64,000 nt of DNA from Eledone cirrhosa (Eukaryota): contig OZ024742.1 in assembly GCA_964016885.1 (NCBI GenBank), positions 307,644,001-307,708,000 of the forward strand, given 5' to 3'. The notes under the pieces are model-generated. The model worked only from the letters and a program-made list of their open reading frames with translations. It searched no databases and had not been told where the DNA came from. Shown piece by piece: positions 1-64,000 of the stretch. The first letter of the stretch is position 1; the number at the start of each line of letters is the position of its first letter. The translations under genes and the position numbers were made by a program.

Positions 1-435
1 TCGTTGTTGGTGTCGGAAGTTTGTGTAATCCTTTTCCTATCGAAGTGGAAGGCCCTCCATCTAATCCGCCGAATAAATTCGTTGGTCCTTTGTATCATAC
101 CAAGAATGTATTCTTTTTTACCCTGAATGGGTATGTTTTTTAAGGACATACCACAATGATGTTTTTCCATTTCAGAGACGTAGGTTGATAGGTTGCTCGA
201 CTGTAAAGGAGTGTGAAGAATTAGTAAATTTGTATTCCAATGTTACTAAGTAGTTGCATTGGATGGCGTCAACCGACGTCAGAGATTGCTCAACGTATAA
301 TAAAGTGTGTTTTAAAATCCGGAGAAAATATGGAGAAGAAGTTTATGAAATGGAAATGCGGGTATACAGAATTTATTAGGTAACAATTGTTTCCTAATAA
401 ATTCTGTATACCCGCATTTCCATTTCATAAACTTC

Positions 436-440
<5 letters not shown>
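1..440 (-). mobile_element. 5' part of a Penelope-like element (ORF N-terminus runs off the window), ending in a fold-back palindrome
   Basis: The minus strand from ~149 reads MSLKNIPIQGKKEYILGMIQRTNEFIRRIRWRAFHF, a KNIP...FIRR.RW.A pattern typical of PLE ORF N-termini. A palindrome at 333-440 is followed by (TC)n(TA)n. Confidence 0.6.
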
Positions 441-479
<39 letters not shown>

Positions 480-1235
480 GACAACGTCATCAAGGAAAAC
501 AACACGGAGCAACAATGATTGAATATTCGTTTGACACTTGATGTAGTTGGAAAATTATCATAACGTTTTGAATGTCATTTCGTCGTCGGGAGATAGAATA
601 AAAGGGACCAGGAAGGGCGTTTGAGAAAGAGCAGAAACAAAAGGGAGATATACGAGAGTCGACAGACAAAGAAAACTGGAGTACGTAGATAGGAAAAAAG
701 GTGTTATCGTCAGTCAGCATTTTTGACAATATACTGTGATTCCTTTCATGAGTAATAGCGTCGTTCGAAATTGACCGTTACTTATTTGATTAAGCTAACA
801 ACGATAACATGCAAAGTCCGCCTTGGTGGAAAAATCTATGATCGGTAGTGCATAGTTTCAATCTATAGATTTCTCTTTTATGGACCTAACTCGCTTTCGC
901 TGCTCCAGTCATGTTAGTATGATTCAGACTCTGTAAGGGTATGGACCTTCATGCCAATTGCAAAGTATGGTGATATCTATATGGATTTTTACGTTTTGAT
1001 TCATGATGTTAAAAGCGAGAAATTTCTGTCAGGTCCGGGTTTTCGGGTTGGTGTGACATTTTCTTAGGAACTGTTCAGTACGAGAATCACAACTCGTTAC
1101 TTCTTGTCATGTTACTAGTTATCTTAGTCGTCGGAACTTTCTTTAAGAGCAAGCCACATATCGAAATGATTGGAAAAAAGAACAAAGACAAAAATAGGAA
1201 AAGATCTTTGAACAATAACAACAACAATGATAATA

Positions 1236-1422
1236 ATGATTTCTACTATAGGCACAAGGCCAGCAATTACTGGTACTTTATTTTATCGACCCCGTAAGGA
1301 TGAAAGGCAAAATTAACCTCGGCGGGATTTGAATCTAGATCATAAAGGGCCGTAACTCTATGCTGCAAAGCATGGCGTCAGACCCTCTATCGATACTGCC
1401 AATCCACCGCCAATCCACCGCC
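1236..1422 (-). mobile_element. tRNA-derived SINE (Meta-domain-like core)
   Basis: Minus strand has an A box (TGGCAGTATCG), a B-box-like GATTCAAATCC and the core GCCTTTCATCCTTACGGG-TCGATAAAATAAAGTACCAG. Flanking duplication AACAACAATGATAATAATGA. Confidence 0.85.
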
Positions 1423-2422
1423 AAACAACAATGATAATAATGAGAATAATAATAATAAACTAAATCTTCTAGACATATCGTAATAGGTATTTTGAATGCA
1501 AAGTCACTCCTTACTCTTTGCATCTGTTATATGATTATATTACGAACGCATTTTCTTTTTATTGTTGATATAAACTATGCAGATTTAGGTAAAAGCAAAT
1601 AACGAATCATATTTACCGGCAATTGCAAGGCAATAATGGTGTGTAATAGCGAAGACTTTACAAGAACAAGGTAAATATATAGGAATCAATGATAGAGTGG
1701 GCAAATATTCACAGCTGATTTTTGCTTTAAATCTGTGTTTTGTTTTACTTCTTGAAACAGTCCAACTCAATCACCTGAAAACAAGTATTTGAAATGGATT
1801 ACTGGAAACCAAATAACTATTTAGATAGGTTATAATTTTTTCCCAATTGTGTAACGTTAAACTCAATGCTGGGTGTGCTGAAAGTATGAAGCGGTCCAAT
1901 AATCTTTGGTTAAATTTTCAATTAGCTGTGTTGTTGCCCTCGAGTTGAACGTTGTCTAGACAGAGCAACATTATCAAATCACATTGTGTCACTTCAATAT
2001 ACATAGCGTGAAAAATCTAATATCAATAAAAAGAACTAAACTAAAACTAAGCTAAATACATACAACAACAACCATGACAAGAACAAAATGAAGTCCAAAA
2101 GAATCCAAATAAAAAGGATAGTAAAGAAAAAAAGTTTAATTTCCTGTAAAAAGGATATTGCTTAATTGAAAATATATGTTTGCCAAGAAACGATATTTAT
2201 AAAGTTAAAAGTTGTTATTGCGATTCTGCTGCGCTAGCTAAAGTTTACATCTGTTTACATAGAGGTACAGTTACCTTATTGTTCATTCATCATTATCAAC
2301 ATCACCTATAGTACGTGTGATATACAATTAGTTTAAAGTATAGTTTTCTCATTTGAAAATAGAATTAGAAAAAAGAATTGAGATATACATATAGAGACAT
2401 ACAGAGGCACTTACACACATCG

Positions 2423-2483
<61 letters not shown>

Positions 2484-2495
2484 TACATACATACA

Positions 2496-2551
<56 letters not shown>

Positions 2552-2586
2552 TATATATATGTATATTTATTAAAATAACAGATTAA

Positions 2587-2637
2587 AGTTTAAGCAAAGA
2601 ATCGCTGCTTTCACCCTTAACGGGATCTTCTGAAACT
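2587..2637 (-). ncRNA. Hammerhead-ribozyme-like motif in pLTR (mirror copy 5286-5336 +)
   Basis: AGUUU-CAGAAGA-UCCC(GUUAA)GGGU-GAAA-GCA...UGC-UU-AAACU. Stems I-III form, but the core has a U4A change. Confidence 0.55.
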
Positions 2638-3563
2638 AACAAAGTCAATCTGTAAACGCAGAACTGGATATTTCAAAAAACGTTGCAACCGGAGGAAGAC
2701 AGGAAGACGATACTTTGGTTCATGGTGACGTTCGCTGGCAAAGAACGGGAAAAAACGAATAATACGTCATTAATAGGAGCGGTGAAAAACAATTACGTGC
2801 AAGGACAGAACCACGTTTATGGTATAAAAGAGGTCGTAGACTAATGTTCTCTAAGTGGTGCATAGAGACGTTCTCTGGCAATGAACGAAAAAACGAAGAT
2901 AATAAGTCATATATGGAGCGTGGAGAACAATAGCGTGCAAAGACAAAACCACGTAAATGGTATAGCAGAAGTCGTAGACTAAAATTCTAACTAGGAGACC
3001 GAATGAATCTCCGCTACAGAGTTAAGAACAAAGTAAATAAATACAGTACAAAAGTAATAGGAACAAATAAATACATACACGTAAACAGAAACGTACATAC
3101 ACAAGCATACGCAAAACCTTACCATAGGTATACAAAACCACGCACATATAAATATGTGTATGTGTGTATGCTTGTGTACAAATAAATAAATAATTATATA
3201 AATGTATATAAGTAAATAAATACGTATATAACAAGCGCACACACATACCTACAAATAAATACATGAAGGTTCGGAGACGTAAGTCAACTAAAACAAGAAG
3301 TACACATATACACACACCCACCATACGTACGAACCTGCATACTCACGCAGACGCAAAACTCCCATATACACATAACCAAGCCCTAAATACCAGAATATGT
3401 AAAAATTATACGCCAAAACAGTCAAATATACGTACGAGAAGGTATACATACCTTCACAAAACATACGGGTAATATATACTTACCTATGCAAATAAGTAAA
3501 GGAATAAACAAAACATATACTTAGCTCCCACATCAAGACGTAAATATCCACGTATAGATCGTG

Positions 3564-4864
3564 CTATCCGTTAGGGTATAACGTAGGGCTGTAATACAGG
3601 AAAGTTTTGTGCAATTTATGTTTACAAGCCGAAATTGCCTCAGATTTTTTGTTTAGGATGTGGTCTGTGGCGTAGAGTATTTCCAGGGCCTCAGCGGCGC
3701 AGAGGTCACATGGTCTTTTATTTCCGTTATACGATCTAGCCCTAGCTAGGATCTCCCAGTGTAACTTATATTGGGTGTGGTTGTCTTTTAGACTCCAGAT
3801 ATAAGCTGAAAGTGACGTCATATTCTTTCTTAGAGGGTAACGAAAAGAATGGGTATGCATGTAAAGACGCTGCTTGAAACTATTGGCGGTTAACCCTATG
3901 TAGGCCCTACGGGACGTGGGTGTTACAACCTTACATTTGTAGACAATGTTACTAGAGAGGCATTTCCCGGATAGGGGACAATCAGCCCGATTCCTACAAT
4001 TACAGTTAGTACTAACTACAGGGTTGCACGTGTTCCTACGGCTAGGTAGTTTAGCTAAATTTGAAGCTGTGATGTTATGTGCAAGGTTAGGAGTCGTTGA
4101 GTAAGAAATTTTAATAGTGTTTCTATTAAAAATTTTACTATATTTATGTGTAGGGGGAAAATACTTCGTAATAAGGGAAAGAAAGATCTTAGCTAATGGT
4201 GTGGTCACCTCCATATTATATGGTGGGTTAAACCAACAAATGCGACGGGATCTATTTCTTCTAGGTCTATTCTCGTACTCTGTATATGCTACCTTATCGA
4301 CAAATCCACTTCGAGCAAGAGCTTCATTGTAATAAGTGGAATGGTCGTTGAAAATGCGCTCGTTGGTGGAAAGACGGGAAAGCCTCAACGAAACGTTTTT
4401 ACCAGGTTCTTGGTTATGCTGGCAGGATGGTTGGAATGCTTACTTATGTAATTAAGCGTATCATTCGGCTTTCTATACGGGTAATGCAACCCATTCAATA
4501 AATTGAGGGTAACGTCGAGGTAATTAACGACCGAGAGATTGGCCTCAACCTGTATAGAGAGGTTGAAGCCTTTAAAGAAGGCTGTGAGTTCTTTTCTGAA
4601 TCTGTCGCAAGCACGAGGTCCGCACTTAGTCATGGTCAAAAGGCCATCGTCACGGTACAAACCACCGCCCGCGTTGGGGAATTCGTCCTTGATAGAGAAA
4701 AGAAGGAAAAGGCCAATAAGATCAGTAACCTCCGCAGAGTCACTGGCGCCCATACTCACGTCGAATGGGGTACTATTGGATTTTTTAATCCAAATAGAAT
4801 CGTCGAAATTAATCACCGACTTTCGGGCATTAAGGATGACATCAACTTCGAAATCCTTAACCAC
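3564..4864 (-). pseudogene. Penelope-type RT (C-terminal half) + GIY-YIG endonuclease, frameshifted at ~4386
   Basis: FDVSMG..DSAEV, GLYRDDGL, VNYLDVTL, YRKP, SNHP, WFNPPY, Cys-rich linker CNCR..CPL.G.CL, NIVYKC...YIGLT..FKQR. Confidence 0.9.
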
Positions 4865-5441
4865 TGTGAGTTTGTACTGTATTTATTTACTTTGTTCTTA
4901 ACTCTGTAGCGGAGATTCATTCGGTCTCCTAGTTAGAATTTTAGTCTACGACTTCTGCTATACCATTTACGTGGTTTTGTCTTTGCACGCTATTGTTCTC
5001 CACGCTCCATATATGACTTATTATCTTCGTTTTTCCGTTCATTGCCAGAGAACGTCTCTATGCACCACTTAGAGAACATTAGTCTACGACCTCTTTTATA
5101 CCATAAACGTGGTTCTGTCCTTGCACGTAATTGTTTTTCACCGCTCCTATTAATGACGTATTATTCGTTTTTTCCCGTTCTTTGCCAGCGAACGTCACCA
5201 TGAACCAAAGTATCGTCTTCCTGTCTTCCTCCGGTTGCAACGTTTTTTGAAATATCCAGTTCTGCGTTTACAGATTGACTTTGTTAGTTTCAGAAGATCC
5301 CGTTAAGGGTGAAAGCAGCGATTCTTTGCTTAAACTTTAATCTGTTATTTTAATAAATATTTGCTCTTCGGTTCTTATATATTTGATATATATTTTCCTT
5401 ATCGAGCCCTCTCTGGATTTAGTCTTCAATTTTATTATTAT

Positions 5442-5493
<52 letters not shown>

Positions 5494-5538
5494 GGTAGGT
5501 AGGTATAGCGCAACTCACGTCCGTGGGGCGAGTTTGAG

Positions 5539-5690
5539 TATAATTATTAAGACCAGTTACTACAACAGTGCTATACCAGGTTCGGTCCATTTTCATCGGC
5601 ACAGGTTGAACAAGCTGGTCTTCAGGGCTAATCAAACGTACGTACCTGATATGGTGCCATTGTAGTAACTGGCCTTAATAATTATATATA
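5539..5690. repeat. Small inverted-repeat element between (TA)n tracts
   Basis: Arms TATAATTATTAAGACCAGTTACTACAA / TTGTAGTAACTGGCCTTAATAATTATA. The interior minus strand has CTGAAGA...GAAA. Confidence 0.7.
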
Positions 5691-6299
5691 TATATACGTT
5701 TCCTACCTATTTCTATCTATCGTTGTTAGGGTTATAAACTACGGCCACATACACCTGGTGTCATACTCTCTTAACTTTGTATTTACTCTCGACGAAAATG
5801 TATTAACTTTTCGATCTATCAAATGTTTTGTGATCACCTCAAAGAATTCTATTGGTATCTTCAACTCTACTGTGGCTACATCTTCGACTTATACATCTCA
5901 ATGAATGGATAAAATATACAGAACAAATATCACTTTGAGAAGTAATTCTACATATTAAACTTATGCCAAAATCTCAATTTAGGTGAGTATAAGTTAGGCA
6001 GACTAAAATACGTTAGTCTAACTCATATAATCGTCTCACTACCATGGTTTCAAAAGCAAAAGAAAAAATACTAGCCTTTTCAAATCATTGGAATAACCAA
6101 TATTGGAAAAAAACATGTTTTATCGTCAGGGGAGGATTCTTTGGAACAAGATGATATTTATCAGAAAGTATACAGACCATTTTGTTGTCAAAATCGCATG
6201 CTGTCCAACACATTGCTTTGATGAACTACTAAATGTAGAAATCTGTCTATATATATATCAGGACAATGCGACAGGTTTATAATGACGCTAAAAACCATC

Positions 6300-6686
6300 T
6301 AAATCAACACTACAATGTGGTTCCGACAACGAAATGATTGCAGTATCCGGCTGTAAAAAACAATTGAAAAAAAGAAACGTCGAGAGTACGTTTCAATGGA
6401 TACGCCAAGGACACGACAATTAATGTAGTGTTGGTGATTTAGACAATAAGCTCATCCTGTCGACTCTGAAACGAATGCACGACAACCTCTTTCGTGTTGG
6501 TGGACGATAACATACACACAATACAAATTGTGGAGTACGGGGACGTAAAAAACAAGATGCAGGCTTCTGGCCCACTAGAGAGGTCAATAGTTCCACTTGA
6601 GTAGTGACTTGGTCACTGACGGGCCAACCAACCCTTACTAGCAGGGTAAAATGGACGTTAAATAAGGTTGATGATGATGATGATAT
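6300..6686 (+). mobile_element. Decayed RTE-like LINE 3' end
   Basis: Terminates in AAAATGGACGTTAAA...(GAT)n, an RTE-style tail. The upstream coding sequence is too degraded to translate. Confidence 0.4.
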
Positions 6687-8869
6687 GCATTTTCAGTTTA
6701 TTTGTGGCTGGAGTGAGGAAGGGGAAAAGTTAATTCAGACTAGAATTCTTACAACAAAAGCGAGTCTTCTAAACTCAATCGTGGCGTAGGTGTGCTGTTA
6801 TACTATGCAACGTATGTATATATGTATTTTATTTGTTTCGCGTGCATATGATAAGCTTGATTCTCTCTATGCGTGTATGTACTTAAAGGTACGTGTATGT
6901 GTGCATGTGTGTGAACGTGTATATGTGTAAGTGGGAATTAAGTAAAATATTAAAGACAAATTGAAATGATATAAACATATTTTCAAAATTCATAGAAATA
7001 CAATTCAGCTGACTCTTTTGTTTAATCTAAATAGTATATTAAGTTCAATATCTGTATGCTAATCTTATATTTAAACATTAATTTTATATTTGTATATTAG
7101 TCTTATATTCATATACTAATTTTATATTTGGAGCTTAAATTTGTATATTTATGGATGTGACAAAATGCCACTAAGATTTATCAGTTTTTCTTATAATTAC
7201 TTGCAATTGTAAAATATTTCTATTGGGAAGAAATGGCAGAAGGTATCCATCAACTGAAAAGTAAAGTACATCTTTGCGAACAAATTACATTGTATTAAGA
7301 AATCTATGTTAATAAAGACCTGGCTCACGTCTATGCGCTCTGATTTAATATACTGCCGACGCCAACGTAGATTCTTTATCTGTTTAGGGGTCGATAAAAT
7401 ATAGTAGCTGTCTATAGCAGTGGATTAGTGAAATTGTGAGAAAAAGGAAGTGTTTTACCTAATAGTTTCCGGCTCTTATCTTCCTGAGTTCAAATCCCGC
7501 TTTGGTCTGCTTGGATGATAAACTTAATCTGTCTCTCTGTTTAGCACAACCTCTTCGTCCTTATTACCTTTAGTGGAGTTTACTACACTGCAACTATTCA
7601 GGTCAAGACTCGGTTGGAAGATACCTTTATCTTTCTCTACCCTCATAATGGCGTTACAGAAAATGGCTATGGGTGCTGCCCCTCCCTCACTGATACATCA
7701 CTGAAACAAATATTAAATAACAGTATGCAACCCTACACATTCACCACGTTTACATAGAACAAAGTGGATAATATGAATGTAGATAGGGAGATGTTATTGC
7801 GCGAAATTTGAATTTTCTGACTTCTTAAATTAAAGCAGGTATTCGACGACAAAATATCCGTTTTACTATCGTTCAAGATGCAAGTACTGGTTAAAAGGTT
7901 TTCTTTTTAAGTTATTATTAGAATAGGTTCTTCGATAAATATCTATGTGGCATTTTCAGAATCATGGAATAGGAAAAGCGCAATCACTGGTTAACTCTCT
8001 ATAATAATGTTATGGCCTGTTGTATAATAAAAACAAGCCCATAAAATTGTATGCCACAGCTGCTGTTTTCTACAGAAGTGGGTAAGGAAGGTATCTTTAA
8101 GCCGGAGAATTTATGTAAATCCTTTTAACATTAGCCCAGATGTCAGATAGCAATGTTAAGCGGGGTGAGGGTTAAATCGACCACCTAACTACGCCATACC
8201 GGAAAAAAGAACGCAAAGCATCTCATCCTACAGTCTAACAATTCTGTCATAAATCATTTATTTTATCGTCCCCGAAATGATGAAAACCTAAGTTAACCTT
8301 GGCGGGGTTGGAACTGAAAGTGCAGAGAACCAGATCAAATTAGCACAAGACAAATTGGAGAGCGTAGCTTTGCTGTAACATGCCGAATGAATCCAAATAC
8401 AATTATAGAGAAACCCATATATTTTGAGGTAGAGAAGGATAAATCCTTAAACATGAAATAATTTTGACACAAAGCCTTTATGATTTAATGTTAAATGGAT
8501 CAAAATATGTAAATGCTTGGAATATAAGGTAGCTAAAGCAGAAGCTGTGACAAGAAAATATATTTGTCGAATGCGTACTTTATTGCAATGTATGTTTCTA
8601 ACTTTCGGACATATATCATTCACACTAGAAATATTCAACAGAAGCAGAATCTTGCTTTAGCTAGTGTTAATGGATGATTGATTAAGTAAAGATAATAAAA
8701 TGTATATTTGTTGACACAAAAAGAGGATCTCTGTTCAGCTGTATTTGATAAATTTAGAAACTTATCATAATGAATGATGGTTGAAAACCAACAGTGTGTT
8801 AACAATGTGTTATCTGTTCTTAGATATATTTTATCAACGGGTCGTTGATATATGAGAAGCACGTACAAA

Positions 8870-9200
8870 TTTAGGAACCGATGAATCTCCGTCGGTTTCA
8901 ACGATGGATATTCCAGTTGCTCAAATAACGGAACAACCTGCTCATGAAATTAATGTGTAAGAGGCTCAAGATTCCACAAACACGTTTACACTCAAAATAA
9001 TTCTCGGGGAGAACCAGTGTAAGGTCGTGTGTGACAATCCTGACCCTTTCTATAACATGTACAGTCCATCTTGCGAGCTTCAAAACAGTTTCTGTCTACA
9101 AAATTTCAATCACAATGCCTGTAAAGTCTCGAGGCAATGTTATATGCCACGCAATGAGATTCATCTTAATGATTCCGAAAGGAACCTCTTAACCATTCGG
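8870..9200 (-). mobile_element. Old SINE family 2 copy (related copies 43741-44080 +, 56270-56400 -, 61520-61800 -)
   Basis: Shared blocks CTCCGTCGGTTTCAACGA, ACGGAACA.CCT..TCATGAAATTAATG and CAGTTTCTGTCTACA recur in diverged form. Confidence 0.55.
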
Positions 9201-9698
9201 TAATGTTGAGTTCACTCGTAAATAATAACTGAAAGAAAAAAACATGTGCGAAGATTTAAAATTTAATGCGACGTTTCATTTTTCAGTAACACTTTCAAGA
9301 AAACATTCGTTAATTTCACTGAATGCTGACCTCTAATCAATTAAGCGTCGAATAGTTTATTGACTGCAGGAATTAGATTCTCAGTTGTTATTCAGTATCA
9401 TTCAAATAACTTTATATATGAATGACATTGAAATATATTCGATCTGAAAACCAATAATGAAAGTTTTAAAACTTTTGATTTCGTAATTCTGTAATGGAGC
9501 TTTCATAAGAGACAGTAAGTCTACTTTGCTTGTCTTAGAAATTTCAGGTTGCTTTGAGTTTGAATTTGGAATTATAAAAGACCACTTATGTCAACTATTC
9601 TCCCAGAAGCAAATATGGAACAAATAAATAAAGAAATATTATTATTTTTATTATTCTTTGAGTCTCAGTCATTGATTATTATTATTATTATTATTATT

Positions 9699-12600
9699 AC
9701 AGCTGCATTTATCTTGCTTTATGTTCATACGAGTTATCACCAAGTCACAACCAGTGACCTCAAGAGACAACAAGGTCCGCCATGTTCAAGAAAGAACATA
9801 CATACTCACACATGCATCTTTAGTGTTTAAACTTGTGATGTACTTATATTGACAGAATCTTCCTTAGTATATGGGCAGAGTTCATTAGTACTATCTTTTG
9901 TATTTCTCCTATACGCGGGTTTCCTGGGATTTGCGATAAGTAATCATTAGACCCCTTAGGTATCATTCCTAGAGCGCCTACAACCACTGGTATTGTTTTA
10001 GTTCTCAATTTCCACATTTTTCCAATTTCTATCTCCAGGTCCTTATACTTGCTCAATTTTTCAAATGTTTTTATAGATACATTCTTGTCTATTGGAACGG
10101 ACATATCAATTAGCAAGCATACCCTCTTTTTAAAGTCCTTCAGTATTATATCAGGTCTATTTGCATCTATTTTTCGGTCTGTTTGGATGCTAAAGTTCCA
10201 CAAGATTGAGATGTGATCTTTTTCAAGTATGGGAGGTGGTTGATGCTCCCACCAATTCTTTTGATGGGGCAGGTCAAAATGCTTACACATTATCCAATGT
10301 ATGTATTGTGCAGCTCTGTCATGCCTGTTTAGGTATTCGGTTGGAGCTATAGGACTGCACATTGAAATTATATGGTCAATGGTCTCTGGTTGTTTTTTAC
10401 ATACACGGCATAATGGGCTGCATCCATTTTTTATTATGTTGGCTTGGTAATTTTTTGTTGGCAGACACTGATCTTGTGCTGATATAATCAGTCCTTCAGT
10501 CTCCGATTTCAGTCCAGAGGATGCCAACCACTGATGGGTTAAAGTTTTGTCAACATCAGGATTGTTAGCTCGTTCTGGATATTTTCAATACAGAGGCTTT
10601 TCTTGCCATTTCTTAGCCAGTTTCTGTAGCAGTTCTTTCTTTGCAGTTACTTTTACCTGCTTTGCTTTTTCTGTGTTTTCCATTTCAGCAGTAAATGGGA
10701 CTTCTGAAATGTGTAGTCCATTACTGTATCTTTGTGCATCTTTTGTAATGGAGTATGATCTTTTGATGCTTTCGTGTTTCAAAACGAGTTTGATCATCCA
10801 ATCACGTGATTCCCTTAGATATGTAGATAATCCAATTGTTGCAGTTTTCAACGCAATGTCTAACTGGATTAACCCACGTCCTCCTTCTTTCCTAGGGAGA
10901 TATATTCTATCTGTATCTGCCTTAGGGTGATGCATTCTGTGCATGGTTAAGAATTTTCGAATTTTTGTATCGAGCCTACGGATCTCTGTGCTTGACCAGT
11001 TGATGACATTGTAACTGTAGGTTACTACTGGTATGGCAAGCGTGTTTATGGCATCGATCCTATTCCTTGCATTCAATTCCGTTCTTAAGATTGCTCTTAC
11101 TCTGCGGTAACATTCCTTCCTTATCCTTTCCCTCATTGTCGAGTGCTTGATTCCGTCTCCTTCACAAACACCTAGATATTTGTAAGTTTCCACTTGATCA
11201 AGTTCTCTTATCACATTCCCTCGATCAAGATTAATGTCTGAACTTTTCAGCAGCTTTCCTCTGGTGAACGTTGTTTTGGTGCATTTATCTAGTCCAAACT
11301 CCATTTTAATGTCATCACTGAACTGCTCCACAGTGGATAATAGCCCTTGCAATTGTTCATTATTTTTTGCAAATAGTTTCAGGTCATCCATGTAGAACAA
11401 GTGATTAATGGTTTTGTCATAGACTCTATATCCATGTTTTGTTTCATTGAGCATTTTACTTAATGGTATAAGTGCGATGCAGAATAAAAGTGGTGATAAA
11501 GAGTCACCCTGAAAAATTCCACAATTAATATTAACTTCTCCAGCTTCCAGTGATTTTGTTTCACTATTCATAAGGAGTGTCGTTTTCCATATCTTCATAC
11601 TGAATGACAAAAATCTCCTGACAACGGGGGATATTTTGAAAATCTCTAAACATTTTTCAATCCAACTGTGTGGCAAACTATCGAATGATTTTTTATAATC
11701 TATCCAAGCAATTGATAGGTTTTTGTGTCTATTTTGACAAACTTCCAGTATCATTTTGTTAACCAAAAGCTGACCCTTACAGCCATATGAGCCTCGTTTA
11801 CACCCTTTCTGCTCAACGGGAAATAGGTCATTTGTTATCAGGTGGTCATATGTATATTCAGTTAGGACTGATGTTAAAATTTTATACATTGTGGTCAAGC
11901 AAGTTATCGGTCTGTAATTTTTGGGATTGTTTGTCTCATCATTCTTCGGAAGAAGGAATGTAATGCCGTTAACTAGCCATGATGGTATCTTTTCTGGCTC
12001 CTTAACTATTTCATTGTAAATTTGGGCTAACAGCTCATGAGACTCTGTGAAGGCATTTATCCAAAAATTTTGTATTTTGTCTTTTCCTGGGGATTTCCAT
12101 TTACTGGTTTTTCTTAGAGCCAAACGCAACTGTTCAACTGTTATATTTTCCCATATTTGTTCCTCAAGGTGAGCTGTATCTTTCATTTGTCTGTCTATCC
12201 ATGGGGCATGTATATTATGAACTTTTTCTTCGGCCCAGATCTTTTCCCAGATATCTTGCACTTCCTCCTTGGGTGGTATTGATTTAGCAGTTATTGTTGA
12301 CTTACCAATTTTTCTGTAGAAGTTTCTTTGGTTGGGTTTGAACATATTATTGTCCTTATAGAATCTAGATCGTTTTTCAAAACGCCTTATACGAGCAGCT
12401 TTGGCCGACACTTTTTGCTTGATTATTTCTATCATCATGTCTATGTCACTTGTTGGTTTTATACTGTACTTTCTTTTCAATTTTCTAAGTTTAGTTTGTT
12501 TAACATGTTCACCTACTTTATAGTTTTTTAAAATTTCTATGTCAGATCGGAGAAGGTTTATTTGGCGATTGATGTTCTCTTGCCAAGTAGATTTCTTGTG

Positions 12601-13690
12601 GGAATTCCTTTATTTTTTCATCTTCACTCCACATAAGTGAGTGGTGACTTTAGCCAATGCATAATAGAGATGATTTAAATCAGTAATGTTTAGTGTGTTT
12701 GTGATGATAATGTTTTTGATAATTATGTTAGTCTTGTGTATTATCTTTTGGTTCTGTTTGGAGTTCTGGATCTTAGGGAAGGTGTCTCGTTTCCCCATGT
12801 CAGATTCTTTCATTTTCATCCATTCGATCATAATTTCATCCTTCAAGTTAGCAAGTTCATTCTCATTCATTTCTTTATCATTTACGATCTCATTGTTTTC
12901 ATTTGGAGTTTCATCTTGAGCATGCACTCCCTCCACTTTTTCGATCCTTTCTTTAATTTGTTCTGTTGTCAGTGATTCCGCCCCAACCCTGGGATTCGAA
13001 GTGTTACAATTTACCTCGTTTTCACTGACACATGTTTCATTTTCCCTTCGCTGACTTTGTGCTTGATCTGATCAATTTCTATATCAGTTAGTAACTTTTT
13101 TTTTTACAATACTTCTTCGTATATTGACTAGTTTGTTACTGTCAATATAGCCTCTGTTTTCGGGATGTTTCTTTTTCCATTTGATATATGTCTGTTCTGT
13201 ATTCGATGTATTTGATGGGTAGTACATCGCAGTGTAGAAAGCCTCAAGGACTTCTTTATTATCTTCCCTTGACCATTTTTCTCTCTTTTTCTTTGGATTT
13301 CTTGGTGGTGAGCATGGAGGGCCAATAGTAGGAGTATTCCGGTTATGGGAGGTCTCCAGCTCCAAAGTGATGGGAAGGTTTGAACCATTAGCTGATTTTT
13401 CGACCCCAGTCTGGTTCCTCTCTGAGGGACGCAGCCCTTTTTTACCCGGGTGACGGCCGATCCGGTATGAGATTTTATCATTAGAAATTTACTTTATTTT
13501 GTCGCGTTTTATCCTTATCCGCCAAGGGGTAATCATTTCGTGTTACCACTTCTAGAACGAGTGTCAACCAAGACTAGAGGGGTCGTTCTCCCCTAGAGAC
13601 ACGGCTATTCCCCGCCGGCCGCCATCCCGGTATTTCTTGGTCGCGGGGTTTTCTTTTTTGTTGTTTTTTAAATTGTTATTATCATGAGTG
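9699..13690 (-). mobile_element. R4/Dong-clade non-LTR retrotransposon, family A (defective)
   Basis: Single RT-REL ORF broken by stops and frameshifts. The 3' end abuts (TAA)n at 9675-9698. Confidence 0.92.
9844..13481 (-). pseudogene. R4-type RT + CCHC + REL endonuclease polyprotein (fragments 13084-13365, 12610-12936, 10585-12480, 9844-10527)
   Basis: YRPITCL, EQKGC, WIDYKK.FD, GIFQGDSLSPLLF, FYMDDLKL, YKYLG, GGRGL, ETEG.IISAQDQ, CRVC..ETIDHI..C, RHD, NRPDI..D, K.SKY. Confidence 0.92.
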
Positions 13691-13699
13691 GTTCCTTAA

Positions 13700-15284
13700 T
13701 GTGAGCATTGCGTGGTTTAAGAATGAAATTATTAATAATTGTCTCCACTCCAGACACAAGGCCAGCAATTACCCAGTGCATTACAATAATACAATATACA
13801 TTTTGCTGAAGTTGCCTGTTATTGTTGTTGGCTATGTCGGTGGTGGTGCTGGGGCTTTTTATATTGTTGGTGGGGAAGGGGGAGCCAGCAGTGCCATAGT
13901 TGCGGACGTTTGGCCGGTGGCCTGGTCACTAAGTCAATCTATTTATATCTTTTGCTAGCCTCTCCCTTGTCTAGTGATACCGCCACCTTCCCCTTTCTTA
14001 AGTTAACAGAAGGTAATGGGGAATAGTGGTGGTAGCAATGACGGAGTGGTGGCGGCGGTGATGGGATAGTGGTGGCGGCGGTGGCGTTGTCGTTACTGAG
14101 TTTTGTTGAATAGACTGTATTTTTGTTTGATCTGTAGTATCTATGCGTTTGTGTCGCGTATGTTTAATATATGTGTTGACATATTCTCTTAATATTGGAA
14201 TTAACATTTTGTTAAAACTTGAAACAATAATAATAGTAATTATTATTATGATGCTGGGATTGGTGGTGGTGGTGGTGGTGGTGAAATTGCCGTTATCTGG
14301 CTGTTGTATTTAGTGTACACAGCGGGGTGATGGGGTAGGTAGTGTATCTAGTTTCTGGTGTTGGTGAAATTGCTGTTATTTGGCTGTTCTATATAGTATA
14401 GACAGAGGGGGTTTTCTTCCATTTATAACCATTTTCTTTTTTGAATATAAAATGTATAATACAAAATTGAATATTTGAGCGATATAACAATATATTATGG
14501 ATCTGAATTTTTATGAGACTTGATTCCGTGCTTTATGCATCATTTGTACTGGCCAGGTCACTAAGTCAATCTATTTATATCTTTTGCTAGCCTCTCCCTT
14601 GTCTAGTGATACCGCCACCTTCCCCTTTCTTAAGTTAACAGGGGAATAGTGGTGGTAGCAATGATGGATGGAGTGGTGGCGGCGGTGGCGTTGTCGTTAC
14701 TGAGTTTTTTTTTTATATGTAGTATCTATGCGTTTGTGTCGCGTATGTTTAATATCTGTGTTGAATAGACTAGTTTTGTTTGATCTGTAGTATCTATGCG
14801 TTTGTCCCGCGTATGTTTAATATATGCGTTGGGATATTCCTGTAAAATTGGAATTAAACATTCTGTTAAAACTTGAGACAATAATAATAGTAATTATTAT
14901 TATGATGCTGGGATTGGTGGTGGTGGTGGTGAAATTGCCGTTATCTGGCTGTTATATTTAGTGTACACAGTGGGGTGATGGGGTAGGTGGTGTATCAAGT
15001 TTCTGGTGTTGGTGAAATTGCTGTTATTTGGCTGTTCTATATAGTGTAGACAGAGGGAGTTTTCTTCCATTTATAACCATTTTCTTTTTTGAATATAAAA
15101 TATATAATACAAAATTGAATATTTGAGCGATATAACAATATATTATGGATCCGAAATTTTATGAGACTTGATTCGGTGGTTTATGCATTATTTGTACTAA
15201 GAACTGTTATTTCACAATTGATTTAAATATGTTAAAAATCAAAAACTTAGGGGAGCGATTTCATGACCTTCTACCACCACGTGC
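13700..15284 (-). mobile_element. 5' leader module A upstream of R4 element A, with ~630 bp internal tandem duplication
   Basis: 13918-14549 is similar to 14550-15198. The module is homologous to 19320-20247 and starts directly after a (TAA)n(GAA)n tract. Confidence 0.75.
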
Positions 15285-15364
15285 TTCTTCTTCTTCTTCT
15301 TCTTCTTCTTCTTCTTCTTCTTCTTCTTCTTCTTCTTCTTCTTCTTCTTCTTCTTCTTCTTCTT

Positions 15365-15395
<31 letters not shown>

Positions 15396-15433
15396 TTATT
15401 ATTATTATTATTATTATTATTGTTATTGTTATT
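15285..15433. repeat. (TTC)n-(TTA)n compound microsatellite at element junction
   Basis: Direct reading. Confidence 0.97.
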
Positions 15434-18400
15434 CCTTGAATCTCAGTCATTGATGTTGGTTAACTGGAAAGTCCGTTGGATTGAATATCAAGCCACTACC
15501 TGCAGCCTCAGATATTCAGGACGTATCGGAGGGTTCTTGCCGTTCCAAGCAAGCATGCCTTTTGAAGCGTTCCAAAAAGCGTGAAGGGGCCGATTTTCTT
15601 TAACCATCCCTGGAAACCTTTGGAGATAGTCCCCAGTGCGCCTATGACAATCGGGATCACTTTGACTTCATGGCAGTTCCAAATCCTTTTCACCTCCCAC
15701 TTTAGGTCCTGGTATCGGTTAATTTTCTCCCTCTCCTTCTCTTGCACTCTCGTGTCGAACGGGCAGGCCACATCCACAATCAGGCACGATCTTTTTTCTT
15801 TGTCCACAACCACCAGGTCAGGTCTATTGTGTTCCAGTTTTTTGTCCGTCTGTATCCTAAAATCCCACAGCACCTTCACCTGACTGTTCTCCATCACCGC
15901 CTCTGGCCTATGCTCATACCATTTCTCAGAATGTGGTAGATTGTTTACTTTGCACAGGTGCCAGTGGATCACCCTGCCCATCACATCGTGTCTCCAGCCC
16001 TTATAGTGGGTCTGGGCTAGGTGTTTACACTCGGACACAATGTGAGCCACAGTCTCCTCTCTCTCTCCACAGATCCTGCACAGTGGGCTAGCCTCCTCCT
16101 TGTAGATATGGTGCTTCAACCACTTCGTTTTGAGGGCCTGCTCCTGCGCAGCCATTAGCATTCCTTCTGTAGCCTTTTTGAGGTCTCCTCTTCTCAACCA
16201 GTTCCATGTCTGTGGATCTCTAAATTCAGTTTTCTCAAAGAAGGTACTATGAAGGGATTTTCCCTTAAGGCTGCTCTTCCTCCTTGATGTTATTTCCTCC
16301 TTGGGTATCCCCTGGCCTACTGTCCCCTCCTTCAGTACAGCTTTGAGCATTGGCTCCTTACTATAGGTCACGTATTTGTATAGGTTGTTTTTCTCCATCT
16401 GAACACAGTCCTCTATGCTGATAAGACCTCTTCCACCCTCAGATCTCCTTAGGTAGAGTCTATCGACATCACTCCTCTTGTGGAACATGTTGTAGATAGT
16501 CAATAGCTTCCTAGTCTTCCTATCCATTTCTTTTTGTTCAGCAACATTCCATCTCAGAATTCCCGCACTGTACCTAATAATAGACACAGCTCGGGAATTT
16601 ACTGCGCTTATGGCATTTCTGCTGTTCAGATGTGACTTCAATACGCTCCTTACTCTCCGAATGTATTCAGTTCTTAACAATTCCTTCATTTTTTTGTTCT
16701 TTATGCCATCAGCCTCCAGAACGCCCAAATACTTGTATCCTTCCTCAGAGTCAATTTCCTTTATCATCTCACCTGTTGGTATCTGGATCCCGTTACTTCT
16801 GCTCAACCTACCCCTCCTCATCACAATGACTCCACATTTACCAATACCAAACTGCATACATATATCACTGCTGAAAATACGGACAGTGTCAACAAGCACA
16901 TCCAACTCCTTCTCACTTTTCCCGAAGAGCTTAAGATCGTCCATGAAGAGGAGGTGATTGATGGTAAGCTCTCCCCTTCCCAACTTGTATCCTGCTCTCA
17001 CTTTTCGCAGCATAATGGTCAAGGGCATCAGGGCAAGGACAAACAACAGAGGGGACAGGCTATCTCCCTGGAAGATACCTCTCTTGATCTTCACGCTTCC
17101 CAAGGATACTCCAGTTGATGTCAACTCTGTCTCCCAGGACCCCATACTCCTGCCCAGCAACTGTCTGATGTTATCTGCCACCCTGAAGATCTCCAGGCTT
17201 TTGGTGATCCAGGAATGAGGCACCATGTCAAATGCCTTTCTGTAGTCTATCCATCCCATGGCAAGATCAGTGTGTCTCCTCCTGCAATTCCCCATTACCA
17301 TCTTATCAATAAGCAACTGGTCCTTTGTACCACGTGACTTCTTTCGGCATCCTTTCTGTTCGTCCGGCAACAAGTTGTTTGTGTGGAGGTGATGGTAGAT
17401 TTCCTCAGACACAATGCTCGTCAACAGTTTCCACATTACGGGCAGACATGTGATAGGTCTATAGTTGGTAACATCATTACCCTTGATTCGGTCTTTCATT
17501 ATCAGAACTGTGGTACCTTTTGTCAACCACTCTGGCACCTCACCCGACACCAAGCAGTCATTGAACATGGCCGTCAGCTTCGGGTGGAGGGATGTTAAAT
17601 GTTTAATCCAATACCCCTGCACACCATCTGGGCCTGGTGATTTCCAGTTGGTTAGTTTTTTGGCTTGCCCCTTAAGAGTTTCAACTGTGATACTCAAATC
17701 AGTCTGTTGCTGTGCCTGCTCACCGATCTCCCTCTGTACTGTCTCAATCCACCCTGCCTGGGCATTGTGTCTAACATCCTGCTCCCATATTCCTCTCCAG
17801 AATGTTTTAGCTTGTTCCGCCCCAGGGATCAAGTCGTTGCCTCTTTCTTTCCCCTCAAGCTGTCCAAACAGCATCTTCTGGTTGTTGTCGAACATGACTC
17901 TGTTCTCGTATCGCCTGATTTTGGCACTCTTTGCTACAATGCGTTGCTTCAATTCCTCTATGATAATATTTAGCTTTTTACTCCTAGTTTTGTATTTTAT
18001 TTCCAGTCTATTTTTAGTGCCTATGTTTTTTAGTGTCCCATTCAGTAGTGACTCAAGCTTTCCTATGTCATTTCTCATTTCCCCGATTTGCCCACTCAGT
18101 CGCTTCTTCCACCACGGCTCTGCTCTTTCTTGTCTGTTGTTTCCTCTCGCTTTTATACCAAGTAGTTTCCTCACCGTATTTGCTGTTGCTTTGAGGATAT
18201 TGTTGCACTGGTGAAGACTCCTCGCCTCAAGGTATGGGATGACTTTGTTTACCTTAGCTGTTGTTTCTTTTAACTTTTTCCTGTCTACAAATCTTAGGTT
18301 CATAGGTCTCCCACTATCATTGTTCAACTCATCTACCACTAAATTTAGGATGTCAACCGAATCTTGTCCTATCCCGTCAGCATTCATCTCCTCAGTGGCC

Positions 18401-19320
18401 GTATCTCTGTTCCAGGTATTATTTATCTCAGTATTCAGATCATTGTCTGCTTCGGGTGGTTCCTCCGTTCTCAGGACCTCCTCACCTTCATTTCCCGCCG
18501 GCTCGCTTGTCTGGCATACTACACCCGCCATCTCCAAGCCATTCTCTCTGCTCAGTTCCTCCAGTTCCAGCTCGCTTATCCACCCATTAGTTCTTATTAC
18601 CCGAGCCTGCCCGGCCAATTTTTGTTCATCTAATTTAAATAAACCAATCTCGTTCCAGATGTTATGCATCCGTCTCCTGTAGCCCCTCTCCTTGGGGTTA
18701 CTTTTCAGGTAGCATTGCATAACAGTTCTATTCAATTCTTTCGTCCAGTTGGTTCTGGCCCCTTTCCTTCTTCTTCTTCCTCCAACATCAGCAGTATTTG
18801 GTTGACAGTCAGGTTCCTGCTGCTGAGCCAGGGGGCACCTGTTGGGTGAGAGTCTGTCACATGACGTTCTAGTCTCCATTTCACCGTTATTCGAACTGTT
18901 TATGTTCGATATTTAAACACTCTTATCGAGGATTGGCGAATGTATGTTTACATAGCCATCTGTGGATCCGCCATCCCACTTGGCCCTTGTGTGGCATTAT
19001 CACCACGCTGTATACGGACACACATAAACAAACAAACACACGGGCAGAAAGGGCCCCAAAAATGAATAAGCATAAGTTTCATTGTAATGTAGTATTCGAA
19101 TGTCTGACTTAGTTTTTGTTTTTTAAGTTTTACTTTTTCCCCCCTCTTCTCTGTCCGTCCGCCTGCTTCTCTCTTCATTCTTATTTTCTTTACGTTTTTG
19201 GGGTTTCTTTTTTTGTTTTTGTTTTTCTCTGTTTTTCTCGTTTTTTACTGTTGTTGCTGTGCTGCTTTTGTTGTTTGTTTTTTCTTTTTTCTTTTGAGTC
19301 TATCTATATATTTTGATGCC
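15434..19320 (-). mobile_element. R4/Dong-clade non-LTR retrotransposon, family B (open ORF)
   Basis: Uninterrupted 1123-aa ORF with a short 3'UTR ending in a (TAA)n-like tract. Confidence 0.93.
15508..18879 (-). CDS. R4-type reverse transcriptase / zinc-finger / REL endonuclease polyprotein
   Basis: N-terminal WTKELN..VM.CY, YRPITCL, EQKGCRK.SRGTKDQLLID, WIDYRKAFD, QGDSLSPLLF, FMDDLKL, CRIC..ETVAHI..C, RHD, RPDLV..D. Confidence 0.95.
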   Translation of the reverse strand: METRTSCDRLSPNRCPLAQQQEPDCQPNTADVGGRRRRKGARTNWTKELNRTVMQCYLKSNPKERGYRRRMHNIWNEIGLFKLDEQKLAGQARVIRTNGWISELELEELSRENGLEMAGVVCQTSEPAGNEGEEVLRTEEPPEADNDLNTEINNTWNRDTATEEMNADGIGQDSVDILNLVVDELNNDSGRPMNLRFVDRKKLKETTAKVNKVIPYLEARSLHQCNNILKATANTVRKLLGIKARGNNRQERAEPWWKKRLSGQIGEMRNDIGKLESLLNGTLKNIGTKNRLEIKYKTRSKKLNIIIEELKQRIVAKSAKIRRYENRVMFDNNQKMLFGQLEGKERGNDLIPGAEQAKTFWRGIWEQDVRHNAQAGWIETVQREIGEQAQQQTDLSITVETLKGQAKKLTNWKSPGPDGVQGYWIKHLTSLHPKLTAMFNDCLVSGEVPEWLTKGTTVLIMKDRIKGNDVTNYRPITCLPVMWKLLTSIVSEEIYHHLHTNNLLPDEQKGCRKKSRGTKDQLLIDKMVMGNCRRRHTDLAMGWIDYRKAFDMVPHSWITKSLEIFRVADNIRQLLGRSMGSWETELTSTGVSLGSVKIKRGIFQGDSLSPLLFVLALMPLTIMLRKVRAGYKLGRGELTINHLLFMDDLKLFGKSEKELDVLVDTVRIFSSDICMQFGIGKCGVIVMRRGRLSRSNGIQIPTGEMIKEIDSEEGYKYLGVLEADGIKNKKMKELLRTEYIRRVRSVLKSHLNSRNAISAVNSRAVSIIRYSAGILRWNVAEQKEMDRKTRKLLTIYNMFHKRSDVDRLYLRRSEGGRGLISIEDCVQMEKNNLYKYVTYSKEPMLKAVLKEGTVGQGIPKEEITSRRKSSLKGKSLHSTFFEKTEFRDPQTWNWLRRGDLKKATEGMLMAAQEQALKTKWLKHHIYKEEASPLCRICGEREETVAHIVSECKHLAQTHYKGWRHDVMGRVIHWHLCKVNNLPHSEKWYEHRPEAVMENSQVKVLWDFRIQTDKKLEHNRPDLVVVDKEKRSCLIVDVACPFDTRVQEKEREKINRYQDLKWEVKRIWNCHEVKVIPIVIGALGTISKGFQGWLKKIGPFTLFGTLQKACLLGTARTLRYVLNI

Positions 19321-20247
19321 TTCCTCTTTGTTAGTAGTAGGAATTCTATAATGTGGAAGTGGTAGCCAGCAGAGACTGGCGGCGTTGGCGATACTGAGAC
19401 AGTGGTGGTGGTGATGTCGATACCGAGGCAGTGGTGGCGGTGATGCGACCGTATTACTGTAGTGATGGTGCTGTAGCGGTGGCAGCAGCAGTGAAGGAGT
19501 CAGGGGGTGGTGGCGGCGGTGATGGGATAGTGGTGGTAATGATGGCCGTAGTGAGCGGTGGCGGTGAAGGTGAAAATGCTGTTGTGTTTAGTGTACACAG
19601 ATGATGGGGTGGGTGGTGTATCTAGTTTCTGGTGTTGGTGAGTTTCGCTGTCCTATATAGTGTAGCCAGAGGAGAGGAGGGGGGGGGGGTTCTTCTTCTT
19701 CCATTTATAGCCATTTTATTTTTTTTGGGGTATACAGTGTACAATACAAAGTTGAATATTTGAATATTTGAGCCGTATTACTGTAGTGATGTAGCTGTAG
19801 CGGTGGCAGCAGCGGTGAAGGAGTCAAGGGGTGGTGGCGGCGGTGATGGGATAGTGGTGATAATGATGGCCGTAGTGAGCGGTGGCGGTGAAGGTGAAAA
19901 TGCTGTTGTGTTTAGTGTACACAGATGATGGGGTGGGTGGTGTATCTAGTTTCTGGTGTTGGTGAGTTTAGCTGTCCTATATAGTGTAGCCAGAGGAGAG
20001 GAGGGGGGGGGTTCTTCTTCTTCCATTTATAGCCATTTTTTTTTGGATATACAGTGTACAATACAAAGTTGAATATTTGAATATTTGAGCCTTATAACAA
20101 TATATTTTGGGTCCGAATTTTTTGGGGGCTCAAGCCGGGTGCTTTACGTAGCATTTGTACTAAGAGTTGTTATTTCACAAATGATTTAAATATGTTAAAA
20201 ATTCAAAACTTACGGGAGCGATTTCATGACCTCCGTCACCTCGTGCG
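19320..20247 (-). mobile_element. 5' leader module B upstream of R4 element B, with ~320 bp tandem duplication
   Basis: 19449-19772 is similar to 19773-20090. Homologous to module A (e.g. TTTGTACTAAGA..TGTTATTTCACAA.TGATTTAAATATGTTAAAA, GGGAGCGATTTCATGACC). Confidence 0.75.
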
Positions 20248-20494
20248 TCTTCTTCTTCTTCTTCTTATTATTATTATTATTGAATGCCATGGTTGACGGA
20301 GGCTCGGCTCTGTAAGTATAGTAATTTTTAACCGTTAAAACAATTGTAAATTGTTTAAAACTTGAACCAAATTGTTGATAAAGACACCCTCCTCCTCGTG
20401 AGAGGGGTCTTTCTGTCCGTTATTTGGCCCTTCGGGGTTAAATAACCAGTTATTGGGGTTTTGTACCCAATATTCATTTTAAACAAAAAACAAC

Positions 20495-22591
20495 ATGGCT
20501 ACGAAAAAGAAATTTCATACGTCACTCCCACTCATTCCGTCTTCTTCTTTCTCAATCATCACTACAGCAGAGAGAAGATTGTCTCTCTCCCTCCCTTCTT
20601 TAAATGTGTCTCTCTCCCTCCCTTCTCTTTCGCAAGTGACGAAAGAAAAGAAAAGTCTCGTGCAAAGCGTGCAAGGTTTCTCCACGACGACGACGACAGC
20701 CACGAAACAGGTGTGCGGGAAATACGAAAACCCAGTTCATTCGTCTGACGTCAGGAATAATAGCAGTAGCAGCCGTAATAACAACAGCAACAGTGACAAT
20801 GAAAACAACAGTAGCAGCCGCAACAGCATCACCAGCAGCATAAACAACAACAGCATTAGCAGCAGCAACACCAACAACAACCACAGCAACAGCGGCGGAG
20901 GCAGTAGTCGTAGTACCTGCAGCAACAACAAAAGTACCAGCAGCTCTGACGACAACAACAACAGCAGAGAAAAACCAATCTCATTTGCAGGTATTGCGAA
21001 AAACTTGGAAACAATCCTCATAACAAATGAGGAATTAGAGGAAGCGAAGAAGATGGTGACAAAGAACGGACACCGAGCAATCTGCAAGGCAGCGGAAAAA
21101 TTTTTCAAAACCCAAGAGCACTGTACGGTCACGTACCGTACAGTAAGTACAAAATCCCGTAGGGTGGAAAGAGCCACAGAGGCCCAAATACAAAAAGCCT
21201 TGGGGTCTGTGTGGCAGCGGAAAACGCACATCACCCGAGGCAAAAAATATGCCACCGTAGACGTACTTTTTGCCACACCCCAGGAGGCAAAGGCCCAATC
21301 AGTAGTGACCCTAAGGAGCGAGGAAATGGTGTTGGTGCCCTCCTACTGCGGGCAAAAAATTGTGAGGGTCAAACTGACCCACGTCCCCCCCGGAATGACC
21401 CCTTCTTGGCTGGCCGCGTCTGTCCTAATCGGAATCGAGGACAAAACAACTGTACTGCAAGTACAGAAAAAAGTAAGAGAAGATTGGGTCGGCTCCTCCA
21501 TTGAGATGCTAATCCAAACCAACCAGGAGTGCATCGAAGCTATCCCGGATGTGATAGACTTCGATAACGGCACTCAACTGCCCATAAGTGTTGAGGGCAA
21601 ACGCCCGAAATGCTTTCGCTGTGGATCGAAGACTCACCTCAGGGCCTTCTGCAACGAGAAGACCCTGAGAAAGGAGAAAACCCCCCTCCTTCCGAATCCG
21701 GCTCCACGGCTACCAGCAACAGGACAAGCGGCAACCAGGAACGATAGGCCCGTGGCACCCATACCCACGCCACGGAAATCAAAAACAGCAGCAGCAGTGG
21801 AAATACTAACAACAACAACAGCAATACCAAATGCAGCTGCAACAGAGACTCCAGTGCAAACATCACCAACAACAACAAGTGAAAGAGTGGAGCTGGTACC
21901 CCTCCCCGACCTCACAGAATCAGACATGGAGTGTGAGGTGGGAGAGAGATGGCAAAAGGTCGTAAGAAGGCACAAACGCAGAAGCAGCGCATCGTCGCCT
22001 TTGAAAAGGGAGGAAAGAAATGAGAAAAGGGTAAAGTCTACTGCAAAGAGACCCACAGCAGCAACAACACCAACACCATCACCACCCACACTAGCGCCAC
22101 CATCACCACCGGCGACAACCCCACCGCCAACAACACCTTCAACACCACCACCACAAGCACCAACATCGCAAACACAACAACAAAACACACACACCCAGCA
22201 ACAACGACAAGAAAATAGCAGAACCACACCCCACCCCCAGAAAAACAAATGCACGGCAATAAATACACACAACAAGAAACTAATGACTTACATAATTGAA
22301 CACACAGACATTTCACAACAGGACTACATAATACCAGCACCAATCAAAACGCCAACTAACATAAGACTGCTAAAAATAGCACAGAAACAATACACAAATA
22401 TTAAAACGAAATTCCCCAACGCAGTTGGTGATTTCAGGGACCTAGGAGGAACCATCAATCGAAGAGTATACTCAGACATTCTCTTAGAAGAGCCGACGAC
22501 CAGCCGAAGGGACGATTCAACGGTCCCTTCACCAGACGATCAAGTGAAAAGGGATGTAAAAACCATCCCTCCTCTACGAAAAGTACGGTAA
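20495..22591 (+). CDS. Tx1-type ORF1 nucleic-acid-binding protein
   Basis: 698-aa ORF with an S/N-rich N-terminus, SFA motif, zinc knuckle CFRCGSKTHLRAFC and a P/T-rich C-terminal half. Confidence 0.85.
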   Translation: MATKKKFHTSLPLIPSSSFSIITTAERRLSLSLPSLNVSLSLPSLSQVTKEKKSLVQSVQGFSTTTTTATKQVCGKYENPVHSSDVRNNSSSSRNNNSNSDNENNSSSRNSITSSINNNSISSSNTNNNHSNSGGGSSRSTCSNNKSTSSSDDNNNSREKPISFAGIAKNLETILITNEELEEAKKMVTKNGHRAICKAAEKFFKTQEHCTVTYRTVSTKSRRVERATEAQIQKALGSVWQRKTHITRGKKYATVDVLFATPQEAKAQSVVTLRSEEMVLVPSYCGQKIVRVKLTHVPPGMTPSWLAASVLIGIEDKTTVLQVQKKVREDWVGSSIEMLIQTNQECIEAIPDVIDFDNGTQLPISVEGKRPKCFRCGSKTHLRAFCNEKTLRKEKTPLLPNPAPRLPATGQAATRNDRPVAPIPTPRKSKTAAAVEILTTTTAIPNAAATETPVQTSPTTTSERVELVPLPDLTESDMECEVGERWQKVVRRHKRRSSASSPLKREERNEKRVKSTAKRPTAATTPTPSPPTLAPPSPPATTPPPTTPSTPPPQAPTSQTQQQNTHTQQQRQENSRTTPHPQKNKCTAINTHNKKLMTYIIEHTDISQQDYIIPAPIKTPTNIRLLKIAQKQYTNIKTKFPNAVGDFRDLGGTINRRVYSDILLEEPTTSRRDDSTVPSPDDQVKRDVKTIPPLRKVR

Positions 22592-22626
22592 GTGGTCTTT
22601 CCCATCTTTTCCACTCTATTTTAAAC

Positions 22627-25600
22627 ATGACCTCACTCAGAATAGGCAGCATAAATGCGCGTGGCTTGGGGTCGTCATGGAAGCAGGGTCACCTGCTCAA
22701 CGACCTCAGGTCACTAAACATAGATGTAGTGGCCATCAGCGAGACCAGAATCTCCGAAGCACGGGCCTTCGCACCGATCTTCGGCGGCTACGATGTGTAC
22801 GCATCTCCCAGCCGTCCTGGATCCGGTGGAGGAGTTGCTGTACTTTTTCGGAGAGGTTTGGATCTCGCCATACGGGCCATCTTCCTGGACCCAGAGGGTA
22901 AGCTGGTGGTGCTGGACGTGACCAGCGGAGACGGGCAAGCTTTCAGGCTAGTGGCCGTCTATGCCCCGACAGGAGCAGGGCGGCCTGATTTCTTCCGGCG
23001 TCTGGAGACCTTTCTTGGAACGTCCCGCTCTTTAGTGTTAGTGGGCGACTGGAACGGGATCTTAGATGCACGCTGGGACTGTGTGGGATTAGCGGATAGA
23101 GGTGGAGGGTGCAAGAGCCTCACCAACCTGCTCAGGCGTTTTGAACTGTCTGACAGGTACCGATTGGATTTCCCGAATGTGCCAATGTGGACTTGGACAA
23201 ACCGCATAGGGTCATCCAGATCATATCTAGATAGAGTATTTTGTAGGGAAATAGATAGGTCTAGCATAGGCTGTCCACAATTCAAGATAGTCAGCTACAC
23301 GGACCACAAATTCGTGACCTGTGTGCTTGACTTAGATAGGCTTCATAGACGAGGACCCGGCTACTGGAAGCTAAACGCGTCCTTACCAGCGCGCAAGGCC
23401 TACAGAGACCGGATTAGCGAACTAGTTAAGCGGGCGTTGACGGGGGCCATCGTCAACAACAAGTGGTGGTTTGCTCTGAAAAGAGCGATTAGAATAGAAT
23501 CGATTAGGTTTAGTAAGGCTTTAGCAATAGAGAAAAATAGAGCAGAGGGAGAACTAGTTAGAAAATTAGACGAGGCGCTTAGCAAAGGCATTGCGACCGA
23601 CGTGCTTGCGGCGAAATTGGCCCTTGACTAATTCTTCAATGCAAAGCACGAAGGCTGCGTTGTCAGAGCTAGGGTGCGTGCTCTCAGACACGAGGGGACG
23701 AAAGCCGTTCAATGGGCCCGAGTGGCGGAGGCGCGTCGTGGCAACAAAGCCACGATCCGGTCTTTGGTGGACCACGACGGGCGCATGCTACTCGATCCCG
23801 GGCAAATGTGTGAAGCTTTTCAGCGACACTTCGCTCAGCTGTTCGGGGGCAGCGGGGGGCCGGGTAGAGGGATGGACTTTAGTGTCTACCTCGACGGACT
23901 GCCGCGGCTCTCGGCCACTGAGGCGAAGTGTTGCGAAAAGCCGATAACAGCCGCTGAAGTACGGGAGGCAATGACTGGCTGCACAAGGGGTAAATCGCCT
24001 GGTTTGGATGGTCTGCCCTATGAACTTTACGTACAGATGCCAGACTTGTTCGGAGGCCTCTTGGCGGACGTCTACTGCAACTGGCAACAGAACGGGAGAA
24101 TTCCCAGTTCTGTGAGCCGAGGAGCGGTGGCACTGCTGAGAAAGGATCCGAACAAGGGGGATAACATAGACAATTTCCGGCCCATAACTCTGCTAAACAC
24201 AGAGTTTAAGATTTTGGCCAAGGTGCTAGCAAAGAGGTTGGCGCTTGTCGTTGGTGGTCTGGTGGGAGAGGCGCAGACATGCGCCATTCCCGACAGATCC
24301 ATCCACGACAACCTCCACCTCATGCGATACATCGTAGAGAGGGTAGCTAGGGAACCTGGCACGGGTGGGTCCTTGATCAATTTAGATCAGTCGAAAGCTT
24401 TCGATAGGGTCGACCATCGTTACCTAGCGGCAGTCCTGAGGGCGGCTGGCTTTGGGCCCGTCTTCAGAGGCTGGATCGCTGCCATGCACAGCGACATCTG
24501 CTCTGTGGTGAGAGTGAACGGTCACCTGTCGGAACCGTTCAACATCATGCGCTCGGTCCGCCAAGAATGTCCCCTCTCGTCCCTCTTGTACGTATTAACT
24601 CTCGAGCCATTACTGCACAAACTGGAGACGTTGAGGGGAGTCCCGCGCGAACTAGGATGCGGAAGATCCGTGTCAGCATATGCGGACGATGTCACCGTAG
24701 TGGTGTCGAACGCCAAACACATCGAGGCGATCGGCACTACACTAAGAGAATACGAAGCGGTGACAGGAGCAATGATCAACCAGGAAAAGTCAGTGGGCCT
24801 GCAGCTCGGCACCTGGAGAGGCAGGTCCATGCCGTCCAACAGCGTCGTCGGGCACTGGACGGACGGACCGGTTAAATTGCTAGGGGTCTGGTTCGGTCCG
24901 GACCTCCAGACGGACAAAAACTGGGACGAGGTGACGAGCAGGGTGGCTTCTCTCACCCAGAAATGGGCGGAGAGGAAGCTATCCCTGAAAGGTCGAGCGG
25001 AGGTGGCTAACGCGTACATCGCGTCTGTCATCTGCTACCGCCTAACCGTCGTACCTTGTCCTAAGCCTCGCCTGACTGCGCTGGAGCGTTTGCTCTTTCG
25101 CTTTTTGTGGAAGGGACGTGCTCCGATGGTCAGGCGGTCCATCTGTTGTCAACACCCGCTACGTGGAGGGCTGGGCATGCCGTGGCTGATGATGCGCAGG
25201 CACGCGCTCAGGCTACGACATCTCCACCTCTTCCTCGACGGTGATCAGGTGTGGTCGCCGTTTGCTAGACGCGTTTTTCCCCAGCTCGTTTCCTTGACGG
25301 AGCTGCAGTCCTGGGTCAAGCGAAGACCGAGAGGGAGCGCCTGGAGACTGGAATGTCTTCAGGCGCTCACAGCCCTCGACCAATCGGGCAATGTGATCGG
25401 TGGAAACTCCACCTCGGCGTTCTATAGAGGATTAGTGGAGGGGAAGAGCGACGACGTACTTGGGGAAACTCTAGGCGTCGACGAAAATCAACTAGCCAAT
25501 CTCTTCGGAAGAACTTTCGGGCCAGGGCCTATGGACAACTTCCAGAAATCTCTGGCCTGGCAGTGCTACCGAGGAGCCTTGCCAGTTCGGGATAAACTCT

Positions 25601-26046
25601 ACAGGCATGGAGGTGCCGTCAGCCGGGCATGTCCGAGATGCGCGCAGGGCGACGAAACCGTCCTGCACGCACTCGTCCAGTGTCCGAAAATTGCTGACTT
25701 GTGGGTTTATGTCGAACACCTGCTGTCGCGTTTAGGACGGATCCAGCTATCATCTGAGTCTATCGTGAGGATTGCCCCGCCCTCCTCCTTTAGCCGGGAA
25801 GGGCAGGCAGTTTTTATCTGTCTGGTGGCCATGGCGAAAGAGATAGTATGGTGGACACGTTTGAAAGGTCTGAAGACGAGCACTTACCTCTTCGGTGATG
25901 CTCTGATTGACTTTTTCAAATTTCATTTGAAAAGGAAAATCAGAGTAGAGAAGGAAGTGCTCTCTTCCCAGCATTTTGTTGAAAGATGGGTGAGAGAAGC
26001 AAGAATGGCCCGAGTGAATGGGCCGACTCTGAGTATATATCTGTAA
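22627..26046 (+). pseudogene. ORF2 APE endonuclease + RT + zinc finger with one premature stop (23629-23631)
   Basis: SINARG, ISET, VYAP, GDWN, SYLDR, TDH, PGYWKLN, KSPGLDG, FRPITLLN, LDQSKAFD, AYADD, CPRC..ETVLHALVQC. Has GAC-TAA where copy 2 has GAC-AAA, and QEC for QGC. Confidence 0.93.
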
Positions 26047-26306
26047 ACTAAAGGTGGAAAACTGGGAGAGGGCACTTGCCTTGGGGGTCAGGGTCATTGT
26101 GGCTTTTTACTGGGCTTTCTCCACAAATGTCCCTCCGAAGTCTCCCCCCTATTGGGGAATTTTTCATTGTTATTTTCATTGTTATTTTTGTTACATCCTC
26201 TGTTTTTGTTTTTTTACACGCAGAAATGCCCATTTGTACCGTCCTGCATTGTCCTGCACTGTCCTTAATGTCTACTTTATGTAAACCCTTGTCGTTAATA
26301 AAGAAA

Positions 26307-26347
<41 letters not shown>

Positions 26348-26564
26348 GGCGACCTACGTAGTAAATCGTATCATCGTGAGCTCCGCAAAGGTTTGTTATT
26401 TTCAGTTATTTAAAATTGCCATTTATGGAAAATTTTTATTGTTAACTATATATAAGTGCACATACATTGATTTCTGAAAAGGACCCTCAAAATTATTGGG
26501 GCCTTGATCCCAAAATTTAAACTTTTTATAATTATCAAACAAAAAAATTTTTATTTAAAAAATA

Positions 26565-28485
26565 ATGGATGACTCAGATTCACTCCTTCCTCACAATCCA
26601 ACACCTCACACCGACACCACCATTTTAAACATTGATACGTTTGCCAACACTGGAATTGTAAGCAGTAGCAATATTTTAAATTTGTCTCAGTCAGACGTTC
26701 ATTTCCCGCCATTACCAATGACTGCAGGTGTTAAAGCCGCCACTACCACCACCACCACCACCGTGACAACCCCCCCCCCACCCACCACCATAGCGACAAC
26801 AGAAACAAAAGAAAAAAAAATTAACTCATGATATCGAAATGAATTCAACCAAAATAAACTATTCCATACCGAACACCACTGACGCCACCACCACCACAAC
26901 TGAAACTAAAATTAACAATAGCAAAAATAACGATAATAACAACAGCAACAATGAAATTAAGAAAACTACCCTGAGTTTTGCCAGAGTAGCAAAAGCCTGC
27001 GAAGCGATTCAGGTAACTCAGGAAGAATTAGACGAAGCCAAAGGAATGGTAAAGAAAGATGGGTACAGGGTCAGCCTCACCCCCACCTAATAAAATGGAG
27101 CAACGTTGCCTATGCACCGTGTCTTATCGGACAATAAACATAAAATTGCGCCGAGTGGAACGGGCATCTGAGTCCCAAATCCAAAAAGCTTTGGGACATG
27201 TGTGGGCAAAAAAAACCCTCATCAGACGTGGGCAGAAGTATGGAACCCTGGACGTGTTCTTTGAAACACCACAGGAGGCCAGAGAACACTCTATGGCCCC
27301 ATTAAGAAGTGACGACTTCACACTCATCCCAAGCTATTGTGGCAAGAGACTTGTGAAGATCAGGGTGACCCACGTTCCACCGGCATCGAGGCCAACACCA
27401 AAATAATAGAAATACCAAAAGAAAAGCAGGAGAACTGGTCCGGATCTGGGATGCAGTTCCTGATCCAAGCGGACTATAAAAGCATTGAAGAGATCCCAGA
27501 GGTAATAGGCCTCACTGACGGCAGCCACCTCACCGTAATCGTTGAGGGCAGAAGACCTAGGTGTGTCGTTTGTGGTGAAGGAACCCACCTAAGGGCTTTC
27601 TGCCCTCAGGCTAAAAGGTTGAGGTCACCTCTCTTACCCACCCCAGTGACTCAACCATCAACACCACCAGCAGCAGAAATAGCAGCAACAACTGTAGCAG
27701 CAACAACAGAAGCAACTGTAACAGCAACAACCCCAGCAACAGTAGCAAAACCAACACCACCACCACCCAACGCCCCAGAACTAGCACTAACGCCTACACC
27801 ATCCACCACGCCACAACCAAAACCAACGCCTGTGGAGGATTTTCTACTCCCCGGCTTATCGCAACTGGAGACAGATTGTGACGACGAGGAGTGGGAAACG
27901 GTATCACGAAAAAAGAAAAAAAAAAGAAACCAAAAAAGAAAAAATTCTCTTCCTTCCCCCTCAAAAAACAAAATACAGAGGGAAACAAATAAACTAAGAA
28001 ACAAAAAAGTTAGGACAGATATGCCACCATCCACACCAGCATCACCAACCCCATCAACCCAAACACCAACACCATCACCATCATTAACCCCAACACCACC
28101 ATCACCTACACCACAAAAGTCACCAAAATGCGAAACAAACGCAACAAACCCACAACAAACGCAAACAAAACAAAACAACCAAAACGATAGACACTACACA
28201 GCATTAAATTTGAACAACAAGCAATTATTACACTACATCCAACACAACACCAGCATCACAGAAAAAGACTACACAACAACCCCAAAATTCACACCACCTC
28301 CACACATACAAATCACTCGCATCACACAGAAAACGTACATGACACTAAAAAAAAAATTCCCCAAAGACATCGGAGACTTCCGACAAGCACTCTCCAGGAG
28401 GATTTATAAGGACATCCTTCCTGAGGAGGCCACAAGCTGTGAAAAGGATGGAAAAACCGTCCTTCCTCTACGAGAAGTAAGGTAA
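26565..28485 (+). pseudogene. ORF1 type beta, interrupted by stops, frameshifts and a deletion
   Basis: SFARVAK, CTVSYRT..RRVERASESQIQKALG, PSYCG, knuckle CVVCGEGTHLRAFC. Homologous to but diverged from the copy 1 ORF1. Confidence 0.85.
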
Positions 28486-28519
28486 GTGGTCTTTCCCATC
28501 TTTTCCACTCCTTTTCAAC

Positions 28520-31500
28520 ATGACCTCACTCAGAATAGGCAGCATAAATGCGCGTGGCTTGGGGTCGTCATGGATGCAGGGCCACCTGCTCAACGACCTC
28601 AGGTCACTAAACATAGATGTAGTGGCCATCAGCGAGACCAGAATCTCCGAAGCACAGGCTTTCGCACCGATCTTCGGCGGCTACGATGTGTACGCATCTC
28701 CCAGCCGTCCGGGATCGGGGGGGGGGGAGGAGTTGCTGTGCTTTTTCGGAGAGGTTTGGATCTTGCCATACGGGCCATCTTCCTGGACCCAGAAGGTAAG
28801 TTGGTGGTGCTGGACGTGACCAGCGGAGACGGGTAAGCTTTCAGGTTAGTGGCCGTCTATGCCCCGACAGGAGCAGGGCGGCCTGATTTCTTCCGGCGTC
28901 TGGAGACCTTTCTTGGAACGTCCCGCTCTTTAGTGTTAGTGGGCGACTGGAACGGGATCTTAGATGCACGCTGGGATTGTGTGGTATTAGTGGATAGGGA
29001 AGGAGGGTGCAAGAGTCTCACCAACCTGCTCAGACGTTTTGAACTGTCTGACAGGTACCGAATGGATTTCCCGAATGTACCAATGTGGACTTGGACAAAT
29101 CGCATAGGGTCATCCAGATCATATCTAGATAGAGTATTTTGTAGGGAAATAGATAGGTCTAGCATAGGCTGTCCACAATTCAAGATAGTCAGCTACACGG
29201 ACCACAAATTCGTGATCTGATAGGCTCCATAGACGAGGACCCGGCTACTGGAAGCTAAACGCGTCCTTACCAGCGCGCAAGGCCTACAGAGACCGGATTA
29301 GCGAACTAGTTAAGCGGGCGTTGACGGGGGCCATCGTCAACAACAAATGGTGGTTTGCTCTGAAAAGAGCAATTAGAATAGAGTCCATTAGGTTTAGTAA
29401 GACTTTAGCAATAGAGAAAAATAGAGCAGAGGGAGAATTAGTTAGAAAATTAGATGAGGCGCTTAGCAAAGGCATCGCGACCGACGTACTTGCGGCGAAA
29501 TTGGCCCTTGACAAATTCTTCAATGCAAAGCACGAAGGCTGCGTTGTCAGAGCTAGGGTGCGTGCTCTCAGACACGAGGGGACAAAAGCCGTTCAATGGG
29601 CCCGAGTGGCGGAGGCGCGTCGTGGCAACAAAGCCACGATCCGGTCTTTGGTGGACCGGATCGAGGGATGGACTTTAGTGTCTACCTCGACGGACTGCCG
29701 CGGCTTTCGGCCACTGAGGCGGAGTGTTGCGAAAAGCCGATAACAACCGCTGAAGTACGGGATGCAATGACTAGTTGCACAAGGGGTAAATCGCCTGGTT
29801 TGGATGGTCTGCCCTATGAACTTTACGTACAAATGCCAAACTTGTTCGGAGGCCTCTTGGCGGACGTCTACTGCAACTGGCAACAGAACGGGAGAATTCC
29901 CAGCTCTGTGAGCCGAGGAGCGGTGGCGCTGCTGAGAAAGGATCCGAACAAGGGGGATAACATAGATAATTTTAGGCCCATAACTCTGCTAAACAAGATT
30001 TTGGCCAAGGTGCTAGCAAAGAGGTTGGCGCTTGTCGTTGGTGGTCTGATGGGAGAGGCACAGACATGCGCCATTCCCGACAGATCCATCCACGACAACC
30101 TCCACCTCATGCGATACATCGTAGAGAGGGTAGCTAGGGAACCTGGCACTGGTGGGTCTTGGATCAATTTAGATCAGTCGAAAGCCTTCGATAGGGTCGA
30201 CCATCGTTACCTAGCGGCAGTCCTGAGGGCGGCTGGCTTTGGGCCCGTCTTCAGAGGCTGGATCGCTGCCATGCACAGCGACATCTGCTCTGTAATGAGA
30301 GTGAACGGTCACCTTTCGGAACCGTTCAACATCATGCGCTCGGTCCGCCAAGGATGTCCCCTCTCGTCCCTATTGTACGTATTGACTCTCGAGCCATTAC
30401 TGCACAAACGGGAGACGTTGAGGGGGGTCCCGCGCGAACTAGGATGCGGCAGATCCGTGTCAGTATATGCCGACGATGTCACCGTAGTGGTGTCGAACGC
30501 CAAACACATCGAGGCGATCGGCACTACACTAAGAGAATACGAAGCGGTGACAGGAGCAATGATCAACCAGGAAAAGTCAGTGGGCCTGCAGCTCGGCACC
30601 TGGAGAGGCAGGTCCATGCCGTCCAACAGTGTCGTCGGGCGCTGGACGGACGGACCGGTTAAATTGCTAGGGGTCTGGTTCGGTCCAGACCTCCAGACGG
30701 ACAAAAACTGGGACGAGGTGACGAGCAGGGTGGCTTCTCTAACCCAGAAATGGGCCGAGAGGAAGCTATCCCTGAAAGGTCGAGCGGAGGTGGCGAATGC
30801 GTACATCGCATCCGTCATCTACTACCGCCTGACCGTCATATCTTGTCCTAAGCCTCGCCTGACTGCGCTGGAGCGTTTGCTCTTCCGCTTCTTGTGGAAG
30901 GGACGCGCTCCGATGGTCAGGCGGTCCATCTGCTGTCAACACCCGCTACGTGGAGGGCTGGGCATGCCGTGCCTGATGATGCGCAGACACGCGCTCAGGC
31001 TACGACATCTCCACCTCTTCCCCGACGGTGATCAGGTGTGGTCGCCGTTTGCTAGACACGTTTTTCCCCAGCTCGTCTCCTTGACGGAGCTGCAGTCCTG
31101 GGTCAAGCGAAGACCGAGAGGGAGCGCTTGGGGACGGGAATGTCTTCAGGCGCTCACAGCCCTCGACCAATCGGGCAATGTGATCGGTGGAAACTCCAAC
31201 TTGGCGTTCTATAGGGGATTAGTGGAGGGGAAGAGCGACGACGTACTTGGAGAAACTCTAGGCGTCGACGAAAATAAACTAGCCAATCTCTTCGGAAGGA
31301 CTTTCGGGCCGGGGCCTATGGACAACTACCAGAAATCCCTGGCCTGGCAGTGCTACCGAGGAGCTTTGCCAGTTTTGGATAAACTCTACAGGCATGGAGG
31401 TGCCGTCAGCCGGGCATGTCCGAGATGCGCGCAGGGCGACGAAACCGTCCTGCACGCACTCGTCCAGTGTCCGAGCATTGCTGACTTGTGGGTTTATGTC

Positions 31501-31833
31501 GAACACCTGCTGTCACGTGTAAGACGGATCCAGCTATCAGCTGAGTCCATCGTGAGGATTGCCCCGCCCCCTTCCTTTAGCCGGGAAGGGCAGGCAGTTT
31601 TTATCTGTCTGGTGGCCATGGCGAAAGAGATAGTATGGTGGACACGTTTGAAAGGGCTGAAGACGAGCACTTACCTCTTCGGTGATGCCCTGATTAACTT
31701 TTTCAAATTTCATTTGAAAAGGAAAATCAGGGTAGAGAGGGAAGTGCTCTCTTCCCAGCATTTTGTTGAAAGATGGGTGAGAGAAGCAAGTATGGCCCGA
31801 ATGAATGGGCCTTCTCTGAGTATGTGTCTGTAA
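28520..31833 (+). pseudogene. ORF2 (APE-RT), with frameshifts, a stop at ~28834 and deletions near 29218 and 29657
   Basis: ORF track fragments are collinear with the copy 1 ORF2; YADD present. Confidence 0.92.
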
Positions 31834-32076
31834 ATTAAAGGTGGAAAACTGGGAGAGGGCACTTGCCCTGGTGGTCAGGGCCACTGTGGTCTTTTAATGG
31901 GCTTTCTCCACAAATGTCCCTCCGAAGTCTCCCCCCTATTGGGGAAGTTTTCTTTGTTATTTTATTTCATCCTCTGTTTTTTTTACACGCAGAAATGCCC
32001 ATTTGTACCGTCCTGTATTGTCCTGTACTGTCCTTAATGTCTACTTTATGTAAACCCTTGTGGTTAATAAAGAAAA

Positions 32077-32116
<40 letters not shown>

Positions 32117-32334
32117 GAATGCTATGGTTGACGGAGGCTCGGCTCTGTAAGGTATTGTAAATTTTGAACACTATAACAATTGTAAATTGTTTAAAACTTT
32201 AACGAACTTGTAGACAAAAACACCCTCCTCCTCGTGAGAGGGGTCTTTCTGTCCGCTATTTGGCCCTTCGGGGTTAAATAACAGCTTATTGGGATTTTGT
32301 ACCCAATATTTATTTTAAACAAAAAAAAAACAAC

Positions 32335-34432
32335 ATGGCTACGAAAAAGAAATTTCATAGGTCACTCCCACTCATTCCATCTTCTTCTTCCTCAATCATC
32401 ACTACAGCAGAGAGAAGATTGTCTCTCTCCCTCCCTTCTTTAAATGTGTCTCTCTCCCTCCCTTCTCTTTCGCAAGCGACGAAAGAAAAGAAAAGTCTCG
32501 TGCAAAGCGTGCAAGGTTTCTCCACGACGACGACGACAGCGACGAAACACGTGTGCGGGAAATACGAAAATCCAGTTCATTCGTCTGACGTCAGGAATAA
32601 TAGCAGTAGCAGCCGTAATAACAACAGCAACAGTGACAATGAAAACAACAGTAGCAGCCGCAACAGCATCACCAGCAGCATAAACAACAACAGCATTAGC
32701 AGCAGCAACACCAACAACAACCACAGCAACAGCGGCGTAGGCAGTAGTCGTAGTACCTGCAGCAACAACAAAAGTACCAGCAGCTCTGACGACAACAACA
32801 ACAGCAGCAAAGAAAAACCAATCTCATTTGCAGGTATTGCGAAAAACTTGGAAACAATCCTCATAACAAATGAGGAATTAGAGGAAACGAAGAAGATGGT
32901 GACAACGACTGGACACCGAGCAATCTGCAAGGCAGCGGAAAATTTTTTCGAAACCCAACAGCACTGTACGGTCACGTACCGTACAGTAAGTACAAAATCC
33001 CGTAGGGTGGAAAGAGCCACAGAGGCTCAAATACAAAAACCCTTGGGGTCTGTGTGGCAGCGGAAAACGCACATCACCCGAGGCAAAAAATATGCCACCG
33101 TAGACGTACTTTTTGCCACACCCCAGGAGGCAAAGGCCCAATCCGTAGTGACCCTAAGGAGCGAGGACATGGTGTTGGTGCCCTCCTACTGCGGGCAAAA
33201 AATTGTGAGGGTCAAACTGACCCCCCCCCCCCGGGATGGCCCCTTCTTGGCTGGCCGCGTCTGTCCTCGTCGGAATCGAGGACAAAACAACTGTACTGCA
33301 AGTACAGAAAAAAGTAAGAGAAGATTGGGTCGGCACCTCCATTGAGATGCTAATCCAAACCAACCAGGAGTGCATCGAAGCTATCCCGGATGTGATAGAC
33401 TTCGATAACGGCACTCAACTGCCCATAAGTGTTGAGGGAAAACGCCCGAAATGCTTTCGCTGTGGATCGAAGACTCACCTCAGGGCCTTCTGCAACGAGA
33501 AGACCATGAGAAAGGAGAAAACCCCCCTCCTTCCGAAACCGGCTCCACGGCTACCAGCAACAGGACAAGCGGCAACCAGGAACGATAGGTCCGTGGCACC
33601 CATACCCACGCCACGGAAATCAAAAACAGCAGCAGCAGTGGAAATATTAACAACAACAACAGCAATACCAAATGCAGCTGCAACAGAGACTCCAGTGCAA
33701 ACATCACCAACAACAACAAGTGAAAGAGTGGAGCTGGTACCCCTCCCCGACCTCACAGAATCAGACATGGAGTGTGAGGTGGGAGAGAGATGGCAAAAGG
33801 TCGTAAGAAGGCACAAACGCAGAAGCAGCGCATCGTCGCCTTTGAAAAGGGAGGAAAGAAATGAGAAAAGGGTAAAGTCTACTGCAAAGAGACCCACAGC
33901 AGCAACACCACCAACACCATCACCACCCACACTAGCACCACCATCACCACCGGCGACAACCCCACCGCCAACAACACCTTCAACACCACCACCACAAGCA
34001 CCAACATCGCAAACACAACAACAAAACACACACACCCAGCAACAACGACAAGAAAATAGCAGAACCACACCCCACCCCCAGAAAAACAAATGCACGGCAA
34101 TAAATACACACAACAAGAAACTAATGACTTACATAATTGAACACACAAACATTTCACAGCACGACTACATAATACCAGCACCAATCAAAACGCCAACTAA
34201 CATAAGACTGCTAAAAATAGCACAGAAACAATACACAAACATTAAAACGAAATTCCCCAACGCAGTTGGTGATTTCAGGGACCTAGGAGGAACTTTCAAT
34301 CGAAGAGTATATTCAGACATTCTCATAGAAGAGCCGACGACCAGCCGAAGAGACGATTCAACGGTCCCTTCACCAGACGATCAAGTGAAAAGGGATGTAA
34401 AAACCATCCCTCCTCTACGAAAAGTACGGTAA
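32335..34432 (+). pseudogene. ORF1 alpha with frameshift at poly-C ~33221-33232
   Basis: Two ORF-track fragments match the copy 1 ORF1. Confidence 0.9.
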
Positions 34433-34467
34433 GTGGTCTTTCCCATCTTTTCCACTCTATTTTAAAC

Positions 34468-37400
34468 ATGACCTCACTCAGAATAGGCAGCATAAATGCG
34501 CGTGGCTTGGGGTCGTCATGGAAGCAGGGTCACCTGCTCAACGACCTAAGGTCACTAAACATAGATGTAGTGGCCATCAGCGAGACCAGAATCTCCGAAG
34601 CACGGGCCTTCGCACCGATCTTCGGCGGCTACGATGTGTACGCATCTCCCAGCCGTCCGGGATCGGGGGGAGGAGTTGCTGTGCTTTTTCGGAGAGGTTT
34701 GGATCTCGCCATACGGGCCATCTTCCTGGACCCAGAGGGTAAGCTGGTGGTGCTGGACGTGACCAGCGGAGACGGGCAAGCTTTCAGGCTAGTGGCCGTC
34801 TATGCCCCGACAGGAGCAGGGCGGCCTGATTTCTTCCGGCGTCTGGAGACCTTTCTTGGAATGTCCCGCTCTTTAGTGTTAGTGGGCGACTGGAACGGGA
34901 TCTTAGATGCACGCTGGGACTGTGTGGGATTAGCGGATAGGGGTGGAGGGTGCAAGAGCCTCACCAACCTGCTCAGGCGTTTTGAACTGTCTGACAGGTA
35001 CCGATTGGATTTCCCGAATGTGCCAATGGGAACTTGGACAAATCGCATAGGGCCATCCAGATCATATCTAGATAGAGTATTTTGTAGGGAAATAGATAGG
35101 TCTAGCATAGGCTGTCCACAATTCAAGATAGTCAGCTACACGGACCACAAATTCGTGATCTGCGTGCTTGACTTAGATAGGCTTCATAGACGAGGACCCG
35201 GCTACTGGAAACTAAACGCATCCTTACCAGCGCGCAAGGCCTACAGAGACCGGATTAGCGAACTAGTTAAGCGGGCGTTGACGGGGGCCATCGTCAACAA
35301 CAAGTGGTGGTTTGCTCTGAAAAGAGCAATTAGAATAGAGTCCATTAGGTTTAGTAAGACTTTAGCAATAGAGAAAAATAGAGCAGAGGGAGAATTAGTT
35401 AGAAAATTAGATGAGGCGCTTAGCAAAGGCATCGCGACCGACATACTTGCGGCGAAATTGGCCCTTGACCAATGCAAAGCACGAAGGCTGCGTTGTCAGA
35501 GCTAGGATGCGTGCTCTCAGACACGAGGTGACGAAAACCGTTCAATGGGCCCGAGTGGTGGAGGCGCGTCGTGGCAACAAAGCCACGATCCGGTCTTTGG
35601 TGGACCACGACGGGCGCATGCTACTCGATCCCGGGCAAATGTGTGAAGCTTTTCAGCGACACTTCGCTCAGCTGTTCGGGGGCAGTGGTGGGCCGGGTCG
35701 AGGGATGGACTTTAGTGTCTACCTCGACGGACTGCCGCGGCTCTCGGCCACTGAGGCGAGGTGTTGCGAAAAGCCGATAACAGCCGCTGAAGTAAGGGAG
35801 GCAATGACTGGCTGCACAAGTGCTAAATCGCCTGGTTTGGATGGTGTGCCCTATGAACTTTACGTACAGATGCCAGACTTGTTCGGAGGCCTCTTGGCGG
35901 ACGTCTACTGCAACTGGCAACAGAACGGGAGAATTCCCAGTTCTGTGAGCCGAGGAGCGGTGGCACTGCTGAGAAAGGATCCGAACAAGGGGGATAACAT
36001 AGATAATTTCCGGCCCATAACTCTGCTAAACACAGAGTTCAAGATTTTGGCCAAGGTGCTAGCAAAGAGGTTGGCGCTTGTCGTTGGTGGTCTGGTGGGA
36101 GAGGCGCAGACATGCGCCATTCCCGACAGATCCATCCACGACAACCTCCACCTCATGCGATACATCGTAGAGAGGGTAGCTAAGGAACCTGGCACGAGTG
36201 GGTCCTTGATCAATTTAGATCAGTCGAAAGCTTTCGATAGGGTCGACCATCGTTACCTAGCGGCAGTCCTGAGGGCGGCTGGCTTTGGGCCCGTCTTCAG
36301 AGGCTGGATCGCTGCCATGCACAGCGACATCTGCTCGGTGGTTAGAGTGAACGGTCACCTGTCGGAACCGTTCAACATCATGCGCTCGGTCCGCCAAGGA
36401 TGTCCCCTCTCGTCCCTCTTGTACGTATTGACTCTCGAGCCATTACTGCACAAACTGGAGACGTTGAGGGACGTCCCGCGCGAACTAGGATGCGGAAGAT
36501 CCGTGTCAGCATATGCGGACGATGTCACCGTAGTGGTGTCGAACGCCAAACACATCGAGGCGATCGGCACTACACTAAGAGAATACAAAGCGGTGACAGG
36601 AGCAATGATCAACCAGAAAAAGTCATTGAGCCTGCAGCTCGGCACCTGGAGAAGCAGGTCCATGCCGTCCAACAGCGTCGTCGGACGCTGGACGGACGGA
36701 CTGGTTAAATTGCTAGGGGTCTGGTTCGGTCCGGACCTCCAGACGGACAAAAACTGGGACGAGGTGACGAGCAGGGTGGCTTCTCTCACCCAGAAATGGG
36801 CGGAGAGGAAGCTATCCCTGAAAGGTCTAGCGGAGGTGGCGAACGCGTACATCGCGTCTGTCATCTGCTACCGCCTGACCGTCGTACCTTGTCCTAAGCC
36901 TCGCCTGACTGCGCTGGAGCGTTTGCTCTTTCGCTTTTTGTGGAAGGGACGCGCTCCGATGGTCAGGCGGTCCATCTGTTGTCAACACCCGCTACGTGGA
37001 GGGCTGGGCATGCACGCTGATGATGCGCAGGCACGCGCTCAGGCTACGACATCTCCACCTCTTCCTCGACGGTGATCAGGTGTGGTCGCCGTTTGCTAGA
37101 CACGTATTTCCCCAGCTCGTTTCCTTGACGGAGCTGCAGTCCTGGGTCAAGCGAAGACCGAGAGGGAGCGCCTGGAGACTGGAATGTCTTCAGGCGCTCA
37201 CAGCCCTCGACCAATCGGGCAATGTGATCGGTGGAAATCCACCTCGGCGTTCTATAGAGGATTAGTGGAGAGGAAGAGCGACGACGTACTTGGGGAAACT
37301 CTAGGCGTCGACGAAAATCAACTAGCCAATCTCTTCGGAAGAACTTTCGGGCCAGGGCCTATGGACAACTTCCAGAAATCTCTGGCCTGGAAGTGCTACC

Positions 37401-37876
37401 GAGGAGCCTTGCCAGTTCGGGATAAACTCTACAGGCATGGAGGTGCCGTCAGCCGGGCATGTCCGAGATGCGCGCAGGGCGACGAAACCGTCCTGCACGC
37501 ACTCGTCCAGTGTCCGAGCATTGCTGACTTGTGGGTTTATGTCGAACACCTGCTGTCGCGTTTAGGACGGATCCGGCTATCATCTGAGTCCATCGTGAGG
37601 ATTGCCCCGCCCTCCTCCTTTAGCCGGGAAGGGCAGGCAGTTTTTATCTGTCTGGTAGCCATTGCGAAAGAGATAGTATGGTGGACACGTTTGAAAGGGC
37701 TGAAGACGAGCACTTACCTCTTCGGTGATGCTCTGATTGACTTTTTCAAATTTCATTTGAAAAGGAAAATCAGAGTAGAGAGGGAAGTGCTCTCTTCCCA
37801 GCATTTTGTTGAAAGATGGGTGAGAGAAGCAAGAATGGCCCGAGTGAATGGGCCTACTCTGAGTATATATCTGTAA
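34468..37876 (+). pseudogene. ORF2 (APE-RT) with three frameshifts (~35470, ~37015, ~37238)
   Basis: Collinear fragments of 345, 554, 89 and 230 aa match copy 1. Confidence 0.92.
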
Positions 37877-38145
37877 ATTAAAGGTGGAAAACTGGGAGAG
37901 GGCACTTGCCTTGGTGGTCAGGGTCATTGTGGCTTTTTACTGGGCTTTCTCCACAAATGTCCCTCCGAAGTCTCCCCCCTATTGGGGAATTTTTCATTGT
38001 TATTTTTTGTTACACCCTCTGTTTTTTTTTTTTTGTTTTTTTTTTTGTTTTTTTACACGCAGAAATGCCCATTTGTACCGTCCTGTATTGTCCTGCACTG
38101 TCCTTAATGTCTACTTTATGTAAACCCTTGTTGTTAATAAAGAAA

Positions 38146-38190
<45 letters not shown>

Positions 38191-39120
38191 GTATCTCTAG
38201 ATATTACGTATAATTTTGCTCCGTAAGTTTTGTTGATTTTCACTTGTTTGCATAACGTTCATTGTTAAAATTATTTTACAAACTGTTAAAGGGGCGCCAT
38301 ACCTTGTCCACAAAAATAGGCACCCACATAATATTTGGACCTTTAGCCCAAATATATGAACTTTAGTTTCTTAATTTTCACACATTTAAGCGTTTTAAAA
38401 AAACGGAGGTGACAAGCTAGTCTTCTTCCAACCACCTGTCACGTGATATTCATTCAATAAAAATATAGGAAAATAAATATCCCACATTATCAGGATTTAA
38501 CACCACCACCACCACCTTCACCATGTCCAGAGAATCAACACAAAAACAAACAAACAAAAACAAACAAATATAATCAAACAGCAAAAATACTAGTACCACC
38601 TTCAGTATCAGCACAATCACCAACTCCACCAACACCATAACAACAAAAAACACTGACATAAATACGAATGTGAACAGCAACAACAGTGACAGAAGGACAG
38701 AAGCAGTAACAACAACATCAACGGTAGGAGCAACAGCAGTAGCAACAAAATTAACTCAAACCTCTCAACCGATTATACCGAAGATACGCCTAGGACAACA
38801 AAATTCGCCTTCGCACACTCGTCGACCGTTCGAGTATTGCTTGTTTGCAGGTTTATTTTGAACATCTGCTGTCACGTGTAGAACGGATCCAGCGATCAGC
38901 TGACTCCAACGGGAAGATTACCCCACCACTTTTCTTTAGCCGGGAAGGGCAGGCAGTTTTGATCTGCCTGGTGGCCATGGCAAAAGAGGTCGTATGGTGA
39001 ACACGCCTGAAAGGGTTGAAGACAAGGACTTTCCTCTTCAGCGAAACCCTGATTTACTTTTCAGGTTTCACTTGAAGAGGAAAATCAGGATGTAGAGAGA
39101 AGTGCTGTTTCTCTTCTAAT
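38191..39120 (+). mobile_element. Internally deleted, older Tx1-like copy 4 (third 5' leader type + diverged ORF2 3' fragment)
   Basis: Starts after (TTA)n with GCTCCGTAAG at +28, followed by a low-complexity ORF1-like stretch. 38845-39115 matches the ORF2 end (AGCCGGGAAGGGCAGGCAGTTTT..TGGTGGCCATGGC). Confidence 0.75.
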
Positions 39121-39905
39121 GGAACAAAGATGGACTGTTTCGCCTCGGCTGGTATGTGACCACTCTCATATATTACATTACATATGACTTTTATTACATA
39201 AAGGCTTCTTTGGTTGTACACTCATTTATTACATTTACATTCTGTCGCATGTATCTAAATCTTATATTGGAAATTCGTTTTCTCCAGTTACTTTCCGATC
39301 CTTATTTGATTTTGTTGCTTTTTTCTAATTATTTTTTAAAAGCTTCTGTTTCCATTAGCAAATTCAGAATTGAGAACAGGGCGCCAGGTTCCCTCATTAT
39401 ATATTAATTTTATGTATTCAACCCATCTAAATGAAATCTGTTCAGGATCAAACAGTATGTTGCCAGTCTTGTATGAATGAAATTTATATTATACACCACT
39501 AACGTATTCAAATATTTTGTAACTTCAAGATGCATTTGGATTTCAGGTTGTTAGATCACAATACTGATAAATTATTTTCTTCATATTCTTCCTCCCCGAC
39601 CTCCGCCGCTATATCATCTCTATTACATTCATCATCTTCATATTCATTACAACTCATTCTAACTCCAACATTATCACCACCGTCACCGACAACAACTACA
39701 ACAAAAATAAAACCATCAATTTATTCCGTAGTAATAATTCATCATAGCCCACAAAGAAATCTGTGGATTTAAATTGATTTATGAAAAGCGGCAGGAAATT
39801 TTGAAATAACATGTCAATGGATATGAAGAATGGAAGGATTCCAATCTGAGACTCAATTGAAATATGTAGAATTTTTTCCTCCTTTTATTATAACGCTATC
39901 TCTTA

Positions 39906-39964
<59 letters not shown>

Positions 39965-39970
39965 CACACA

Positions 39971-40036
<66 letters not shown>

Positions 40037-40180
40037 TATATGTATATATATATGTATGTATACTTATATAAGAAATGAAATGAAACTCATCTAGAAATGC
40101 GAGAGTGTGTATCAATAAATATGTATATATACCTACGCATATATATGTATGCATCTCTCTCTCTCTCTCTGTCTGTCTCT

Positions 40181-40256
<76 letters not shown>

Positions 40257-40336
40257 GCTCTCTCTCTATCTATCTATCTATTTCTCCATATTTCTCTCAT
40301 TCTCTCCTTCTCTCTCCTCCCTCTCTTTCTCTCTCG

Positions 40337-40414
<78 letters not shown>

Positions 40415-40428
40415 AAAGGATGTGTTAT

Positions 40429-40606
40429 GTCTTCATTACGTTTATTGAGTAGTGACACGCGTTTCACCATTGATCAGCTCAAGGTCGATTTGTATCGATC
40501 TAGCCGGACTCCGGAATCAAAAGCTCGTCAGACCTCTGGTGTGGTTATAACAGCAGAGCTGATCAATAGTGAAACGCGCGTCACTACCCAATAAACGTAA
40601 TGAAGA
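40429..40606. mobile_element. Fold-back micro-element carrying a hammerhead (40451-40534, minus strand)
   Basis: ~50 bp inverted arms. Minus strand reads GGU-CUGACGA-GCUUUUGAU...AUCAAUGGU-GAAAC-GCGU-GUC-ACU, then AATAAA. Confidence 0.7.
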
Positions 40607-40785
40607 GAATAAATCGTCCTTCTATTATTATAGTTACACACTGCTTAGATCTACACCCTTTAGACACTGGAAACTACGCATCGAGTGCTCACACGGGTGA
40701 ACCTACAGTAAATGCACTTTCATTCATTCATATATGTATGCATTATGCATATATATGTATGAATACACACACACTCACACACACA

Positions 40786-40879
<94 letters not shown>

Positions 40880-41315
40880 CATAGCACATATATGAAAATA
40901 CTCAATTATTAAAAACTATAAAATCGATTGTAATTTATTTTCGTTTCTCTCCATAGAAATCCAACTGAGCTATTGTGCTTGGAAATTAACTTGTCACTCA
41001 CTAAAACCTTTTGATTTTCACAACTAGTTTCAGATATTTCAAATTATTGATTTCCTTTAACTATACACAGCACCAATTTTTAGAAGAAAAGTGTGAAATA
41101 TATTTGGACGTAAGCGTGGCTGAGTGGATATGGCTAACACTCTTCTACGAGAATGGCCAGTCGACCTTTCAGTGAAATACCATGCACAAATACATACACT
41201 CTTCTACTCGTAAACTAATTTCAATCTACCACTTTTTTTAATCGATTACTAGGTTGCAAAACGCTAAGTTAAGAGGCCTACGCAAACGTAACCAGTTATT
41301 TAGCAGAACACACAT

Positions 41316-41386
<71 letters not shown>

Positions 41387-42165
41387 ATAGGGAGAAAAAG
41401 ACGATTATTAGGAAGAAAACTATATTTTTTTCCTTTTATTTTCTCTCTTTTTTCTGGGTTAGAAAATGTTTAAAACAAAATGTTTTACTTTGTGTGAAGT
41501 GTTAAGGTATTAGTTAATTTATTTATTAATTAACAATGGCATTTATATACTCTTTTACCTGTTTCAGCCATCCGGCTGAGGCCATGCTGGGGCACCGCCC
41601 TATATATTATATATTCTCAGGAAAATAGAAAAACTAGGCGCATGGAAGCTGTTAAAACATCAAAATACTGCCAATATTGACCCGAAGAAAAGTAGAGAAG
41701 ATACGAAGGAGGAAATAGAATGGATGAATGAGAACAGGCCACAAACATTAAAATATGCTCTTCAGATCTCAACCTTCTGCATTTTCGACGATGATCTCTA
41801 TCCTTCGAGGCAATATTTTACCCAACGCCGCTTCAACGGTATTTTGCTGTTTTAAAAGCTTTCATACGCCGAATTTTTCCATTTTCCTAAGAATTCTAAT
41901 ACACTCGTGTCTGAAAACTCGATTTTCGAGTTAATCTGTTTATATATATATACATATGTGTATAATATAAAACGGAAAATCAGTGATGCATCTGAACTCA
42001 ATTTATTGTGTGTTACAATTGTTTCGCCAGCGGACAGCTCGAGACGCGATCATTGTGTGGATCTGTCTGATTCTGGACCCGCAGGTTCGACGAACACGTC
42101 TAATGATTTCGGAGAATATATATATGTATATATATATAATATAATATAAGTATATAAGTTTATCC

Positions 42166-42283
42166 TTGGTTCAATCGGGGGTAACCACAGTAAGTAAGGT
42201 ACTCAATACAAAGCAGAGTATAAATATTTAATATAGAAAAGCTTCTACAGGACTAGAATGAAACAGTTCTAGTCCTGTAGTAG

Positions 42284-42290
<7 letters not shown>
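42166..42290. mobile_element. Palindromic PLE-pLTR-derived micro-element family (also 46063-46240 and 60165-60316)
   Basis: Shared CTACAGGACTAGAA...GAAACAGTTCTAGTCCTGTAG hairpin and GTAACCACAGTAAGTA arm. CTGATGA core present in two copies. Confidence 0.7.
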
Positions 42291-42370
<80 letters not shown>

Positions 42371-42480
42371 AACAAGTATGACACCGACGGCAGATCTCAA
42401 GCCGTTTCGACGTCTACTACCCTAAGTATTGAGTACCTGGTGCGTTATGGTCCATCTGGTTCCTTACCACATTTCCTTCG

Positions 42481-42519
<39 letters not shown>

Positions 42520-42903
42520 TGTTGGATTTTTATAGAATTCCAGTAATAATCACCAACTGATTATACAGAGCGGTTGCCGGTCCAGCAAAAATTGAAAATT
42601 AGAATTGGTGCTCTGAAATAGCGATATATATATATGAATGTATATGTAGTGTATTTTACAATACACTGTATACTTAATTAAAAGCATTTTGAAGACTATG
42701 TCACTTACTTCTTTTTTCAACAAACAAAGCGAGATAAGCTGACAGATCTCTGTTTCATACTGTTGGTATTCCTCAGAGCTTAGCATTCCCCTTGTTTGTT
42801 GAACATTATGAATGTTGGATTATTATAGAATTCCAGTAAAACTCACCAACTGATTATACAGAGCTGGTGCTGAAAAAGCGATATATATATATATATATGT
42901 GTG

Positions 42904-42956
<53 letters not shown>

Positions 42957-43226
42957 CGCGTCGGGCTCCTGCGCTGTGTCCGCCCGTCAAATCTCATCCT
43001 GCTTACTTTGTTCTATCTGAGATCATATCAGATGACAATTGTTTTGTTGAAGCAACGTGAAGAACATTCTTTTATCATTGATAATACAATCGATCTGTCA
43101 TACAATTTTACTGCACAAACTTGTGATGGTGTGATGCTTTGAAGATTATATCCATCATTCTCAGAACCCTTTAAATATGTCATGGAAAGTACCCTCCCAC
43201 CCTGACATAAGCTATTATTATTTTAA

Positions 43227-43445
43227 GGCGATGGATTGGCAGTATCGGTAGAGAGCTGAACACCATGCTTTGCAGCATAGAGTTACGGGCCTTTACAATC
43301 TGAGTTCAAATCACACCGAGGTTAACTTTGCCTTTCATCCTCACGTGTTCGATAAAATAAAGTACTAGTCACGCACTGGGGTTGATTTAATAGACTTCCC
43401 CCTCCCCAAATTGCTGGCCTTGTGCCTGTATAAGAAACAATTATT
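43227..43445 (+). mobile_element. tRNA-derived SINE (same family as 1236-1422)
   Basis: TGGCAGTATCGG A box, GAGTTCAAATC B box, Meta-like core, tail GGCCTTGTGCCTGTATAAGAAACAATTATT. Confidence 0.88.
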
Positions 43446-44449
43446 TAGAGCAATCGACTGTGGTTATGGTTTTTTCTGAGTTTGAGATTTCTACATTTTA
43501 TAAAGAATATATATATGTCTGTGTGTAAGTGCGCGAGTGTTTGTGCGTGTGTTTGTCTGCCGTAGTATATGCGTGTATCTATTTTGACTGGTAAAACAGC
43601 TGGTGTTGCGCTTGAAATTCATTTGATGGTCATACTTTGAGTACTAGGAGAGACTCAGACTGAATTAGGTGACAGTTGTCAATGTACAAATCACTCGATG
43701 GTGTCAAGTGGAAATCCCGTAAGTTAAAGTCTAGAAGTTGTGAACGCAGCAAGACCGAGTGATTAAGAAGTTAGCTTTGCATCATTTGTTCCTGATTTCC
43801 ATCCCACTGCGTACCATATTGGGCAAGTTTCATTTACCATAATCTAGGGACGACACATTCCTTGTAAGTGAAATTATGTAGACAGAAACTGTTTGGTTAC
43901 CCATGCAATCCACAGTAGCTGTAATTCAACCGACCTGCTTTATCGCACACTGAGTCATTTTAATTATGCTAATGGTTCACATCTCTTCAGATGCTGAGCC
44001 ACTTACACATTAATGTATTGAGCAGGCTGTTCTTTTGATTGAAACATTACAACACAGATCGTTGAAACCGACGGAGATCTATTCCATTCTAGAAATAAAT
44101 ACATAATTGATGGTGGAATTATTTGAGTCCCTAAATATATAGATGATGTTGAGGTTTTGTAACGCAACAATAGCATTCATTTAGTACATTTATGTAGTAG
44201 AACTACCAATAATGCAATTGCGATCAATACCATCAATATCAGTATCTACATCAGTGTCATCATCTACTAATGATGTTGATGATGATAGTTAGTTATGATG
44301 ATGACTATGACGATGCTGACGGCGATGGCGATAATAATAACGATGATGACGACCATGATGATAATGGTGAGGATGATGATAAAAAGAAGAAAGGGCTGTA
44401 ATCACAATACCCACAGCAACAGCAGTGCCGCCGCCATTGCTACCACTAA

Positions 44450-44812
44450 CAACAACAACAACAACAACAACAACAATTGTACAGTAGTAACACTGACATC
44501 AACAACAATAAAATCAAACAAACAACAACAACAACAACAATTGTACAGTAGCAGCACTGACATCAACAACAATAAAATCAAACAAACAACAACAACAACA
44601 ACAATTGTACAGTAGCAGCACTGACATCAACAACAATAAAATCAAACAAACAACAACAACAACAACAACAATTGTACAGTAGCAGCACTGACATCAACAA
44701 CAATAAAATCAAACAAACAAACAACAACAACAACAACAATTGTACAGTAGCAGCACTGGCATCAACAACAATAAAATCAAACAAACACAATAACAAACAA
44801 CAACAACAACAA
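44450..44812 (+). repeat. Minisatellite, ~64-68 bp unit x5 with variable (CAA)n
   Basis: Repeated CAATTGTACAGTAGCAGCACTGACATCAACAACAATAAAATCAAAC. Confidence 0.92.
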
Positions 44813-45104
44813 CTACAGTCACCAGAACAACTAGAAAGAGCGATGACTAAAATGAACTAAAATGGTATTCTACGACTAATGGATGAGAACTGAAGTCTTT
44901 CTGAAAGCTTGGTTAAAAAATAACATACCACAAACAGACAAAAAAAAAGGACAAAAAAACAACAAAGCAATGACAATGTAATATTTTATTTTTAGGTCCA
45001 CTCGGAAGAATGGATTCTGGAAATGGTGCTTTTATTTGATTACGCACAAACACACACAGCTTCTCCCTCACATACACACACACACACACACACACAAACA
45101 CACA

Positions 45105-45149
<45 letters not shown>

Positions 45150-45317
45150 TCTCTCTCACACACACGCTCTCTCTCTCTCACACACACACCTTCTCTCTCT
45201 CACATACACCCCCCACACACATACTCTCTCTCTCACACACACACACTCTCTCTCACACACACACACTCTCTCTCTCTCTCACATACACACATACAAACAC
45301 GTACACGCACACAAACA

Positions 45318-45359
<42 letters not shown>

Positions 45360-45520
45360 TACACATACATTCTATCTAAGTTTGGGGACTCGTTTGGGTT
45401 TATATGCTGGGCGTTTTTGTAACCGTCATTTAAAATTTCTATTGTTACATTTACGTATCTCTCCCTCACTCTATTATCCAACTTAAAAATGCACATACTT
45501 CTACAGATATATGGATATAC

Positions 45521-45584
<64 letters not shown>

Positions 45585-45940
45585 GTAACCCATATATATG
45601 TAGATTATATATATATATACGTATGTATACCTATATATCTGTAGAAGTATATATATATATATATATATATATAAATACATATATATATATAGATATATAT
45701 ATATATGTGTGTGTGCGTGTGTGTGAGTGTGTGTGTGTGCATTTATATATGCGTAAATGTATGCATCCATATGTACGCATCCAAATGTATGCATCCAATG
45801 TATACTTATATATTGTTTGACGCTCGATTTTCACAATATATATATATATAAATATATATATTGTTTATCACATAACTATTAAGCTCTGTAACCTACATAA
45901 GCGCACTCTTTTTTCCTGGACCTTTCCGACGGAATTACTT

Positions 45941-46062
<122 letters not shown>

Positions 46063-46243
46063 TGAGATTCTACAGGACTAGAACTGTTTCATTCTTTAGA
46101 AATCATCAGATTCCCGATCATTTCTAAAGAATGAAACAGTTCTAGTTCTGTAGAATCTCATCTATATTAAAACTTTTATACTCTGCTATATATTGAGTAC
46201 CTTACTTACTGTGGTTACCTGCGATTCAACCCGGAATAACTTA

Positions 46244-46271
<28 letters not shown>

Positions 46272-46278
<7 letters not shown>

Positions 46279-47078
46279 TATGAAGGGAGAAGAAACATTT
46301 AGATATAATTAGTAATAAAATGTATCATACCTAAACTGTTCCTAAATTCCTCGACTACGTAGTTTCGTGGCATAAACAAAAACAATATATCAAAGATATA
46401 GAGTCCTTGCGAGGTCTGCCGACTTATCAAGAGGATACCTCATTTTACTAGTCTCAAGAACGCGTCTACACGACGTGAGAAAGAATCCCAAAAGGCGGAG
46501 GGGGAGATAGTCACGCGATATAACGGTCGAGAAACAGAGCTAAGCCTCCTATAACCACGAAGAAAATACCACGGAGGCGGAGGGGGTATTCATATCGAGG
46601 CCGTAGAAGAGGTAGTGAAGAAGGCGAGAAGTATGAGTAATGGAAGCTTTCCAGTTGTCCCCACACTTCAAAGATTGCTCGACCAGAGGGAGTTATTAAT
46701 ATATTTAGAAACACACAGATACACGCGGACACACACATATATACATGAATGCATCCGCACCCAACTGTGAGTTAAGGGTGCCAACTTCACCGATGTTGCT
46801 CAATGAATGACTGGGACAGACCAATTCAGTTTGAACTAGACTGAACCAGTATCAGAGTTAAAAATACATTATGAAGAGAGAAGAAACATTTAGATATAAT
46901 TAGTAATAAAATGTATCATACCTAAACTGTTCCTAAATTCCTCGACTACGTACTTTCGTGGCATAAACAAAAACAATATATCAAAGATATAGAGTCCTTG
47001 CGAGGTCTGCCGACTTATCAAGAGTATACCTCATTTTACTAGTCTCAAGAACGCGTCTACACGACGTGAGAAAGAATC
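46272..47078 (-). mobile_element. Direct-repeat (~215 bp, period ~591 bp) ORF-less element with hammerheads; retrozyme-like or PLE remnant
   Basis: 46272-46488 is similar to 46864-47078, and each repeat contains a hammerhead motif. Confidence 0.75.
46348..46435 (-). ncRNA. Type I hammerhead ribozyme, U3-A8 core variant
   Basis: UCCUC-UUGAUAA-GU(C)GGCA...UGCCAC-GAAAC-UACGUA-GUC-GAGGA. Confidence 0.75.
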
Positions 47079-47293
47079 GTGCTTCAGACAAGATACTTAG
47101 ATATTTGCGTTTCTCAGATCATGTGTGTATATATAATTGTGTATGTGACTATTTCCATGTCTATATTAGCATCTTTGTCTACAAATACCTTCCCCCGCCC
47201 CAGTTCTCCTCCTTCTACCTCTTATAGGTCATATTCAAATTAGATAAAACAAAAATATTCCAAATATTATTCAATAACGAAACATAAATAAGA

Positions 47294-47418
<125 letters not shown>

Positions 47419-47464
47419 TTCTTATTTCTTCCTTCCTTTCTACACCACATTATTATTTCTCTAA

Positions 47465-47580
47465 ATTCAAATCCCGCCGAGGTTAATTTTGCCTTTCATC
47501 CTTACGGGGTCGATAAAATAAAGTACCAGTAATGTACTGGGTAATTTCTGGCCTTGTGCCAAAAGTAGAAACAATTATTA
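47465..47580 (+). mobile_element. 5'-truncated SINE with TSD
   Basis: Runs from the B box to the tail, flanked by duplicated ATTATTATTTCTCTAAAT. Confidence 0.85.
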
Positions 47581-47885
47581 TTTCTCTAAATCAGTCATGT
47601 GAAACGTGCGCGAGTTTGACTTCTTGAATGGCACGCCTAATTCCAATATTGTATTGAACCTTCTTGGAGTGCGGCCTGCCATATAATGAGCCACGTCCTA
47701 TGTTTCACTGCTCGAAAATGGTTACCCACGCCTGGTCTACATGCTGGAGTCATACTCCTTATCTCTTCCTGTTTTTCTCTCTCTCCCCATTCAATATATT
47801 TTTCTCCTTTGGTTTCCTTTCGTTTTTCCCTTCCTTTTTAGTTGGCGCACTTCGGTTTGTTGCATTGTATATATATATATATATA

Positions 47886-47959
<74 letters not shown>

Positions 47960-48005
47960 CGTAAAATAAGAAAATTATAAAATTAACTTACTTACTAAAA
48001 TATCA

Positions 48006-48085
48006 CTTCCAACTAATTAGTTTCTGGAATGGAATAAATATATTTTCCGAAGAAAACACAGAGAATCATTCCGTCGTCAGGGAAG
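48006..48085 (-). ncRNA. Type I hammerhead ribozyme in a solo pLTR-like segment
   Basis: CUUCC-CUGACGA-CGGAAUG...CAUUCCA-GAAAC-UAAUUA-GUU-GGAAG. Confidence 0.72.
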
Positions 48086-48678
48086 ACTATTCTCATCTAA
48101 GTATCCAGGTAAAGCGTGGATTCTGGAAACTTATTAAAAAATAATTCAGTGGATAGAAAATAGCAAAGCGTGGACTGAATTCCTAGCCATTGAGAAAATC
48201 ACCGCCTCTGCGTCGGTGGCAAATTCGAAAAGAATCAATCACGTGACATCGAGATCAATCAGTGGAAAGTGGTTTGCTAATAAGACAGCGGCCTGCCTGC
48301 TACCATAGCAGCAGTCATGGCCAATATTGCTCGACAAATAATTTGGAGATAATTATAAAGAATTTAAATCTAGTAACATATATATACATACAGATGCATA
48401 TCAATGCTAGAAAATATATAGGTTTTGTCTTAGTAACTTATATATATATATATATATATATATATTTCGTTTCTGAATTTGTTTAGCAAGATTCTTTATC
48501 TGAAATCGTGTGTTGAAACCGATATTGTTATACTTTGGGAGGGTCATGTTGCCAATAAGAAACATACGCTTTCACTTCAATTTATTATATATTTATAAAT
48601 TTATAAATTTACAAATCTACAAATTTATAAATTTCTGGTTGGTTGGTTGGTTCCACAACCAGATAGTTGTTTATATAT

Positions 48679-48723
48679 AGTCATAGTCCTTTCGTCACAC
48701 ACTCTGTGACCTCTTCAGTGACT
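48679..48723 (-). ncRNA. Minimal hammerhead in the PLE 3' pLTR
   Basis: AGUCA-CUGAAGA-G-GUCACA(GAGUG)UGUGAC-GAAAG-GA-CUA-UGACU. Confidence 0.65.
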
Positions 48724-48927
48724 GGGGATTCCTTTCTTTGTCTCTGTGCCTTTCCTTTCTTCTGTCCTACGCCATTTTGTTTCTGTGTGTGTGTTGTGTG
48801 CTCAGTTTGCGCATGCGCCACATCCGGGTGTCTGTGTGTGTTTGTGTTCATTTATCTATTTGTTTATTTATTTACATGTTATTGGTTGATTGTTTGTTCT
48901 ATGTGTGTGTGTGTTTTCATTTTGTCC

Positions 48928-51900
48928 TTAATTGTAAGTTGTGATGTTGCTGTTCCACTCATATTTTCTATTTAATTTTGGTTGTAATTCTTTTATGTTT
49001 ATTGCCTCTGTAATTTGTCTAAACATTGCATCTTTTCTGTGTGTAGATTCTATTTTTATTTCTATGTTCTCTAATTTAGCCTTGTGTTCTATCTTAGCAT
49101 GTTGGTAGAGTACAGATGATTCTTTATTATCTTGAAGGTCTCGCCAGTGTTCATTTATCCGTTCCCCTATACTACGAGCTGTCTCACCTATGTACACTAT
49201 ATTTTTGTTTCTACATTGTCCTTCAGTACATCTTATGCTATACACTACATTTCTAGTTTTACAGTTAATATGGGGGCTTATTTTACAGATTATACATTTC
49301 TTATCTATACATGAGGGTCTTTGGAACGGGTATGTCTTGCTAATAAGTGTTTTTACGGAGGTACCTGGTCTTTCTACTATCTTAATATTGAGTTTATGTT
49401 TATTTAGGGCCCTTCTAAATTTGTAGGCTAGTTCGCCTCTAGGGGTTGTATCGATGAACATTACACTCTGGTATTTATTGCTATCATACCATGAGTTTAT
49501 TCTATTGGCCTTGTTCCTAGTTCTTTCTATTCTATTCCAAAATTTGCTCCTATACAAGGGGCAGGTCCCATTTATGTCATTATTTACCATTTTTTCCCAT
49601 TTGGTTCTGGCTCCTCTATACACTCTGATTCTATCTCTCTGATTGTAGCCAGAGAACTGCATACGGTGGATGAAGTGTTGTATGTGTCTCTCTAGTTCTT
49701 CGGGGTTGCACATGCGGGACACATTTCTCATCACCCGTACCAAATCCGCAATCAGTATGTTGATTTTAGTATGGTCCGAAATGGCCGAGTTTCGGTGGAT
49801 CAGATGTTTGGAAGTCATTGGTTTGGCATAATGGGAATGGAGGATTTGTTTTTGGTTGTTAATGGTATCTAACCAGAGCTCTGTGTCTAGTACAGGTAAT
49901 CGATGGTTGGGGTGTCTACTTGGGTAGTCTATAGTAACTCTAATGCTCTGGTGGATGGAGTTTGCTATTTGATGGATGCTTTCCATTGTGTTTTTCTCTA
50001 GTTCCTGACTGTTCTCTAGTGGGGGTGTCTTAACTACGATGTTTATATCATCTACGTAGCGGGAGTACATTATCAGGGTTAAGCTGTCTTCTAATTGTTC
50101 TTTAAGTTTAAGTTTAAGTCTGCTGTCCCACCATACCATGAATAAGTTAGCTATGTCGCCTGCAATGCTAACACCAATGGCTGCTCCTTCCTCTTGGGCA
50201 TATGTATTTCCATTAAATTTGAACATATGTTCCTTAAGGGTTAATTTTATGCTGGCCCCTACCGCATGTGCAATCATTTTCTTCAGTTCATCGTGGTTTT
50301 CGGGTGTCCGTATGGCTCTGGTCCACCCGTTCCATCTATCTGTGTGGGTTTTCTTGGCCATTGAGGTAATGGTAGGTGGTCTGCCTCTTGCTGGTCTTGT
50401 AGGGCACAGGTTGCTAAGGTCATATGTGTCTAGGTAACTATTACTATGGGTAAGCTTAAGTAGAAGTCCCAGCTCACTGGAATCAATCCCACGGAACTCA
50501 ACCTTGCTCTCGCTGATCATTTCTATGCATTTCTCCACAGCAAAATCCACGTCAATAGATGGATACAGGGACACAACCTCCATACTGCCTATTATGCAGT
50601 TTGTTAGGTCCCCAGATCGGTTACTCACGCCGATTCTGCTGAGGAGATCCTCCGTGCTGTCACATACATCTGGGGACATCTCAATGATGGGGCGTATGAT
50701 CAGGGAGAGGAAGTAGGACAGTCTGTAGTTACTAGCAATGTTAGCTCCACAGACTGGCCGTGTTGGTGGTCCCGCGACAGGGTCACAGCCCGTTTTATGG
50801 TCTTTTCGAAGCCCATACAACGCCGGCACGTCATTGTTCCAGGCCTGGAAGTTGTTGGCAGTCCTTTTGTTGGGCTGCATTATATTCGTCCACATCACCA
50901 TATGGGCATTGAGGGCTTTTTCTCTATCCTCATGCTCCTGTGGTGTTACCTCTCTTGTGTTAGTGATGTGGGGTTGCATTGCCTGCATGTAGTTTGGCAG
51001 GTTGTCAACCGACATTCTGCCAGACTTGTCTGTTGGAAAGCATGCTATCTCTCCATTACGTGAGCGCCGCATGAGCTTACGCAAGCCATTTGCAGATTTT
51101 TCTCCCAGTTGCTGGGCCTCTATTCTATTATGCTTCTTGCTATACTGTTCTATAATATTTCTAAGTTCGGATCTAGCTATACTAAATTGTGCTTCTGTTT
51201 GTTCATCGACCTACGACGGCAACTGCGTGCGTTTGTTAAATGGTAAAGTCGTGGCGTGGACTCGTCGCAGGTCGAATGATTTATCGGAGGGATTATAAAA
51301 CGGAGAGTTCCAGGCTGCTGCTTTATGTGTACTAGTGCTATTGTTATTGTTAGTTGTGTTGTTTCTATTTCTATTTCCACCAACAGCCTCATGGTTGTTT
51401 CTATGTCTCTCATAATTACTCCTGTCTCTTTCCACTGGCTCAATGTTGTTATCTACCCTATTTTGTGTGTCTGTGTGTTCGTCTTGGTTATTCTCTTTGT
51501 CCTTAGTCTCCCTTCTCCTTTTAATCCTATTACTTTCCCTTATTTCTGTGATTTCTGTGCTACTGTCATTACTTGTTTTCTGTGTCTGTGTGTTTGTTAA
51601 GATTGAGGTGGTGGTGAGAGGCATTGAATGCGTGTGTGTTGTTGTTGTTGATGTGTGCTGTTGTTGATGTGTGTTGTTGTTGTCTCCGTGTGTGTTATCG
51701 TTGTTGTGTGTGTTGTTATTTTTGTTTGTGTCTGCGTGTCTGTTGTTGTTGTTTCTGGGTATGTTGTTATTGTTGTTGTTGTTGATGTGTGTGTTGTTGT
51801 TATTGTTGTTTGTGTCTGTGTGTCTGCTGTTGTTGGGATGTGTGTTGTATATGTGTGTGCGTATATTGTTGCTTCTGTTTTTGATGCTCCAGCGTAGTTT

Positions 51901-52645
51901 TGTAAATGATTTTTCTATTTCTGACAGACAACTAATCATATTTAACTTCTTGAATGTCGCAAATTTCGGCGGCAAACATAACACAGACATTTCATCATTA
52001 TCTATTTTTGCGTTCCCATACATGTTGGTGTTTTTGTTGTTGAACTCTTCTGATAATGAGGTGTCGGCCATGTTGATACCGTCAATTTTGTCGGGATATC
52101 TATTGGTATACTCTATAGTATCCTGATTTAGCTTTGCCTGTTTAAGCCACTTTAGTTTCCTGTTAAAGTGCTTATCACATTATTGAGTAATATACTGATA
52201 TTCAGGGCGTATAAGGCTTATAAATATTAGTTTCTCTCTTGGTGTGGTGATCCTAACTATTTCTTGTATTAGGTTACGCTTTTGTTTTTCTTGATGACTT
52301 AATTCTCTATAGATCTTCTTTTTTATGTTTAGAATTAACGTTCGTTTTAGCCTATCTGCTTGTTTTTTGTTTTTTGGTGAGTTGTAATCTTCTAACGTCG
52401 GTATTGATGGTGTTGGTGAAGATTCTGGACGAGGCACACTGCTTTATGAAGGATAGTTGTCGAGATGTTATGGTTTTTCGTAGACAACAGAACATGGTGG
52501 TTTTCAATATCTTGTTAGCCTGGCTAAGGCTTACGATATTTCGTTTCTGAATTTGTTTAGCAAGATTCTTTATCTGAAATCGTGTGTTGAAACCGATATT
52601 GTTATACTTTGGGAGGGTCATGTTGCCAATAAGAAACACACGCAC
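48928..52645 (-). pseudogene. PLE polyprotein: frameshifted N-terminal part + open 718-aa RT/GIY-YIG segment (48928-51084)
   Basis: PTDKSG, LYGLRKDHK, PTRPVC, SLYPSID, YSRYVDD, LPVLD, C..C.IC linker, NVVY.I.C...YIGETARS...R..EH, EA..I...P.LN. RT motif A reads SMEV, possibly a D-to-E inactivation. Confidence 0.9.
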
Positions 52646-53221
52646 CAGTTGCTTTCACTTCAATTTATTATATATTTATAAATTTATAAATTTACAAATC
52701 TACAAATTTATAAATTTCTGGTTGGTTGGTTGGTTCCACAACCAGATAGTTGTTTATATATAGTCATAGTCCTTTCGTCACACACTCTGTGACCTCTTCT
52801 ACTGTTTTGTCTGTAAACAGAAAAAAAACATCGATCATCATTATACATTTCAGAGCTTATTTTTTCCTTACCAGAAGATTACTCACCATATGATTTTCCC
52901 TACAGATGGATCTATATGTATATGACATCTATATATGCAAATAGGTTGTAGAATATATTTCAAATAGTCAGTATGAATGGGGTACATTCATTTGAAAATG
53001 TAATTGATAAAATAATAAATATTTAATTTAAGCTAGACACCTGCTTAAATTCTAGAATGTATTGCGAATGTATTAAATTCTAGAATGTATTGCGAAATCT
53101 TTAGCCTCGTCTCTTCTAAGCTTAAACATACATAAGTATATGTCTACAAAGATTGGATATGTTCGAAATTTGGGCAGAGTTTCAATAAATTCTTCTATAT
53201 ATATTTTTCTTCAAAACATAT

Positions 53222-53255
<34 letters not shown>

Positions 53256-54120
53256 ACGTGTGTGTCTGTGTGCACATGGGTATGCCTGTTTGTGTGTGCG
53301 TATGCACGATTAAATATACCAATATATTTCCGTGCCTATATGGATTTACTGCTTGATCGTTATATACACTTCTGGAGTAACAAGCACGACGCTGCATTGC
53401 GCCCAAGCAACAGATAATTTTAAGCAAGGAAGTATTGTTTAAGCTACCAAACAAAATAGGAAAAAAAAAACAAAAAAAAACATGGAAAACTATAGCATTC
53501 GATCTATTTCATCCGCATATCGTTACTATATTTATAAGTGTGATGGAAAGAAAGCGCAAATTAAACAGTTCGGATGCCGAGAGAAATACACAAGAAGCTG
53601 ATGTATTATTATTCAAAAAATGATAAAGCAAGGAAATTGAAATAGAATCGAAAGAATCACTGCGTTTTTTTTTTTCAGACGAAACGTGTCAGTTGGTGAA
53701 GAGATATTACTCAGAATGCTGAAATTACCACACTTGTGTCACACACATCTGTGTCCCTGTCAGCAAAACACTCCTGTTACGGCAAACACTACACTCCATT
53801 TTACAGCCAACACTGTAACGGCAAACATCACAACAGTGTTCTTGAAAACACCCCACTGGCGCTCCTGACAGCACTACATATTTTTCATAAAATAGATGAA
53901 TATCTTATATACAGTATAGAAGATAATATATCTGACATAAAGATCAAATCCGATTGTAAACTGAAATAATTCTTTCTCTAGTTGACATAAAGCAAATTGA
54001 TAGAAGGAGGAAGTCGATTATATCGAACTCATTAATTTACTGGTATTTTATTTAATCGATATTTTGTTCGACTTTCTAACAATTCTACCAATCCACTACA
54101 CTAAACTGAAGAATGTAACA

Positions 54121-54312
54121 ATTGTTTCTTCTTTTGGCAGAAGGCCAGCAATTATCCGAGTGCATTACTGGTACTTTATTTTATCGACCCCCGTATGAAT
54201 GAAAGGCAAAGTTAACCTTGGCGGGATTTGAAATCAGACCGTAAAGGGGCGTAACTCTATTCTGAAAAGCATGGCAGCCGACCTCCTATCGATACTGCCA
54301 ATCCACCTCCCT
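54121..54312 (-). mobile_element. tRNA-derived SINE
   Basis: Same A/B boxes and core as the other copies. Confidence 0.88.
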
Positions 54313-54907
54313 ACTGAAGGATGAAATAATAATAATGATTTCTACTACAGGCACAAGGAACCCCACCAATCCTGAACCACTATAAGAGCGCCTTCTCTCT
54401 AAATCATACATATATATACAGTATATACTTTTGTGTCAGAGAGACAGAGAGTCGCAGATATCGCTGTGTGCTTATGGAGTTCTCTTCGCAAACACGTGGC
54501 ACTGAGTTCAACCCCATTAGTGACATCATAGGCCTGGATTATTATCAGTAAAACACCTTTTATGCTGTGTAACTTCATACGAAACTGGCTGCACCTACAC
54601 AAGTGGGAGATATCACCACAGTAACAGAATATAGTCCATTTTCCAGTTTCTTCTCTTTTCCCCCTATCAAATATGCACTAGAGCAAATGGAGGAGTTTCT
54701 TTGTGGTCTCACCTGCTACTAGAAGCAGCAGCCAAATCGTCCAGATATTCAATCATGGTAAACATGGGATATGAACATTACATCATATGGGATGGCAATG
54801 GCTATGAGGATTTTGATCATATATTGTAATCGATCAATGTGACATGAAATACAATAAATCTGTAAGAATTGACCTGAATGCACTTATTTACACAAAATAT
54901 ACCAATA

Positions 54908-55090
54908 ATTGTTTCTACTTTTGGCACAAGGCCAGCAATTACCCAGTGCATTACTGGTACTTTATTTTATCGACCCCGTAAGGATGAAAGGCAAAGTTAA
55001 CCTCGGCGGGATTTGAACTCAGAATGGCAAGGGCCGTAACTATATGCGTCAAAGCATGGTGTTCGACCTTCTGCCGATACTGCCAATCCA
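54908..55090 (-). mobile_element. tRNA-derived SINE with TSD AAATATACCAATAAT
   Basis: Core match plus flanking direct repeat. Confidence 0.9.
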
Positions 55091-55276
55091 ACAAATATAC
55101 CAATAATGAATAATAGAAAACTTAAGTATTGTTGTCTAAGAGGATGTCTCTTCGCTTTACACTTGTTCACTATTGTTCGGTATTATATTTTCCCCTAATA
55201 CCATTTCCCTCGATTATTGCTGACATTACACATCTAGATTTTCGGATTCTTCCTGTTTCGGAGAATTTAATTATCA

Positions 55277-55476
55277 CTAGACCACCCGTGACCCGTTGGG
55301 TCACGTTCACTTCAAAGTATATTTTTAAAAATCATGTTCACTTAAAAATAATTTTTAAATAATTAAAATATACACAGACATGTATATAATATGAAATGAA
55401 ACTGGAAGACCCATATATATACGTGTGTGTATGTATATATATAAATGTGTGCGTGTATATATATATATACCTTCAT

Positions 55477-55538
<62 letters not shown>

Positions 55539-55759
55539 TGGTTGTGAGAGATACAAAGAGAGAAGGAGAGGAGACAGAGAAGGAGAAGGGAAGAGAGAGC
55601 TTGTGGTGTTGTGTGTATATATGTGTGTGTATATAAACTGGGCATAGACACGCGCACACATATGCACACACATATATACACACAACACCACCAGCTCTCT
55701 CTCTCTCTTCCATTGTCCTTCTCTGTCTCCTCTCCCTCTCTCGTTGTATCTCTCACAAC

Positions 55760-55798
<39 letters not shown>

Positions 55799-55994
55799 AA
55801 TGAAAGTACCCAGAAAACCCCCATATCTCGGGAACCCGTGCTCCGATTTACACGAAACTTCTTTATTCCATTTGTATTCCCATTTCAGGGTTTACTTCCT
55901 TTCAAAGTATTTTCCAATTATGCGCCCTTTTGGCTGTATTACATTACAGACAAGCAAGCAAGCAGGCAATCACAGAGTTTTAGTAGTATATAGA
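55277..55994 (-). mobile_element. Non-autonomous Helitron
   Basis: Minus strand begins A|TCTATATACTACTAAAACTC followed by (GCTT)n, and ends with hairpin CGTGACCC-AAC-GGGTCACG then CTAG|T. Inserted at AT with no TSD. Confidence 0.85.
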
Positions 55995-56483
55995 TTAACG
56001 ACTCCACCATCAACTTAACTACAAAAAGAATCATTTCATTTATTTATTTTTTATTTTTGTACTGATTTAGTCATTAGATGACGCCCATGCTGGGACGTAG
56101 CTTTGATTTTAACTGATTACGTCAACTCCAGTACTTAGCTTTCGAGACTGGTGGTTATTTTATCGATCTATGTTTTGTTGAACAGGTAAATTACGTAACA
56201 TAAAAAAGCAAACGCTCACACACAAACACACAAGTGTGTCTGTGTGAGTGTATGTACGGCGGACATCTGCAGATTTCGTTTACCAAATCACACTTCCATC
56301 GTTATAGTAGAAGAATCTTGCCCAAGGTGCTACGCAAGAGAGTTGAACTCAGTGCCAAATTGTTGCGAAGCGAACTCCTTAACCACCCTTTCAAGAGGGT
56401 GCCTGTGTGTATAAATATATATATATATATATATATACAATAATATTAAATAAATGGAAACTATATTTATAAAACCATATTTA

Positions 56484-56705
56484 TTCTATTATATATATTT
56501 CAAGGATACCAAAACTTTGGTAAGCTCTCATCAGATAAAATACAAAGTTTGTTTTATAAATACTGACATAATCAAGAAAAAATACGTTAACGGTTCAAGT
56601 TTTTCCTGGAAGGTATTTTTTCTTGGTTATGTCAATATTTATAAAATAAACTTTGTATTTTATCTGATGAGGGCGTACCAAAGTTTGGGTACCCTTGAAA
56701 TTAAT
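56484..56705. mobile_element. Inverted-repeat micro-element with a hammerhead core in each arm
   Basis: Arms ~56497-56586 / 56611-56701. Minus: AUUUUAU-CUGAUGA...GAAA-UAUAUAUA-AUAGAAU. Plus: CTGATGAGGGCGTACC...GGTACCCTTGAAA. Confidence 0.72.
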
Positions 56706-56780
56706 TGAAAAACCTGTCGTGTGCTCTGAATCAGTTATAAACAATTATATTTGCTGAATTGAATATCCCTCTTGCGTATA

Positions 56781-56842
<62 letters not shown>

Positions 56843-56846
<4 letters not shown>

Positions 56847-57740
56847 CAAGTTTGAAGAATTATTAGGTAAAATATATCCAGTCCTTCCTAATCCTAGTCC
56901 GTAGAAATCAACCAGATAAATAATCATTTAAACGAGGCTATAAGTTTAAAATGTAACTATGAAGAAATAATAGACAAATAATACAGACTATTTTCAACGA
57001 GGAACAGTCAGATAAAATTTATCTAGTCATTTCTTTTAGCCCGTAGAAATTAACTAGACAAATAATCAATTAAACGGAGCTAAGTCTAAAAAATAAGTTA
57101 GAAGAAAAAATGCATATAAACTTCACCAAAATTCCTTTAGTCCCTACTGTCGATAGTTTCGCTCGCACTTTGTGGATATAACCGATCCTGGTATTATCCA
57201 TGAGGCATCAAGCTTATCAAGAGTTTGGACTAAAATTTCTACAATGATCATCGCCAGAATGAATTCAAATATGGCTAAGAATCCTCACGTGGCTAGTGGT
57301 CAAAGTAGAAGGTTGTGAATGGTGGCCAGACGACAGGTAGGCTGGCTGCTAGAGACCGCAGCCAGATACTGCCTAAAGTATTACCCTACCATACGGGAGT
57401 ATATATTAAATTCATAGGTATATATATATATATTTAGACATAGTCTGTATCATTTGTCTATTATTTCTTCATAGTTACATTTTAAAGTTATAGCCTTGTT
57501 TAAATGATTATTTATCTGGTGGATTTCTACGGAGTAGGGTTGAGGAACGACTGGATATATTTTATTTAATAATTCTTCAAACTTGAAATTTTATATATAG
57601 CTCTGATTAATAATTATTTGCTTAATTACATTTTTCATTGAGCCATACCGTGAAAGTTGGCCACACTCATATATGTATCTGTGACCATGTCTAAATATAT
57701 GTCTAAATATATACATATATCCCTATGAATTTAATATATA
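56843..57740. mobile_element. Inverted pLTR-like element with central hammerhead (57141-57223, minus strand)
   Basis: ~145 bp arms 56845-56990 / 57440-57588, and a second short IR 57400-57441 / 57700-57740. Core UUGAUAA-GCUUG...CGAGC-GAAAC...GUA. Confidence 0.7.
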
Positions 57741-57781
57741 TATATATATAAATATATATATACACACACACACTCACACAA

Positions 57782-57826
<45 letters not shown>

Positions 57827-57896
57827 ATCAAGGTTTAGCAAATAGAGAAAAAGTTTTAGAATACATTTTAAAAAGTTCGCTGTACTTACTATATGT

Positions 57897-57980
57897 ACCC
57901 TTACCGCGCGGTTTCAAATCCCAAAATAAATGGATAATCCAGGCGGACCACCATTGAGAAGGGGATTCTCGTCAGAAGGT
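57897..57980 (-). ncRNA. Type I hammerhead ribozyme
   Basis: ACCUU-CUGACGA-GAAUCCC...GGGAUUU-GAAAC-CGCGCG-GUA-AGGGU. Canonical core and palindromic stem III. Confidence 0.8.
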
Positions 57981-58320
57981 TCTTCTCGCTCGGAAAATAT
58001 ACAATTCCCGAGTTCAAATCACAAACTGGCGCCATACAAAACTGTTCCCAGAACCGTGGAAATAATTATGATGATTAAACGATATATGTAACCTCAGCAT
58101 CTTATTTTGTTATTTTTATAAAAATCTCCATCTTATATATATATATATATATTAGGTTATGCAAGAAATGGTTACGATTATCCTGAATGCAGTATGTTTA
58201 ATTACTACACTAGATAGAGTTGACGTACGGTGAAGGGTTACTCAACGAGTTATGGAAGAATAGCTGAAGAAATTCAGTTTCTGGTCCTTCTGCATTCTGG
58301 AGTGTAGATAAATAATAAAT

Positions 58321-58504
58321 AATTGTTTCTACTTTAGGCACAAGGCCAGCAATTACCCAGTGCATTACTGGTACTTTATTTTATCGACCCCCATAAGGAT
58401 GAAAGGCAAAGTCAACCTCGGCGGGATTTGAACTCAGATCGTAAAGGGACGTAACTATGCTGGAAAGCATGGCGTCCGACCCTCTACCGATACTGCCAAT
58501 CCAC
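58321..58504 (-). mobile_element. tRNA-derived SINE
   Basis: Full-length family match, flanked by ATAAATAATAA-type repeats. Confidence 0.9.
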
Positions 58505-58519
58505 ATAATAAATAATAAC

Positions 58520-58617
58520 AGGTAGACATCATAAAAAGGTAATTTATTCCGAGTGCTTACAAATGTTGAAACATTTGTAAGCACTCTGAATAAATTACCT
58601 TTTTATGATGTCTACCT
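58520..58617. repeat. Near-perfect palindrome centred on GAAAC-ATTT-GTA
   Basis: AGGTAGACATC...CTTACAAATGTT / AACATTTGTAAG...GATGTCTACCT. Confidence 0.88.
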
Positions 58618-58745
58618 CTTATTATTCATTCTTTATATATATATGTGTGGGTGAACATGTTCAGACCCCGACGGCAGAGATCAAGCTATTTCAACGGCTA
58701 TTTCTGGTGCGTTGTTGTCCACCTAGTTCCTTACCACACTTCCTT

Positions 58746-58779
<34 letters not shown>

Positions 58780-58881
58780 GTAAACAGAATAGAAAATGTT
58801 GACAAATTGTTCACAGTTGAAAAATGGTTTAATTAGGAATAAAAGAGTATTAGTAATTGTATGGGTTACTATTCAGTTGTG

Positions 58882-58930
<49 letters not shown>

Positions 58931-59304
58931 TTATATGTATTTCTGCGTGATTAAAAGATTTACTTATTCTGTTTTGTTAAAGAAATCGCTTACATGCTCT
59001 TCATCTTATTCTCATGCTTTAAGATTTCTTTTATATTTTCCTTCACGGATCTTTATTCATATTTGTTTCGTTCCAGCCGTATGTACCATATGGAAACATC
59101 CTATATATAGTGAATAAGGTGAATTAGGAGCAAACATTTATACTACAGCTCTCATTCCGTACAATATCAATATCTCGTACAGCTGTTCCAACAATTAACA
59201 CAATCACCGTTGATGTTTCTCTACTATACAGTCTGTAATGGATTTCTCTTGTCTTGAACATGGAAGACCAGCAGTAGCGTTTGTGTTTGATAATGGGCTA
59301 TGTA

Positions 59305-59810
59305 GGAGGAAGATGACGATGACGGCGACGAAGAAGAAGATGATGTCGACGATGAGTAAGGAGGAAGAAGAAGAAGAAGAAGAAGAAGAAGAAGAAGAAA
59401 GAGGAGGAGGGGAGGAGAAAAAGAAAGAAGAAGGGGGAGTAGGAAGAGGAAGAGAAGGAGGAGGATCAGAAAAGAAGAAGAACGAAGGAAAAGGAGGAGG
59501 AGGAGGTGGAGGAAGAGGGCGAGGAGGAGGAGGAGGAGAAGAAGAAGAAGAAGGTGACGGCCATGAGTAAGGAAGATGAAGGAGAAGAAGAAGAAGAAAG
59601 AGGAGGAGGGGGAGGAGAAAAAGAAAGAAAAAGGGGGAGTAGGAAGAGGAAGAGAAGGAGGAGGATCAGGAGAAGAAGAAAGAAGAAAAAGGAGGAGGAG
59701 GAGGTGGAGGAAGAGGGCGAGGAGGAGGAGGAGGAGGAGAAGAAGAAGAAGAAGAAGAAGAAGGTGACGATGACTACGAAGAAGAAGGTGTCGACGTGGA
59801 CGAGGAAAAT
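59305..59810 (+). repeat. Purine-rich (GAA/GGA) low-complexity tract with ~210 bp internal duplication
   Basis: ATGAGTAAGGA...GAAGGTGACG occurs twice. Confidence 0.85.
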
Positions 59811-60048
59811 AAAGAACAACGAAAATATAGAGAGAGTGTAAAAGACAAAATTTAGTATAGTTAGAAAAATGGATACTTAATGTATATTGTTAATATAGCA
59901 AACAGACGTATTATTAACCAAAATCTATTTTGGTTATTTGTTGAGTATTGTTATTAGCTTGCAGGATTGGCAATTATGATTTATGCACACACAAACACGG
60001 AGCCATGCCTTACTGTACCGATTGTGTTGCTATTTCTGTTTACCTTTT

Positions 60049-60079
<31 letters not shown>

Positions 60080-60083
60080 TATG

Positions 60084-60154
<71 letters not shown>

Positions 60155-61267
60155 TGTGTGTCTTGGGTTCAAACGGGAGTAACCACAGTAAGTATACATT
60201 TTTAATATAGAAATGGCTTCTACAGGACTAGAACTGTTTTATTCGAAGAAAATCCTGATGATTTCCTTCGAATGAAACAGTTCTAATCCTGTCCTGTAGA
60301 AGCCATTTCTATATTTTATATATATATATATATTTATGAAACCATGAAAATGACTATATTAATATATTTATGAAACCATGACAATGACTATATTAATTAT
60401 TATAATAGTTGTAATTATGTAAAATAACCCTATAGACGGGAAACGTGTGTGTTTTCATGTATATTTTCTGCAATTGTAGATCAATTGCGGCAATTGTGCT
60501 GGAATCAGTGAACTAAGCAGTAGTTATTAAAGCATCAAATATTCACGATAGATTCATGTTTTCTTATAGTAAGCAGTCTTGTTTGTGGGAGGCTCGCAAC
60601 CCCGAAGGAATCGTAATGTAGTTGCTATGAGTAACGTTTAACTTAAACATATTTAAACCTAGAGAAGCTTATCTCTCCCAGGGCTGATCACAGCTTATGT
60701 CTTCTGGCGAAAATGATAGGACTAACGAAAGGGAGACAAATAAATAGGGGAAAATTTTCTTCTGTAAAGAACTTGATTGCTACTTTATTTTTAGAACAGG
60801 CAGGATGAAAAGCTTAGTTAACTTCAATGATATTTGATCGAATGCTGCAAGACATGCTATTTGACGCTCCAACAATTTTGCCAATTCGACGCATTATAGT
60901 GTTTGATATATTTACTTCTGTCCACGAGAGAAATGATTTAAATAACGTTAAATAGTTCCAACCAGACAGCGATAGTAGATGCAGCTTGCATAAATGTGGT
61001 TTTATTCATTCATTTATTTAAGCGGAGAGAATATGTATGATGACTATGATATTTCAGGACATCTCGAACAGACGTCGTTGAGATGGTTTGTATTGAGAGG
61101 TGATGTCAGAGTAAAAATCGAACTGGTCGATGTTCAGTAGTGAAGATAATGTTAGTGTTCAATGATGATGTTTTGAGGTGAGGTCAAAGTTGAGTGATAT
61201 TAAAACCAGAGGTCAATTTAAAGAGTGATCGATTGGGTTCATATCTCGTGGCGATGACAGCATCAAT

Positions 61268-61458
61268 AATTGTTTCTACTATTGGCACAAGGCCAGAAAT
61301 TACCCAGTACATTACTGGTACTTTATTTTATCGATCCCGTAAGGATGAAAGGCAAAGTTAACCTCGGCGGGATTTGAACTCAGAATGGCAAGGGCCGTAA
61401 CTCTATGCGTCAAAGCATGGCGTCCGACCCTCTACCGATACTGCCAATCCACCGCCCT
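61268..61458 (-). mobile_element. tRNA-derived SINE with TSD GATGACAGCATCAATAAT
   Basis: Core match. TSD at ~61253-61270 and ~61472-61489, with an extra partial duplication at the 5' junction. Confidence 0.92.
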
Positions 61459-62709
61459 TGATGACAGCCTTGATGACAGCATCAATAATATACCGGCTGT
61501 GACATCGAAGGAGTTCACATTTTATGGAATGGAATTCCATTAGTTCCGACGATGATTATTCTATTCGTTCAGTTAACGGAACAGCCTTCATGAAATTAAT
61601 GGGCTAGTGACTTAGCATTCCGTAGACACGTTTACTACTAAGGCAATTCTCAGAAAATGTGTGTGTACGTGTGTGTGTATTACCAGGCCAGCCCATTTAA
61701 TTACAGATATAACCCATCTCAAACAGTTCCCGTCAATTTAATTTTATTCACAAGGCTTGTCCGAGATGCCGCGCAGTAGGAGCGAACCGATAGAGAAGCG
61801 AACTTAATGATATAGAGAAGCAAATTTTTTATTTGTTAATTAATGATGTGTCCAGTATATTTCTAATGACAAAATAGATGTTAATGTTTACTGAGGGGTA
61901 AATATTTATTGACCAGAACTATGACGAAATAATTCCCAAATCTGGACCATCAACCTTATTTTTAATGGTGTTTAAGATTTCGTTATGTAATATATCGTTC
62001 CTTTTTAAATGTAATATGGAGTGATATGAATGAGATTTAGATGCTATTTCTTGCAGCTCGAGTGGCTCCAGAAATTTACTTCATGTTTAGTGATATGTCT
62101 AATGTGACAAACGTTCTGTAGTGTGGTTGACATCTTTGATGTTCTGATGTGCTGAAAATGTGGTTGGTATACACTCACTAATGTATAGTAGGTTTCTTAG
62201 TGACACTTCTGCCCGAGGATCAAAGATTATGTTATCTCTAAGTATGTCTATTGAACAGAGGAGCTTTCGTTTAATGTAATATAATTAGAAATTTGAGTGG
62301 TGCAGCTAGATTAGCAAGACTACTAAAACATAGCATATCACGCAGTAGGATCTGGCTATCATAATACTTTTCAGAATATAACAACCAATATTTCACAATA
62401 ACATCCTCGCACCCTACCACATATACACTCCCGCACCACATTGTACTCTACTACCAGCCACACCATGTGTGATATAGATATCTTCTACTGCTAGCCACGC
62501 TGCGTGTGAAACTCGAATACTACTCACACATTGTGTGATACCGATATCCTCTACTAGCAGCTATATCGCGTGTGATATAGATATATAGATATCCTCAAAT
62601 ACCAACCACAACTTGTGTGTCAGCCACATACTTTTGTTTATCAGATTATTGTCTAAGATGCGAATCATTCTCACCCAATAAAATGCTGAAAGAAATGTAA
62701 GAGAAAAAT

Positions 62710-62901
62710 AATTGCTTCTATTTTTGGCACAAGGCCAGCAACTATCCCAGTGCGTGACTGGTACTTTATTTTATCGACCTCGTAAGGATGAAAGTCAAAG
62801 TTAACCTCGGCGGGATTTGAACCCAGGCCGTAAAGGGGCGTAACTCTATGCTGAAAAGCATGGCATCCGACCTTCTGCCGATACTGCCATTCCACCACCC
62901 C
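62710..62901 (-). mobile_element. tRNA-derived SINE
   Basis: Core match, with TSD-like GTAAGAGAAAA(A)TAAT. Confidence 0.88.
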
Positions 62902-62977
62902 TAAGTAAGAGAAAATAATAATAAGAAGAAAAACAACACCAAGAACGGCAATAATAACTTTCTCTAGTATTCAGTTG

Positions 62978-63480
62978 CTAGGTGCAGTCCTGCTCCCAGA
63001 GGCTCAATATATCACGTAAGATGCTAGTAGTGTTGGTGATGGTAGTAATTAGGGCACTCCCTACGAAGTCCCGGATTCCAAGGCAATTCATAAGACACTT
63101 AAGATGTTTAAGGACCATGCCATACGTCCCTATGGCGAGTGGTACGACTTCTGTCTCTACATGACGACCAATTCTAATAGTGGCTGCAAGATCTGCATAC
63201 TCATTAATCTTTTCCATTTCCTTTTCAGCCACATTGTGATCTTGAAGGATTTCAGGCAAGATTCAAGAGGAGTATGTTCGTACCACTAACATTCCATTTC
63301 TATGTTGTATTTTTTGGACAACTCCCAAGGACTCTTTTTACTATAAGGTCATGTCGGATTTTGTTCGTTTTTTTTTTATTTTTTGCTACTTACTCACATC
63401 CACTTGCAATATGTGCCACAGATTAGTCTGTTTTATGGTATCCTCTGCAGAGTGGAGAGAAATTTAGTCCATCGATGTTA
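62978..63480 (-). pseudogene. Decayed 3' fragment of an R4-type element (REL domain)
   Basis: EKEMEKINEYADL...EVVPLAIGTYG...ILRDILSL parallels the C-termini of elements A and B. The upstream minus strand resembles the C..C...H / RHD motifs. An AAT-rich tract lies at the 3' side. Confidence 0.7.
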
Positions 63481-63587
63481 GCTTTCACCCAATTGGGCCT
63501 GAGTCCCTGGTCTTGTGCGGCAGTAATAATAGCCCCTGTGCTCTTTTTAACCCAACCTGATCTAAGGCAAAACCAAGAACTAGGATC

Positions 63588-63621
<34 letters not shown>

Positions 63622-63635
63622 GCAGCAGCAGCAGC

Positions 63636-63710
<75 letters not shown>

Positions 63711-63738
63711 AATAATAATAATAATAATAATAATGATG

Positions 63739-63948
63739 ATGATGATTTCTAGTATAGACCAGTAATTTGGGGGAGGGTAAAGTCGATTAAATCGACCCTA
63801 GTTCGTGACTGGTACTTTATTTGATGGACCCCGTAAGGATGAAAGGCAAAGTTAACGGCGGTATTTGTACTCAGATCATAAAAGGCCGTAACTCTATGCT
63901 GCAAAGCAAGGTGTTCGACGCTCTACCGTTTCTGCCAATCCTCCACCC
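63739..63948 (-). mobile_element. tRNA-derived SINE in (CAA)/(TAA) microsatellite
   Basis: Core GTACTTTATT..GACCCCGTAAGGATGAAAGGCAAAGTTAAC, flanked by (TAA)n. Confidence 0.85.
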
Positions 63949-63982
<34 letters not shown>

Positions 63983-64000
63983 CAGGACGATACCAGGACT

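What the first reader, a model, noticed from the sequence alone, without database searches (positions are those of the whole stretch)
9640..39120. ~30 kb polarised array of two retrotransposon clades sharing one (TTA)n target in opposite orientations
Seen: every junction (9675, 15394, 20265, 26309, 32078, 38148) is a (TTA)n tract. All R4/Dong elements (REL nuclease) lie on the minus strand and end in (TAA)n, while all Tx1 elements (APE nuclease) lie on the plus strand and end in (TTA)n. The two blocks meet head-to-head at 20247-20282. Known: Dong targets TAA repeats, Tx1 families Kibi/Koshi target TCC/TTC repeats, and TRAS/SART insert in opposite orientations in TTAGG. Inference: each insertion regenerates its target through its tail, building a self-extending array. 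I do not recognise a TTA-specific Tx1 family as described.
Basis: partly seen in the sequence, partly recalled or inferred. Interest (0 to 1): 0.75.

Follow-up and report, generated by a model that had tools for sequence, protein, structure and literature searches.

The report
Two LINE clades share ATT repeats
Seven pieces of two unrelated kinds of jumping gene are stacked end to end here at short ATT/TAA repeats, each kind facing its own way as it does at thousands of other places in this genome, likely because their enzymes cut opposite strands of the repeat; the habit is known, but I did not find ATT described as a target for the likely Tx1-type kind.

Summary
Real and genome-wide, not special to this window. 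The six (TTA)n junctions are as described. Three Dong/R4-type pieces lie on minus and four L1/Tx1-type pieces on plus. TATTATT directly precedes 1543 of 1577 heads of one Tx1-type subfamily and 2126 of 2240 of another (background 0.07%). All 30 Dong heads examined follow (TAA)n. 5'-truncated Tx1-type copies also favour ATT, but more loosely, so the repeat is a target and not only a tail. The window's copies are closer to copies elsewhere than to each other, so they are independent insertions.

Corrections: the two-block 'polarity' is incidental, since tail-to-tail joints are about as common as head-to-head ones. The last Tx1 remnant has no tail. Kibi targets (TC)n, not TCC.

Likely mechanism: APE nicks the AAT strand, RLE the ATT strand, and each insertion leaves repeat on both sides. 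A tRNA-derived SINE with a Tx1-like 3' end follows the Tx1 polarity. Tx1 membership is likely but was not tested against named references; cleavage is untested. TRAS/SART is the precedent. This scan found the same system many times on other DNA of this genome. New variant of a known kind.

The parts
9640..9675 (-). 36-bp 3' stub of the D2-type Dong family with degenerate (TAA)n
   Evidence: Matches D2-type 3' ends at 97-100% in other loci. A contig of run X1 runs from unique flank to 9666 without differences.
9676..9699 (.). (TTA)8 junction tract
9700..15284 (-). Dong/R4-type element D1: full-length head, duplicated 5' UTR unit, single ORF broken by in-frame stops, SINE-like piece at 13723-13784
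   Evidence: RT; stop-separated frames of 71/153/674/246 aa in one frame; 38% aa to D2; nearest other copy 98.2%
15285..15433 (.). (TTC)36(TTA)9 plus degenerate TTG/TTA: D1 head expansion and D2 tail
15434..20249 (-). Dong/R4-type element D2, intact 1123-aa ORF (18879-15508): RT (FMDD), CCHC, RHD, PD..D RLE
   Evidence: nearest other copy 99.9%; 1302 first-look candidates for its head
20250..20281 (.). (TTC)5(TTA)5TT head-to-head junction
20282..26309 (+). L1/Tx1-type element a: ORF1 698 aa (20495-22591, one CCHC knuckle), ORF2 1139 aa (22627-26046: APE, RT, zinc finger) with one in-frame stop; AATAAA just before the ATT run
   Evidence: nearest other copy 99.86% over 1.4 kb; 1577 exact heads genome-wide
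26310..26347 (.). (TTA)12TT junction tract
26348..32078 (+). L1/Tx1-type element b: different head and ORF1 (34% aa to a), ORF2 about 95% nt to a, frameshifted
   Evidence: 2240 exact heads genome-wide
32079..32116 (.). (TTA)12TT junction tract
32117..38148 (+). L1/Tx1-type element c, subfamily a, frameshifted
   Evidence: 97% to a; closer to copies elsewhere (98.1%) than to a (97.8%) over 1.4 kb
38149..38190 (.). (TTA)14 junction tract
38191..39108 (+). Old internally deleted Tx1-type remnant d: head and ORF1 start fused to an ORF2 C-terminal piece; no 3' UTR or ATT tail
   Evidence: (78-83% to other copies)

Best explanation
This is a stack of independently inserted retrotransposons in which an L1/Tx1-type family sits on the (ATT)n strand and Dong/R4-type families sit on the (TAA)n strand of the same microsatellite, likely because the APE nuclease of the first nicks the AAT strand and the RLE nuclease of the second nicks the ATT strand. 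Shown: flanks, orientation bias, independence of the copies and many intact copies. Inferred: (1) target-primed reverse transcription starts at the nick, probably helped by pairing of the RNA's 3' repeat with the nicked strand; (2) duplication of the tract plus a copied tail leave repeat on both sides, so each insertion adds a landing site; (3) the order of the two kinds within an array is random; (4) the tRNA-headed SINE that ends in (ATT)n is likely moved by Tx1-type enzymes.
For: TATTATT precedes 1543 of 1577 subfamily-a heads and 2126 of 2240 subfamily-b heads; background is 0.07%. 30 of 30 Dong heads have at least 3 TAA units upstream, and none has more than 1 TTA unit (the set includes the window's own copy and one near-duplicate pair). 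5'-truncated copies, which lack the element head: Tx1 9 ATT / 0 TAA / 8 other; Dong 12 TAA / 0 ATT / 7 other, after setting aside 23 and 4 pieces that abut another element piece. Neighbours of 60 full-length-start Tx1a copies: upstream 52 identified, all in the expected polarity (23 Tx1+, 23 Dong-, 6 SINE+); downstream 33 in polarity and 2 against, of 54. Median perfect tract is 24 nt upstream and 42 nt downstream. Window copies are closer to distant copies than to each other. ORF2 is open in 30 of 44 full-length copies and both ORFs in 19 of 44; the APE catalytic motifs are present. At least 7 of 40 SINE copies have 15-21-nt duplications at non-repeat sites that begin ATTAT/ATTAA. The SINE 3' end resembles Tx1-type 3' ends (p=0.0005 for two subfamilies, 0.03 for a and b) and not Dong ends (p about 0.9) (tested after I had noticed it). 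A second, mirror-image stack just right of the window obeys the same rule and has a tail-to-tail joint.
Against: Truncated copies are much less strict. Among the first 30 3' ends on contig C1, 11 truncated sites gave 4 ATT tracts, 4 short ATT sites, 2 TTC tracts and 1 wrong-strand TAA tract. No target duplication could be read for a full-length copy: 1 of 54 shared sequence beyond the perfect run (L093), and variant units upstream of L124, L148 and L149 were not repeated downstream. The fixed ATT|G phase of full-length heads could come from RNA rather than target. No empty allele was seen. No cleavage assay. Some of the 60 copies are tandem neighbours, so some joints count twice; 3 of the 60 were picked because they lacked TATTATT.
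Confidence: 0.8

Rival explanations
1. The nuclease recognises only a short ATTAT-like site, as the SINE duplications suggest. The long upstream (ATT)n of full-length copies is brought or completed by the RNA, which starts inside the upstream tract and anneals at second-strand synthesis, as upstream-cleaving R2 elements do. The family then creates microsatellites as well as finding them.
For: 95-98% exact ATT|G phase in two subfamilies with different heads. Looser truncated junctions. SINE duplications start ATTAT at non-repeat sites. R2 precedent for target sequence in the transcript (PMC3774820, passages).
Against: No full-length copy showed a non-repeat duplication bracketing tract plus element, and none split a Dong body at a short ATTAT site (0 of 54). 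6 of 9 truncated junctions with at least 3 ATT units also fit the ATT phase. 52 of 60 copies abut another element's pre-existing tract.
Confidence: 0.3
2. The array arose by local tandem duplication, unequal crossing-over or assembly error rather than by repeated insertion.
For: Elements a and c are 97% identical. Short-read contigs break at the tracts, so the order is not independently confirmed.
Against: a, b and c are closer to copies elsewhere (99.86, 96.4, 98.1%) than to each other (97.8, 95.7, 95.2%). b has a different head and ORF1, and D1 and D2 are only 38% identical as proteins. The same junction types recur at dozens of loci.
Confidence: 0.05
3. Passive accumulation: insertion is unspecific, and copies survive mainly in repeat-rich neutral DNA.
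For: Passive accumulation near CA repeats has been proposed for Waldo-A/B (PMC3812793, passage).
Against: It cannot give base-exact ATT|G junctions in 95-98% of about 3,800 heads, nor strand-specific polarity opposite to Dong.
Confidence: 0.02

Closest known systems
Kibi (TC)n, Koshi (TTC)n and crocodilian (TTCC)n/(TTTC)n families of the Tx1 clade (PMC4494074: abstract, passages, section 15; PMC3812793: passage)
   Same: Two-ORF APE element of the L1/Tx1 type inserted strand-specifically in a pyrimidine-rich microsatellite.
   Different: Target is (ATT)n. The host is an octopod-like mollusc, not a fish or crocodilian. There are thousands of young copies, and the target is shared with an RLE family. 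Kinship to Kibi/Koshi is untested.
Dong (Bombyx mori), DongAg, DongBg; R4 clade (PMC3812793 passage; PMC3774820 passages)
   Same: Single ORF with RT, CCHC and RLE, flanked by (TAA)n on its own strand.
   Different: Long (1.4-2 kb) leader with duplicated units, whose first 70-80 nt resemble the Tx1-type heads. My rough HDV-like scan found no ribozyme, whereas B. mori Dong has one.
TRAS and SART in (TTAGG)n (PMC7265360, passages)
   Same: Two families insert into one repeat in opposite directions, set by their nucleases.
   Different: TRAS and SART are both APE elements (R1 clade, recalled) at telomeres. Here two unrelated nucleases (APE and RLE) share a dispersed trinucleotide repeat.
Tx1-Mar with SINEU (PMC4494074 abstract and passages)
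   Same: A SINE shares target and polarity with a Tx1 family, and tandem insertions occur.
   Different: The target there is a Mariner element and the SINE head is U1/U2; here it is a microsatellite and a tRNA-like head.
About 70-bp head shared by Nimb and RTE LINEs and LP-SINEs; 77-bp head of ingi and L1Tc (PMC4758252, section 10)
   Same: Homology between otherwise unrelated LINEs is limited to the first 70-80 nt.
   Different: Here the two sharers encode different nuclease classes and live in the same arrays.

Membership tests
Tx1 clade (L1 group) | ORF2 with N-terminal APE, RT and C-terminal zinc finger | tested here: met
   Exo_endo_phos, RVT_1, zf-RVT; aligns to the L1 endonuclease with catalytic motifs in place
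Tx1 clade (L1 group) | Separate ORF1 with RNA-binding domain and CCHC knuckle(s) (feature recalled) | tested here: inconclusive
   698-aa ORF1 with one CCHC. No RRM/ZCCHC3-type Pfam hit at E<=5. Single-sequence model unusable, pLDDT 35.
Tx1 clade (L1 group) | RT groups with named Tx1, Kibi, Koshi or Keno sequences | tested here: inconclusive
   No named reference was available. The quick tree puts the family with an Argonauta protein, sister to unnamed proteins at about 50%. RT is 35% identical to a fish protein with ZCCHC3-type ORF1 domains. Human L1 is the best solved-structure match.
Tx1 clade (L1 group) | Target preference: one sequence type in more than 20% of flanks (criterion of PMC4494074) | tested here: met
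   97.8% and 94.9% of heads
Kibi/Koshi | Insertion in (TC)n or (TTC)n | tested here: not met
   Full-length heads follow ATT. TTC directly precedes only 2 of 11 truncated sites.
Dong (R4 clade) | Single ORF with RT, CCHC and PD-(D/E)xK RLE, no APE | tested here: met
Dong (R4 clade) | Flanked by (TAA)n on the sense strand | tested here: met
   30 of 30 heads; 12 of 19 truncated junctions TAA, 0 ATT
Dong (R4 clade) | RT groups with named Dong/R4 sequences | not testable with these tools
   120 listed homologues carry no family name; R2 proteins are the best solved-structure matches
Dong (R4 clade) | HDV-like ribozyme at the 5' end | tested here: inconclusive
   No Rfam match, no hit with my rough descriptor, which had no positive control, and no consensus fold of the heads
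CORE-SINE (octopus OR2 type) | tRNA-like head with A/B boxes and a CORE body | tested here: inconclusive
   A- and B-box-like words are visible in the sequence. The CORE likeness is recalled. PMC4758252 (passage) names OR2 as an octopus CORE SINE; sequences were not compared.

The most novel reading that the evidence does not exclude
An octopod lineage of Tx1-type LINEs has evolved an (ATT)n-specific APE and, with Dong RLE elements and a partner SINE, forms a self-feeding microsatellite guild. Each insertion adds target for both clades, most young full-length copies land on other members, and the two unrelated clades share a 70-80-nt head, suggesting promoter exchange between neighbours in these arrays.
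Probability: 0.45. Interest if true: 0.62.

Novelty: new variant of a known kind. Interest (0 to 1): 0.45.

Why it matters
It adds a target, (ATT)n, to the short list for microsatellite-specific APE elements. It also extends the TRAS/SART pattern to two unrelated nuclease classes sharing one repeat. With thousands of young copies and 19 of 44 sampled full-length copies open in both ORFs, the specificity is directly testable by nuclease assay or domain swap. It gives a mechanism for LINE stacks of tens of kilobases in octopod genomes, where Dong-R4 and L1-Tx1 are known to be recently active (PMC13282606) but the word 'target' does not occur in that paper's main text. It is not a new kind of system, and the window is one of many such arrays.

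Tried and rejected
Block polarisation as a rule: rejected (p=0.41; the chance of DDDTTTT by random order is 1 in 35, and the window was picked from many arrays). Growth from the centre: the two youngest copies (D2 and a, 99.9%) are central and the oldest (d) is at the right end, but b and c are not in order and b's subfamily is under-sampled; not claimed. Target-site duplication of full-length Tx1: not resolvable inside the tract. Search with the D2 3' end in the genome returned nothing, probably filtered as too common. Search with a C-terminal ORF2 piece gave only full-length-like copies and added no clear truncated junction. Ribozyme or structured RNA in the heads: no Rfam hit above chance, no descriptor hit, no consensus pairs. 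ORF1 fold: pLDDT 35, no fold search run; the Atlas gave no answer. NCBIfam added nothing. Cluster look-up gave no family names. The careful tree did not finish; only the quick tree is reported. Sequencing runs: no RNA holder listed. Contigs cover both unique flanks without differences but break at the tracts and may come from the source sample, so they neither confirm the order nor show an empty allele. Genome-wide counts of head-to-head against tail-to-tail joints were not obtained; the sample counts stand instead. Literature searches for an ATT/TAA-specific Tx1 family listed none. Repbase, Kojima and Fujiwara 2004, and Fig. 3 and the supplements of PMC4494074 could not be seen and may name such a family.
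Full report
Setting. The window is G000:C3:307644001-307708000 of a 3.0-Gb animal genome. A named close homologue of the Tx1-type ORF2 is an Argonauta hians protein, 73% over the RT, so the host is likely an octopod.

Observation. The six perfect (TTA)n runs are at the stated places. From left to right the array holds a 36-bp Dong-type 3' stub (9640-9675, minus), D1 (9700-15284, minus, in-frame stops) and D2 (15434-20249, minus, intact 1123-aa ORF). Then come Tx1-type a (20282-26309, one stop in ORF2), b (26348-32078, other head and ORF1), c (32117-38148) and remnant d (38191-~39108), all on plus. D2 has RT, CCHC, RHD and a PD..D stretch that aligns with the R2 nuclease. Element a has an APE with its catalytic motifs, RT and a zinc finger. 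Both Dong heads carry (GAA)n expansions, seen as TTC runs; the usual head is AGGGAAGAA, and similar expansions occur in 3 of the other 29 loci. Remnant d has no tail, so the array's right end has no tract.

Is ATT a target? Exact-pattern counts over the whole genome gave 1577 subfamily-a heads, 1543 of them (97.8%) directly behind TATTATT. For subfamily b the figures are 2240 and 2126 (94.9%). The 7-mer's background in the window's other DNA is 51 of 68,800. There are 6117 exact 3' ends. All 30 best-matching a heads examined, including the window's own, follow (ATT)n, and all 30 Dong heads follow (TAA)n. Truncated copies lack the head, so their flank must be target. Over all loci then held, Tx1-type junctions were 9 ATT, 0 TAA and 8 other, and Dong junctions 12 TAA, 0 ATT and 7 other, after setting aside 23 and 4 pieces that abut another element piece. 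In the first 30 3' ends on C1, 14 had a 5' break within 1.5 kb. Two of these were internal and two were one duplicated site, which leaves 11 sites: 4 ATT tracts, 4 short ATT sites, 2 TTC tracts and 1 wrong-strand TAA. The preference is therefore real, but looser than the full-length figure suggests.

Polarity and order. I fetched 60 copies from their heads: the first 57 rows plus 3 chosen for lacking TATTATT. Upstream neighbours were 23 Tx1 tails (plus), 23 Dong 5' ends (minus), 6 SINE tails (plus) and 8 unidentified, with none against the rule. Of 54 copies with a 3' end, downstream neighbours were 15 Dong tails, 16 Tx1 heads, 2 SINEs, 2 against the rule (L117, L133) and 19 unidentified, two of which proved on inspection to be Tx1-type heads. 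Some copies are tandem neighbours, so some joints count twice. Upstream and downstream class are not associated (8/5/4/6, p=0.41), so blocks are not the rule. A mirror-image stack just beyond the window's right end (SINE-, D2+, D1+, Tx1b-, joined by TAA runs) follows the same polarity and has a tail-to-tail joint.

Origin of the array. Over the last 1.4 kb of ORF2, a, b and c match copies elsewhere at 99.86, 96.4 and 98.1%, but each other at 97.8, 95.7 and 95.2%. This fits separate insertions of different ages, not local duplication. Contigs of run X1 match both unique flanks without differences but break at the tracts and may be the source sample, so the order rests on the assembly. Of 44 full-length copies, 30 have an open ORF2, 23 an open ORF1 and 19 both; the family is young and probably active.

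Mechanism. By the established TPRT model, an element ending in (ATT)n and flanked by ATT is primed from a nick in the AAT strand, and Dong from a nick in the ATT strand. That the nuclease sets target choice is stated for Tx1 in PMC4494074 (passage) and shown by domain swap for TRAS/SART (PMC7265360, passages). Perfect tracts are a median 24 nt upstream and 42 nt downstream, with few below 18 nt upstream. One tract thus becomes two, which gives a branching process (inferred). The cut site cannot be read inside the repeat: only L093 repeats a variant unit on both sides, and L124, L148 and L149 do not. The SINE offers an indirect view. At least 7 of 40 copies have 15-21-nt duplications starting ATTAT or ATTAA at non-repeat sites. 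Its last 25 nt resemble Tx1-type 3' ends (p=0.0005 for two subfamilies, 0.03 for a and b, 0.10 for a fifth) and not Dong ends (tested after the fact). Other LINEs, such as RTE, were not tested as partners. The main open alternative is that the RNA supplies part of the upstream ATT run. The fixed ATT|G phase favours it; the lack of any non-repeat duplication or split Dong body among 54 copies, and the ATT phase in 6 of 9 truncated junctions, argue against it as the whole story.

Shared heads. I noted and then tested a likeness between the first 80 nt of Dong and Tx1-type heads, around GCTC(C)GTAAG and a T-rich run. Against shuffles, p was at most 0.006 for 9 of 12 pairs. Among 12,784 real 80-mers of the window, the best non-Dong match of the D2 head is head a (score 50; 99th percentile 31), and all four Tx1 heads are among the top nine non-Dong places. 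Unrelated A+T-rich places score 35-44, so the margin is modest. The heads align but share no fold. A shared promoter module is a likely reading; PMC4758252 (section 10) gives precedents.

Comparison with what is known. Dong targets TAA, Kibi (TC)n and Koshi (TTC)n (PMC3812793, passage; PMC4494074, abstract, passages, section 15). Crocodilian Tx1 families prefer (TTCC)n and (TTTC)n. 'ATT' and 'TAA' do not occur in the main text of PMC4494074, but its Fig. 3 and supplements could not be seen. TRAS and SART enter TTAGG in opposite directions (PMC7265360, passages). Octopus repeat papers list Dong-R4 and L1-Tx1 as abundant or active without targets (PMC13282606 and PMC8967140, passages). PMC3774820, PMC4640811, PMC3747384 and PMC5786205 were seen as passages only. 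Eight searches listed no ATT-specific Tx1 family; subscription papers and Repbase are outside the library. No named Tx1 or Dong reference could be placed in the tree, so the clade names are likely, not proven.

Earlier notes of this scan describe the same system, the partner SINE and the shared head on other DNA of this genome. I had reached the target-and-polarity reading; the notes named the SINE as a likely partner before I tested it, and they are not independent support.

Verdict. A real, genome-wide, strand-specific sharing of one microsatellite by an APE and an RLE clade; the window is an ordinary example. New variant of a known kind; interest 0.45.

Noticed in passing
window 20170-20249(-), 15205-15284(-), 20282-20361, 26348-26427, 32117-32196, 38191-38270: The first 70-80 nt of Dong and Tx1-type elements resemble each other (GCTC(C)GTAAG, which looks like a splice donor, then a T-rich run); possibly a shared promoter module.
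   Followed up: partly
window 1223-1411, 43227-43380, 47460-47580, 54109-54310, 54904-55090, 58318-58504, 61265-61456, 62707-62899, 63797-63947: tRNA-headed SINE of about 190 bp ending in (ATT)n, with 15-21-nt duplications starting ATTAT; its 3' end resembles Tx1-type 3' ends.
   Followed up: partly
window 63587-64000 and L211 (window-equivalent 63797-65870): Second, mirror-image stack: SINE(-), truncated D2(+), truncated D1(+), truncated Tx1b(-), joined by (TAA)n.
   Followed up: yes
window 62999-63587(-): Old RLE-type remnant, 33-40% aa to D2, whose truncated 5' end abuts (CAA)n(TAA)n, the opposite polarity to Dong; perhaps another family.
   Followed up: no
window 48462-52799: Penelope-like element by eye: minus-strand frames 48928-52179 with a weak RT hit and a GIY-YIG-like end, between direct repeats 48462-48716 and 52536-52799 (96%).
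   Followed up: no
window 2563-5360: 490-bp inverted repeats at 99.8% identity (2563-3052, 4871-5360) around minus-strand frames 3564-4882 that look like the end of a Penelope-type ORF; no Pfam hit.
   Followed up: no
window 13918-15198 and 19449-20098: Tandemly duplicated units (about 640 and 330 bp) in the 5' leaders of D1 and D2.
   Followed up: no
window 13723-13784; L021: A SINE-like 3' piece inside the D1 leader is also present in another D1-type copy, so it is likely inherited within the family.
   Followed up: partly
L034, L053, L056, L120, L129: At least two further Tx1-type subfamilies with different heads also start right after (ATT)n; L034, L053 and L056 lead into an ORF1 like that of a.
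   Followed up: partly
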